Made by a program: the position numbers and the translations under genes | Notes under the pieces: generated by a model | Seen by the model: only the letters and a program-made list of their open reading frames with translations | Databases searched by the model: none | Told to the model about the DNA's origin: nothing | Assembly: GCA_034780895.1 (NCBI GenBank) | Contig: JAUZTB010000076.1 | Coordinates: forward strand, 43,657,922 to 43,721,921 | DNA length: 64,000 bases | Direction of reading: 5' to 3' | Source: Rhynchobatus australiae | Lineage: Eukaryota | Part shown: positions 1 through 64,000 of the stretch, one piece after another | Layout: every line of letters begins with the position of its first letter | How positions within the stretch are numbered: the stretch's first letter is position 1

Positions 1-115
1 CATCTCCTGGCAGTTCTGTAAAAGTAGGGTGGGTGTAGACATTCAGGGTCATGGTCTTGGTGTCACGACCGGCCACATTGGTAGCTATACAAGTGTAGCT
101 ACCAGTGTCATCAGG
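1..115 (-). CDS. HMCN1: HMCN1 exon w36 (cut by window edge): PDDTGSYTCIATNVAGRDTKTMTLNVYTHPTFTELPGD
   Basis: tgctag acceptor, phase 0; reads through into the next Ig domain. Confidence 0.92.
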
Positions 116-1502
116 CTAGCAGAGAATAAAAGAAAATTAGAATTAGGATTTTGACAGATGAAATCTAAAGTCAGCACATCAGGAAATCCTGCTCTATCTA
201 TAATCCTGCTACTCTCTTCCCATCAGGAAAGGTGGCAATCTGCATCACTGATATATTTAGAGATACTGTCTGGCACCTCCCAGGTACCAGATAAATTTTC
301 ACAATTCATGAAAAACCCAGGTATGATTTTATTTAGAACTGTTTCCTTCTTGCATCTTTCAAAGATTAAGTCATTGCTGCCTATTTGCTTTGTGGTCACT
401 TGGAACAGTGATGTTGAAACCTGGCTATTGCAAAAAATGTATTACTGGCAGTATTCAACATAACAAAGATGCTTTCCACATGAAAGAAAATTCAATGCAG
501 AGATGTCACTCTTGAATGAATCAAAATTTTGTTGTTATACAAAAAGGATCTGGATGGGAGGAGAAACTGAGTTGACACTGTTCAATAAATTAGCAAACAT
601 CATTGGAGCAAAGTTTGTCCTGGTTTAGTTGCCTTACTTACATATCTATAATCAATTTTTGTTGGGCCCAATGATTCCTTCTAGTTACCTCTTCCAGTTA
701 TTTAATTGCTATTCATTACAAACTAAAATAATCCTTTAAACAATAAAAAAAGAACCATTGACCATATTGACATTGCTCAAAGTGAGAGTCTGACAAGTCG
801 GTCTGCCTGACTGTTTAATGGATGTACCTGATTATTTCATGCTAAGCATACAATGGATAATGCCACATTGTTAGCATACACCAATTAGAGAACCAGGTTG
901 AATTATATATTCATGTAGATGCAGGTATGATTAGTGCACAGTGAACATATTATTGCTTACNNNNNNNNNNGAGTCACATTTGCTTATAATTTTACGCATT
1001 GCCTGGGGAGAGGAGAAAGTGAAATGGAGACAAAAATCTATAGGTTTTGAGATTGCGAACTGAAAAGGGTAACTTCTCCGAACGTCCCCATTTTAAGGCC
1101 CTGTACAAAAGGTCTAGTTTTTTTTAACTTGGAAATGGGAGCATTACCACACTGTAACAATTACACAACATCTTAAGAAACGGCACATTTTCAAAATATG
1201 TTGAATTATGCCAGCAATTGTACTGAAAATAACCTGTGAAAAGCAAAAGAAATGGAAGTGGGTGTTATCCCTTGAAATCTCCCGATCTGCTCCNNNNNNN
1301 NNNNNNNNNNNNNNNNNNNNNNNCATTTTCCCTCTTGATCACCATATCGCTCAATTCCGTTAGCGTTCTAAAACAAATCAATTTTAGACTTAAATATTCT
1401 CTATTATGAATTCAAATAGATGTGTTAATCAAAACAATCCCTCAAAAGCACAAACGTCACTTTACATTCCACTGCACAAGACAGAGGACTTTTGTAACTT
1501 AC

Positions 1503-1693
1503 CACTGCATTTTCCACAATGAGCTCTCCTGACTGCAATAATCTATATTTGCCTGGTGTGCCCTGCAGGATTTTGCCATCTTTCTGCCAGGTCAGCACTG
1601 GGTCAGGAACACCATCAGCCCTGCATGGTATTATTGCCTGAGATTCCTCAATCGCAGTGAACTCAGTGTGAGAGGTGTGGATGGATGGTGGAA
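1503..1693 (-). CDS. HMCN1: HMCN1 exon w35 (191 bp): (I)PPSIHTSHTEFTAIEESQAIIPCRADGVPDPVLTWQKDGKILQGTPGKYRLLQSGELIVENAV
   Basis: ttacag acceptor, gtaagt donor, phase 1-0; absent from ORF track. Confidence 0.93.
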
Positions 1694-2578
1694 CTGTAAA
1701 AGGCAGATTGAATAATACAGCTTGGTGTAAGTCATAACTTCACACTGGGAGCATCATGAGACAAAGACTTGTCCAATAACTTTATACACACTTGAGTTTC
1801 CAACTTTAGTGATACCTTTCCACAAACAGTTTATTTTTCTTCCATTTGATCCTCTGCTACACTATGAACCCTACAAAATGAGAGTGTAGTCAGTGGATGA
1901 AAATGCATAATATCACTTTCTAGCTGATGATTGAAAACCAGACACTTTACTTTATAACTTTCTTNNNNNNNNNNNNNNNNNNNNNNNNNNNNNNNNNNNN
2001 NNNNNNNNNNNNNNNNNNNNNNNNNNNNNNNNNNNNNNNNNNNNNNNNNNNNNNNNNNNNNNNNTCCAGCGTTTGTGCAAGTGATTGCCTTTCCTTTGGC
2101 ACCTCTCTCCTTGACCTCATGGTTGAGAACTCCTGTTCATTTAATCTCTATTATCCATGAGCTGAACTCGCACGTGCTGAGATAGTTGGGTAGATTCCAT
2201 CAACTGGGATAAGGGAACTGTAGTGAACTCAGTCTGAGGTTTCAGCATTAAACTACTTTTCCCAATGGTTGGCAATCTACTTGTGCATTTCAAATACTCT
2301 GTCGATCAGAGTCTGAGAAATGCAGGCAAGCTGCACAGTGCTGCTGAAAAATGGACAGTGTATGTTTGACTTTTTTTTGAGTTAGGAGAAGGATTAATAC
2401 TCTAGCTGTTCAATGAAAATAATTTTAAAGTTAAGTGTTTTTGATCGGTCTGTTTCTAGCAATTGCTTCAAGGATCTTTTGGTAACTCAGCACAAGCACC
2501 AATGGATGGAGCATGCAGTTAAAGAAATCCAACTGATCTTAAAGATGAGGATGTTGACATAGGTAAAGTAACACTTAC

Positions 2579-2730
2579 TGTGAACTGTCAGAACCATGAC
2601 CGAACTGCTGGAACCTGCAGGATTGGCTGCTGTACAGGTGTATCGTCCAGTGTCTTGGGGCTGGACAAAGGCAATCTGGAGGGCTCCAGTGCTGAGAATC
2701 CTCTGGCGAATGCTCTCGGAAACTGAGATC
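2579..2730 (-). CDS. HMCN1: HMCN1 exon w34 (5' part in N-gap): ...ISVSESIRQRILSTGALQIAFVQPQDTGRYTCTAANPAGSSSSVMVLTVH
   Basis: gtaagt donor; first half of the domain not visible and presumably in gap 2731-3390. Confidence 0.9.
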
Positions 2731-3624
2731 NNNNNNNNNNNNNNNNNNNNNNNNNNNNNNNNNNNNNNNNNNNNNNNNNNNNNNNNNNNNNNNNNNNNNN
2801 NNNNNNNNNNNNNNNNNNNNNNNNNNNNNNNNNNNNNNNNNNNNNNNNNNNNNNNNNNNNNNNNNNNNNNNNNNNNNNNNNNNNNNNNNNNNNNNNNNNN
2901 NNNNNNNNNNNNNNNNNNNNNNNNNNNNNNNNNNNNNNNNNNNNNNNNNNNNNNNNNNNNNNNNNNNNNNNNNNNNNNNNNNNNNNNNNNNNNNNNNNNN
3001 NNNNNNNNNNNNNNNNNNNNNNNNNNNNNNNNNNNNNNNNNNNNNNNNNNNNNNNNNNNNNNNNNNNNNNNNNNNNNNNNNNNNNNNNNNNNNNNNNNNN
3101 NNNNNNNNNNNNNNNNNNNNNNNNNNNNNNNNNNNNNNNNNNNNNNNNNNNNNNNNNNNNNNNNNNNNNNNNNNNNNNNNNNNNNNNNNNNNNNNNNNNN
3201 NNNNNNNNNNNNNNNNNNNNNNNNNNNNNNNNNNNNNNNNNNNNNNNNNNNNNNNNNNNNNNNNNNNNNNNNNNNNNNNNNNNNNNNNNNNNNNNNNNNN
3301 NNNNNNNNNNNNNNNNNNNNNNNNNNNNNNNNNNNNNNNNNNNNNNNNNNNNNNNNNNNNNNNNNNNNNNNNNNNNNNNNNNNNNNNNNNATCGATTGCT
3401 GCCAACCCCACCTTCTGATCCACATCCTATTGACTCCCCCAGAATGGCCACTCTTCCGTGACCCACTGGGTCCAACTCACATGCTCCACCATGTTGGCCT
3501 CATTCTCTCAGCCGTTGCCCATAAGCAAAATGTTAATTGGGCTGGCACAAACCATTTTCTTAATATGCCTTTACAAACACCAACCTTTGTCCAGTAATAG
3601 CAGGAGGAAGTGTGGCTAATTGTA

Positions 3625-3968
3625 CTTTAGAGCAGCACAGTTGTGCAGCTAATAGAACCACTGCCTCACAGTGGCGGAGACCTGGGTTCAATCCTGTCCT
3701 CAGGTACTGTCTGTGTGGAGGTTGCATGTTCCCTTGTGATCAGACAAGGTTTTCCCCCAGATGCTCCTATTTCCTCCCACATCCAAAGTGCTAAATGTTT
3801 ATTGTAAGATGACCCAAGTGTGAGGGGAGTGGTAGAATTTGTGGGGAGTTGTTGAGAATATGGGAACAATAAGAAATAGGATTAATGTAGGATTAGGGTA
3901 TGTGGGTGGCTCATGTTCAGCCGGGATTCAGTGGGATGAAGGGCCTATTTCTATAACTCTATGACTAT
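3625..3968 (+). mobile_element. tRNA-derived V-SINE with CR1-type 3' tail (HE1-like)
   Basis: B-box-like gggttcaatcc; V-domain tgtgtggaggttgcatgttccc...ttcctcccacatccaaag; tail gaagggcctatttctataactctatgact shared with CR1 3' ends in this window. Confidence 0.8.
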
Positions 3969-5048
3969 ATTAATGAGGCTGGATGGCTGTACAGAAGAGA
4001 CAGCTTGTGGCTGGCGATCCACAAATTAACCAGAAGTATATTATCCCAGCAAGCTCTGAGGGAGCCAAGGACTGTGAATGTCCATGTTGTGGGTACCGTG
4101 TGAGACGGAGAGAAGGGGAGAGTTATATGATCCACAAGGGTACATTATTCACAATACTGCAATAAAATCGGCTCCACTATAAGGAGTGATTGGCTTACAA
4201 ATCACGAGAAAATTACTGCAGCTCTGTGTCTGAAGGACTTGTTTGTTCACATAGGACATTTCATCTTAAAATGCGGTAAGGTGGTTTCAATGACAGAAAC
4301 AGACAGAGAAGTTGTTACATTTGTATTTTCTCTTTNNNNNNNNNNNNNNNNNNNNNNNNNNNNNNNNNNNNNNNNNNNNNNNNNNNNNNNNNNNATTTTA
4401 AAGTAACACTACTGTAATTACAGAAGTTGTGTCTGACCACCTGGAATTAAGAAATTATGGGATGTTGAAAATTGTACCAAATGGTTGACACAGATACCAG
4501 GCAGGAAAGGAAAATGGAGCTCAAGTTTGTTTATTCAGGCCTTGTGGGAAAGAGGAAGCTTTGCAAAACTTAGTGTTAAGTCAAAGGAGAAGCTGCAATT
4601 ACACTTGTTTATGGCCAGCAGATTTATTACACATCCATAAGAGTACTGTTGTCAAGGCAGGGGTGACTTGCTCTGTTACCACAAGCTGTACCTCATAGGA
4701 CTGCTGGCAGATTGAACCTGAAGTGATCCTGAGTATATGCAGGACTCAAGTCACAGTGTTACAGGATGGAAAGGGTAGTGTAGAATCTGCTGTTATATTG
4801 AAGATTACTTTCATTTCTCTGTGAAGGTATTTCACCACAGAATAATGAATTATGGTCTTTTGTCATCAAAAATTGCAAATCAGGCCCTCCTCACAGCTGG
4901 TAGTAATTCAATTATTGGCCTGTTGTAAACATGAGTAGCCAGGGGAAGATACAAGTCCTACAGTTTGTTACAAAAACTATTAACTGCAAGATTGCCTGTC
5001 ATCTGGCATAATCTTAAACTGGAGTCCAGGATCTACAGAGCAACTTAC

Positions 5049-5183
5049 CCTGCACTCTCAGCCTAATCTTTCCCAGCGCTGTGCCAGCTGGGTTCTGTGC
5101 AACACACATATATGTCCCAGTATCTTTCACTGAAGCTCGTGTAATCTGAAGACCTCCATTGGGTAGGACAGTGTAATCTCCTT
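5049..5183 (-). CDS. HMCN1: HMCN1 exon w33 (135 bp): xGDYTVLPNGGLQITRASVKDTGTYMCVAQNPAGTALGKIRLRVQ
   Basis: gtgcag acceptor (tandem CAG-AAG), gtaagt donor. Confidence 0.92.
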
Positions 5184-5587
5184 CTGCACAAGACAAAATA
5201 TTACCTTGAGAAGCACTGAGTGATAATATGCTGAACAATAATAGTTGTTCTTTGGACTTTCNNNNNNNNNNNNNNNNNNNNNNNNNNNNNNNNNNNNNNN
5301 NNNNNNNNNNNNNNNNNNNNNNNNNNNNNNNNNNNNNNNNNNNNNNNNNNNNNNNNNNNNNNNNNNNNNNNNNNNNNNNNNNNNNNNNNNNNNNNNNNNN
5401 NNNNNNNNNNNNNNNNNNNNNNNNNNNNNNNNNNNNNNNNNNNNNNNNNNNNNNNNNNNNNNNNNNNNNNNNNNNNNNNNNNNNNNNNNNNNNNNNNNNN
5501 NNNNNNNNNNNNNNNNNNNNNNNNNNNNNNNNNNNNNNNNNNNNNNNNNNNNNNNNNNNNNNNNNNNNNNNNNNNNNNNNNNNNNNN

Positions 5588-5672
5588 GTGCCAGTAGCCT
5601 CACATGGAAGAGTAATGGGATTATTCAGAATCACCTCCAGACTGCTGGGCTGAGTTTGAATCACCGGAGGTT
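5588..5672 (-). CDS. HMCN1: HMCN1 exon w32 (donor in N-gap): (E)PPVIQTQPSSLEVILNNPITLPCEATG...
   Basis: atctag acceptor; 3' part lost in gap 5262-5587. Confidence 0.9.
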
Positions 5673-6259
5673 CTAGATGGAAAATTGAATCATATTGATA
5701 AAAAAAACCCATAAAACTTTCAACCAATCAAAATGTGACATTACACAATATTCAATTTTTAAATTGCAAAGCCTAGATATAGGGTACAAACCTGTTCAAA
5801 TGACCATAAAGGGCACAAACCTGTTCAATGTTCTCCACACCAAACTAGATTTGTTCTTATTACAGATAAATTCAATCAAGTATGTGATTTAGAGTTTTGG
5901 AAATTGCTGTCAATTTAAATAGAACTGTGGATTATGTTCTGCCTCAAGGTAAATGAATACCAAGGCTCTCCTGGTGTACTCCAAAATCAAATTTTGATAG
6001 CATAGCCATGAGGTTATCCCTCAACTGCCATGGAAATGACAAAACCTAACATATGTGGCACATTCTGGTGACCACCAATTAGGATACTGATGTAATGGGC
6101 CTGCAGCTTGGGAAGGAAGTGTCAATTGGAACAAGTTTGTGGTCCTGAGGAAGACTTTAACCACCTTCCAAGGCCTAAAAATGTTTTCTGCATTTTGCAT
6201 TTTATGTTAAGTATTCTGTAAAGTCATACAGCATGCAAACATGCCTTTTGGCCCATGCT

Positions 6260-8045
6260 TACAGAGTTAAAGGGCTAACATTCCTGGTCACAGGATTCTT
6301 AGATGAGATAGTGAAAGGAGATCGAGTGGTCATATTAATTCAAGAAACTACCAGTGAGAAGGATTGATATTTTACAATGATCATCAAACAAATTAAGGTG
6401 GTTTGAACTAAAGAATAAAAAAAATGGGGAATATAGATTATTGGGAGTATACTACTGACCTCCAGTCTTGGGGAAATAGAAGCACAAATCTGCTATGTGC
6501 AAAAATCGCCATGGTAGTAATATTTGGGGGATTTCAGTCATTCCAATATTAACTGGAGATAATCAGTTTGAAAGATAAAGAGAATTTCTGAAACACACAT
6601 TTAAGAGTATTTCTTTAGCATATCCAACAAAGTGGGAGGGTGGGAATTCTGGATTTAGTTTTAGGGAACAAATGTGGTGGGGTGAATGGAATATTTGTGC
6701 AGATACCAAGAACTTAATACAGCAGAAAACCCAGAGAGTATAAGGATGAAGGGAAGGCCTGTAAAAATATAACTGGCGGGTAAAATATAAACATTCAAAT
6801 AGGCTTTATAAGTATGTTAAAGATAAGAAAATAAAAAGTTGGGATTGTTAGGAACCAAAATGGTAAGTTATGTGTGGAGACAGAGGATGTGGTAGGATTA
6901 GTAAGGTGTTTGGACAGGTACTTCGATGGGAAAGGTGTAAAGGGATACCAGCCTGATGGGGGCAAATACGATTAACATAGATGATATCAGGGTCAGTACA
7001 GATGTGGTGGGTCAAAGGGACCCGTGTCTGCGCTGTACGCTTCTATGATTCTATAATCCTTAACAAACACTTAGCAGGTGTCTTTACAAAATATGGGGAC
7101 GATACCAATTTTGTAGATAAAGAGAAAGTCTATGAAATATTTGATGGATTATGCATTGTAAAAGAGAGAGTATTAATGGGTTTAGCATCTTTAAAAGTGG
7201 ATAGGCTGCCAGGCTCAAATGAAATATATCTCAAATGGCTAAAAGAAGCAAGGGAGGAAATTGCAGAGCTTTTGACCATAATTTTTCAATCAGGAGTGAC
7301 ACTGGGAGAATAGATTTCTGCTAATGTTGTGCCATTTAGGGCACAACATTAGGGAGGAAGGGAAGAACCAAGGGATTACAGGCTATTTGGTTTAACTAGC
7401 TCACTTCAAATTATTGGAATGAATTCTGCAGGACAATATTAACCTTCATTTAGAAAGATATAGATTCATTGTAGACAGGCTGTATTATTTTGTTCAGGGA
7501 AAGTCATGTCTGCCTAACGACTGATCTTTTTGAGGAGGTAACAAGGAGGGTTGATGAGGGCAATAGCAGGTCAAATGGATTTAAGTGAAGTTTTTGACAA
7601 GGGGATTCATAGCAAATTGGATCCATGGCAAATTGGATCCAAACTTTGCTCAGGATAATGGTTGAATTGTGCTTTTGTGACTGAAAGATTGCTACCAGTG
7701 GGGTTCCACAGGACTCAGAACTCGTCCCTGGCTTTGTGTGGTGGAGAGAGGNNNNNNNNNNNNNNNNTGACAGAGATATTTGTAGGTGACCCAAAATTTG
7801 ACTCTGCGCTTCACAAGAGGAGGAAAGCTCTTGACTTCAAGAGCAGAAATATGATTTGGTCAACTGGGCAGAAAAATATAATTTAGTCTAGAAAAGAGTT
7901 AATTATTGCATTTGGATAAATGCAACAAAGAAACATGCAATAAATGAGAGGAGACTAAAGAGTGCAGAGAAACAGAGGTCCTTGTCCATGTCCATAGATG
8001 ATTGGAAACAACTGGACAGGTTAATAAGATGGATAAAAAGGCATA
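6260..8045 (+). mobile_element. Decayed CR1-clade LINE ORF2 (APE endonuclease plus RT), internally deleted
   Basis: Remnant motifs LGVYY*PP, GDF..SNINW, ILDLVLG, PGSNEIYLKWLKEAREEIAE, GKSCL, GVPQ; many stops and frameshifts. Confidence 0.85.
6900..7055 (+). mobile_element. Short CR1 3'-end fragment nested in the older CR1
   Basis: Ends gtgctgtacg-like ...cttctatgattctat; host CR1 resumes afterwards. Confidence 0.7.
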
Positions 8046-8049
8046 TAAA

Positions 8050-8450
8050 GAACCTCAGGACATATGAACACGGGAGTAGGCATAGGTCTCTTAGCCCTTC
8101 AAGCCTGGTGTGCTATTCAATATGATTGCGGTTGATCTGCTCCAGCCCTCATCTCCTCTTCTGTGTCAGTTCCCCATCACCCACACTTTCTTGATCTTTC
8201 AAAAATATATATACTTCTTCTTTAAGTATCCTCAATGATTAGCCTCCTCAACCCTCCAGGGTAGAGAATTCCAGAGATTCTTCACTCTCTGCAAGTTCCT
8301 CCACGTCTCAGTTTTAAATGGCCAACCCCTAATCCACTAACTGTGTCCCCTTGTTCGACACTCTCTCAATAGTAGCAATATCTTCACATCTATCCTGGCA
8401 TGCCTGCTAAGGATCTTGTGTGTTTCAATAAGATCACCTCTCATTCTTAA
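8050..8450 (-). mobile_element. CR1 LINE 3' fragment
   Basis: Reverse-oriented CR1 3' UTR and ORF end (gggtagagaattccagagattc; aagatcacctctcattctt). Confidence 0.75.
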
Positions 8451-8454
8451 GGAA

Positions 8455-8855
8455 CATCCTAAAAGGAGGAAAGATGAAGAGAAAGGTAGTTTACACAGAG
8501 AATTCCAAAATATAGGTAGCTCAATGTAAGGCTGTCAATGATGGGTTTGATCTGGAGACCTGATTTGAAGGAGTGCAAATGTCTATAAAGTTTGTAGAAC
8601 TGGAGGAGATTAAAAAAAAAGGTAAACAGTGATACCACAGAGGAATTTGAAAGCTAGGATGAGAATTTTAAATTTCAACTTAACTATTGAAGGCCAAGAA
8701 ACTTAGTTGGTAATTGGGACTCTATATGAGTAAGAACCTAGGTCAAAGTATCTTTGACAATCTCACTTCCAGAAGGTAGGAGGAGGCAGGATGGCCAGAA
8801 TTTGGTTGAAATAGTTTAGTCTACTTGTTACAAAGGTAGGGATGAGAGTTTCAAC
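8455..8855 (-). mobile_element. L2-clade LINE fragment
   Basis: Minus-strand translation VETLIPTFVTSRLNYFN resembles the L2 RT C-terminal motif (TLIHAFVTSRLDYCN). Confidence 0.7.
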
Positions 8856-9266
8856 NNNNNNNNNNNNNNNNNNNNNNNNNNNNNNNNNNNNNNNNNNNNN
8901 NNNNNNNNNNNNNNNNNNNNNNNNNNNNNNNNNAGCTCATTCTCAGGACAACTGGGTTTGCAAATAGTCATTCATTCTGCCTGGGAAAAGGAGAGATGCT
9001 TACAATTTCAAAAAGTGACTTTGTTCGATTTCAAAATTATGCACTCTAATAAAGAAAAGCTTTTTATCTTAATGGAATAAACTCCAGGTGACTGATTTAC
9101 GTTTCCTGAACAACTGACTGTTTGAATCATTCCTTGAATGATTGAGTAATTTGGCATGACTGTGATATTGGAAGAAGTAATGATGAAAGAAAGAGATTTA
9201 TTTCACACTAAATAGTGATTTTATTCATGATATTTGAAATAAAATCACATAAATTCAACTACCTAC

Positions 9267-9374
9267 CTTGTACGCGGAGATTGACTTGCCTACGTGCAGT
9301 GCCAGCAGCATTCTTTGCAACACACGTGTATCTTCCTGCATGATTGAGTTGGGCAGCAGTGAACTCAATTGTTC
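9267..9374 (-). CDS. HMCN1: HMCN1 exon w31 (108 bp): (G)TIEFTAAQLNHAGRYTCVAKNAAGTARRQVNLRVQ
   Basis: attcag acceptor, gtaggt donor. Confidence 0.93.
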
Positions 9375-9659
9375 CTGAATTAGCAAGAAGTTGGGGTGAA
9401 TAAACAGCTAACGATAATATATTTATAGTTTACTTGTGGTGCCATAAATAAATAAATAACGATCTGTCATAAGCTACAAGGTCCACTGGATGTGCAACTA
9501 ATTAGAAAAGTAACAACATAATTAAAATGTATAATTCTTTTCTTAAAATTTGAAGTAAAAAAAAATTATCTGCAGGCTGACTTAATTTCTTCTGTGTGCC
9601 TTTATATGTGAAAATATCTTTCATGTTCTTTGCATACAGCGAATTCTATTTATTGGCTA

Positions 9660-10376
9660 CCAAGCTGGAATAAAAACAGAAAATGCTGGATTTGAAACAC
9701 TCAAGAGATCAGACACCATTTGTGCAGAGCCTTAGTGTTTCAGAATAATGACCTTTAATCAGAATGGAAGAAGTTAGAGATGTTAAGCTTAAAGTAAGTT
9801 GAGTGACAGGATAAAGAACGAAGGGGAGGAAAGAACAAAAGTGAATGTCTTTGAATTGATGGTGTGAATAGTGCAGTAATATCAGCTATTGTGTGGGGAT
9901 AACAAGGAGACTTTGAATATGGTCTGAAATTGAAGCAGAATGTTGAGTCCATTAGATTGTAATGTCCCCTTACAGAAGGCTGCAGTGCTGTCTTCAAGCT
10001 CACGTTGAGCTTCACTGGAGCAGTAAAGGAGGCCCAGTGAGTGATGCCAGAGAGGAAATGAGGTGGAGGATTAAAGTGAGAAATGACTGGAAGCTCGAAG
10101 ATCATTCTTGCAAACCAAACCAACGTATTTTGCATAGCAGTCAATTATATATGTGTAAAGTATAAAATATGTAAAGTATATGTTTCACCTTGAAGGGAAA
10201 GAAAGAGGAGTAAAAATGCATGTGTTGATTCTCCGGTGCTTGCAGAGGAAGTTATTGTGGGAAGTCGAGGAGGCTATGTATGGGTAGGTAAGGGGGTCAT
10301 GCAAATTCTGAAAGGCAAGGGGAGGGGAGATGTTTTTGGTGCTGGTATCATGTAGGAGGTGGCAGATGTGGCAGAG
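9660..10376 (-). mobile_element. Penelope-like retroelement 3' part (Cys linker, GIY-YIG remnant, terminal module)
   Basis: Remnant peptides FLCKHRRINTCIFT and ELPVISHFN; terminal module with a degenerate hammerhead at about 9733-9764. Confidence 0.75.
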
Positions 10377-11013
10377 NNNNNNNNNNNNNNNNNNNNNNNN
10401 NNNNNNNNNNNNNNNNNNNNNNNNNNNNNNNNNNNNNNNNNNNNNNNNNNNNNNNNNNNNNNNNNNNNNNNNNNNNNNNNNNNNNNNNNNNNNNNNNNNN
10501 NNNNNNNNNNNNNNNNNNNNNNNNNNNNNNNNNNNNNNNNNNNNNNNNNNNNNNNNNNNNNNNNNNNNNNNNNNNNNNNNNNNNNNNNNNNNNNNNNNNN
10601 NNNNNNNNNNNNNNNNNNNNNNNNNNNNNNNNNNNNNNGAACTATAACAGTCTGAGATGGATGGTTGCATAGTTAAAATTTCTTTGGGAATTCTTGAATT
10701 TATGTTCAATATTGGCTGATAGTTTATTCCCATAAAGAGAGGAGGAAGGGCAACAAAGAGTCAGATTTGGACCATGAGGAGAGAAGAGAGACTGTAAGCA
10801 AATTCATGGAATTCTCCATTTTATGAAATGGGACTAACAAAGAAATAAACAAAATAACAGCTTTTTGGCAACCAAGGAATAGATTCGTATTTTTAGACTG
10901 GATGATAATCAGTTCTTATAAATGGAAGTCTACTTTTCTCTTTCAGGTATTGCCTGCCATGCTGTACACCTCCTAGATTTCCAGACCTTCCAGGAATGTG
11001 TTTACACTGTTAC

Positions 11014-11178
11014 CTGTGGAGAGAGTGAGATAGCCTTCTCCTTGAGCTGGCAGCCTGACCCCATCTTTGGTCCAGTGAATCCTTGGTTCTGGGACACCAG
11101 AGGCAGTGCAAGTAATAACAGCTGGTGCCAATCGTGTTACCAACAAATCTGTTGCTTCATCAGCAATTGAAGGAGGAA
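11014..11178 (-). CDS. HMCN1: HMCN1 exon w30 (165 bp): (V)PPSIADEATDLLVTRLAPAVITCTASGVPEPRIHWTKDGVRLPAQGEGYLTLST(G)
   Basis: ctttag acceptor, gtaaca donor. Confidence 0.93.
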
Positions 11179-11505
11179 CTAAAGAGAAAAAAAGTTAGAG
11201 GTTTCTAAGTTAATGTTAAAAGTTAAATGGTTCTACTTGAGCTGAATCAGACAATCAAACACAACAACAACAACAACTGACACTCTTGTGAAGAGGGATT
11301 TTATTGGTAGGATAAATAAGTATCTTTGATATTAGTGAACTCAACCTCCAAACACAACACATCCATCACTAACATTTCCATTTTCACTCTGACATGAGTG
11401 TTGCAATGATACTAATGCATTGCCTATCTTCATATTTCTTACAGTGGTTAGCACTGATAAACATTTTTGTTAACCATGAATTAGAATGGACCTTATCTTA
11501 ACCTG

Positions 11506-11509
<4 letters not shown>

Positions 11510-11542
<33 letters not shown>

Positions 11543-11666
11543 GGTCTTTNNNNNNNNNNNNNNNNNNNNNNNNNNNNNNNNNNNNNNNNNNNNNNNNNNN
11601 NNNNNNNNNNNNNNNNNNNNNNNNNNNNNNNNNNNNNNNNNNNNNNNNNACACACACACACACACT
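11510..11666. repeat. (CA)n microsatellite, duplicated across a 100-N gap
   Basis: cacacacacttgcaggtcttt occurs on both sides of the gap. Confidence 0.9.
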
Positions 11667-12184
11667 TGCAGGTCTTTTTATTCCCATCCACATTTTTAAC
11701 TAATAACTATTATTCCAAATGTAGAAATAAACATTAAATCCCACCAAATTATTAACTAAGATAAAGGAATCCAATACTGACAGATGGAATTCCATACTGA
11801 GAGGTTATTTGTGAAAAGGGGATTCAGGCAAAACAATGATTTTGTGCAACAACTGATGTGGCCTGATACATGGGAATTTAAACTCAGCAGCATTTGCATT
11901 TGGGAAGGGAATTGGAGTGTAGCCACTCCCACTGCCCATACATCTGGATTGATAACAAAACTCACATTATCTTTTCAGACAATGGAGTCCACTAACTTCC
12001 TTTAATAAATTGTGCATTGCATTTTCATTAAAATCACTATGGGTAATATTTACCTAAAGCAAATAGATTGACAGCTATGTTAAAATAAAACACAAAAACA
12101 TGCATTAAACCACACCGTGCTGTAAATAAATATCATGCTTTCCAAAGTGAAAAATCAGCTGCATCTTAATTTGACAGTACCCAC

Positions 12185-12306
12185 CTTGTACAGTAAGTTG
12201 GATGGCTCTTTGATCTTCCCCAGCATGATTTGAGACTTTGCACTCGTAATGTGCAGTGTCTTCCACAGTGGGTGAGATGATTACAAGAGAACCAGAGGAA
12301 AGCAGT
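12185..12306 (-). CDS. HMCN1: HMCN1 exon w29 (122 bp): (R)LLSSGSLVIISPTVEDTAHYECKVSNHAGEDQRAIQLTVQ
   Basis: cttcag acceptor, gtgggt donor, phase 2-1. Confidence 0.93.
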
Positions 12307-13174
12307 CTGAAGCAAAAATATTCAAAAAATTAACCAATGATAAACCCTTTATTTTATCTCATTGTTTTGGTTACTGAATTTCAGTTGCTGTTCACTAATG
12401 ATCAAAATAAAGCCCTAATTTTTCAAGATTAATCTTTCCCCTCTACAGGCCACTACCTAATTGATCCTCCTTCAGTGCGAAAAGAAGGGTAGCCTAGGCC
12501 AGTGGGTACTCATGCTTTGGCCGAGTTCCAATGTCTTGCTCTAGATCTGCTCTAAGGGTTCCTGCACTGCCCTGAATCACAAGATGTTTCTGAACTTGTG
12601 CAACGTGGTGAGCATTTCGACTTGCTGTGGGACGAGTGCACTCAAATATATAATCCACTCTCAATGTGTGCACCAGCCAATCATGGCAACCCAACCATCC
12701 ACCCAGAAAAAAATCAGGGACTGCTCCATGTCAGCCCACAAATAATAAAACACACTGGGAATGCCGAATGGCACATGGAGCATTGGTCTTGCAGTGGCCA
12801 ATGAAGGAAGGAGAAATGGGGCATATTGTGAGTAAAATTCTTCCAAACTTCTGCAGAACCAGTAAAGGTGCCCCACAATCAGTTGCCAAAAACATAAATA
12901 GCTCTGAATAATCAAATAATATTTTTCTCCAACAAATCACAGCGCAACATTATCTGACTATGCTGTAATTCAGAATTATTGTGAAGCTCCTATGTATTGA
13001 TTAATACAACTCCAATGTAACAGTTTTGATTTTACTACATTAATAGAAGGACAGAATTCTTTTCAAAGGCCAAACTAAAATCTTAATGTGGCAATAAAAG
13101 TGATCGTCCCCATTGCTGGAATTTTTAACCCTCCTATATCAACCCTCTTTATCATCCCTGAATTTAATCAATCC

Positions 13175-13430
13175 AAATTTGGTAGCTGTGTCTGAAACTG
13201 CCGACCCCCTGAGTTTGTAATTCCCTCTCATCACATCTCTGACTCTTTACTTCTTCATCAACTTTAAAACCTCCCTCCTCGACCAACCTTTTGGTCACAG
13301 GTGTGATAGGCCAAATGGTGGCTTCCTGACATGCAACAATTTCATGATTACTTTGAGGTTAATGCTCCTGTGAGGCACTGAAGTATGTTTTGCTACATCA
13401 AAGGGGCTATATAAATGGAAATTGTTGTGT
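13175..13430 (+). mobile_element. L2-type 3' end fragment
   Basis: aaaacctccctcctcgaccaaccttttggtcac ... aaggggctatataaatggaaattgttgt. Confidence 0.55.
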
Positions 13431-13614
13431 GTTTTTAGTGTGAACTTCCAATTGAACAAATGATTATCTTGTTTTACTAGAGTAATGACCTATGTGAGCT
13501 CCAAAAGAAAAAAAGGGAGCACAGTCAGTCAAGCAATTTCAATCCAATTTATTGTCATTGTCCTTCTGTATAGATCGGCTGAGAAGTTGGTGGATGTTTG
13601 AGATGTGTTTATAG

Positions 13615-13960
13615 CTTTTCAGTTCTGAGAAGAGACTGGATTGGCTGGGTTTGTTTATCTTGGAGCAGAGCAGGCTGAAGAAGGACCTGAGACTTTTCTC
13701 CATACCAGAGGCATCTAAGACCAGGGGACATATGTTTACAAGGGATCTGAGGGAGAACCTTTTCACCCAGAAGGCAGCTGGAATCTGGAACACACTGCCT
13801 GAGTTTGGGTGGGTGGGGGAGGTAACATTTAACAAGTAGCTAGATGAGCACTTGAAACAGCCAAGGCACAGTAAGTTACAGACCAAGTGCTGGTAAAGTT
13901 AATAGTTGGCATGGGCATAGTGGGCTGAGGGCCTGTGACCGTGCTGTACGATTCTATGAC
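13615..13960 (+). mobile_element. CR1 LINE 3' fragment
   Basis: LFILEQSRLK...ENLFTQKAAGIWNTLP; tail gggcctgtgaccgtgctgtacgattctatgac. Confidence 0.85.
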
Positions 13961-14096
13961 TTGATAAATTATAAATGATTATTTCATAATAAAACAGTCA
14001 ACATCATTTAATTTTTTTCAGGGGCAAATTCACTTAAAACATTCTACTGGACGACTTTATGAATGACTGCTTTTCATGATAATGAGGTGCAATCAC

Positions 14097-14253
14097 CTGT
14101 ACATATTTTGATTCTGATCAGTGTTGAGTAGGCGTCCATTCTTCTTCCAGCTGACTGTAGGCTTTGGGATACCAGAAGCTTCACAAGCCAGAGTGGTCTG
14201 CACATTGACTAGAACAGTGATATTGTTGAGGCCAGGAGCAATGGATGGAGGAA
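14097..14253 (-). CDS. HMCN1: HMCN1 exon w28 (157 bp): (V)PPSIAPGLNNITVLVNVQTTLACEASGIPKPTVSWKKNGRLLNTDQNQNMY(R)
   Basis: ttccag acceptor, gtgatt donor, phase 1-2. Confidence 0.94.
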
Positions 14254-14559
14254 CTGGAAGAGATCAGGGAAAACTGACTTGGACAAAAAGAACTGTGAAC
14301 TTTATTGAATGCTTAAATGGAACTGTGTGGCTCAGTTGCACGGATAGATAACAATATGTGTGGGCTGCTAGGTTCTGATAACTGATCATTCATGAACAAT
14401 AGGATCATAATTTAACATGCACGGTACATCCTTATTTACCCATGTATTGAAAGTGAATATGACATATTAAACACCATATTTTCTGCTACTTATGAGCCTC
14501 TTTGGTTGCATCGATAATATGAGAAGGCAATTAACTAAGGACACATTATATGGTGTACA

Positions 14560-14648
14560 AAATAAAAACAGAAAATGCTAGTGAAGCAACATTTGTGGAG
14601 AAAGAAACAGAGATAGCCCTTCAGCTCAGTGACTTTTCATCAGAACAG
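14560..14648 (-). mobile_element. Penelope-type terminal module, solo and degenerate
   Basis: aataaaaacagaaaatgc...gacttttcatcagaac is the reverse complement of the module at 49209 and 60223. Confidence 0.65.
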
Positions 14649-15298
14649 TGTATAATGTAATCCAGAAAAATGAAGCATTGTTCATAAACAGATCTGAAGT
14701 ATCTGATGCACAAAAATCAAACTTAACTAAAAGTGTGGATGATAAGGATTGTATTGCAATTAATGGGACCTGTAAAACCCATACTATTCAAGGCAGTAGA
14801 GTATATTTGCTCATGTGAAAAATTCTTTTCCACGTTTTAATTATTTACAGTTACTTGGAAAGTGGCAAATATCTTAAAATTCCTCATGCTGTTCTAGTAC
14901 AAAATATAGAAGTTGGTTAACTATATTTTGCTCAGTCCTGTGAGAGCTAAAATGTGGTATTGAGATGGTTGGTCAACCATGACTGTAACAAATGGTGGTG
15001 TGGTCTCCAGGGGTTGAATGGCTGACTCCTGCTCCTATTTTTAATGTTTCTATGTTAATCTAGAAGCAGACGGAGCTGAAATAAAAAGTGTTCTGGATGG
15101 GATTCTGGTCTGGATTATAAATGTGATTTTACAATGAAGACATTAAGAGCTGATTCAACAGCAAAAGAAGCAGACTTCTATTTTGAAAACAGAAACTCCC
15201 TGTGCATAGGTTTGGGAATTTCAAGACCATTCGCAGCAAAGCCAATAGGATCCAAGATGTAAACAATAATTTATGCCTCTGATTTGAAATGCAGTTAC

Positions 15299-15426
15299 CA
15301 TATATTTGTACATCAATTCTCCTGCGAGCTGTTCCAGCTGCGTTGGTTGCCATACACAGATAACGACCTGTATCTGTTACTAGAGCTGAGCCAATATGCA
15401 ATGAACCATCCTCTGAGAAAGAATAC
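15299..15426 (-). CDS. HMCN1: HMCN1 exon w27 (128 bp): (R)YSFSEDGSLHIGSALVTDTGRYLCMATNAAGTARRRIDVQIY
   Basis: aaccag acceptor, gtaact donor, phase 2-1. Confidence 0.93.
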
Positions 15427-15774
15427 CTGGTTAGAAAAAAGAAACAGGTATTGTGTCTAATTAGGGCTTCTTTTTTGTCTTTTCATTAGTACTTCTGTTT
15501 TATGTACTTCTCAATTGCAGCAGCAACACTGTGCATTTTCTCAATAACATTTTGCAAAACTCACGATCCCACATGAGGTCTTGCCCAATAGCTGTTGTCC
15601 AGATAGATGCACAAATGACTGACAGGATGCAGACTTCAACTTGTGGTTTCAACACAATATGGGCATTTGCTAACCGGAGGTCATGCACTTCCCAGATGCT
15701 CCAATACATCAAATCCTGTTGTTTGCTTTAAGTAGAGGCAATGGGTTGTGGATGGTGGGAACATGGTTGTGCCA

Positions 15775-16917
15775 TTCAAACTGGCGATCCAGAAGTCTTA
15801 ACTATTAATTCAGGACAGGCAGGTTCAAATCCCACCACAGTGGTTTGAGAATTTGAGAATTTAAGTTGTATTTTTCACAAATTTGGAGAAGGTTCACTGT
15901 CATTAAAAGCACTACAGTTGTTACTAAAACCTAACTAGTTTGGCCACATTCTTTCAGAAAGTAATTATGCTACCTTATGTGGTCTGGCCTTTATGTGATT
16001 CTGTTGGCCAAGATCTGCAGAGTGAACAGAGCAGGCTGTGAACTGAGGTAACCTGAGCCCAGCAAATGGCTTGAGCTGACTGGAACTGGTTTAAATTGGC
16101 CTGACTCTGGGAGAAACAAGTGACATAAGGCACAAATTCTTATCTGGTGGAAGAGCAATGAGGCAATGCTGCCTGTAGCCTTGGGCCAGATCCAATGGAA
16201 GGTTGACACAGGCTAACTAGATAAACCAGAACCAACAAAATTGAAACACAACAGTTTAAATTGATAAAAGAGGATAAGAATGGAGGATTTCGGGTATAGA
16301 CGCAGCAAAAACTTTGGGGACCAACCATCAAAGAAGTGGATGAACCCATATTGGAAACGTGGTGATTACATGGGGGACTGAGGGATACCGGGGCAGCATG
16401 AACTCCATTTCCCGGGTATTAGCCTTTATATTCTGTGACTATTCAGTGAGTGTCACAGAAACATAGTGGGTGTGCACAGAGACATTTAGTTTTGCATTAA
16501 TTGCATTCTTGCNNNNNNNNNNNNNNNNNNNNNNNNNNNNNNNNNNNNNNNNNNNNNNNNNNNNNNNNNNNNNNNNNNNNNNNNNNNNNNNNNNNNNNNN
16601 NNNNNNNNNNNNTTTTGCATTAATTGCATTCTTGCTTTTAACCAATTGCATGTCTGTTCTTAACTGAACCAATAAAGGTAATTGTTAGTTAATACAGATT
16701 CTCTTTGTGCCTAACCCATCACTGTTGTTGAGGGTGGAAACCGGCAACAATTCCACACCCTCACCAATGTGGTTGACACTTTGCAGTAGGTTGTACAAAA
16801 CAGCCACAAAGATTGTGGTTGCACTAAGTGGATTGCTGTGATTCAAAGAAGGTTGCCTTGCATCATATTCTCTGGACAGCTAGGAATGGTGAATAAGTAC
16901 TGGTCTTGCCAGCAGTT
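15775..16917 (+). mobile_element. Old tRNA-head SINE interrupted by a solo LTR
   Basis: B-box ggttcaaatcccaccac; body ...ggtctggcctttatgtgattc resumes as cacaccctcaccaatgtggttgac after the LTR; tail resembles 57000-57085. Confidence 0.6.
16002..16749 (+). mobile_element. Solo LTR (Gypsy or ERV-like) with 4-bp target-site duplication ATTC
   Basis: TGTTG...CAACA termini; ATTC at 15998-16001 and 16750-16753; AATAAA at 16671; host SINE continues across the insertion. Confidence 0.78.
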
Positions 16918-17387
16918 NNNNNNNNNNCTTGTGACTGTAAAAATGCTTTTTAATTAAAAGCTTCTGTTAAAATACTGGAGATGGGAATGGCATACACACC
17001 AAACATTTGTCTGACATTAATGACTGTAATCCTCACAGGATCAATAATTCTGTTTTAATAGGATCTGTGTGGATAGGGTTAATTTGGCTCTTAATAATCC
17101 TTCCTCTGGAGAGAGACAGGAAACAGAACTGCACTCTATTTGATCAGCACCATCCAGGCAAGGCCATGAACAGAGGCCACAAGACAAAATAACTAACCTA
17201 CCAAGGCTGGCTCACAGGAAAAAGTTGTCAGGCAAATGTGTCCTGGGCTGCATTATTATTTAATAGATTTACTGAAGGAGGTAAAAACAGACACTGAAAC
17301 TGTAAAAAGTGTGCTCAGTATTTCTCAGGTAAACCATTTCCCACCACAGAAAAAAATCAAATAGTACACAAAAAAATGGTTCCTGAC

Positions 17388-17529
17388 CTCAGGTTGCTTG
17401 CTGAAAGAATGGCACCATCCTTTCTCCAGGTAACTTGAGGAGGTGGTACCCCACTCACGACACATTTGAGTACTGCTGGTTGGTTCACATGGGCAGTCAC
17501 CGCCTGTGGACCTTCGATCATTGGGGCAA
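17388..17529 (-). CDS. HMCN1: HMCN1 exon w26 (142 bp): (V)APMIEGPQAVTAHVNQPAVLKCVVSGVPPPQVTWRKDGAILSASNL(R)
   Basis: atgcag acceptor, gtcagg donor, phase 1-2. Confidence 0.91.
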
Positions 17530-18089
17530 CTGCATGTTAAAAGCAACAGAGCATCAGTACCAGTTTAGCATGTTTAAAGCTACATTTGTAAAGAATTTTT
17601 TTTTATAAATCACCTTTTGAAAATTAAGTACCTTCCATTCATAGCAGATATTGTATAAAACAGAGTCCCTGCACCTTTACAATTTATTTTAACTCTTCAC
17701 GCACATAAGTTATTCGATTTTACAATTCAGGAAGTAAAGCCAAATGGGTCTCAGCATTGTAATTATGGTGGGAGCCCCCTCTGCATAATTCATCTTGAGA
17801 AATAACATCTATAAAACTTTGCACAGACCACCTGGAAATTCTCAAAATGCTGTTTTAGCACTGCAAACCTTAAATAATGACTCTTGGATTCTGATGACAC
17901 AGTAATTTAATTTCTTGGTGAGCTAAATCTCAAGTCTGTAATCTTATTGTTCCTACGATCGTGGCATCAGTTCAAAATTCAAATATTAGTTGAATTTCAT
18001 AATTCCATCCATTTCTCCCATGATTACGGATTGTGCTAATCACGGTTGTATTGTAGGAAGGTGGGAAGGATTTAAACGCATATACTCAC

Positions 18090-18231
18090 CATTTACTGCT
18101 ACAGTGAACTCTCTTGTCATTTTCCCTGCAATGTTGCTTGCTACACAGATGTATTGAGCTGCATCCCCAAGCTCTGCATTATTAATCTGAAGATATCTTC
18201 CACTGGACAGGATACGTATACGAGGAGTGGC
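18090..18231 (-). CDS. HMCN1: HMCN1 exon w25 (142 bp): ATPRIRILSSGRYLQINNAELGDAAQYICVASNIAGKMTREFTVAVN
   Basis: ctgcag acceptor, gtgagt donor, phase 0-1. Confidence 0.94.
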
Positions 18232-18681
18232 CTGCAGATTTAAGTAATGAAGCATAAACTTCACAGCTGTTATGTCAAGGAATACCAGCAATAGCACAGA
18301 GACTTGAAGTGATAGGTAGAAGCCAGGCACTTGGGCTGTTCAGAATTCTAATTACTGTCTCAACTTGAGACAGAATTGAAGTAACTGCTTCTGCCACAGA
18401 CCACAGTTGGCCCTGTTAAGTCTGGTTTTGAGGAATCCTTTTGTTACTTATCTCATTGCTTATGTGATTTTTCTTACAAACGGATTTGCTTATGGCATTT
18501 GCTACATGCAACAATCACTGCACCAAAAAAAAATCATAGTATGCAAGGACCTATCAGATATCCAAAAACCTAAGTTTGTCTCCCTCTTCTAATGGAGCCA
18601 TATACCCAAATTTTGTGTTATTGGCTATATTGTATTTATAACATTTGTATATTGTGTCATATATCCAAATTTGGCTCCTAC

Positions 18682-18818
18682 CTTTAATGGTTTGCCATCC
18701 TTTAGCCAGGAGAGTGTTGGAGGTGGTACAGCATCAGATTTGCACTCCAGGATTACCTGTCCATTCCTGAGCACTGCCATATCCTGTGGTCCACTTTGAC
18801 CAGCAATGTTTGGTGGAA
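18682..18818 (-). CDS. HMCN1: HMCN1 exon w24 (137 bp): (V)PPNIAGQSGPQDMAVLRNGQVILECKSDAVPPPTLSWLKDGKPLK
   Basis: atgcag acceptor, gtagga donor, phase 1-0. Confidence 0.93.
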
Positions 18819-19464
18819 CTGCATCAGAAGTACAACAACAACTTAAGTAAATCTAAACAACAATGTCTAAATAAGTTCCTCCCTACTCATAGAAATAGAA
18901 TCTGCTTCAGTTTTTTGTAAAATGCTAGGGTTATTACATAAACTCGGATGTTATCAGCATAATGATTTCACAATTGACTTTTCCAGCTTGTATTCCATAG
19001 AAACCTGAGCTTCTAGTCCACAGAGAAATAAAAATAGTTCAGCTTAGAGTCTTGCTACACTCAGGGCTGTGCCTCATTCCTGTGAGATCTCCAACTTAGT
19101 CAAACGTTGGAACATCGCTCGATAGCCCAGTTCCCAAACAGTAGAGTTCCCCAGAATCTGCTTTACTCTACCAACATATTCAATTTATCTACGTAATTTT
19201 CCTTTAGAACTTTGTAAGAAAACAAAGCAGTGACCACAAAAAAATATATAAATATAGAGGGGGATCAATACTCAATTCAGCAATAGTGACAAATGATTTT
19301 TTTTGCAGGAAATTCCTTCTTTTCCCTCATTTGTGGGCAATATAACAAGTAGTCATATCAAGAATCTAACTATGCCAGGTACATCTATACACATCTGTTT
19401 TTATCTACAATGTGTTTATCAGCTTTAGAAATAAGAACTATAACAAATAAAAAATATTATAATA

Positions 19465-19650
19465 CTCAGAGGAAGTGGTAGACACGGGTACAATTACAAC
19501 ACTTAAAAGACATTTGAACAGATACATGGGTAGGAAAGCTTCAGAGGGATATAGGACAAGTGCAGGCAAACGGGACTGGTTCAGACAGGCAACTTGGTCA
19601 GCACGGATGAGTTGGGCTGAAGGGCCTGTTTCCGTGCTGTACAACTCTAG
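19465..19650 (+). mobile_element. CR1 LINE 3' end, relatively well preserved
   Basis: TITTLKRHLNRYM; tail gggctgaagggcctgtttccgtgctgtacaactcta. Confidence 0.88.
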
Positions 19651-20280
19651 CACTAATTTAGACTGGATGGCCATGTACTTGATACTTCTTTACATTACAA
19701 TGCTGGTGAAGGTAACAGTTCAACCTCTAGCAGAATGGAAACTAGTTCTCAGATTTCTTCAAAGGCATGAGTCAGATGAGGGACCGGCCCATCTGTACTG
19801 GCAAACAGTGCAGCTTTCTTGTCACCAATCTGACTTGACCTACTCCAACCTCTGGGGTAGCTCTGGAAACCAAAATTGAAAATCCTGATGATTTTTGATG
19901 TTCAAGCACCTGTGTATGGATGCAATTTGATGTGCACCATTAACTTATTTCCTTGCTGCTGGTGCTGTGAACTAAGTCCCACATCATGTTTGGCTAATGT
20001 TACAACACCAGATTCTCCAGCAAAATTTCAAGAATTACATCCATTTGGCATCGCTTTGTCAAATGAAAGGATTTTGAGATTTGTTGTGCTTGTTAAACCT
20101 GCGAACATTAAATGTCTCTGAGTTGCACTGCCTTGATGGAACTAGATCTGGTCAGATGTACAATGAAACTCAGTTGAAAGCCTTTGCCACAAGGACAGAC
20201 AATAAGCTGCATCAGTTATTCAGAATTTGCAGAGTCAGTAAACCATCTCTATGGCATGTCCATGTATTCTGTTGACTTAC

Positions 20281-20362
20281 CATGCACCCTCACCAAATAC
20301 TCTCTGTCATCATCTCCTGCTGTACTGGATGCCAGACAGGTGTATCTACCTGTATCTTGCAC
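20281..20362 (-). CDS. HMCN1: HMCN1 exon w23 (82 bp): VQDTGRYTCLASSTAGDDDREYLVRVH
   Basis: tggcag acceptor, gtaagt donor, phase 0-1. Confidence 0.93.
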
Positions 20363-21609
20363 CTGCCATAGGGGAAAAAAACACAANNNNNNNNNNNNNN
20401 NNNNNNNNNNNNNNNNNNNNNNNNNNNNNNNNNNNNNNNNNNNNNNNNNNNNNNNNNNNNNNNNNNNNNNNNNNNNNNNNNNNNNNNNNNNNNNNNNNNN
20501 NNNNNNNNNNNNNNNNNNNNNNNNNNNNNNNNNNNNNNNNNNNNNNNNNNNNNNNNNNNNNNNNNNNNNNNNNNNNNNNNNNNNNNNNNNNNNNNNNNNN
20601 NNNNNNNNNNNNNNNNNNNNNNNNNNNNNNNNNNNNNNNNNNNNNNNNNNNNNNNNNNNNNNNNNNNNNNNNNNNNNNNNNNNCTGGCCAAAAACTGATG
20701 CAGAGGTACACCAGCAATTGTACTGCATAGGTTATGCAGCACTGTACCAAAAGTATTTTCCTTTAAGAATACTGCAATAAACCAGTAAATTAACTTCACA
20801 AAACATAGATACGAGGAAAAAGAAACTTTAGCATGTAATAACCAGCCCTGATTAGTCTGAATGGACTATTTCATTGCTCGCTCATTAATTTTGAACTTGG
20901 TGATCAGACTTGAAAAGGGTTTAGTTTAACCTTTACAGGATAAATCATCAGAGAAAAGAGTGTTACATTTTGAAATTAGGAACCAGAAATCAGAGGACAT
21001 AATCCACAAAATGCAAGGATTTCTGTGGATCGATATTTATGTTGGACATGAAATGGGCACACTTACACATTTTAATCAAACTGCATGAATTTGTAAATTA
21101 CAAGTGTGGCAGTTAAAAACCAGTGATGCCAGATAAAACTGTGATTAGCAGTGTGCAAGCAGTTTGTGGGAGAAGCCTTACATTTGCCCTGGAATACTGC
21201 AAAGCCCAANNNNNNNNNNNNNNNNNNNNNNNNNNNNNNNNNNNNNNNNNNNNNNNNNNNNNNNNNNNCCCTGTATTCTGCCATAAACTGCTCAGTACCC
21301 ATGTGGTTGAGAACTGCACTCTGCAAACAGTACAGGGGGATGGGAAATCTTGTAGCCCAGATCACAAGGTTTGCAAAGTCTATAAAGCATTAGCTTGAAC
21401 TTAGGATCAATACCTGCAGCCCATGGACAGCAGTAGAGTAGGCACAGAGCATTTCCTTTTACCCCACCAGGTCCTTTACCAATGAGACTGAATATACCAA
21501 AGGGAATTACATGCAGGGAAATTGCAAGAGGGAAGAGTAGCAAGGAACTTGTTGGCCAAGTCTGGTCCAGGTTTGCGATAATGATGGATGGGAGGGGGGG
21601 AGGGGGTTG

Positions 21610-21680
21610 GGGAGATAGAGAGAAATAGATGGATGGATAGATAGATAGATACAGATAGAGAGAAATAAAGATAGAGAGTG
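21610..21680. repeat. (GATA)n/(GGAT)n-type microsatellite preceded by a G-rich run
   Basis: gatggatggatagatagatagatacagatagag. Confidence 0.85.
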
Positions 21681-22067
21681 TGAAAACCACTCCAGCCATT
21701 GGGAATATAACTCCTGCTGATGTTGCAACCCGTTGTTTGGGAAATTTTTCCAAAATACACATTTGTGTCTGAGTAACACCAGTGTATAATTGCACCCTCT
21801 TTTAGGCCCTTCAAAAATATTTAAAAAGTAACTAATACACTGGACTTTAAGAACTTAAAGGCAGACTGTTGGGATTTGTTAGTTTTAATTCCACAATGGT
21901 GCAAATGGTAATATTATCTCCTTGTGAACTTGAAAATATTTGATAACACCTTATTTAATTAGAGTGATTGTAGATCATTTAATTCCGGGCTACATTTTCC
22001 CATGGTAATAATTACAGGTGAAAAATTACAGAAATAGAGTCAATTTGAATAGGGGATTGCACCACAC

Positions 22068-22264
22068 CTGAGCATTCTCTATTCTCAACACTTCGCCACC
22101 ATGAAGAACGTGAATGGTGTCTGTCTGAGGCAGTGGCCGTCCATCCTTAATCCAGGTCAGTTTAGGAGATGGGATGCCAGTGGCAACACAGTGAAGTTCT
22201 AAGGGATTGTTCACCACCACAGAGGTCTCCTCTGCAATATCAGAGCCATTGATACGAGGTGGAT
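22068..22264 (-). CDS. HMCN1: HMCN1 exon w22 (197 bp): (D)PPRINGSDIAEETSVVVNNPLELHCVATGIPSPKLTWIKDGRPLPQTDTIHVLHGGEVLRIENAQ
   Basis: ttgcag acceptor, gtgtgg donor, phase 1-0. Confidence 0.93.
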
Positions 22265-22722
22265 CTGCAATATGTCAAAAAATAAAACTTAGATTTTTCT
22301 TTTAAGTTCCGTACATGAGTGAAGCAAGTGAGCCAAAAGAAGGTAAATGCATGGGAAATAAGTCTCTGAGCCAAGTAAGGTAAAAATTCAAAACAGATAA
22401 TAAAAATAACTAATATGTTTTTGACTTGAAAATTCTTTCACTCTGTTGGCCAGTTACTCTTCAATGTGCTGACCTACTTCTGTCACTCTCTTTGGGCTGG
22501 CTTTAGCATTAAAATTTACCATTCCATACTTCCGTAGCTGCTACAATGCCAACTATCATGATATACCTGTGAACTCTGGCCCTGGGGATTTTTCTGTGGA
22601 NNNNNNNNNNGAAGTCTCTCTGCCGAGAAGATGGCTGCCTCCATCGATTGCCCATGGTCAATGACAAGACGTATTTACCAGTGTTTTCCTCCATTCTCAA
22701 TGGTGTGTAATGTTTGACTTAC

Positions 22723-23001
22723 CAAGCACTTTCAAACTGAAGTGTTTGCTGACCTCCCCAGCTTCATTGGCTGCCACACAGGTGTACTTTCCACTGTCCT
22801 TCACCTCAGCTGCAGAAATCTGCAGCGACATTCCCTGGTTTCCGACCGTCATGTGAGGGCCCAGTTTGAGAGGCTGTGTTTCTTTCAGCCAGGCTAACGT
22901 CGGAGTTGGTGTTCCATCGGTGATACACGTCAGGGATGCTGGATTTCCCTTCACTATTGTGAGGTCATCGGTGCCACCAGCACCATCCAGCCTCGGAGGG
23001 A
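22723..23001 (-). CDS. HMCN1: HMCN1 exon w21 (279 bp), a whole Ig domain: (V)PPRLDGAGGTDDLTIVKGNPASLTC...DSGKYTCVAANEAGEVSKHFSLKVL
   Basis: ccacag acceptor, gtaagt donor; within ORF 22697..23041. Confidence 0.95.
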
Positions 23002-23649
23002 CTGTGGGAGGCAAAGAAAGCAACGGAAAGTAGTGAATCATTGGACCAAACTCTGCTCATGCTGAATGTGTAGTCTGTGCAGACGTTCCCTACTTGTAAT
23101 TGCAACCATGTTCTTTATATGCATATTCACAATTACACCACTGATCAGGGGAAACTTTCCTGATATATTCCAACCTTCACACATCCTTCTGCCACAACCA
23201 CTAAATCAAGTCCAAACGCATGATAAATTCAACCCGTGAGACAAAAGATATGATCATTGTTCAATAAAATAAAATCCTAGGCAGCAGTTCCTGGGCATCC
23301 AGGTGAGCCAGGAGGTTTAGGAAGATAGGGGGTTTGGGGATTCTGACTGGAGGACCCACAGGAAGAAGAGGACTGTCAGATCATGGGACCTTTCAGCACA
23401 AGCAGAAAAATGGCTGCTAAGAAAAGCTTCAGACTGTAATTGTAGTCAATAATGCAAGAATGCTGCGTAAGTGACCTCACTGCTGCTCATCCTCACGGCA
23501 GTCTCATGTGTCAACGAAGCTGTTCAATGATACTAAACTTGCAGTGTAAACAAACTCTTTTCCACAACATGCAAGTGCAAATGCTTAGAAACCACAGCCC
23601 AAAGTGAAGATGGTGTAAAGTAATGCACGATCCCTGTTAGTAAACTCAC

Positions 23650-23747
23650 CATACACTATTAAGTTGTAATGCTTGTTGTCCACACCGGCTCTATTAGAAG
23701 CCACACAAGTGTATGTCCCATCATCCGAAACCTGTGCCCGCACAATT
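23650..23747 (-). CDS. HMCN1: HMCN1 exon w20 (98 bp): (R)IVRAQVSDDGTYTCVASNRAGVDNKHYNLIVY
   Basis: ttacag acceptor, gtgagt donor, phase 2-1. Confidence 0.93.
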
Positions 23748-25389
23748 CTGTAAAAGAGTAATAAATAGCACTGACTATGCAGCTTCATCTTGGAGTTGGG
23801 TTTGGGGGCAGTGATATCGTACAATCTTATTTGTTGTGGACACATTTCTGGCTATTCTTTACCATTGATGCTGCTGACTCAAGTGACTGTCCTAATTACT
23901 TCATGGAAGCGCCTCTGGGAATACTTGACCTTTCCTTAAGTTAACTTATTTAGCAACCTCCAGTTTAAATCAGGAAATAACAAGTGTTAAGAATTCCTTA
24001 GTCAGGATTTGAATTGATCTTAAACTTCCTGTTAAACCTTACTTTTTGGGCAATGTGGGGCCAAATATTATTCTTAACTTATATATTCAAAAATAACTAT
24101 TGAAAACCAAAAACAATATCAAAATTGCAAACTCAGATCTTTTGACGGATGGAGAGAGAGAATCACTTAAAANNNNNNNNNNNNNNNNNNNNNNNNNNNN
24201 NNNNNNNNNNNNNNNNNNNNNNNNNNNNNNNNNNNNACACCTTTACAGCATTTCCCACTTTTATTTGAAAGTCCATATTTTTATCAATTATTGTAAATGC
24301 AAAATGGCACTTCAATTGAGTGAACTGGGCCTGCCCATTACACTGGTAGCCTACCTGGTGCTGATTCATTAGAGTGCTCATGGTCCTCTGGGCTAAACAC
24401 ACATAGGTACATAACCCCTATACTTGACATTATCTTGGGCTACGTACTGCTTCATCGGGAACCTGGCACTACTCCTTGCCCTTCCCACTACTGTGCTGGA
24501 AACCTGGTGCGACTCCCTGCTTTCCACTGGCACTCCCCCAGCAATGAATCATCCCATGGGTTGATATAGTGAGGCTGCAGTGATCGACGCGGTTGCTCAG
24601 TGCTGAGACACGGGGCTCAGGGCTGCACTGGGACTGGCATGGTGAGGTGAGTGCAGGCCATTGCTGGGGACAAGCAGCTGACCATAGAGAACTCTCTGGG
24701 CTGGGGACAGCTGTGCAGCCAAACAAAGAAACGGAGATATCACATCCAGCAGGTGGTGAGAGAGATCATAGGATCTGGTGGTCTGTCAACAGATGGAGGT
24801 GATGCTGCCAGTCCTCAGCAATACTCACAGTCATCCTGCTGGTCAGGGTGTAGCCCTGTGTCCCACCTCGCAGTGTTGAGCAGCTGTACTGCTCACCTGA
24901 GCCCACCCAACACCAGTTCTCACAGCAGCCTCTCTGCACCGAGCTGTGATGGTGATTTATTGCTGGGGCAGCGCCAGGTTTTCAGTATAGAAGTACTGTC
25001 AGTAACACATCACGATGTATGATATGTAAGATCTATGATAACCCTTGATAGCTCTGATTCCAGTATTGCTCTCATTCCTGGGAATGCATCCTAAGTGTAC
25101 CATGAGGTACCAGTGTACTAAGGCCAGGAAGTAATCCCAATGCTCAATTGCTGATACTTAATGTGTCTTTATAACCTTTCTGCCTCTCAGCATCTTCAGA
25201 GTAAATTAAGAGTCAATGCACCATCTCCAATTAAAGCTTTCCTGGGATTATCTTCTTCAATCTTCTGCATGGCATGAAGCCAGATGTGGCAGAACAGGTG
25301 CCTCTGACCAGCTTCTGCACCAAATGGGCCTTGACCCCCTCAGTTTACAAATTCAATTAAAAAATAACACTGCCTTCCAGAAAACTAAC

Positions 25390-25573
25390 CTCAGAATTTT
25401 CCCAGCAGAGAGCAGCCGGATCTGAGATGAAATGGGCAGAGGAAGTCCATTCTTTAACCAGTTGAGCTGTGGAGGAGGGGAGCCAGTAGCTTTACACTCA
25501 ATGTTAATAGAGTTATCCAATATGGTAGTGAGTTCCTGGTTCCCTTTCTGATTACTGTGAATGGTTGGTGGAA
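25390..25573 (-). CDS. HMCN1: HMCN1 exon w19 (184 bp): (V)PPTIHSNQKGNQELTTILDNSINIECKATGSPPPQLNWLKNGLPLPISSQIRLLSAGKIL(R)
   Basis: ctccag acceptor, gttagt donor, phase 1-2. Confidence 0.93.
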
Positions 25574-26199
25574 CTGGAGCAGAAATGATATTGACATATT
25601 AGTAGATATTTGTGACTTACTATTTTATAAATAGATCAGTTAGAATCCCCGAATCGCACAATAATATAAATCTGAAAGGTTATTTTCCAGATCTCTAAAT
25701 ATTCAGTTGAATAAATGCTAAAAAAGCACTTAAAATGTTACAAGAAAAACTGAATAAGAGAACTAAATATAGTTTATGATGACATACAATATTAATATTN
25801 NNNNNNNNNNNNNNNNNNNNNNNNNNNNNNNNNNNNNNNNNNNNNNNNNNNNNNNNNNNNNNNNNNNNNNNNNNNNNNNNNNNNNNNNNNNNNNNNNNNA
25901 ATATTAATATTGCTCAGTACCAAAAATAATACAATAAACCAAAGATTTATTTTACATGCATGAAGTTAAATTGATCAAGTTATTAGTTTCATTTCTCTTT
26001 CTTCTTTCTCCTGAAGCCACCAATGTTCTGGATGTTGCTCTGACCTGGCACCTCACCCAAAGTGTCATTCTGGTTGTGAGCCAAGTCAGTGAATTTGGGC
26101 AAGCTATTTGACTCTGTAGGATCCAGTTTACATGCACATGTTGTAGAAAAGGTCACTGGACATTGATCAGAGATTTTTCTGAACCTTGTCTAAAACATC

Positions 26200-26600
26200 A
26201 AAATCTAGCTGGAAGTTCTCTTTGGCTCAATGAAACTCAAGCCTGACTTCAAAACTTCAGCACATGATCCACATAATCTTACAATGCTGGAAAATACTCC
26301 ATTGCACAGGATGTGGTTTCTCAATTGACTTATTAAGCAAGTCTTGAATGCTTACTCTTGTTGTTATGATTAACGGTGTCCCTTGCATTGCTCAAAGAAT
26401 AGCAGAGAAAGTTTTCCATGTCTTGATGAAAGTATCAACTCAGCCAAAATTGTCAGATGTTCACACTGATTTTATCACCGTAGCTTGCTATAAACAGTGG
26501 TGGCATACCACAGCCTACTATAACAATTGTTGTACATTTTGAAGTAATTGGAGATATTTGTGAACGAAGTGAAAAGACGCTACACAAAAACTCCGTTTTG
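26200..26600 (+). mobile_element. Highly decayed DeuSINE-like element
   Basis: Colinear similarity with the Deu-domain SINE at 35280-35940; tail gtgaaaagacgctacacaaa. Confidence 0.45.
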
Positions 26601-26841
26601 ACTTTTCCCATTTGTAACCTGGGGACAATGAAACCATTAGAACATCAAAACCATTGCCTTGGGTGAGGTCAGTGAACTCAATTCAGATCAGGCACTAAAC
26701 ATGGGCTCATCTAAATGTTGGATTACCTACTTAGCTACCTAGACATCTTATACCTTCCATCTCTGGCATTTTTTTGTACAGTAAAAACTAAGAACAGTAG
26801 AGCTTTAGGGAAGTTCTAAGTTTGTCGTTGACATTACTCAC

Positions 26842-26966
26842 CATAAACACTGAGGTTGAAAATACGATCTTCCTCACCAGCAGAGTTGGTGGCCACACAA
26901 GTGTATTTACCAATGTCTGCAGTCACTGTCCCATTAATGTGGAGGGTGCTACCATCTGGACTCACT
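26842..26966 (-). CDS. HMCN1: HMCN1 exon w18 (125 bp): (R)VSPDGSTLHINGTVTADIGKYTCVATNSAGEEDRIFNLSVY
   Basis: tgtcag acceptor, gtgagt donor, phase 2-1. Confidence 0.93.
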
Positions 26967-27939
26967 CTGACAGAACACAGCCACAACAAGTATATAAATC
27001 ACAACAGCAAGCTTTTCTTCACTGAAGTACACAACATGAAATGTTCTGCACGGCTACGCCTGATCTCTCCTGGAGTTATTGCACTGGAAATCACATTGGC
27101 AGCTGTTTGCACAACTTCTCTGGTCTTCTGCCTGACACATGGCAGGTGACTGAGAGAATATCCACAAGAATTCCATACCACAATGTTTCATAGAAGACTA
27201 TACCGTTCAAAATCCATTGAGAAACAACTTTAAATGTACATCAGATACAAGAATCTCCAGATATTGTTGTAATTACATGAATACATCTACAACTCAATAA
27301 TAGTTCTCACATGAAATCATTAATAATAATTACCATTATGTTGATTTGTTAACTATGCATCAATGGAAATCTAGAAAATATGTTTGCAACTAAAATTTGA
27401 AAGAAAAGCACCATTATCTCTGGGGCTTGAAACAAAAGCAATTTATGCAATGGGGTGAAAGTCATCTGAAGTTAAATGAATTTGGTTAGTTTATCATAAC
27501 ACTAATTAAGTGATTGCTCGCACCAAATTGTTAGGCTTATTGAGACTGACAGGTGGAATACGTCATAGAATTTCATGCAATTGTTGTTTGGATTCTTCGG
27601 TCAATGATTGGAACAGATTAAAAGTAAGCTTTAACCTGTTCTGCGCCCTCACTATGTCTTATATAATTAGGGGTGTTTGCTACTGCACCTGGCTTCAAAG
27701 AGAGAAGTATTGCACTTCATCTAAAAGTGCTGACATTGTCAATTAGGATGAAGGATGGAAATAAATGAAGGGAAATGAAAGGAAACAAGATGTGTGTAAA
27801 AAAGGTATTTGGTTGAGTGTGGGGTCTGTATATGTCAATTTATATTACACATTTCCACAAACAATGTAGGTGCAAAGATCTGATAATTACCTCCATGATT
27901 TTAAAAGGCATAAAGAAAAGATTGAAGGTTCAAAATTAC

Positions 27940-28099
27940 CTGACTCGTTTATCATCAGTATCATTCAGAGGTTTGCCGTCTTTAAGCCACTGCACTGAAG
28001 GTCTGGGGATGCCATCAGCAGCACAAACCAGCTTCACGTTTTCACCCAGTAGAACACTGACTTCACTGGGCATCTCAGAACCAAAAATACTAGGAGGGA
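27940..28099 (-). CDS. HMCN1: HMCN1 exon w17 (160 bp): (V)PPSIFGSEMPSEVSVLLGENVKLVCAADGIPRPSVQWLKDGKPLNDTDDKRV(R)
   Basis: ttacag acceptor, gtaatt donor, phase 1-2. Confidence 0.93.
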
Positions 28100-30007
28100 C
28101 TGTAATGCAACAGCCAGAAAAACTTAGTACAGAGCAAGCAATCCAAATTTCAATTTCAATAAAATCTCTAAAACCAATGGGTATGAAATCATGGTATTAT
28201 TTTTAGAAAGAGGGAATGTCAGTTTGCTCAACAGGCCAGATACCTTATGCAAGATTGCAACTTCAAGGACTTTTCTTCATACCCTAACCACAAATGTCTT
28301 CCCTTTACTTTAAGGTACTTAGTTGCCCCTTGAATGCACTTACTATGATTCTCCAGCAATTACCTTGGTCTATAATTCTTTGGTGGAAAGAACCTGTTTG
28401 ATTCTTCTTGGTTTATTTCTTTTGATCTGGTATTTGAAGCTTCCACAATAGTAACAATTGATCCAACTCTCTCATCAATCTCTCCACAATCTTGAAAATA
28501 GAGGATATTTGATGTTTTGCAAATCTTCTTTGACTTGGGTTATAAGCAATATCTGCATTAGTTCTGTTCTGTTATGATATTTTGTTTACAGCTGTTACTC
28601 CAAATGGGCCCTCACCTTAATTGTCTCTAAGCTCTCTGTAATGATACGAGAAGTCCTAATTTGTGGACATGGGAACCATCATGTTTATTTAAGCTTTTTA
28701 ACAAATATAAATGTATTTGCAATGCAAAATATTACATTCGTTGTTGAAAGTTTAACAGGAGATTGTCGTACTACTATTCCATGTTTCAAGTTTGTCAGTT
28801 CCCCATTGTGTTAGAATAATTAGAACATTTTAATTGGAATTCTGGACTGGAATGAATTAGTGAGATTCAAGGGATAAAATTGTTCTTTGGGCAATAACAG
28901 CTGTTTCTTTTATACCTACCCGAGTTTCCTTCTATTGAAGTCTGCNNNNNNNNNNNNNNNNNNNNNNNNNNNNNNNNNNNNNNNNNNNNNNNNNNNNNNN
29001 NNNNNNCACATTAATGACTTCTCAGGAGAAAAGTTATCATCTTTGAACTAGAACAAAATTACATTATTCCTTTTAAATGGCTACAGAATCGACACATACA
29101 TTCAAATGTGCAGTATTTTTAACATAAACATCCTAACAAATGCCCAGCAATAGCAGATTTAATCAAGATAATTTAAGGGATGGTTGTGCAGCCGGAATTT
29201 GAGCTGGATCTTGAAGTGTGCTCCAGCACTTGCAAAGCAGACACCAAAATTAAGATGGAGTGGGGAAAGTGTGAGGTTAGAGATTAGAGCTTGGGATGAG
29301 TTTGGAGTTTAGGACATGAGAATACAGGGTCAGGAAACTCCAATCCCAGAGGGGAATTTAAAAATATGAGCAAATTGAACAGTGCAATGGTTGAAGAATC
29401 AGGTAAGATGCATTAAGAGGAATGGCACCATGCAGGATTTATTTTAGGACTGGTTATATCTTTATGAAGTTGGAGTTTACTTAGCAAAAAGCAGCACTGG
29501 AGAAACTGAGCTCAGAGGTGGGATGGGTAGGGTGTGAGGCAAGGGCGAAGTCTGCAAATGCTGCAAAAGTAGTGATAGCAGATCCTGGTTGTTGAAGAGA
29601 TCTGGGATTTGAGGTTCAGCTTGGAGTTCATGATTGTTACCTGTCTGGTTCAGACTGAATAGACAAATGGTAATTGGATAAAAATGGGTGCCGGGGGTAT
29701 GTAAATAAGGTGACTCAGTCATGTGGATGTTCATTAAAGAACACCATTTTTATTAAATCTGACATTGTTCTGTGTTGATTATTCATTGACGTTAACAAGA
29801 GGAAGATTGGGAGAATGAAAGTTGGCGTTGGTTTCTTATGTATTCTTTCTCTTGAACTAGCTATATGATCGTCTTCGACTTGTTCTTTCTAGTTATGCAT
29901 TCAAACTAAGCAAATTGATTCTGATACAGCAACCAGCCTGAGACGATGATCTAATGATAAGCTCAAAGCAGCAGAAAAAGTACTCAGGACACTTGGCTCT
30001 TGCCCAC

Positions 30008-30157
30008 CTTGGATTGTCAGGATGTAGGTTTTCTGAGCCATCCCCTCCACATTTGCTGCCACACAGGTGTAGGAGCCACTGTCTGCAAGCTGTGAGCGAG
30101 CAATCTGCAGCTTGCTGCCTCCAGATAGAATGTGCATCTCCAAGGACTCAGCATTTT
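30008..30157 (-). CDS. HMCN1: HMCN1 exon w16 (150 bp): (E)NAESLEMHILSGGSKLQIARSQLADSGSYTCVAANVEGMAQKTYILTIQ
   Basis: cttcag acceptor, gtgggc donor. Confidence 0.93.
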
Positions 30158-31199
30158 CTGAAGCAAAAGAACACACAATAGAACATTCTTTTATTGGTTT
30201 GCTTGTTAGAATCCATTGTCCATTTTAGGAACAAATGATAATAGAAAAATGAAAATTCAAACAATTCATATTCATTTGATGCTGATTCTGTTTAGGTTGA
30301 TCCTAGTTAGAAGAGGGGTAAATACCTCCTTCTTCCTTATTTATTAGTCTTTAATAAAATATAAATTGAGCTTATTAATGATTTAACTGCTCAATGATTT
30401 TCCATTTAAATTTGGCTTACATGATTTACTGGAAATATATTGTGCAGAATATCTAAACATACTAAAAGGATATGTGTTGTATACATAAAAGCTATCTATA
30501 TAAAATCAAACAAGAAGCAAATACAGACCTATTTAAAGGGTATAATTATTTTCCAACAAAGGGTAGCTAAGCACTTCATTCTGAACATTTATAGCATGTA
30601 AAACTTTACCAAATAATGTAAATAATACAACTGCACAGTGCTATCCAAACCAATTACGGGCAGATTTATTCTGAAAATATTTTTCAGGAAGAGAAGCAGT
30701 ATTATCCAGTCAGCTTGATAACCTATCAGAACTAAAACACTGGGCAAGAAACTTCTTCACACAGTTTCACTACAAAATGGTGCTGTGCTGTGGAAAGCAA
30801 GGTTAACCCAAACAGAGCAGGATGCCCAAGGCTCTTTGGAGACATGATTCTCACCTTTCATCTCCTAAGCATGTTTTTTTCTGACATAAAACTCATCCAA
30901 ATAATCAGAGTGAAGACAAAAAAATGTCTCCTGTGAGATTTTCAACTTCACTGATTTGGATACCAGCCATTCTTATTGAATCACTGAACAACCAGGTTTT
31001 AATAAGCCTGCTTGTCCATGCTGTTTAAAGGGCCAACATTGAAACTGCAGTCTTGTGCCCTCACTTTGACTTGTGACCCCCTGATAAAATTTCATTACTG
31101 CCTTGATTACTTTGCCCAGGGAGATCAGAGTCACAGTCATGCTAAGCTTCCTAATCTATGATCAATCCAGGTTGTACTGCTGATCTCTGCCCCATCTCA

Positions 31200-31700
31200 C
31201 AGTTTGCTGCCCCACTGCTGGATCGGGGAGGTGACCCAAACTTTGCACTCAGGAAAAGGTGGCTCCAGATGCTTTACCTTCAGACCATAAGAGCAGGTAG
31301 GATACAGGCATTGGCTTGCATCGCAGGCTTCCCCAAACTGCAGACACTCAGAGACTCCTGCTGTGTCCTTGGAGATCTCCCTGCAACCTCTTGCCAAAAA
31401 TGTCCGGCTACAGCTCGAGTGAGTCTTGGTGCCCACTGTGCACAGAGAACACAACTCCTTCACGCTGTGCAGGTCCCACAGACCTCCTCAGATCCTTCGC
31501 CAATGTTCCCTCCCATTAATGCAGCATCCACTCATGCAGCAGCAACATTCCCCTGCAGGTGGAAGAGTGTTGCTTGTACTGTGGCACATCTCTGAAAGCT
31601 GGCTGCATACTGAGTATAGCGAGAATGTGCGATCCATCAGTTGGAAATGTGCTGCAACCAACCGTGTTGGCTCCCGGGGGATATTACACAGGGAACCCCA
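31200..31700 (+). mobile_element. Probable decayed PIF/Harbinger (HARBI1-like) transposase relic
   Basis: IAGFPKLQTLRDSCCV resembles the Harbinger motif IAGFPxVxGxIDCTHV; downstream LLHAVQVPQT resembles LMTPVxxPQT. Confidence 0.4.
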
Positions 31701-31959
31701 TCAACTCTGTTGTGTGAACTTCACAATTAAAGTTTTTGTTCTTATGACACTTTCAGAAACATTGTTAGAGCATTCGTCAATGCTACTTTAATGCCAAAAA
31801 TAGCTCGTGGAGCAATTTCTAGGCCCTAATTTCCCCCCCCCCCCACAGATACTGTCAGAGCTGCTGNNNNNNNNNNNNNNNNNNNNNNNNNNNNNNNNNN
31901 NNNNNNNNNNNNNNNNNNNNNNNNNNNNNNGGATTATTTACTCAACAAGATTATCTATG

Positions 31960-32700
31960 GGCCAGTTTTAGCAGTCCAGGTTACAGCAGTATTTCCGAGT
32001 TGCTGTTCCTCTACTTTGCGTTTGGCCTCCTCATGCAGTGCAGAAGGCCAAGGACAGACAAGAGTGGGAATGGGAACTGAGAATTGTAACAACATGCAAC
32101 TGAAAGCTCAAGATGGTCATTATGGACAGACCACAGGTGCACTGTGAAACATTTTGTCACCTACACATGATCACGCTTCATATTTCGCTTGGGTAGCCTG
32201 CAGCCTAAGGGTATGAACACTGAATTTTCCATTTTCAGGTAACCCACTCTCACCACCATTCAGGGTCTCTCTCCCTCTTTTACCCCTCTCCCCCTTGTTA
32301 CCCAGATTCATCACCCTTTTCCACCTGGTTCCATCAACCCATTGCCATTTCTCATCTCTCGGTTACCTTTCTTATCCCTTCTCCCTCCCCCACCTGGTTC
32401 CATCTGCATCATCCCTCCCTTACCTGGTTCCACCTATCAATACCCTTCCCCTTCCCAACCCCCAGCTCGCTCAATCTCTTAATTTATATTTTTCTTATGT
32501 TTCCACCAATCGCCTACCAGCCTGTCACACCCCTCCTCACTTGTATATACTGGCCATCTTACCTCTACACTCTCCTGATGTAGGGTCTCAACCTGAAACA
32601 TTGACCATCCCTTTGACTCCACAGATTCTGCTCGACCTGCTGAGTTGTTCCAGCAGTTTACTTTTTTCTCCAGCTTCCAGCATCTGCAATCTCTTTCAGC
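31960..32700 (+). mobile_element. Penelope-like element 3' end with an inverted upstream segment
   Basis: Plus-strand FIFRLGSLQPKGMNTEFSIFR* (GIY-YIG C-terminus) at about 32176-32241, pyrimidine-rich UTR and terminal module 32571-32695; 31990-32150 is adjacent GIY-YIG sequence on the minus strand. Confidence 0.78.
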
Positions 32701-32819
32701 TCCATGTCGCTCTGTCCTTGTTCTTGAAACTTTCTACTTTCCTTCATCAAAACAAATGCCAACTCCCCAGCTATGAGTTGAGTTTGCACAATTCCACCCC
32801 ACACTATCTCTGGTTTGCT

Positions 32820-32980
32820 AATGAGGGAGTGCAGTGAAGGTTCACCAGACTGATTCTTGAGAGACTGCTGTATGAGGAGAGATTATGTCATGGACAGGAA
32901 GATGGTACTTGATAGATAGATGATCAGCCATGATCAAACTGAATGAACTCATAGAGCCAAATAGCCAACTCCTGCATTCA
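32820..32980 (+). mobile_element. Deleted CR1 3' fragment
   Basis: gagggagtgcagtgaaggttcaccagactgatt; gatcagccatgatc. Confidence 0.65.
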
Positions 32981-33630
32981 ATGGTTCAATTAAATATCCT
33001 AAGCAATTCCTATTTCTATTCCCTTCTGCAGGAGGAAGGTGACTTTCTGATTTCTGTGGTCAACTATACATGTGAAATTACTAAGGAATGGTCAATAGTT
33101 TACAGGTTAATACAGGTGGTAGATTCATCATGAAAATTTCTATTCCAATATTCTAGAAATGCAAATAGTATTATATTTGATTGAAGTTAATCAAGGGCGT
33201 ATTCCCAGGACAGATCTCCCAGTTAATAGGACAGAACAAGGACAGATCTCCCAGAAAATGCTGCCAGCAGTGTGAGAGAAACATACACAGCTCCCTACCT
33301 GTGGTTTGTGGCAAAGTATTTCCTTTCTCCTGACTGTGCACTGTATTCCAATTCTTGGAACCACTCACACTGGGCCACAAAGACTTTCAGTTGTAGGGAA
33401 CACAGCTACCATAAGGCAAGGTAAAATAACATATGCAAGCTGCAGGCAAGTGCGGCTGTCACACAATCNNNNNNNNNNTTAGTGCTTAAGGGACAACCAC
33501 AGACCAGGGAATAGAAGCGTGTCTGCAGGCACTATGTCAAGACAACAGAAAGAACCCCTTCCAACATAACTCGTATCAGGCAACTTTAAAATTAGTCAGA
33601 AAATCTGTATGGATTCAGTAGCATAGCCAG

Positions 33631-33730
33631 ATTCTGACAAAAGGTCTTCGACCTGAAGCATTAACTCCGTTTCTATTTCCATCTACATTGCCTCACCTGC
33701 TGAGAGTTCGCAATTCTGCTTTTGTTTCAA
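33631..33730 (+). mobile_element. Penelope-type terminal module with hammerhead-like core
   Basis: ctgacaa-a-aggtc-ttc-gacct-gaag-ca-tt-aact followed by gcctcacctgctgag. Confidence 0.7.
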
Positions 33731-34036
33731 TGGTACAGCTAACTGAATCCTCAAAGTCAAAATAAAGCTCTGCACTCAAATGTACTCTGCTCTCTGTATT
33801 GTACAGCATCACAGTGTGAAATGAAACGATAGTACATATTTTAGCACTGATTTACACAAAAGGTATTTCAAACATTCCAAATGAGTGAACTAAATAAAAT
33901 GTGTAGCACTCTGACATTTACTAGGTATACTGGAATTAAGTGAGACACACTCCAAAGAGAACAATAGCTGGGGAAAAAATAAAAACAATTCTTCTTTTCC
34001 AGATAATGCTGAATTTATGCTGGTACTTCAATTATA

Positions 34037-34050
34037 CCACTAGGGGGCAT
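34037..34050 (+). promoter_or_regulatory. Candidate CTCF site
   Basis: CCACTAGGGGGCAT matches 13 of 14 positions of the core CCASYAGRKGGCRS, in otherwise AT-rich non-repeat intron. Confidence 0.5.
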
Positions 34051-34125
34051 TATCTACCTATCTTAAGGCAAACAGACTTATCCTTTTTCATTTAGATCAG
34101 TGCCAAAGTAGCAGCAGCATCTTAC

Positions 34126-34257
34126 CAATGGTCCTCCCATTCTTCAGCCAAGTTAATGTCGGTGGAGGAATGCCAGTAGCATCGCAGGCAAAAGTGACAG
34201 GATTGCTAATGACCTCATTGACTTTTTCCTCTGCCAGGCCTTCAATTCTGGGTGGGA
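34126..34257 (-). CDS. HMCN1: HMCN1 exon w15 (132 bp): (V)PPRIEGLAEEKVNEVISNPVTFACDATGIPPPTLTWLKNGRTI
   Basis: atgcag acceptor, gtaaga donor. Confidence 0.93.
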
Positions 34258-35279
34258 CTGCATGAGAAATAGAACAGTTGAATGATGTACAATTATTTCT
34301 TTATGTTTTTCCTGGCAAATACTGAGCATAACAAACCTTCCAATTTATGTGGCTGCACAGAAAAATGGCCAAGATTTGCAAGCCTGTTACTGTGCTCCTC
34401 TGCTTTTGAGTGTTCAAAAGAGATACTTGAGATTGAAATTCTTTTGCTGTAATACAGTTTGACATAAAACTGCATTGGAGAAAGGTCAACTATCTACTTA
34501 CGAAGGTGTTTAACTGCAGTGAAAACATACATTGTGACAAATGCACACACAAAGACACACATGCACACAAATGCGCATGCACACAAAGCTATGAGCTGGT
34601 TTAATTTTACCCTATTTATATTTGGAGGGGGTGAAATCAACTCCTGCAAGGGTTGGGAGCAGCTAATTTAGTACAGTGCTGGGATTTAATCTGGGATACT
34701 TCCTGAATTATATGGCTCAGTGCATAATGTTAGAAAGATAACTGGACACCTCAGGGATGGTTCTTCAAAAAGATAGCAACACCCGTTTTAATGCAAAGAG
34801 CAGCACATAATAGTATATACTTTTATGCTCTGATGACATACTTTGGCAGGAGTAAATGCATTTAATATTTTCAAATTGCTGAGAAAAGAATGCCAGTGAC
34901 AATGATGTCCTTCAAACGTACCAAATGAAAGTTCAGTCTCATGTGCAGGGGAATGAATTGCTCTGTCAGGAAACAATAATAACTTTGTTTCTGCAAATAG
35001 CTCCGAAATAAATAGAATAATTTTCCATGTCCCTGGTTCTGGCACCATTTGAAATGCCGCAAAAACAAAACTCCACAAGTTGGGTCTTGAATTTTTGCAA
35101 TTTATTTCATTATTTTAATAAAATATAGTAAACGATTAACACATTAGATTTCTTCTGCGTGCCTCATATACACAGAGATATCTCTCAGGTCATGGAGAAT
35201 GTGGATGTTAAACAAGGAGAGAGCACTCACATGTTGGCCTTGGCAATGGCAACACACATGTCCCTGAGCTGGAAGGTTG

Positions 35280-35940
35280 CTCATTCAAGACTACTGACCT
35301 CAGATTTTGTGATGTTGAGCTGGGAAGTTGAAGCAATCCTCCAGGAATTTGAGCTTATTATGCAGGATAAAAATTCACTGCAGTACTAAGGGAGTCTTGC
35401 ACTGTTGGAGGTACAGGTATTCCTAGATTTACAAATGTTTACTTTATGAAGTTTCACGACAATGACATTAACTCTCTGGGGGACGTGACTGTGATTTATA
35501 GATTTATTTTTCGCAATAATGAATAGTGTGATACTCTTCTCGGAGAAACAAACTACACAGAAAGACCCATAAGGCATTTTGCCCAGACATTTTGATTTAT
35601 GAAATTTTTCTTTATAAGAAGTTTTCCAGGAACACACTTGTGTAATTTGAGGAATGGCTGTGCTATCTTTTGCATGAGGTGAAATAGAGGCCAGATCTCC
35701 TGTTCCAATGGATGTAAAAATATGCAGTATTTTCGAAAGTGCAGATAGCTTCCCTGGTGGCCTGGGCCAAGCCAAATTCAAATAACATCACCTAAAGCGA
35801 TGAACAGATTATTGGACCACATCTCTCTTCAGCTTGTGCGACCTGGCCATGAGCATTTTAGTTTTCACTTTGCCCTACATAACAACTTCAATACTTTATC
35901 CTCTTTGGGATGACCAAGATCATGAAAGTCTTTAAACAAA
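35280..35940 (+). mobile_element. DeuSINE-like element split by a MITE; a second decayed copy follows at about 35955-36185
   Basis: Deu-domain gcagtactaagggagtcttgcactgttggagg continues as tgctatcttttgcatgagg after the insert. Confidence 0.65.
35414..35660. mobile_element. Tigger/pogo-like MITE
   Basis: Imperfect TIRs CAGGTATTCCTAGATTTACA and (reverse complement) CAGCCATTCCTCAAATTACA; left flank TA, right flank TG. Confidence 0.6.
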
Positions 35941-36594
35941 TCATTTCTTATCCTTCAGGCTGACACTCCAGGGCCGTGGAAATAAATCGTACATTATAAA
36001 ACTCCTTTTCATACTGAGAATGCTACATCATTGGAAGTACTGTTTTTGGAGAAAGACACTAAATTAAGCTTTAGCCTTTTGACTTCACCTTGTGGGATCT
36101 TGTTGCTAAGAGACCAACTTCAATGTTTGTTTGAACAACACTTCAAAGTGCTTGATTGCTTGTGAGGTACTCTGGCCCGTCCAGTAAGCTCCTTTTTAGT
36201 GGAAGCAGACTTTTGAAGCCGGGGGAAGATCATACAGTTGGTTTATTTAGGGAAGGATAAGATTTTTGATGAAGGAGTGGAAATCCAAACATAACAAGGG
36301 TATGTAGGACATGAAGAGGGTGTGGGCATAGCCTGCAGCTGTCTTGATAGTTTGTAGCTTAAGGGAGGAAATAGGAGGTGCCCTCTCAGAGATAAGGAAA
36401 CCTACAGCTGTACAAATATACCACGAATTAAACAATTCTTATTTGCATCCAAGTTGTTATAATTAACATACAAGATGTCAAAAAAACATCTTGCATCCCA
36501 CATTTCCTGCATTTAGTTCTGTTCTCTTTGCTCTTCCAGTAATTTCAGAGTTCATGTTTCATGTCCGAGTTGCACCTTCCCAACATATCAAAAG

Positions 36595-37387
36595 CAAATA
36601 AAAATAGCAGATGCTGGAAATCTGACATAAAAGCAGAACAACAGAAAATAATCAGGTCAGGCAGCATCTTTGGAGAGAGAAATGGAGTTACGGTTAACGT
36701 AGCGTTTTTACAGTGCTAGCGACCTGGGTTCAATTCCCACCGCTGTCTGTAAGGAATTTGTACATTCTCCCCGTGTCTGCATGGGTTTCCTCCGGGTGCT
36801 CCGGTTTCCTCACACATTCCAAAGACAATACGGGTTAGGAGCTGTGGGCATGCTATGTTGGTGCCGGAAGAGTGGCGAAACTTGCGAGCTGCCCCCAGCA
36901 CATTCTCAGTAACGCAAANNNNNNNNNNNNNNNNNNNNNNNNNNNNNNNNNNNNNNNNNNNNNNNNNNNNNNNNNNNNNNNNNNNNNNNNNNNNNNNNNN
37001 NNNNNNNNNNNNNNNNNNNNNNNNNNNNNNNNNNNNNNNNNNNNNNNNNNNNNNNNNNNNNNNNNNNNNNNNNNNNNNNNNNNNNNNNNNNNNNNNNNNN
37101 NNNNNNNNNNNNNNNNNNNNNNNNNNNNNNNNNNNNNNNNNNNNNNNNNNNNNNNNNNNNNNNNNNNNNNNNNNNNNNNNNNNNNNNNNNNNNNNNNNNN
37201 NNNNNNNNNNNNNNNNNNNNNNNNNNNNNNNNNNNNNNNNNNNNNNNNNNNNNNNNNNCAACATGTTTCATTCCGAACTTTTCCTAGTTCTGATCAAAGG
37301 TCATCAACCTGAAAAGCTGACTCTTTCTCCCTCTGCAAATGTTGCCTGACCTGTTGAGCATTCCCAGCATTTTCTGCTTTCATTTCA
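36595..37387. mobile_element. Inverted pair of Penelope-type terminal modules, interrupted by a V-SINE and an N-gap
   Basis: Left arm gcagatgctggaaatctg...caggtcaggcagcatctttggagagagaaa is complementary to right arm tttctccctctgcaaatgttgcctgacctg...cagcattttctgcttt. Confidence 0.72.
36691..36918 (+). mobile_element. Young V-SINE (3' end in gap)
   Basis: gggttcaattccc B-box; near-consensus V-domain ttctccccgtgtctgcatgggtttcctccgggtgctccggtttcctc; many CpGs retained. Confidence 0.85.
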
Positions 37388-37733
37388 TATTAGCCAAGAA
37401 ATAATGTTGGATGTTCAATGTAAAACCGAGCCTCTGGCAGAAACACAAGAGAATCATATCAGATCAGCTGCCAAATGTATGTAGCCCCTCATATTTAATT
37501 CTACTGCTGTCAATGGAAATAAACGCTCTATACAAGGCATGACCAATCCAAAACTGCCAGAGCTGAATTTCTGGTCTTGAAACGTTGTGCTAACACCGAT
37601 TGACAATGGACTCCAATGATTGCATCTGGGAGACGGACATTGCCAGCTTTTCATTCTTTCATCTAAAAACAAATTTGATTAGTTGTACATTCCATATCCA
37701 CACACAAACGATACTTCTTCAGAACAAACTTAC

Positions 37734-37815
37734 CATGTATATTGAGATGGAAATTCTTATCCATTTGCCCAGCAATGTTTGTGGCCTTACAGACATACTG
37801 GCCTGTGTCTGAAAC
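37734..37815 (-). CDS. HMCN1: HMCN1 exon w14 (82 bp): VSDTGQYVCKATNIAGQMDKNFHLNIH
   Basis: acttag acceptor, gtaagt donor, phase 0-1. Confidence 0.93.
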
Positions 37816-39702
37816 CTAAGTGAATAAAGAAAGGCAAAAATTTTCAAAAGAAAAATTGAAATTAATTTAGTTTTATGAGAATTAATAATCTACATAAATT
37901 ATGATCAAAAAGGGTCATGTGGGTGTTCAAATGGGTAACCAATTTAATTCTACACAATACAAATTTAATTANNNNNNNNNNAAGGCATCCCTTCAAGTTG
38001 GCTCTCCAACTGCACTGTTATTCCAGTAATATAAATTTAATGTTTTGAAGATTTATCTCCATATATCTAGTAAATCTAAAAGAACAAATTGAACTATACC
38101 TTTTTTTTAAATGGGTGCAACTGAGAATGTGTTGAAATGTTTCAAAGTGCAAATTACTTGGAGTTAAAGGATCTAATTAGTGAAAAGAAAATTTAGAATT
38201 GATGTCAGAAACTTCTTCTGCACACAGAAGTTGATCTACAGATAAAGCTCTAGATTTGACGTGCCGAATCCCTGCCTCGAGGACAGCTGGTTTACTGATT
38301 GTGCCTGCTTTCATTTGAATGTCTTGTAAAATTCACAAATCGAATTGACCCTTTTTCAATAATTGCTTTCAACGCATTTCAAATTTTCTCCCAGCCTGGT
38401 TTCCTTGACTTACAAAAATACACAACAGTTTTCCACAATTGCCAAGTGCAAATTTCAAAAACAAAATCCCAATCATCAACAGATCAGATGCCGAAAATTC
38501 CTTCCAATGAAACCCAACAGAATGTCTGATCCCTTTCGTCATTGATGAAATGCTAATGAAATTGCAGGAAAACATGTTTAAATATGCAACTTTTGCAAAT
38601 CTAGCTTCAGTAGTGGCTTTTTTAAACTTTTTAATTACAGAGAGAACTTTACTCTGAGAAAGAAGGAATTTACACAATGGTGGTTTATTTTAGAAGCTGA
38701 TCCTTAAGTGAAACCAAAATAACACTTTAAAATAGTTGTATCTATATCACTCTGCAATTATTGATCATGAGTAGGAAGAGGTTAAGTGGGCCTGGAACCT
38801 CTAATTGAAGAGATGATAGAGAATAACTACCAATGGATGCAGAACAATTTAACAGTATATCCTATTTTCCATTAAATTTCCTTTTCAAGGACTGACTGCA
38901 AATTAACAATGAAAAAGAAACTATTCATTAATTAAAGGTATTATTCGACAACCTCAGCCTATTTTCTGATTGGAATCATCTGTGCAATCGAGAATTGAAA
39001 AAAAGAATATATATTTTTTAAGCAAAGCAATCTTCCAGTCACTTCAATGGTAAAGGTAGTATCTAGGACATAGGCAGACATTCCACACTGATCCAGCAGG
39101 AGCATTAATGTATGAGACAGAAATTTGGTCAAGTGCTGGATATGTATTTTTGGAAGCAGTTGGGTATTGTGTTTCATCTTTTAAATGTGGCTATATTTCT
39201 ACCTTGTGTGTTTTGAATGACACATTAAACAGAGGCTAGCAAACAGGATAGTTCCCTTTGCATCCTGGCCAACATTTACCCCTCAATCAACAACTATTGA
39301 ATTAAATTAGCTGATTGTTTGCCCCACTGCTGCTGCTGATGGCTTCCTGTAGATTAATTAATTAATTAGTTCAGGTCCCATCATGGATGAATAACATGGG
39401 TTTATCTTAGGAATGGTGCAAATGGGTGCTTGCTGGACTTGGTGGGCTGAAGGGCCTGTGTCAGTGTTATATGACTTGATGATTTTCTGTCTCTATTGGT
39501 TTTGTGCAGCCAAGGGTTTGCACTCAGATTCTACTTGAAAATTTTTATATTAATCCAGTAGTCTTCCATCAAAAATGAGACATTATCCACCCAAAATCAT
39601 GGGTCTAAATGATGGTGGGATGTGATGTTGTCACAAAAAGAGAGTTCATACTGTGAGACCTAGAAGTGCATTCTGCTCGTGTCTGACTTTGAAAAACCTT
39701 AC

Positions 39703-39905
39703 CTCAGCATTTGTGATCTCCAGAGTCTGGCCATTGGCCAGAGTTCGAATATTGCTGGACTCAACGACTGGGCGGCCGTTCTTAAACCAGGTGATGATGG
39801 GTGGTGGTACTGCATTTGATTCACACTCCAGAATGGCTGTGTTCCCAGTGCGGACACTGACTGAGTGAGGGGAATCCCCTGCACCATCCTTAATAGTTGG
39901 TGGAA
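39703..39905 (-). CDS. HMCN1: HMCN1 exon w13 (203 bp): (V)PPTIKDGAGDSPHSVSVRTGNTAILECESNAVPPPIITWFKNGRPVVESSNIRTLANGQTLEITNAE
   Basis: ttttag acceptor, gtaagg donor, phase 1-0. Confidence 0.94.
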
Positions 39906-40210
39906 CTAAAAGAAAAGTGAAAGTTTGAAGACAGTTGAATGTGACATTAACTGCAATGCACCTCAGAAGGAAGTGGATGGTGATAATTTCCAGACAGGCT
40001 TTCAATCATATCACTGCCTAAAACTGATTCACACATGCTGCTTGCAGGCTACTTCATCGGACCTCCAAGAGCAATGTGGAAATAGCAACGTCCTGTCTTT
40101 TTCTACCGAGAACCATACTATGAGATACCAGGAGTGGTAGATGCTGTAAGGCTTTATTTCCAATAGCCTGCATGTTGAAAGGGAATACAACAACAATTTC
40201 CATTCACATT

Positions 40211-40272
40211 GCAAAAAACAAACTGCTGGAGGAACTGATGCAGGGTCTTGACCTGAAACATCGACAATTCCC
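40211..40272 (+). mobile_element. Internally deleted Penelope-type terminal module with hammerhead-like core
   Basis: aaacaaactgctggaggaa fused to ctgatgc-a-gggtc-tt-gacct-gaaa-ca-tc-gac. Confidence 0.7.
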
Positions 40273-40329
40273 CCCTCCCCCTATCCCATAATCTATTATT
40301 TATATCGATACATATCAAATAAGAGACTA

Positions 40330-40640
40330 TGCAACTGAAACCATGCCTGGCATGCAGTGTGTAGTTTGGGATTTCAAAACTGAAATACTTTGCAAAGGTT
40401 TACTAGGTTGTTTCCTAGGTTCAAACATTATCCTCTGAAGACAGATTGAGTAGGTTGGGCCTTCACCCTTTGCACACTTCAAGAATGAGAAGAGATCTCA
40501 TTTAAAAATATGAGGTTCTGAAAGACTGATACAATAGACTGGAGAATCTAAAACCTGGACCAGTGGATTAGCCATGTATTATAGAGGTGGCAAGAAATTT
40601 CTTTGAAGAGTTTTGTTTCCCAGTTGCTGCATTCTCACTA
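40330..40640 (+). mobile_element. Decayed CR1 fragment
   Basis: gcaaaggtttactaggttg...agaatgagaagagatctcatt. Confidence 0.6.
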
Positions 40641-43600
40641 AACATGACAATTCAGAATCTTGAAAATATATGAATATGCTGATAGATGAGGTGGCATATG
40701 TTAATTTCNNNNNNNNNNNNNNNNNNNNNAGGTAGACCAGATGGAACTAGTGGGCTATTTAAAACACTTTACAATCTGCAGGAATATTTATACAGTTCTC
40801 AGTTCAGAAATGTGTGTTAAATAAAGATTGTCCATGGTGCAACATTTTAAACCAAACCATATTCCATGTTCACAGAGAAAGAATAAGCGTGAAAACAAAG
40901 AGTTAGTCCATATACAGACAATGTCTCAAAATGCATTTCTCTAAATGTCCTGTCAGTGTGCAGATGATAGAATTACAACCGCTTACCTTAACAACACCTC
41001 TGATAATTAATTTGGAATGTGTATTTCCAAATTAATGGTGTTTATTTAAATTGGGGCAGGCCTCCTGACAAGAGTTGGAATTGAGCCAGTCGCATGCAGA
41101 TTGTCAACAGTTTGTAAAAAGAGCAAATCTAACTACACTTCATTATTTTGGCTCCAGAGCCAGATGGATTATATTCTATTACTGGCTGATATTAAAACCA
41201 TAAGGTGTTATTTCTGCTTTCCAAACCAGACTTGTGGAATAGTTGTCATTATAATGCTTGGGTGGGCCATAAAGTAAAATGAAATTCTATTTAAAAATGT
41301 TGATATTCCAGTGACTCAGTGACAAATTGTCTTTGTTAAACTCAGCAGCAAAATACACATCTAAAGTCACCAAAGTTCCATTCTCGATAAGAAGCCACAA
41401 TGAAGCAACTAAGTTAATGTATTATTTATGTAGATACTTTTACAATTAAGAGAATATATAAGTACTNNNNNNNNNNNNNNNNNNNNNNNNNNNNNNNNNN
41501 NNNNNNNNNNNNNNNNNNNNNNNNNNNNNNNNNNNNNNNNNNNNNNNNNNNNNNNNNNNNNNNNNNNNNNNNNNNNNNNNNNNNNNNNNNNNNNNNNNNN
41601 NNNNNNNNNNNNNNNNNNNNNNNNNNNNNNNNNNNNNNNNNNNNNNNNNNNNNNNNNNNNNTAATTCAAAATCAATTAACCAAACTTAATATGAAAAATA
41701 GGTTCAACAAAGTTTAGTTGAGTTTGAGTCCACTGGTGCATAATACCATGGTTGTAATCAGTGACAGAGGAAATTAGGCAAATCAAAACTGATGGTTAGA
41801 TTGGATTGTTGAGTTTAAAGGTTGTTTAGTGAGATAAAAGAAAGATTAAAGGAAACAGGTTTTAAACAGGTCCATTATAATAGATAAACTTCCTGCTGAA
41901 TTTTGTAGTTTCAAGTCTAGTCGACAAATTCAAATGTCTTGATTACTATTATCCATCTGCATAGCAAAAGCAGAAAAAGTTTGCTTACAACTTTTGGCAT
42001 ATTATGAATGGGAACATTGTTTCTCAGAAATAACACAAATTTTACAGTGATATTTTGCATTAGCAATTGCAAGGCAACAAAATATTAGCACGTCAGATAA
42101 AAGTAATTTACTTACAAAAAACTTAAAGCTACTAATAATGCATAAAGTGAAACTTTTGCCAGTTAGACAAACAATGAGCTATTTTGGATTGGCTGTCCTT
42201 TATACATGGCTTGTAATAAAGACCGATGGCAACACAGCTTTTACTTTTAAAGGAATTTAACTCAAGATATTAATATCCACGTTCGCTCTTTATGACAATG
42301 CTTTTCAAAGTGGGACTGCCATCAGCCACTCTAATAGTAACGTAATCCCCAACTAATTTTTCAAAACTGGAGTTCTTTACATGTCCACGATGGGAACACT
42401 GCAACAGGAGTTTGTCCTCTGAACCTGTTCCACCCATCACTTTTATCTTTACTGAACTGCACCTCAGTTCTATTTACCAGCCTGTGCTACCCAGGGATGT
42501 CAGAAATCTTACCAAACCAACATCTATTGGAGTCAATATTGTTCAATTAACTTGGCATCTGGTCTTCTGGGAAAGGGAGTTTCAGATTCCATTCTAAAAT
42601 GGTTGAGTTGTAAAAGGTCCAAGCTGTAATGTTCCCTTGATCAGAACTCTCCCGAAGAGGCAAGAGTTGAAAAGTTGTTACATGCAAAAGAATGGAATGC
42701 AGCTTCATCTTCAATACTTATCCTTTTATCAGATTTCCAGAACTTGTTTGCAGCCAGTGTTCAGCAATCCAGGAATCACAGTGTTCAGGAATAATCACAT
42801 GAAACTAATTGAGATTCACAGGCTCAATGCTCTAACTGGGATGGTTGGCTGAAAATCAGCTGGGCTTGTAGCACTACACCTCCACCCATTTCCACCTTTA
42901 TAATAATTATCTGCTATTGTGTATCCTGGACGCCAGAAACATACTCCACCCATCCATTAGACATAACTGCAGGTACAACCTTCTGCAGGCAAGAGTAATG
43001 TCTTGGGGCAAAACTCATAGCTGGTTTCAGGAAGAACTTGGGGGAATTCCTTCTGACTCTCAAAAACAATTGAGCAAGTCCCACAAACAGTGAATTACAC
43101 AGACATCACAACCCTAGTGTCACAGACACTGGATATCAATTTATTTTGTTTGCCAAAGATGCATCTGTCATCCCATCATTCTGTGATTCAGTTTAGCTAA
43201 TCCTTTGAGGATATTAAATGTGTCAGTAAGGTCATCTTAGTGGAAACACCACTTCTTTTCAATGTAAACGTTTGTGCCAGAACAAATTTCCTTTCCTCAT
43301 AGCTTGGGTGCCCAATTCCATTTATAAATTTATCAAAGCATCTGAAAGATACACAACATTTGAAGTATTTTGCATACAATTTGAAACTACACAACACAAG
43401 CATGTTTGGGGTTCCCTTTGNNNNNNNNNNNNNNNNNNNNNNNNNNNNNNNNNNNNNNNNNNNNNNNNNNNNNNNNNNNNNNNNNNNNNNNNNNNNNNNN
43501 NNNNNNNNNNNNNNNNNNNNTTTGTAATTGGTACCTGTACCTTTGTTTCCTTCTTTCTGTTTCTTCCTTTTGCCTTAAACTTTATATCTTCATTTGTTCT

Positions 43601-43779
43601 GAGCTTTAGCTAATTCCGCTCTTGAAGTGAAAATATCTGCAATTTGAACCTCTTTACCTCTGCCTTCCTGATGGCCATTCAAGGTTTTTAACACTTTTAT
43701 TGTCTGTAATTCTTAACATAGCATTAAGCTTAATAATAGTTACTGATACTCTTGTACAATTTTTCATGTTCCCAAGAGC

Positions 43780-44760
43780 TGCAGGATCAAATTTCAGGTA
43801 TATAAGCTTAAGGTTTTCCCTAGCATCACCTAGAATGCACCAAAATGAATCTTTTGTGCACTTAAATTACATTGCATTTATTGACTGTTTTCAATTGATT
43901 TACAGAAAATTACAGCCAATCATCTTTTCATCTACAAGCTTACTGACCATGCATCCAAATCATTCATTTATATTATGAACAGCAAGGATCCCAGCACTGA
44001 CGAGTGGAACACCACTTGTCACTGGATCCAACCGTATATACAACCTTTTACTATCACCCTCTGTCTCCTATTCCCAAACCAATTTTGGATCCATTTTAGC
44101 AATTTGCTCTGGATCCCACGAGCCCTAGCCTTTCGGACAGATTTGCCATGTGGGACCTTGTTAAAGGCCTTATTGAAGTCCATGTAAATCACATCTACTG
44201 CACTGCCCACATTAATACACTTGGTTTTTTCAACAGGTTGGTTAGACAGGACGTGCCTTTGACAAATTCATGCTGACTACCTCTGGTTAGTGTCCGCCTT
44301 TTCAAGTGATCAATAATCCTGGCCCTCAGAATCTTTTTCCAATAACTTCCCCAGTACTAACGTTAGGCTCATGGGCTGTGATCACCAGGGTTTTCCTGCT
44401 GCCCTTCTTGAAAAGGGGGACCACCTTTGCCATCTTCCACTCACCACGTACCTCATTGTTGCCCAGTGAAGATTTAAAAATCTCATCCAGAGCCCCAGTA
44501 AATCTCTTCTCTTGCCTCCCATAGCAGCCTGGGATAAATCTCATCTGGCTCTGGGGATTTTAAGCTTGCTAAGGCATTGAGTGCCTCCTGTTTATTTATG
44601 AAGACTTGCACCAGACTTTCACCTTTGCCTTCACTGAATCCTCCAGCTACAAAGTCTGCTTCCTTTGAGAGTACTAGTGAAAAGTATTCATTTAGGACCT
44701 CACCTATACCTTCTGGCTCCACGCACAGATTGCCCCTGTTGTTCCTAATGAGCCCTGGTG
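43780..44760 (-). mobile_element. CR1-clade LINE ORF2 (RT) fragment
   Basis: ORF remnants VDVIYMDFNKAFNKVPHG, PDEIYPRLLWEAREEI, WKMAKVVPLFKKG, WIQNWFGNRRQRV. Confidence 0.92.
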
Positions 44761-44969
44761 TTTCCCTGAAACAATAATTTCTAGATCAACTCTTCATTTT
44801 CACAGACTTCGCTTCATTCACTTAACCTTTGAATGATATTTCATACGGGCAGTACTGTTTCCTGTGCAGTATCACATGTTTCTCATGAAATCTTTATAAA
44901 TTATTATTGCTGCCTTTCATCTCCTCGGTCCCAGTGCACCTAATTCTGATTGTCGTGATGTATACTAAC

Positions 44970-45083
44970 CATAAACCGTGAGGTAAATCTGCTTTTCAGC
45001 TTCTCCTGCTTGATTCATGGCCAAGCATGTGTATTTTCCTCCATCTGAGAGCTTAGCCCGAGGCAACTGAACAGTCCGGCCTC
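44970..45083 (-). CDS. HMCN1: HMCN1 exon w12 (114 bp): (G)GRTVQLPRAKLSDGGKYTCLAMNQAGEAEKQIYLTVY
   Basis: tcacag acceptor, gttagt donor. Confidence 0.93.
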
Positions 45084-46179
45084 CTGTGAGACAACAGGAT
45101 TTCAAAATCAGAAACAGATTCCACTGTTCATCAAACTGGAGGAACTGCAGGATGGATTCTGTGGCTATTATACACATTTATGTCAATGAAAAACCACAGG
45201 AACAAGTAAAACACCTCCCCCATTCCCACCCACTTTCTGCAATAAGCCAGCATCTATAAATTCTGAAAAGTAAAAGGAAAAGTAAAAGGAAAAGAAATGC
45301 ACTTGTGAGAATGCATATCAGTTCCTGCTCAGTCCTTTTATATATCCAAACGCAACTGTTCTCACCTAATATTGTTGGCTTGAGTTTAGTTATCTTTTAC
45401 ACCCAATTTCTTAAACTGCGTAATTAGTATTGCATCTTGTCCAGTTGGTTTGCCACAAATATAATTTTTGTGTCCTAGAATCATGGAAATTTTATGTGAA
45501 GATTGTAGTTGGCTATGATGTATAATTTAGATCATTTTTCAAAATTTTCCTTTATTTTTTCAGATAAGGGAGAAACATTTAGAGAACCTCCTGAATGGAT
45601 TGCCCAGGGCAAATGGGAGCAATGGGCTGGATGAGTACACTTAATCCCTGACAAAATCGTTAAAACTTGTATAAATGACACCGAAGGCAAGGATCTCTGG
45701 AGGAGAGCTTTGATAATAGCAAGGTAATAGCAGGCTGTACTCTCTGTGTTTTGCTGAGTTCTAAAAAGGATCATTGTCCCTATCAAAATGCCAGGCATGC
45801 AGTGCTTTCTATGAACCAACATCATCTGTCCAAAATCTCCATGGCAATTTCCTTTCTTATTTGCTCTGTCGCCCGTTTTGCCATCTGCTGTTGTCATTTT
45901 TCATTTTGGAGCATGATGTAGCTTTGACTGTAGTTTCTCTCCAATGTGCCAGAATTTTGCTTCTTTGAAGGAAAGCAGCAAGCAGCACTTTTACTTATTC
46001 CAGGCAGTTTGTTAAAGTAGCACAATGACCATTTTTACTGGGAAAGTGATTCACAGTGAGGCTCGCAATAAATTAAGTGCCAACACTCCTCAGAATCGCA
46101 ACAGTGTTTATGAGCATTGTCGGGCAAAGTTAGTTACGGGGGGAGAAACACAGCCATTAGATTGTTAAAAACCTCAAGT

Positions 46180-46870
46180 GTTAGTTGGGGCTTTAAATAC
46201 AAGAGCAGGGAGGTTATGCTCCAACTTCACAAAATATTGTGCAGATCTCAGCTGGAGTTCTACGTGCAGTTCTGGTCACCACACTACAGGAAGGATGTGA
46301 TAGCACAGGAAAGGGTGCAGAGGAGATTCACCAGGATGTTGTTTGGGATAGAGAGATTTAGTTATGAGGAGAGACTGGANNNNNNNNNNNNNNNNNNNNN
46401 NNNNNNNNNNNNNNNNNNNNNNNNNNNNNNNNNNNNNNNNNNNNNNNNNNNNNNNNNNNNNNNNNNNNNNNNNNNNNNNGTTGTTTGGGATAGAGAGATT
46501 TAGTTATGAGGAGAGACTGGAGAGGCTAAGTCTGTTTTCCCTGGGGTGGAGGAGGTTAGAAGGGGACATGATTGAGTTACGTAAAATTATGAGGGGTATA
46601 GATAGGGGAGACTGCAGGAAACTTTTCCCTGGGATTTTGGGTAAGGGGTAGAGATTTAGAGGGGATCCTTCTTCCCAGAGAGTGGAATACATGACCGGAG
46701 AGGGTGGTGGAAGCACGGTTGCTGACAGCATTTTAAAGGTGTCTAATATTTGAATCGCCTAGGCTATGGATCCAATGCTGGAAGATGGGATGAATATGGA
46801 TGGCTGCCCACTGGTTGGTGTGCAGGTGGTGGGCCAGATGGTCTGTATGTGTGCCTCTGTGACTCTATTA
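46180..46870 (+). mobile_element. CR1 LINE 3' fragment
   Basis: YKSREVMLQLHKILCRSQLEFYVQFWSPHYRKDVIAQERVQRRFTRM; SYEERLERLSLFSL; CR1 tail. Confidence 0.92.
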
Positions 46871-47246
46871 TGAATTCCATTCATGATGTTAGATATGAGC
46901 AATGATGTACAATGGAATATCAAGTGGGTTAGCCCCTACCTCTTCAACATGTATAAATACCATCCCCACTCTGAGATTATATTTCTTGAAAACATTGCTC
47001 AATCCCTGCCTGAGAGTGGGGCTGGATTTCCCTTGAATAATAGACTTATTGACAAATACCAGAGAATTCATGCACACTATAAATGTGGAGCCTAATTTGC
47101 AGGAAAGCACAGCATGTTGAGTAGAATGCCAGACACAAGTAACAGTGGTGAAGGCATTCTATTCCTATGTCAGCAACAGGACCAACTAATTTGTTTGTTA
47201 ATTAAAGATTCAAAAGAAAATCCCATGAAATGAATCAGCTTCCTAC

Positions 47247-47408
47247 CAGGCAAAATAAGGACATTGGTGTTGGAATGTAGAGGTTTTCCGTCCTTAAGCC
47301 AGTTGAGGCTGGGTGGTGGAAAAGCTGTGGCTTCGCACGTCAAAGAGAAGAAGTTATTTATCACAACGGTCACGTTTTCTGGGTTGATGCCCATGATACT
47401 GGGAGGCA
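47247..47408 (-). CDS. HMCN1: HMCN1 exon w11 (162 bp): (V)PPSIMGINPENVTVVINNFFSLTCEATAFPPPSLNWLKDGKPLHSNTNVLILP(G)
   Basis: tcatag acceptor, gtagga donor. Confidence 0.94.
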
Positions 47409-47634
47409 CTATGAAACAAAGTGAATTTCAGTTATATTTTTAAGGTTTTCTTTATGAAATAAAAAGAGATAACATAGATCAGAATGATAAATATCAGATC
47501 CCAACTTAGGTGATTACTTGCACTGTTTCCATGGTATTTGTGGTAATGCAAAATATTTTAGAAAATATTTCTTGGGGCTTCTGATTTTCTTAGTGCAAAA
47601 CATGACGTTGCTGTTAAGTAATGACATCACTCAC

Positions 47635-47731
47635 CATGGACATTTAAGTTGAAGTATTTTTCGGTATTTCCAGCTATGTTTTCTGCAACACAAATGTATC
47701 TGCCTGTATCTGACACTTGAGCATTCAGAAT
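47635..47731 (-). CDS. HMCN1: HMCN1 exon w10 (97 bp): ILNAQVSDTGRYICVAENIAGNTEKYFNLNVH
   Basis: caacag acceptor, gtgagt donor, phase 0-1. Confidence 0.93.
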
Positions 47732-48371
47732 CTGTTGGTAAGAGTAATAACTTAATCAGTCAGACCTTAATAGCTTGTACAATAACATAGAAATGCCCAG
47801 TCAAACAATGTAAATGCCATTTATCTTTACAAATTACTTTGTATAGTAGGCAGTGACATTAGTCTTCAGCAACGTGTATGATAATTAATACTCTGTCCAA
47901 CTACTTATCCTTCAATTTTCTCCCCTTTCATTCAAAAGGAGATAAGTCATAGTGAGGTATGTTTCGAAGGTACTAGAAATCTTTATGGTGATTGGCAGCA
48001 GACTAATGAATTGTGAAAGATATTTTGGCCAAGCCTTACCATGTTGTAAAATGGTATTTATATTATTGTACCATCCAATTTTAACCTTGCATGTACTTTC
48101 CCTCCCTAACTTGGGTATGCAGGCTGCTCTGGAAGGGTATTGCAGATCAAGCAAAGAAGTAAATCAGGAAACTTGGTACATTATGTCTATGGGATTCATC
48201 TCCACATTGAAAAATGCACCAGCCCTTTGAACCTTGTGGGGATGATTCTGCTCTCTGAATAGGGAATCTGGTGAAAATACTGAGAGTAATTAAATTCTTG
48301 ATTAGGAATGAACAATTTTAACAATGAACCCCCCCCCCCCCACACCCCATGAGACAAAAGATTAACAACAC

Positions 48372-48559
48372 CTGAAGAGTTCGTCCATTGGACAGGAGTT
48401 TGTAGGGACCATTTGCTCCTAACTGCTGCCCATCCTTGATCCAGGAGATTTTGGGAGTGGGTGTTCCACTGACCATGCAGTCCAACATGGCAGTCTTATT
48501 AACCAGCACAATGACTTCTTCAGGTAAATCATTGTCAGCCCGTTTAATAGTAGGAGGAG
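48372..48559 (-). CDS. HMCN1: HMCN1 exon w9 (188 bp): (T)PPTIKRADNDLPEEVIVLVNKTAMLDCMVSGTPTPKISWIKDGQQLGANGPYKLLSNGRTLQ
   Basis: acccag acceptor, gtgttg donor, phase 1-0. Confidence 0.93.
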
Positions 48560-48979
48560 CTGGGTGGAAAAGCACAATGAAGAGAGCAATTGATCAGCAA
48601 TATCCTTTCGAACTCTTTGTTTCCAAGACAGAAGTTCTTGACATTGTAAAGCTTGAGCAGGGCTAATCAAATTTTGGTAAAGACATTGGAATTTCTAATA
48701 ACCAGTAAAATAGCACCCTCTCATTTTCTGGCAGTGTGTTTGGATTATTCATTACAGTGTACATTCTGTCAGGCACATAACATGTATTGATGATTGTGAC
48801 CACAAAAGAGATGGGGGGGGGGGGTTAGAGATGCACCCACTATTTTTAAAATACATTGGCCTTGAAATTGGACTATATAGCTCCACATTTTTAGGTATAT
48901 GCCAGTTGGAGTTAATTAAAAAAATAATTGCAAAGGCAAATTGTGGACCAATCGACAGTTTCACAAGGTCCACAGTTTT

Positions 48980-50010
48980 TCTCCATTCAGTCCGTAACAG
49001 GTTTGACCTGTTGTCTGTGACTTTAATTCTCCATTCCACTGCCAGTCTAACCTCTGCCCTTGGCTTTTCACACTGTTCCAACAAAGCCCAAAGAAGCCCG
49101 GGGAACAACACTTCCTCTTCTAACTTTGCATATTATCCCCATCATGATTTTACAGTGAATTCAACAATTTCAGAGAAGTAGCCTTTCCAGTTTGTTTGAA
49201 AACTGGCCAGTTCTGATGAAAGGTTATCAATCTGTCACGTTAATTTTGTTTTTCTCTCTCCATGGATGCTGCCTGACCTGCTGGGCATTTACAGTATTTT
49301 CTGCTTTTACTTCAGGTTTTTTGCATCTGCAGTGTTTTGATTTTCACAGTTCCCTTTCTCTTTGTGTCTCCTCAAGACAGATCAGCTGTGACTGACAAGC
49401 CTTTGCTACTCTCTCACAGTCAATACCAGCGTCACTTGTAATTTTCAGTCTTTTTTTGGTCTGTACCCTTGCACAGACTTACCCTCTGTTCTATCACCAC
49501 CTCAACTTATTGAGTTAGAGTCATACAGCACAGAAACAGGCCCTTCAGCCCAGCCGGTGTACGTTGACCAAGATTCCCATCCAAGTAAGTCCCATTTGCC
49601 CGCATTTAGCCCATATCCCTCTGAATATGTACCTATCCATGTACCCGTCCTAGTGCCTTTTAAGTGTCGTTAATGTACTCAACCACTTCTGCTTACATCT
49701 CATTCCAGATATCTACCATCCCCTGTGTAAAAAAGTTGCCCCTCAGGTTCCTATTAAATCTCTCCCCTCTCCCCCTAAACCTATGTCCTATAGTTCTTGA
49801 TTCCCCAACCCTGGGAAAGACTGTACGCATTCACCCTATCTTTGTCCCTCATGATTTTATACACTGTTAAACACCAAAAACGTGTTTGATTCCTAACTTT
49901 TCTCAGCTTTGATGAAAGGTCATCAAATGGTGTGGCCTGACCTCTGGAGTATCTCCAACTTTTCCTGTATTTGATCGAGTTTTCAGCATCATCAGTCTTC
50001 TGCTTTCTAC
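48980..50010 (+). mobile_element. Penelope-like 3' remnant with two terminal modules (49209-49335 and about 49905-50005), interrupted by CR1
   Basis: FNSPFHC...LGFSHCSNKAQRS...EFNNFR GIY-YIG C-terminal remnant, then agttctgatgaaagg...gatgctgcctgacctgctg. Confidence 0.72.
49515..49866 (-). mobile_element. CR1 LINE 3' fragment
   Basis: agagtcatacagcacagaaacaggcccttcagccc is the reverse complement of the CR1 tail; aaaaagttgcccctcaggttcc. Confidence 0.9.
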
Positions 50011-50221
50011 AGTACTCCTTCCAAGTCCCCCATGGGTTCGACCACGAAACACACCAAAGAGCCCATCAACAGACAGCATGGGCCTCTCATGCAGAAGCAG
50101 GCCTTCCCCAATGCATATGTGGCCAGCTTCATTGTAACCTAAAAGGGATCTTCCAGAGAAGGAGCCATTTCGTGGAGTTCTGCGCTGGGGACCTGCCTCA
50201 GGTGGGTCCCCTAGAAAATAG

Positions 50222-50915
50222 ACAACTGCTCTGCCCAGGACTGCAAGAAACTGCAGAGAGTTGTGGGCACAGCCCAGGGCATCACAGACACCAGCCTCGC
50301 CTCCTTGGACTCTGTCTTTACCTCTCGCTGTCTTGGTGAAGCAGCCAGCATAATCAAAGACCCCATCCACCCGGGACATGCTCTCTTCTGCTCTTCCATC
50401 GGGTAGAAGATACAGGAGCCTGAGGGCATGAACCACCAGACTTAAGGACAGCTTCTATCCCACTGCAATAAGACTATTGAACACTGGGATGGACTATACC
50501 TTATACAATGGGATGGACTATAACCTCACAATCTACCTTGTTGTGACTTTGCCCCCTATTGCACTGCACTTTCTCTGTAGCTGTGACATTTTACTCTGTA
50601 CTGTTATTGTTTTTACCTGTACTACCTCAATGCACTNNNNNNNNNNNNNNNNNNNNNNNNNNNNNNNNNNNNNNNNNNNNNNNNNNNNNNNNNNNNNNNN
50701 NNNNNNNNNNNNNNNNNNNNNNNNNNNNNNNNNNNNTTATCCTGATCTCTTTGTAATACATGTACAAACATTGATGCTATATATTAATCTGTATTGATTT
50801 GAAAACTAATAAATAATATTGAAAAAGAAAGAATTGGCCTGTACAATCGGTACACAAGACAAGTTGTTCACTGTACCGCAGTACAAGTGACAATAATAAA
50901 CCAATACCAATACCA
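50222..50915 (+). mobile_element. Rex1/Babar-clade LINE 3' end
   Basis: CSAQDCKKLQRVVGTAQGI...IIKDPIHPGHALF...PSGRRYRSL...RLKDSFYPTAIRLLN; tail gtgacaataataaaccaataccaatacc. Confidence 0.85.
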
Positions 50916-51488
50916 CTGCAGTAGTTCTCCATGACGGACCTATACCTGGAATCCACAAGAGGAGCATGACCCTGGGCTCCAGCACTCTGATAACATCCCG
51001 GCCTCTCAAATGAATCTTGGCTTGAATCCTCCTCCTCTGTCACCCAACCTTTAGGCCTTGCCATTCTCCCCATCTTCAATCTGCTGTCCTACCCTTGCTC
51101 AGCACCCAGTGGCCAACTGCACCCTCCCCAATTCTACACGCCAGATGACCCTAACTTTTCCCAATCCCCTGAATGGAACTGAATTCACCCTCCACCTCCA
51201 ACCCTCACCCTCCCCATCCATTTCAAAAGCTTCCATCCTGCCACCCCAGCAGTTTGGGCCCATGGTTTACCTGGTTTCCTTTATGTTCTCTGCCATCAGG
51301 GAACAAGCAAAGGAAAGATCCTGGTGATTGCAAGACATATTCCAGTGCAAGGCACTTTAGGCCTCATGCACTGCAGAGTCTTTACAGCGATAGACCATAA
51401 AACAAAGGGTTAAAGTGTCATTAGAAATGTGAATCGAGCATGATTGTTCTATGAAATTGGTTTACTTAGCTGCATCTATGATACTCAC

Positions 51489-51602
51489 TCATAACCCTCA
51501 GATCATACTGAATAGAATCTTCGCCTGCTTCATTCATTGCCACACACGTGTATCTCCCAGCATCCTCAACTTGTGCTCTGGGTATCTGTAGCACGCGTCC
51601 TC
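51489..51602 (-). CDS. HMCN1: HMCN1 exon w8 (114 bp): (G)GRVLQIPRAQVEDAGRYTCVAMNEAGEDSIQYDLRVM
   Basis: cattag acceptor, gtgagt donor; translated manually. Confidence 0.93.
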
Positions 51603-52367
51603 CTAATGGGTAACAAGCACAAATTGATGTTATTGAACACAGAGGCTTTAAGGATATGCTTCTTTTGTCTAATATGAGAACGCCAGTAGGAATTCAATTT
51701 CAGTTATAGGCCACAATATTGGCTCATGTTTTATAAAGACCATAAGATCACCTGTGATGTTGTTCTCAGGTATTCTGCATTCTAAAAGCATGCTCTTCGT
51801 AATTTAGCTGCTAAACCAACTCCCCTTATTTCTCTCTCTATTCACTCTCCTTTGTGGTATTAGGGGAGGAAGTTCAAAAAGGTATTAATATAAACCAGAA
51901 ACTAATTACATTTGAAAGTTTCTCAAGGTTGGCAGGTGTGTAGCTATTCTTTGGGGAAATACAAGATTATCTCATTGCAAGAAGAGATAACTGGGGAAGC
52001 ACATCACTCTTTTTTTGCTTTTCTTTGACCGTGCAGTTGTAATGAGTTGACATTTTATAGAAAGGATGAGAACTTTGCTGCAAGGTATAATCAAACCAAT
52101 ATTCTCAACTTTAGCCAAGCAAGATCTTCCATTTCTGCAGCAACTTTCATGGTCTCCAGATGTCCACCATTGCCTGCAGAACAGGTGATATTTCCTGAGC
52201 ATAAAATGCCAAAATGACAATAATTGTTTTGCTTCACTGAAGTCAATATTAATGGATATTAACAGTAGAACTAAAATTATATTAAGTGAAGACTGCAAGG
52301 TATCAACACAAAATCACACTAAGGGCCTTGGCTTTCAGCTGTTGTGCAATGCCAGCAGGTTTGGAAA

Positions 52368-52482
52368 ACAAATGAAACTGCAGATGCTGGAATCTGAGAT
52401 AAAAGCAAAAGAACTCAGCTAGTCAAGCAGCATCTGTGGAAGGAGCGAAGGAGAGACCAGTTAACGTTTAGGTCTGGGACCC
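52368..52482 (-). mobile_element. Penelope-type terminal module, truncated within the hammerhead
   Basis: ctgcagatgctggaatctg...gcagcatctgtgga...agttaacgtttaggtctgggaccc. Confidence 0.7.
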
Positions 52483-54001
52483 CGCCCAGCATGGTTTTGC
52501 TGCGACATTCATAATGCTGCTCCCACAAAGAAGTGTCCCTCAACAATTCCATGGTGACAGGCTTTACCTCCATTTTAGGCCAACTCCCTGGCCTTTATGG
52601 AGGACTCCACCAGAAAGGGAAATCAAGGTCGGCTGCAGCAGAACCTGGTGGCCTTGTACAGTAAGCCATTGGCAGAGGCCTCTTTTGATCATGTCATTTT
52701 CTGTACTTGCAATATTTTAATACCCTTCTGCCATCCAAGCAATACTGCACGTCTGGCCATTGAGTCCACTGTTGCTGTGGTACAAATAATGTTGATTATA
52801 CAGACTGATATTTCTATAATTTCAGACTATTACAATATATCCATTGGAAGAGGTGGATGATACTTTGTACTCCTGCACAGGAGCTCAAACATGGACCAAG
52901 AGGAAGCCCTGAACATTGTCCTGGTCACACCTGTGGGCTAACACAATACTACTGGACAAGGTGCAAATGGTGGCTTGTGTTCAGGATCAAGTCACATACA
53001 GAGGCTCCCAGCACCTACAGTAAAGGCAGGAGAACCTCAGTATAAAACTGTGTAGCATGGAACAGTGTCTGCAAGGAGTTGGTGGGATTAGGAGGATTAA
53101 AATAGCTTCATTGGGAAACTGTGGTAAAAAATGGAAATAACTTCAGTGACAATACAAAATAGGACATGTGTATGGTGAAGAAGAGACACAAATTGAAATA
53201 AGAAGACTCGGGAGGGGGAGGATAGGACTGCAGGAATATCAATGGCAAAAGAAAAGAATCTGATTAAATTGAGAAAGATTGGGACAATAAGAAATGGGAG
53301 AAGCAGTGAGAATGTAAGAATGTCAGTAAGTTCTGGACCATCCTAAGTAAACAAAAAGGGAAGGAATTGATGTCTAATTCTTTTAAAAAGTCAATCCGAG
53401 AAAAAAACTTTATCAATGGCCTCTAGTTGTCCCTCAGTGCTTCACAACAACACTTGAGAAGTGTAGATGTTGAGAGGGACATGGGTGTTCTTGTAAAATA
53501 ATCATTCATATCAGTTAGTTTGTTTAACAGTTAAAGTGGTCCAGTTTTTTATATTCTTGTTTTGTATACTAATACATTGAAACAGTTATTTATGTTAAGT
53601 TTCTCCCTTGTATAGAGTATTCTTTTCTGTTTAGAAATTTTATGCATATAGAAACTTCTATCCGAAAATGAGTCAGAACTTGATGAAGGCAGGGAACTGT
53701 ATAACATTAGCAAACATTATCAGTGGAGAATAAACTACCCCAGGAAACTCCCTAGTGTACCAAGAGATGCGTTGAAACCTCTGTCAGTGATTGATGTTAA
53801 TAGTGTCATTGAAATGTGCATTTTTAACATTTATTTAATTCAGATTATAGAAGGATCTAATATGTCTACTGTCTCTTTCTATTCTCACTGGTAAATCTGT
53901 TNNNNNNNNNNNNNNNNNNNNNNNNNNNNNNNNNNNNNNNNNNNNNNNNNNNNNNNNNNNNNNNNNNNNNNNNNNNNNNNNNNNNNNNNNNNNNNNNNNN
54001 N

Positions 54002-54055
54002 GAGAGAGAGAGAGAGAGAGAGAGAGAGGTAGAGAGAGAGAGAGAGAGGAAGAGA
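54002..54055. repeat. (GA)n microsatellite
   Basis: Directly visible, adjacent to a gap. Confidence 0.92.
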
Positions 54056-54084
54056 AATTTAAGCAGGCTGCACATATACTTCAT

Positions 54085-54445
54085 AGACTAGAAGGATGGA
54101 GGATGATCTCATCGAAGCATATAAAATTCTTACAGGGATTGACAGGGTCAATGCAAAGATAATGTTTCCCCTGGATGGAGTGTCTAGAACTGTAAATAAG
54201 GGGTCAGTTAATCCAAATGAGATGCAAATAAATTTCTTTATCCAGAGGGTAATGAATATTCAGAACTCTTGAGCCCAGGGAGCTGTGTAAGCTGTCACTG
54301 AGTTTGTCAAAACAGAGTTTGATAGATTTTATTTGACAGTAGGGAAATCAAAGTATATGGGGTTAGTGCAGGAAAGTAATGCTAATTAAAAGATCAGCAT
54401 TATCTTATTGAATGGGAGCAGGTACAAGGAGCTAGTACCTTCTCT
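54085..54445 (+). mobile_element. CR1 LINE 3' fragment
   Basis: gatctcatcgaagcatataaaattctt (DLIEAYKIL); gatcagcattatcttattgaatgg tail. Confidence 0.82.
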
Positions 54446-55934
54446 CGTCACTATTGTAATACAAATAAGTATAGGCCTCATAAACAGAAATTAAACAAAT
54501 GATCAAATGATGTGATAGTGATTTCAGTTATAAGATATATATCTGCTCGAAAACTGAGTGAATAGACCTACGAAATCTATAAGGGGAAATTTTTAGTTGA
54601 TGCGAAAGGTCAGTTCCTCTTAAAGAACAGAAGAATGTCCAAGTGTCTAGGATGATTAAAAAAAGGAGAGGACCATTAAAAGAGGAAAGTATCAGAAAAT
54701 TGCTAAACAGAAATGTCACTGATACGGAACGTCTGAAATGCTGAAATGCACAGTCAGTCAGATGAGACGATGATCTGGCCAAAAGGCAAACCGCATGAAG
54801 GTCTAGGCCACAACAGAGATGTTTGTTCACTAAAATCTGCTTTCCATCTCGTATCTGGAGGGGACCACCCTGTGTGCAGGAAATACAGCAAACAAAATTG
54901 GAGGAAATGCTTGTAAATTGCAACCTCATACAAGAGAGCTTGTCACTCCAGATAATGAAGTGAGGGGGGATGACTGAATGTTAACACAACTGCTGTGGTT
55001 TCATGGGAAGGTGCAGCAGATGCTTTGGTAGATACAGGAGAACAGAGTGGGAAAAAGTCAGGGACAGTCTCAGCAGAAAATACAGAGGAGGAGAAGTGTG
55101 CTTGGAAGNNNNNNNNNNNNNNNNNNNNNNNACGGCAATTCACATGGGTTATCATAGGCCAATTAACAAGTGCTAGAATCTGTTTAGTAAAAATCACATG
55201 AATTCAAGATTTACCCTTGTGGTGGTAGAATTTGCTTCCTGTAGGCACTATTTCACCTCAGAATGGGCCTGCTTTGCCAGAATAATTCACATGTCAATTT
55301 TGCTAAATGAGAATTCTCCTGCTGTGACTAAGAATCGTCACAATAATAAAAAAAAATCATAAAATTCATAAATGTTTATCTCAACTCTATCATTCTGACT
55401 GAGAAAGTCTGAATGAGCACCATATGTATTCTGGTATCTTCAGAAACCTGTGCAGACCAGGGTAAGTTTTGCATCCTGAGGGATGGTTCATCTGTACCTT
55501 TTAATCAGGAGTTAGGCCGTCAGCTGAAGGCTGGACAGATTGAACACGCAGCATATTGTATTTTGATAACAATGGGGGAATGTTTGCTGCGACTTGAGTC
55601 TGGAGTCCCTTCATGTCAACTTCAACTTGATCCCTCCACCAATCATTTCTTTCCCTCCTTTTTCAAGAAACATTTTTTGGAAGGTTTGCTCCCTTCTTTT
55701 CCAAATTCACCAACCCTACCGTCAATTAACTTCTCCGCATCTTTGAATGCAGCCACAGAGTAAAGCAAAAGTTATATTCCCAGATATCAGCAAAACAATT
55801 GCAACATGGGTGCTTTGTCATTAAATAATTCATGGTACAAGTATTAACCTGCAGAGTGGTTTAATTGCAGCTATCATAGACTCCACATAAGGAGGGCATT
55901 TTCCACTCCCTTAGTCTGTGACAATGATACATAC

Positions 55935-56141
55935 CTGGCAGTATCAGTACATTGCCATTAGATGTCAATGGTTTTCCATCTTTGTACCAAGTGAGAGATG
56001 GTGGTGGGACAGCATTGGTCTCACAGTACAAAGAGATGGGGTTGTTAATGACTACATCCTTGAATACAACTGTCCTGCTCCCTTCCAGTGCATTCCCATT
56101 CATATCATGGCTATTTTCTGGCTTCACAAAACTTGGTGGAA
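55935..56141 (-). CDS. HMCN1: HMCN1 exon w7 (207 bp): (V)PPSFVKPENSHDMNGNALEGSRTVVFKDVVINNPISLYCETNAVPPPSLTWYKDGKPLTSNGNVLILP(G)
   Basis: atttag acceptor, gtatgt donor. Confidence 0.94.
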
Positions 56142-56369
56142 CTAAATCAAAGATTAAAAAAATGGTTATATTAAAAAAGTATTTCTTTACAAATCTTTAT
56201 GTAAAGAAAAGTTACTTCTATATGATAAAAGGATAAAAACAATTACAGAACAGATATCTGAAAGAAGTAAATGATAAATTTTAGCATAGATGAGAATGAC
56301 AGAAATTTACTTAAAAAGATCATTGCAGCACAAAGCACAATTGGGAATAAGCAAATAATGAAATCTAAC

Positions 56370-56502
56370 CTTGAACATTTACATCATAGTCTTTCTCGTC
56401 CTCTCCAGCAATATTGACAGCCACACAAGTATACCGTCCTGTGTCTGAAATCTGGGTCTTCTTGATTTGAATAATCCGGCCATTTGCTGTGATGGTGATG
56501 TG
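56370..56502 (-). CDS. HMCN1: HMCN1 exon w6 (acceptor probably in N-gap): HITITANGRIIQIKKTQISDTGRYTCVAVNIAGEDEKDYDVNVQ
   Basis: gttag donor; DTGRYTC motif; this frame is absent from the ORF track; 5' end in gap 56503-56628. Confidence 0.9.
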
Positions 56503-58040
56503 NNNNNNNNNNNNNNNNNNNNNNNNNNNNNNNNNNNNNNNNNNNNNNNNNNNNNNNNNNNNNNNNNNNNNNNNNNNNNNNNNNNNNNNNNNNNNNNNNN
56601 NNNNNNNNNNNNNNNNNNNNNNNNNNNNTCTAGCTGAAATCTGAATACATAAATGGAATGATTGGATGGAAATCGATGCAACTGACTGTGTCTTAATAAA
56701 AGAATTTCATTTTTCCTCTCTCCTTTTAAGGCACCCACTCCATCAAATTTGCTCAAATGGCAGTCTTAGAATATATGACTGATATGTGCATTAGAGCCAT
56801 GCCTGAATCTCTTCTAACTTGGCTGTAACATAAGTAAATACACAGTACTCTACCATATTGCTCAACCCCAACTGTCTTTGAGAAGGTGCAGGTGAACTGC
56901 AGTCCTTGCTCTAAACTTACTCAGAGCGATCTTGCAATAGTGGCAAAGCAATAGTGATGTATTTCCAATTCAGGATCGTATGTAATCTGAAGGAAACCAG
57001 TGCTTCAAAAAGGCAGCTCCCTCCATCTTCTCAAGGGCAATTAGGAAAGGGGAATAGAAGTAGGCCTTGCAGATAAACCTCACATATTTGTATCTATTGA
57101 TCACAGATGAGGAGAGATTGTGGCAAGGCTTTTATGAACTTTACCTCATAAATAGTCTAGGATCGGGATTGCTATTTGAGCAAGAGCTGGGTGGTGATGT
57201 TCTCCTGTGTCAGCTGTTCTTGTCCTACTTGGTGGTTGAGGTTGTACAGAAAGCAGTGAGTTGCTGAGGAACAGTTTGTAGACAGGATGCACTGAAGGCA
57301 CAGAGAGCCGGTGGTAGGGGGAGTGGATGTGTAAGGGGTAAATGGGAATTCTGTTCGATGTCTTCATGCACTACTTTAATAAATAATCTACATAACTGTT
57401 AGTTGATTCATTGAGAACAACAGAACATTATGTGTTGGTAACTTCACATATAATTTTCAAATGATCACTTATTAATATTTAACTGGGGATGACTTTGTCT
57501 TCAACTTCAAAATGACTCTGATGTTTATATCACTATTCACCCCCTCACGTCTATGCTGGCTCTTTGCTGGATGAATCGAAAATTATTCTGGTTGCTTCAC
57601 TCAATTCACAAGCCCGTGTCTTCCTCCACTTCCAATATCCATCAAATTCCCCTTCACTTATTTATATTTTTATCATGTGCTTGGTTGGGAATCCATCTGC
57701 AAACTTTACCCCCAGAACTAGGATTCCAGCAGAGGTGGGAGGATGGGCAGAAGCCTAGTATGATATCATCGATGAACTTCAGTGTTCATTTATTCTATTC
57801 ATTCNNNNNNNNNNGGACTCAGATCCATTCAAAGTTATTTAAGAAAGGGAGGAGAATACATTTATTTGGTCTGTCAGATTTCATGAAACTATAAATCTGC
57901 TACTGTTCATTGTGACACTTGAATGGTTAACATGATTGTGCTATGGACAATGCAAACTGCAGTGGAAACATATTTTCTCATAACACAAATACATCATTTT
58001 GAATGCTCATTCAATATTATATATGAAAGGCTAAACACAC

Positions 58041-58182
58041 CTGTCCATCTTTGTACCAGTGAAGTGTGGCTGCTGGAATTGCATAAGATTCACACTCGAG
58101 AGTCAGGGTGGTGTTTACTTTTATTTTAACTTCTTTGGGTGACAGACCAAAATCTGGAATATCATCTTTGTTGATAGTAGGA
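58041..58182 (-). CDS. HMCN1: HMCN1 exon w5 (acceptor in N-gap): [47 protein letters not shown]
   Basis: gtgtgt donor, phase 0; first few bases lost in gap 58183-58344. Confidence 0.92.
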
Positions 58183-58351
58183 NNNNNNNNNNNNNNNNNN
58201 NNNNNNNNNNNNNNNNNNNNNNNNNNNNNNNNNNNNNNNNNNNNNNNNNNNNNNNNNNNNNNNNNNNNNNNNNNNNNNNNNNNNNNNNNNNNNNNNNNNN
58301 NNNNNNNNNNNNNNNNNNNNNNNNNNNNNNNNNNNNNNNNNNNNCACTTAC

Positions 58352-58465
58352 TGTAGACCTTTACTTCATAATTTTTTAGTGTTTCTCCTGCTTCATTAGT
58401 AGCAATACAGGTATATCTTCCAGCATCCTTTTCCTGAGCGTTGAGAATCTGAAGAGTTCGCCCCC
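58352..58465 (-). CDS. HMCN1: HMCN1 exon w4 (114 bp): (G)[37 protein letters not shown]
   Basis: tgtcag acceptor, gtaagt donor. Confidence 0.94.
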
Positions 58466-60001
58466 CTGACATTAGGAAGAGAAAGTGTAGGATTACCTGA
58501 ATATATTGTTATCAATGAAAGTCATGACATGAGTTCTGCAGAGACTCAGTATGAAGCAACCACAACATCACAGGACAGGAACTCCTATCCTCCAGATTTG
58601 AAATCTAAGAGAATGCTGACTTACAATTAGATATGATAATGGATTTATTATTTTTTTCTTTGATGTATAACACATGGAATTTACTGATCTCATTCCATAC
58701 CTCCTATTACCAAATCAATTATATTAATTAATATATTTTAACTAGGAATAATAACTTTTTGTCTCAATATTACCATAATTAGATATATTACAACATATAA
58801 CTTTTATTCATTAATATCCACACAATTAAGTGAATAAGATGCAAAAAAAGCTGCTTAGATGTACTTCAGAATTGTTAATGCTTTCACTCAGGTGCTCCAG
58901 CTCGGAGCCCGCACTTACCAACTCCACTGATCACCTGAATCCAATCAATAAAGAGACATCTGGCATACTCATTACCATTTAATTCATTTCAAGTGNNNNN
59001 NNNAGACATATCCTGAAAGGGATGCCAAGGGCATGGTTTAGCTGTATGATCAAGTGAAATATTCAGACTGGTTCAGGGCTCAGACCTCACAGATGATGCA
59101 CACACTGCAGAATGGCAGGTTGCCCTCAAGAAGCCATCCACTAGCACTGGGACAGATTGAATTTGATCTGGCCCGCTCCTCAAACCCATCGCCAACACCT
59201 TCACTCTATTCGCATAACAGCACTAATGTTCTACAGCCCCACAAGTTAAACTGTTTCCATGTCTCACTGCCATGGATGTCCTGGGAAGCAGAGTTTGTAG
59301 AGCACAAGGCCTTTTTTTGAAACTGTTTCCAAATGCCTTTGATAATCAGAGACAAATAAAACTAGTTGGAAGAGTTTTATTTTTTTTTTAATTATAGAAG
59401 TTATTTAAAAACATTAGAATTGAATAAACTAAAACTCAATCCAGGCTGACACCCATTCAAATGAGTGGGACCATGCTGCATACGTCAGTCACCCCCAGAC
59501 TCAGTGTTGGGTTTAGCAATAGAGTGGGAAGTCACATGTACTGGCATTGGACCTACAGCGAGTTCCTGACTTCCACATCGCAATGTGCTGATTTGCACAC
59601 TACAGTCAGTTGGCAGTTCCCTATGGATTTACCAGCTGGCTGTCATCATGATCTGGAATATTCGTCATTCACTCCAATCTTTAAGAGGCAGAGAAGCCCA
59701 TGGAACCAGTTGAGTGTCAGTCCAGCTCAAGCACTCAGGCCAGAAAGGAAGCTTAAACCAATATTTTGAGGGCCACCACCTGAAGCAAAGTGACATTGAT
59801 TAAAGAAGCTTTAATTGAGTATTCCATATGAGAGTCAGAAAATATTAAATAGCTGCTTATAGTTACCTACTGAAAAAACTGCAAGTGGTATTTAGCTCTT
59901 TGAGGGGGGAGGGGTGCGGTTATTCCGACCCATCTAAGTTTCATGCTTTCATAATGCCTGAGATATAATTAAAAACTTGGTTCTAATGTTCTTTTATTTA
60001 C

Positions 60002-60175
60002 CTGGAAGAATCTGGACATTTTTGTTGGATTCGAAAGGGGCTCCATCTTTAAGCCAGGTGATAATTGCAGGTGGGTACGACTGTGCCTCGCACACAAGGG
60101 AGGTGGGACTATTCAGAATAACGGTGACATCCTCTGGAGTGCCTTGACTGTCAACACCAGAAATTTTTGGAGACA
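60002..60175 (-). CDS. HMCN1: HMCN1 exon w3 (174 bp): (V)SPKISGVDSQGTPEDVTVILNSPTSLVCEAQSYPPAIITWLKDGAPFESNKNVQILP(G)
   Basis: atttag acceptor, gtaaa donor; matches ORF 59994..60176. Confidence 0.94.
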
Positions 60176-60222
60176 CTAAATGGTGAACAAGGAAAGTGAA
60201 AACAAGTTATAAAACTGATTCT

Positions 60223-60325
60223 AGTTCTGATGAAGGGACCCAGGACCAAAACATTGACTGTTTCTCTCTCCACAGATGCTGTCAGACCTGCTGAATTTTT
60301 TCAGCATTTTCTGGTTTTCATTCAA
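60223..60325 (+). mobile_element. Penelope-type terminal module with hammerhead-like core
   Basis: agtt-ctgatga-a-gggacccaggacc-aaaa-ca-tt-gact then tttctctctccacagatgctgtcagacctgctg. Confidence 0.75.
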
Positions 60326-61836
60326 GCTCTAGTTTCAGTAGAACTAAAAATAAATATTGAATACATTTTGCAGCAAAAAATTATTACAGGATGCCAACAA
60401 ACTGGATCCTGAACAATGATTCCTGAAACATTTCTCATCAGACGTTGCGTGTATCTTTAATCAAACATTTTAACTTGCCACACTAACTCATTATTTCAGA
60501 GTATTGCTTAAGGACATGAAGAGTACTGAAGTCACAGGAGCACTGAAGTCAAAGGAGCACTAGATGCTTGTAAATGTTTGAGAGCACATGCAGGGTGGCA
60601 AGGTATTTGTGGGCCAATGCAGGTAAGCTGGATGGTCTTTGTGAAAATTTAGCTCAATCCAGTGAAAGAACATCCCAGCTGCCCTACCTGGTCAACAGAT
60701 CATTATGTTGAGCAGGCCTTTTTGCATTGCAATAAGCTTTGGACAGTTAAAAAAAAAACAAGCTTCTTGCTTCTTAGGTTCCTCCCAGCTGCACAGCACA
60801 GACATGAGAAAACCTCAAGTCACTGTGCCAGGGTTGCCAAAACTGGTTGGATACATTACTGGATATTTGGTCAGACAACACCTGCCCTGGAGCAAAATGT
60901 TGCAGATGCTATCGTGTAGCCGAGTAACTGTGCTTGAATGCTAGCAACCATTGCACAAGAACCTCAATTTGTTGGCAGTGAAGAACAAAATCAGGGGCAG
61001 GTAACACTTCAGTTTTCATTGTGTCCCTATTTCTTCATCTTCAGTCTCCATCCTCTCTTGCTGGACCTTCAACCCTCACTGCAAAGCTCATGCTCACACC
61101 CTATCTCCTTGCTTGCCCAAAGTCCCAGCCCTATTTCCCAAAGTCCCATCCATCAGTCTTCCTTCCCCCCCCCCCCAAGTTCTCAACTCTCCACCTCTCA
61201 TTTCCAGAGCCCTATCTTCCTGTCCATGTCTTCACCCTCCCACATCTTTCCCATCATCATCCTTTCCTATTGCAGCAGGGAGGAGGGGGTGGGTCCCTGG
61301 AGACAACATCTGGAACCTTCCCTGGGTAGCAGCCAGCATTGTGATGCTCGGATCTCCTGGGCTCCAAGCAGCAGAGCTGAGAAACACATTCTAGATTCTG
61401 GGAGATTTGACAACACTAATCTAGGCCCAATAGAACAAGATCATAATAGCCAATGGTTTTTGGTGTTACTTGTAGGGCAACACTTAGTTCAAAGTAAAAT
61501 TTCATCACCCTAATTCCATAAAAACTGTACTCTCTTGATCTGACAGATTCACACCTGAATGGTGTACAGAGCTAATGCCTAATCCCTCCTTTGCTCTTTA
61601 GAAATGAACAACTCAAGATTTACCAACATTTTCTGGCACATATCTAAAACCGATGAGCTTGAGTTACATCAAAGTTGCTTAAGTCCCAGTGTCAAATGGC
61701 TGGTAACAACAAGGCACTCTCTTGATTAAAAACCTTCACTCTGAGAAGTTCAAATATGTAGATATCTACTAATCTGGAAATGTTTTATCCAGCCTAGTGT
61801 GTTTAAGATGTGAGGAACAGTGTTAAGTACACCAAC

Positions 61837-62028
61837 CTAGCACATTTAGGTTGAAGTTCTTGTTCTTGTCTCCTGCTGTGTTAGAGGCTATGCAAGTGTA
61901 TCGACCGGTGTCAGACACACGTACATTCCCAATCTGCAGAAAGCGCCCACTGGATAGGATCTGATGCTGCTGGTCTTCAGTCAAAAGTTCCCCATCTTTC
62001 AGCCATCTTATTTGTGGAACTGGAGTAC
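61837..62028 (-). CDS. HMCN1: HMCN1 exon w2 (192 bp): (G)TPVPQIRWLKDGELLTEDQQHQILSSGRFLQIGNVRVSDTGRYTCIASNTAGDKNKNFNLNVL
   Basis: gaaaag acceptor, gttggt donor; W.KDG and DTGRYTC motifs. Confidence 0.93.
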
Positions 62029-63233
62029 CTTTTCACAAGAAAAAGCTCCATAAGTGAATTAGTATTACATGTAATTACTACCTTGAATTCTTTGATCAAA
62101 CAGCAGCAGCACAGCTAAAGATACACATTTACCTAAAAAATATCAGTGTTAATTTAACAATATGGTGGTACTCTTGTGGAAAGTCAGATGGATTAGCTAA
62201 ATGAGAAAAAAAAATCTATTTTTGCCATTAGTAAAAAAGTAATTTATTTACATGTTTCTAACATCAAAATAAGTGAACTAGGAATGTGTATTGGAATATT
62301 GCAAGCACTCATAATTTTTTCTCCTTTATGCAGGGTGCACATGGGAACGTAGTTTCTCTACATGCCTTTTGGCTGCATAACACATACACAATTTAAAAAG
62401 ATGTCCCAAGCATTAAGATTAATGTATTGTGTTTTGAGAATCACTTACACTTAGTAATTCAATGCTATAAGGTTGAATGGAAACAAAATCTGTAAATCTG
62501 TAAGTGAAGAATTATAACCAGCTTGTTCTCAAGTTGAATTTTATTTCATCTAGCTTGCTATTTATGTCACTGCCTGGATATTGTCCATAGGGGCTATTCT
62601 GCTGCCTTCTTTTAAATCGCTGGCTGAAACAAATGATATATTGCAGCCATGAGAATGAAGTTACCTATGAAGCTTGGTACATCAGAGACAAGTCAAAGAA
62701 AGATCATTATCTCATGAATACAGCTTTCTGTTAAACTACTCTGCTGGCCTGCACATATTTATGAAGGAAGAGATGAGTATATTTTTAAATTATTGAAGTA
62801 GATTGGTCTGTGAGAATTTGTGGACACCTTTCACTCTAGATAGTTTCTATCTATCACTTCATGCCTCCTGTCATGTGCTCAGACTGTATGTGATTCAATA
62901 TAGACTCATGCACTGGTTTCACACATAAATGATCATTTTCACCCTCCTTGGTAATCCAGCAGGGTCTGAGGTCTCTCTCTCAGGGCAGAATTTAATCTCT
63001 ACTGATGTCCAACAAACTGTGATGTTGAGTCTGAAAGGTTATGGCATGAATGTTGCAAATAATAGTGTGGACTATGGTTGACGTCAATGATGTAATGCCC
63101 TCAGCACACATTTCTGATGGTTTTAATGTGCTTTCAACCACTCCTTGTAGCCTTTTGTGCTATACCATTCCTCCACTGCAGGAGGAACATGCAGATTACA
63201 TGCAGGTCACCTTAGAATGTTTTGAGTTCTTAC

Positions 63234-63320
63234 CTGAAACCTCACAAGTGAGAGTAATACTGTGATTCTCCTTTATTTTCACATCTTCCATCTTATCTTC
63301 ATTAACTATGCTGGGTGGTA
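63234..63320 (-). CDS. HMCN1: HMCN1 exon w1 (87 bp): (V)PPSIVNEDKMEDVKIKENHSITLTCEVS(G)
   Basis: aaatag acceptor, gtaag donor, phase 1-1; first half of an Ig domain. Confidence 0.92.
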
Positions 63321-64000
63321 CTATTTACAGACAAGAGTAATGGAATTAAATATTATAGTCCAGCAAACAGAAACACTTTACACGTCTTCATTAGACTGCT
63401 GTCCTGTTGGCAAATACAGCAGTCAAATTATACACAGGAAGGTCTCCTCATCTTATTAATTGAATAAATACTTTATTTTTGGTAGTTTTGGTCAAGGAAG
63501 CAATGTTTCTTGGAAATTAATCTCTTCACGTATGCATGGGATTTCACCCACCCAGTTAAAGAGGCTGAACTTAATGTCTCCTGATTTAAATGTAATTTTT
63601 AATTATATTGTCCAGTTTATACTCTCCACATTTTAGGAAAGGGCTTTCAATCCAATTGGTTGCCAGGGCTTGTTGTTCTTGCCCTGCTCATAGATGCCCG
63701 ATGGAGGGTGTTGTGCAGGGTCAAACGTTCAACTCTGAATACCTATGTATAAGAGCCCAAAAAATCTGTGAGCATCAGTTCTTTACTACTGACCAAAACA
63801 TCCTTCCCAATGTATTACTGATTTGCAGAAAGGGATCTTGGTGGTTAAGCAGTAAAAGGAGATAATGAAAAAAATGAACCTTAAAAATTTTTATATATTG
63901 TCAAAAATGAAGTCCTAGCAGCAGAGCTTTCATCTGGAGGCAACATTTCTGGACCATCATCTCATATGAATGGAATGATATTTTCCAAGCATGGCTCAAG

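Follow-up and report, generated by a model that had tools for sequence, protein, structure and literature searches.

The hammerhead-like modules scattered through a 64,000-nt stretch of Rhynchobatus australiae DNA (the window) are very probably the decayed 3' ends of an abundant Penelope-like element (PLE) that encodes a reverse transcriptase (RT) and a GIY-YIG endonuclease. On this reading of the sequences, the master hammerhead was likely a dimer-dependent ribozyme, and the window copies are predicted to be inactive.

Module copies in the window and their genomic setting

A search with a profile made from 45 genome copies (threshold E<0.01) detected 11 modules in the window, namely the ten that an earlier note on this DNA had listed, every one present where it had been placed, and another at 36585-36690 on the minus strand. 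With a window-seeded profile the reversed window gave one match (E=0.48), and the genome-built profile returned 0 matches in a 670-kb reversed genome sample. The consensus that the earlier note had aligned by eye agrees with the genome-wide majority sequence, and its statement that no window copy has an intact core was borne out by a strict minimal-hammerhead descriptor, which gave 0 matches on both strands. The CUGANGA and GAAA boxes together with the NUH triplet were complete in 0 of the 11 window copies, and tandem units with a complete hammerhead, the arrangement expected of retrozymes, were absent within the window. Rfam covariance models, which had been proposed as a further check, returned no hammerhead in the window at E<=10. 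All window copies are predicted to be inactive and are likely inert passengers. The features, with modules labelled according to the reading given above, are as follows.

1..64000 (-): host gene, hemicentin-1-type, Ig I-set repeat exons (context)
9657..9771 (-): PLE 3' module, decayed hammerhead plus tail, from profile searches; sense to host gene; altered G8, disrupted stem II and cleavage triplet
9922..10376 (-): remains of the linker/GIY-YIG endonuclease preceding the 9760 module (nhmmer; tblastn E 2e-10)
14553..14653 (-): PLE 3' module, sense to host gene; CUGAUGA retained, GAAA and triplet broken
31996..32175 (-): inverted GIY-YIG piece (5' inversion), meeting the plus-strand piece at about profile codon 179/180
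32176..32564 (+): GIY-YIG ORF end and 3' UTR, same insertion as the 31996..32175 piece
32565..32699 (+): PLE 3' module, C-G class, core from 32575, long (tailed) end; T at position 9, G16.2 lost, no stem I 5' strand
33632..33737 (+): PLE 3' module, U-A class; GAAA and G8 both disrupted
36585..36690 (-): PLE 3' module absent from the earlier list, reduced to the tail and the 3' strand of stem I; diverges from the 37290 copy
37279..37392 (+): PLE 3' module, U-A class; triplet broken, G8 changed
40213..40280 (+): very short insertion, an inverted tail piece (40213-40236, weak match) adjoining a C9-lineage hammerhead with core from 40235 and no stem I 5' strand
48943..49178 (+): GIY-YIG C-terminal remnant immediately upstream of the 49213 module (DNA profile E 8e-6, protein-level E 2e-6)
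49206..49342 (+): PLE 3' module, U-A/A10.1 class, long (tailed) end; GAAA lost, CUGAUGA retained
49902..50004 (+): PLE 3' module, internally deleted across stem II/GAAA
52361..52482 (-): PLE 3' module without CUGANGA, long end; sense to host gene
54825..55014 (-): orphan GIY-YIG fragment, no module close downstream (DNA profile E 4e-7, protein-level E 0.001)
60220..60329 (+): best-preserved PLE 3' module, core from 60227; no longer has G12 and G16.2, stem II disrupted

The host gene runs on the minus strand and has 17 Ig motifs within the window. The 40 kb that follow hold TSP1 exons and then exons for calcium-binding EGF, a layout characteristic of HMCN1, for which TSP1 is a criterion. Evenly spaced genome sequence totalling 670 kb had about 250 module matches per Mb, the window about 180 per Mb, and 7 of the 11 window modules are antisense to the host gene (four are sense). 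The window is therefore unremarkable and the HMCN1 setting incidental. Extrapolation gives a genome total of roughly 5e5 module matches, about 2% of which pass the strict descriptor.

Linkage to a Penelope-like element

The proposal that modules lie behind GIY-YIG remnants holds for 3 of the 11 window copies, the remnants upstream of the 9760 (-), 32575 (+) and 49213 (+) modules being recovered at protein-level E values of 2e-10, 8e-8 and 2e-6, respectively. This linkage is further strengthened genome-wide: among 29 GIY-YIG-anchored loci, selected blind to hammerhead presence, 21 had a same-strand module 200-1200 nt past the ORF end. Across 80 evenly spaced 10-kb stretches holding 24 ORF pieces and 168 modules, a sense module followed 16 of the ORF pieces, while a sense ORF piece lay upstream of 19 modules versus downstream of 2. 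A single GIY-YIG copy used as a tblastn query had returned no window remnant at E 0.01; profiles did detect the remnants.

RT remnants were found upstream of the endonuclease at four loci (L044, L065, L039 and L060; E to 3e-20), the organization of an endonuclease-bearing (EN+) PLE with RT and C-terminal GIY-YIG upstream of the hammerhead, and a further locus, L034, gave a PF01541 match above cut-off. Neptune elements carry a CX2-5CxxC linker ahead of the C-terminal GIY-YIG (Craig 2021, PMC8557442), and such a linker was found here as a C-x4-C-x2-C motif 50 aa ahead of the YIG motif. The parent of the modules is likely an RT + GIY-YIG PLE of the Neptune clade, with the clade assigned from the motif rather than an RT tree. 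No full-length copy of this family (pLTR-ORF-pLTR partial tandem) was present among the fetched loci. The segment at 50225-50918 in the window is shared with three loci and has no notable Pfam match; by likeness, it is presumably a Rex/Babar-type LINE end rather than PLE sequence.

The hammerhead motif and its covariation

The module is likely the minimal type I hammerhead of a PLE 3' end (pLTR), and its ancestral motif likely a ribozyme. The earlier suggestion of a self-cleaving ancestor is thus retained as likely, given subfamily-level covariation and undecayed genome copies, with self-cleavage itself putative. At least 104 + 244 matches elsewhere in the genome are free of CpG decay, many with a canonical core. 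The CUGANGA and GAAA boxes and the NUH triplet are all present in the majority sequences of four of the seven main classes (UA/G10.1, UA/A10.1, CG canonical and CG A7), the remaining classes being U4A and two C9 groups. Position N7 varies among U, C and A across subfamilies and H17 between U and C, and the youngest class retains the core yet changes N7. A palindromic CG at 15.2/16.2 replaces stem III, its CpG decaying to TG/CA, and an extra A precedes position 10.1 in 97% of 71 aligned copies.

Covariation of stems I and II, put forward earlier as a check, was found as compensatory changes at 2.1:1.1 and 10.1:11.1, with few independent events. Pair 10.1:11.1 differs between classes, being G-C, G-U or A-U (Fisher p 0.015, tail-anchored sample), the A-U class comprising 90 matches. 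Pair 2.1:1.1 is C-G or U-A by a hand count of the first 100 of 6479 matches; a further comparison gave p 0.002, and alone in the tail-anchored sample the pair was not significant (p 0.076). This covariation traces to some two or three changes at the master level, and covariation would be expected of any subfamily markers. Within copies the core is no better preserved than the tail (core 0.67-0.98, best tail block 0.7-0.97), and folding z-scores of monomers from five well-preserved genome copies were unremarkable (-1.8 to 0.4) and did not single out the motif. In RNA-seq of a related or same-labelled organism, a weak test, reads cross the cut site with no end pile-up. Two unrelated intact PLEs of the same assembly (L179 and L180) share the hammerhead design. 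As a side observation, one of two DNA runs covered the intact PLE on L179; the other DNA run and both RNA runs did not.

Insertion anatomy

The short copies have ragged 5' ends. An inverted module lies upstream of 58 of the 168 modules versus downstream of 2, and the 3' ends are bimodal, lying either about 67 or about 102 nt beyond the cut site, about 34 nt apart, with contig loose ends at both sites. Among 67 classifiable diverging pairs, 48 have the tail on just one side, versus an expectation of 33 (p 2e-4). Both the inverted 5' copy and the one-sided 30-40 bp tail that characterize EN+ PLE insertions were found, and the roughly 34 nt between the two 3' ends look like the PLE tail. Since inverted partners and two 3' ends are marks of PLE insertion, the short "solo" copies are best read as putative extreme 5'-truncated PLE insertions, not independent units. 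The earlier view that modules spread on Penelope ends therefore stands, and its addition that they also spread as solo units is not supported.

Because the copies extend across the cut site, uncleaved RNA is their likely source. We propose that the RT of the element would initiate inside an uncleaved transcript at either of two sites, as internal two-site initiation has been shown in vitro for anole Poseidon (PMC11167929), and would mostly halt within 150-500 nt, often inverting. Short copies would thereby be scattered genome-wide, HMCN1 introns among them, and would then undergo post-insertion decay most visible at CpG sites.

Alternative explanations

The short copies might instead be a non-autonomous SINE-like or retrozyme-like unit with a PLE end, spreading by itself and possibly via circular RNA, a reading that we consider quite improbable. 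About 89% of modules (149/168) do lack a GIY-YIG piece in the 1 kb upstream of them, 14 of the 168 lie no more than 600 nt from a same-strand module, and pLTR-derived retrozymes, one of them chondrichthyan, have been reported (Li 2026, 10.64898/2026.07.22.740005); ragged 5' ends argue against such a unit, however, and the inverted partners with a one-sided tail fit full PLE insertions. Three tandem candidates outside the window yielded no clean intact pair: in L178 an identical sequence is duplicated on the two sides of a 100-N gap, the copies of L201 are likewise separated by a 100-N gap, and in L214, the sole tandem seen without a gap (spacing about 71 nt), the triplets are broken.

It is highly improbable that the hammerhead likeness is coincidental and the sequence of the repeat end is maintained for a different function, for example RT binding or splice-acceptor use. 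Changed "invariant" core letters in two abundant lineages, and the RNA reads crossing the cut site without end pile-up, would fit coincidence, but the canonical classes match the published metazoan PLE consensus in all its elements, the youngest class keeps its core despite the N7 change, and the design recurs in the two unrelated intact PLEs. It appears exceedingly improbable that the host has retained some copies for cleavage or processing of HMCN1 pre-mRNA, in the manner of the hammerheads conserved in amniote introns: four modules are sense to the gene, and pyrimidine-rich, CAG-ending stretches of the tail could pass for splice acceptors, yet cores are broken or absent in all four sense copies, stem III and a partner copy are absent, and the window is less dense in modules than the genome sample.

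Non-consensus core lineages

Two abundant lineages have non-consensus cores at the master level, U4A or C at position 9 with a shortened stem I. The C9 lineage has lost two outer stem I pairs and retains an open GIY-YIG frame. A second, independent C9 origin in the U-A class, hinted at by 9 pooled copies, was dropped because a hand count found C in 5 of 90 matches versus G in 11. Five U4A or C-at-9 strings had 0 matches in the searchable part of the supplement on published metazoan PLE hammerheads. We tentatively suggest, at somewhat less than an even chance, that in these PLE lineages an "invariant" letter was changed in the master and yet thousands of copies spread. If true, this would be a genome-scale natural experiment in which PLEs propagate in vivo despite lacking a functional hammerhead; if U4A and C9 RNAs cleave instead, they would represent new tolerated cores, with the extra A substituting for A9.

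Comparison with known systems

In the published account of metazoan PLE hammerheads, the motif is likewise type I, with CUGANGA plus one extra nucleotide, a palindromic CG at 15.2/16.2 and no stem III. Also shared are G10.1-C11.1 in younger classes, a stem I of 3-5 bp, a pyrimidine-rich 5' flank, a predominance of solo copies and several subfamilies per genome, whereas total copies here are far more numerous; a chondrichthyan row is absent from the alignment as available. Like Neptune EN+ PLEs (Craig 2021, PMC8557442), the family combines RT and C-terminal GIY-YIG with a CX2-5CxxC linker, inverted 5'-truncated partners and a 30-40 bp tail on one end only, although a full-length copy was not recovered here and Nematis likewise carries the linker motif.

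As in Anolis Poseidon PAc (PMC11167929), two 3' ends occur downstream of the hammerhead cut site, separated by the length of a tail, inserts retain both sides of that site and no RNA-seq ends fall at it; the clade differs, and in PAc an ORF begins inside the module (PMC11167929). These features lend genomic support to internal two-site priming on uncleaved RNA in what would be a second PLE clade. Non-LTR retrozymes (Li 2026, 10.64898/2026.07.22.740005) share a type I hammerhead from a PLE pLTR and mostly ORF-less copies, but are tandem arrays with intact motifs, whereas the copies here are dispersed monomers or inverted pairs. The PLE hammerhead is of an already known kind, of which the Rhynchobatus family is an additional member; with sister lineages bearing canonical, U4A and C9 cores and hundreds of undecayed natural copies, it would provide a good test set for the in vivo role of the PLE hammerhead.

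Modules in the window and across the genome

All ten modules claimed in the earlier note were found at their positions in the window sequence, and a profile built from 45 genome copies brought the total to 11 by adding a module at 36585-36690 on the minus strand; reversed-sequence controls for the module profiles gave essentially nothing. Each module spans about 100-140 nt and comprises a hammerhead-like part of 35 nt followed by a conserved tail that was absent from the earlier description. Rfam hammerhead models detected nothing within the window, where 0 matches on either strand satisfied a strict descriptor requiring CUGANGA, at least 3 pairs in stem II, GAAA, NUH and at least 3 pairs in stem I. 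In every window copy, one or more of G8, A9, G12, GAAA, the triplet and stem I has been lost, which bears out the claim that no copy here has a fully intact core; we predict that all of these copies are inert. The feature itself is judged real and its naming correct. Weak matches at 30688-30733 (minus, E 0.54) and 31843-31866 (plus, E 0.05) may represent further module scraps.

Abundance was estimated from an even sample of 80 evenly spaced 10-kb stretches drawn from nine large contigs and totalling 669,615 non-N bases, which held 168 module matches against 0 in the reversed control. The resulting density of ~250 per Mb, compared with about 180 per Mb in the window, extrapolates to ~5e5 matches in the 2.23 Gb genome, both halves of inverted pairs being counted. 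The repeats of this genome suggest a shark or ray. The strict descriptor was passed by 3 matches in this sample (0 in the control). Exact-pattern counts across the genome gave 104, 6050 (the C-G class pattern), 6479 (2.1 and 1.1 unconstrained), 244 and 90 matches for five patterns, each with a reversed-pattern control of 0.

The location of the modules in HMCN1 is incidental. The window carries 17 Ig motifs on the minus strand and 0 on the plus strand, one minus-strand Ig exon being an I-set domain, and the 40 kb past the window start add, again on the minus strand, 1 Ig, 5 TSP1 and 7 calcium-binding EGF exons, an arrangement which we take to be the hemicentin-1 layout. Relative to this gene, 7 modules are antisense and 4 sense, and all 4 sense copies are broken. 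Other retroelement remnants common to several loci lie at 50200-50950, 49516-49864 and 19467-19649, presumably the end of a LINE of the Rex/Babar type and 3' ends of the CR1/L2 type. A perfect inverted pair at 25787-25912 and a perfect direct pair at 46338-46521, each around a 100-N gap, are likely assembly artefacts.

Association with Penelope-like elements

The earlier note placed several modules downstream of GIY-YIG remnants, and such remnants do precede three window modules. A Pfam GIY-YIG search identified L034, a locus on a large contig; of the 29 loci resembling it, 21 have a module on the same strand, located 200-1200 nt past the end of the ORF, and at least 4 have RT remnants upstream. 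In the even sample, a sense ORF piece lies within 1 kb upstream of 19/168 modules versus downstream of 2, and a module stands behind 16 of 24 ORF pieces. At window 32175/32176 the endonuclease gene switches strand at about codon 179/180, which is a 5' inversion. A C-x4-C-x2-C linker motif points to Neptune as the clade.

Intact Penelope-like elements (PLEs) of another family occur on two small contigs of 44% GC (L179, G000:C21803; L180, G000:C48128). They have long frames for RT and GIY-YIG, an ORF ahead of these, and their own minimal hammerheads, which are well formed (L179:3224 and L180:865). L179 may be low-copy or foreign DNA, since its reads came from only 1 of 4 sequencing runs, identical and at low depth.

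Hammerhead classes and covariation

Pooled copies separate into classes by stem I, triplet and the 10.1:11.1 pair, the U-A and C-G names giving the stem I pair 2.1:1.1.

Classes of the module
Older U-A classes: stem I AGUU/AACU; triplet GUU; 10.1:11.1 G-U or A-U
Younger C-G classes: stem I CAGUC/GACUG; triplet GUC; G10.1-C11.1
Youngest class: N7 = A; GUU

The proposed covariation held for stem II, where 10.1 and 11.1 covary (p 0.015, tail-anchored sample). For stem I, 2.1:1.1 was borderline in that sample (p 0.076), where CpG decay blurs the signal, and reached p 0.002 in free-pattern matches: by hand count, the first 100 of 6479 comprised 78 C-G, 11 C-A, 4 U-A and 1 U-G, with 6 other rows excluded. 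The covariation reflects only a few master-level events. Within copies, the core is no better conserved than the tail, as dead copies would show. Upon monomer folding, the core was paired into a rod in 4/4 folded well-kept U7 copies and open in an A7 copy.

Non-consensus core lineages

Among 6050 C-G class matches, the first 100, which all lie on one contig, were counted by hand and comprised 39 canonical, 27 A4, 28 C9, 1 with both and 5 other copies. Because these transversions occur at such frequency and almost never in one copy, A4 and C9 indicate two master lineages. In the C9 lineage, pairs 2.4:1.4 and 2.5:1.5 have been lost (5/30 paired, each). This lineage predominates in the GIY-YIG-anchored locus set, where the majority frame runs uninterrupted for 199 codons, past the Cys motif and YIG, up to its stop.

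A9 forms a sheared pair with G12. In our reading, cleavage was likely lost or weakened in the U4A and C9 lineages, which spread regardless; alternatively, the invariant A before 10.1 might substitute as A9. In the portions of the literature available, CUGA-turn changes lead to low activity in a type III hammerhead (PMC9901934) and a U4C variant still permits viroid infectivity (PMC3088659). U4A or C9 variants were found nowhere in these portions; Lunse 2017 or the supplements of Li 2026 may already list them.

RNA reads

Three raw RNA-seq runs from a related or same-labelled organism gave 6853, 9627 and 19432 reads on a young copy at ≥85% likeness, both strands being represented. Depth was smooth across the cut site and read ends piled up nowhere on the copy, a weak test given fragmented libraries and mostly decayed copies. 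Along the 3' UTR of a youngest-class locus (L202:4365-4440), first mates in run X21 were ~2.5-3x more numerous on the minus strand; were the library stranded, this would imply an excess of sense transcript.

Origin of short copies and comparison with known elements

An inverted module lies just upstream of 58/168 modules in the even sample and downstream of 2. The 3' ends of 18 youngest-class copies, intact or nearly so, and of their partners fall into two clusters, ~+100 and ~+134 from where stem I starts, or ~67 and 102 nt beyond the cut site. Contigs from an independent DNA run stop at the same two sites. The long end was one-sided in 48 of 67 classifiable diverging pairs (80 in total; expected 33, p 2e-4), with thresholds chosen after the histogram was viewed and overlapping loci possibly double-counting a pair. 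As copies retain sequence on both sides of the cut site, the template was likely uncut there, and we infer that short copies would arise when RT begins at two internal places in element RNA uncut at the hammerhead site. Near L214:3696-3770, a gap-free partial tandem places two A7-class hammerheads ~71 nt apart, both with damaged 16.1/16.2 regions.

The feature belongs to an already known type, of which the family is a further representative. In the available text of each source, the published consensus (PMC4209133) is fitted by the canonical classes, and the inverted copy with a one-sided 30-40 bp tail reported for PLEs by Craig 2021 (PMC8557442) likewise occurs in these modules. The 5' strand of stem I is overlapped by a pyrimidine tract with CAG at its end, much as the end of the intron lies in D. 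virilis Penelope (PMC4209133), and the module tail holds two further stretches resembling splice acceptors (e.g., L202:4460-4475; window 49251-49342). In anole Poseidon, RT starts at two internal sites on RNA that has not been processed (PMC11167929), matching the two 3' ends of the modules here.
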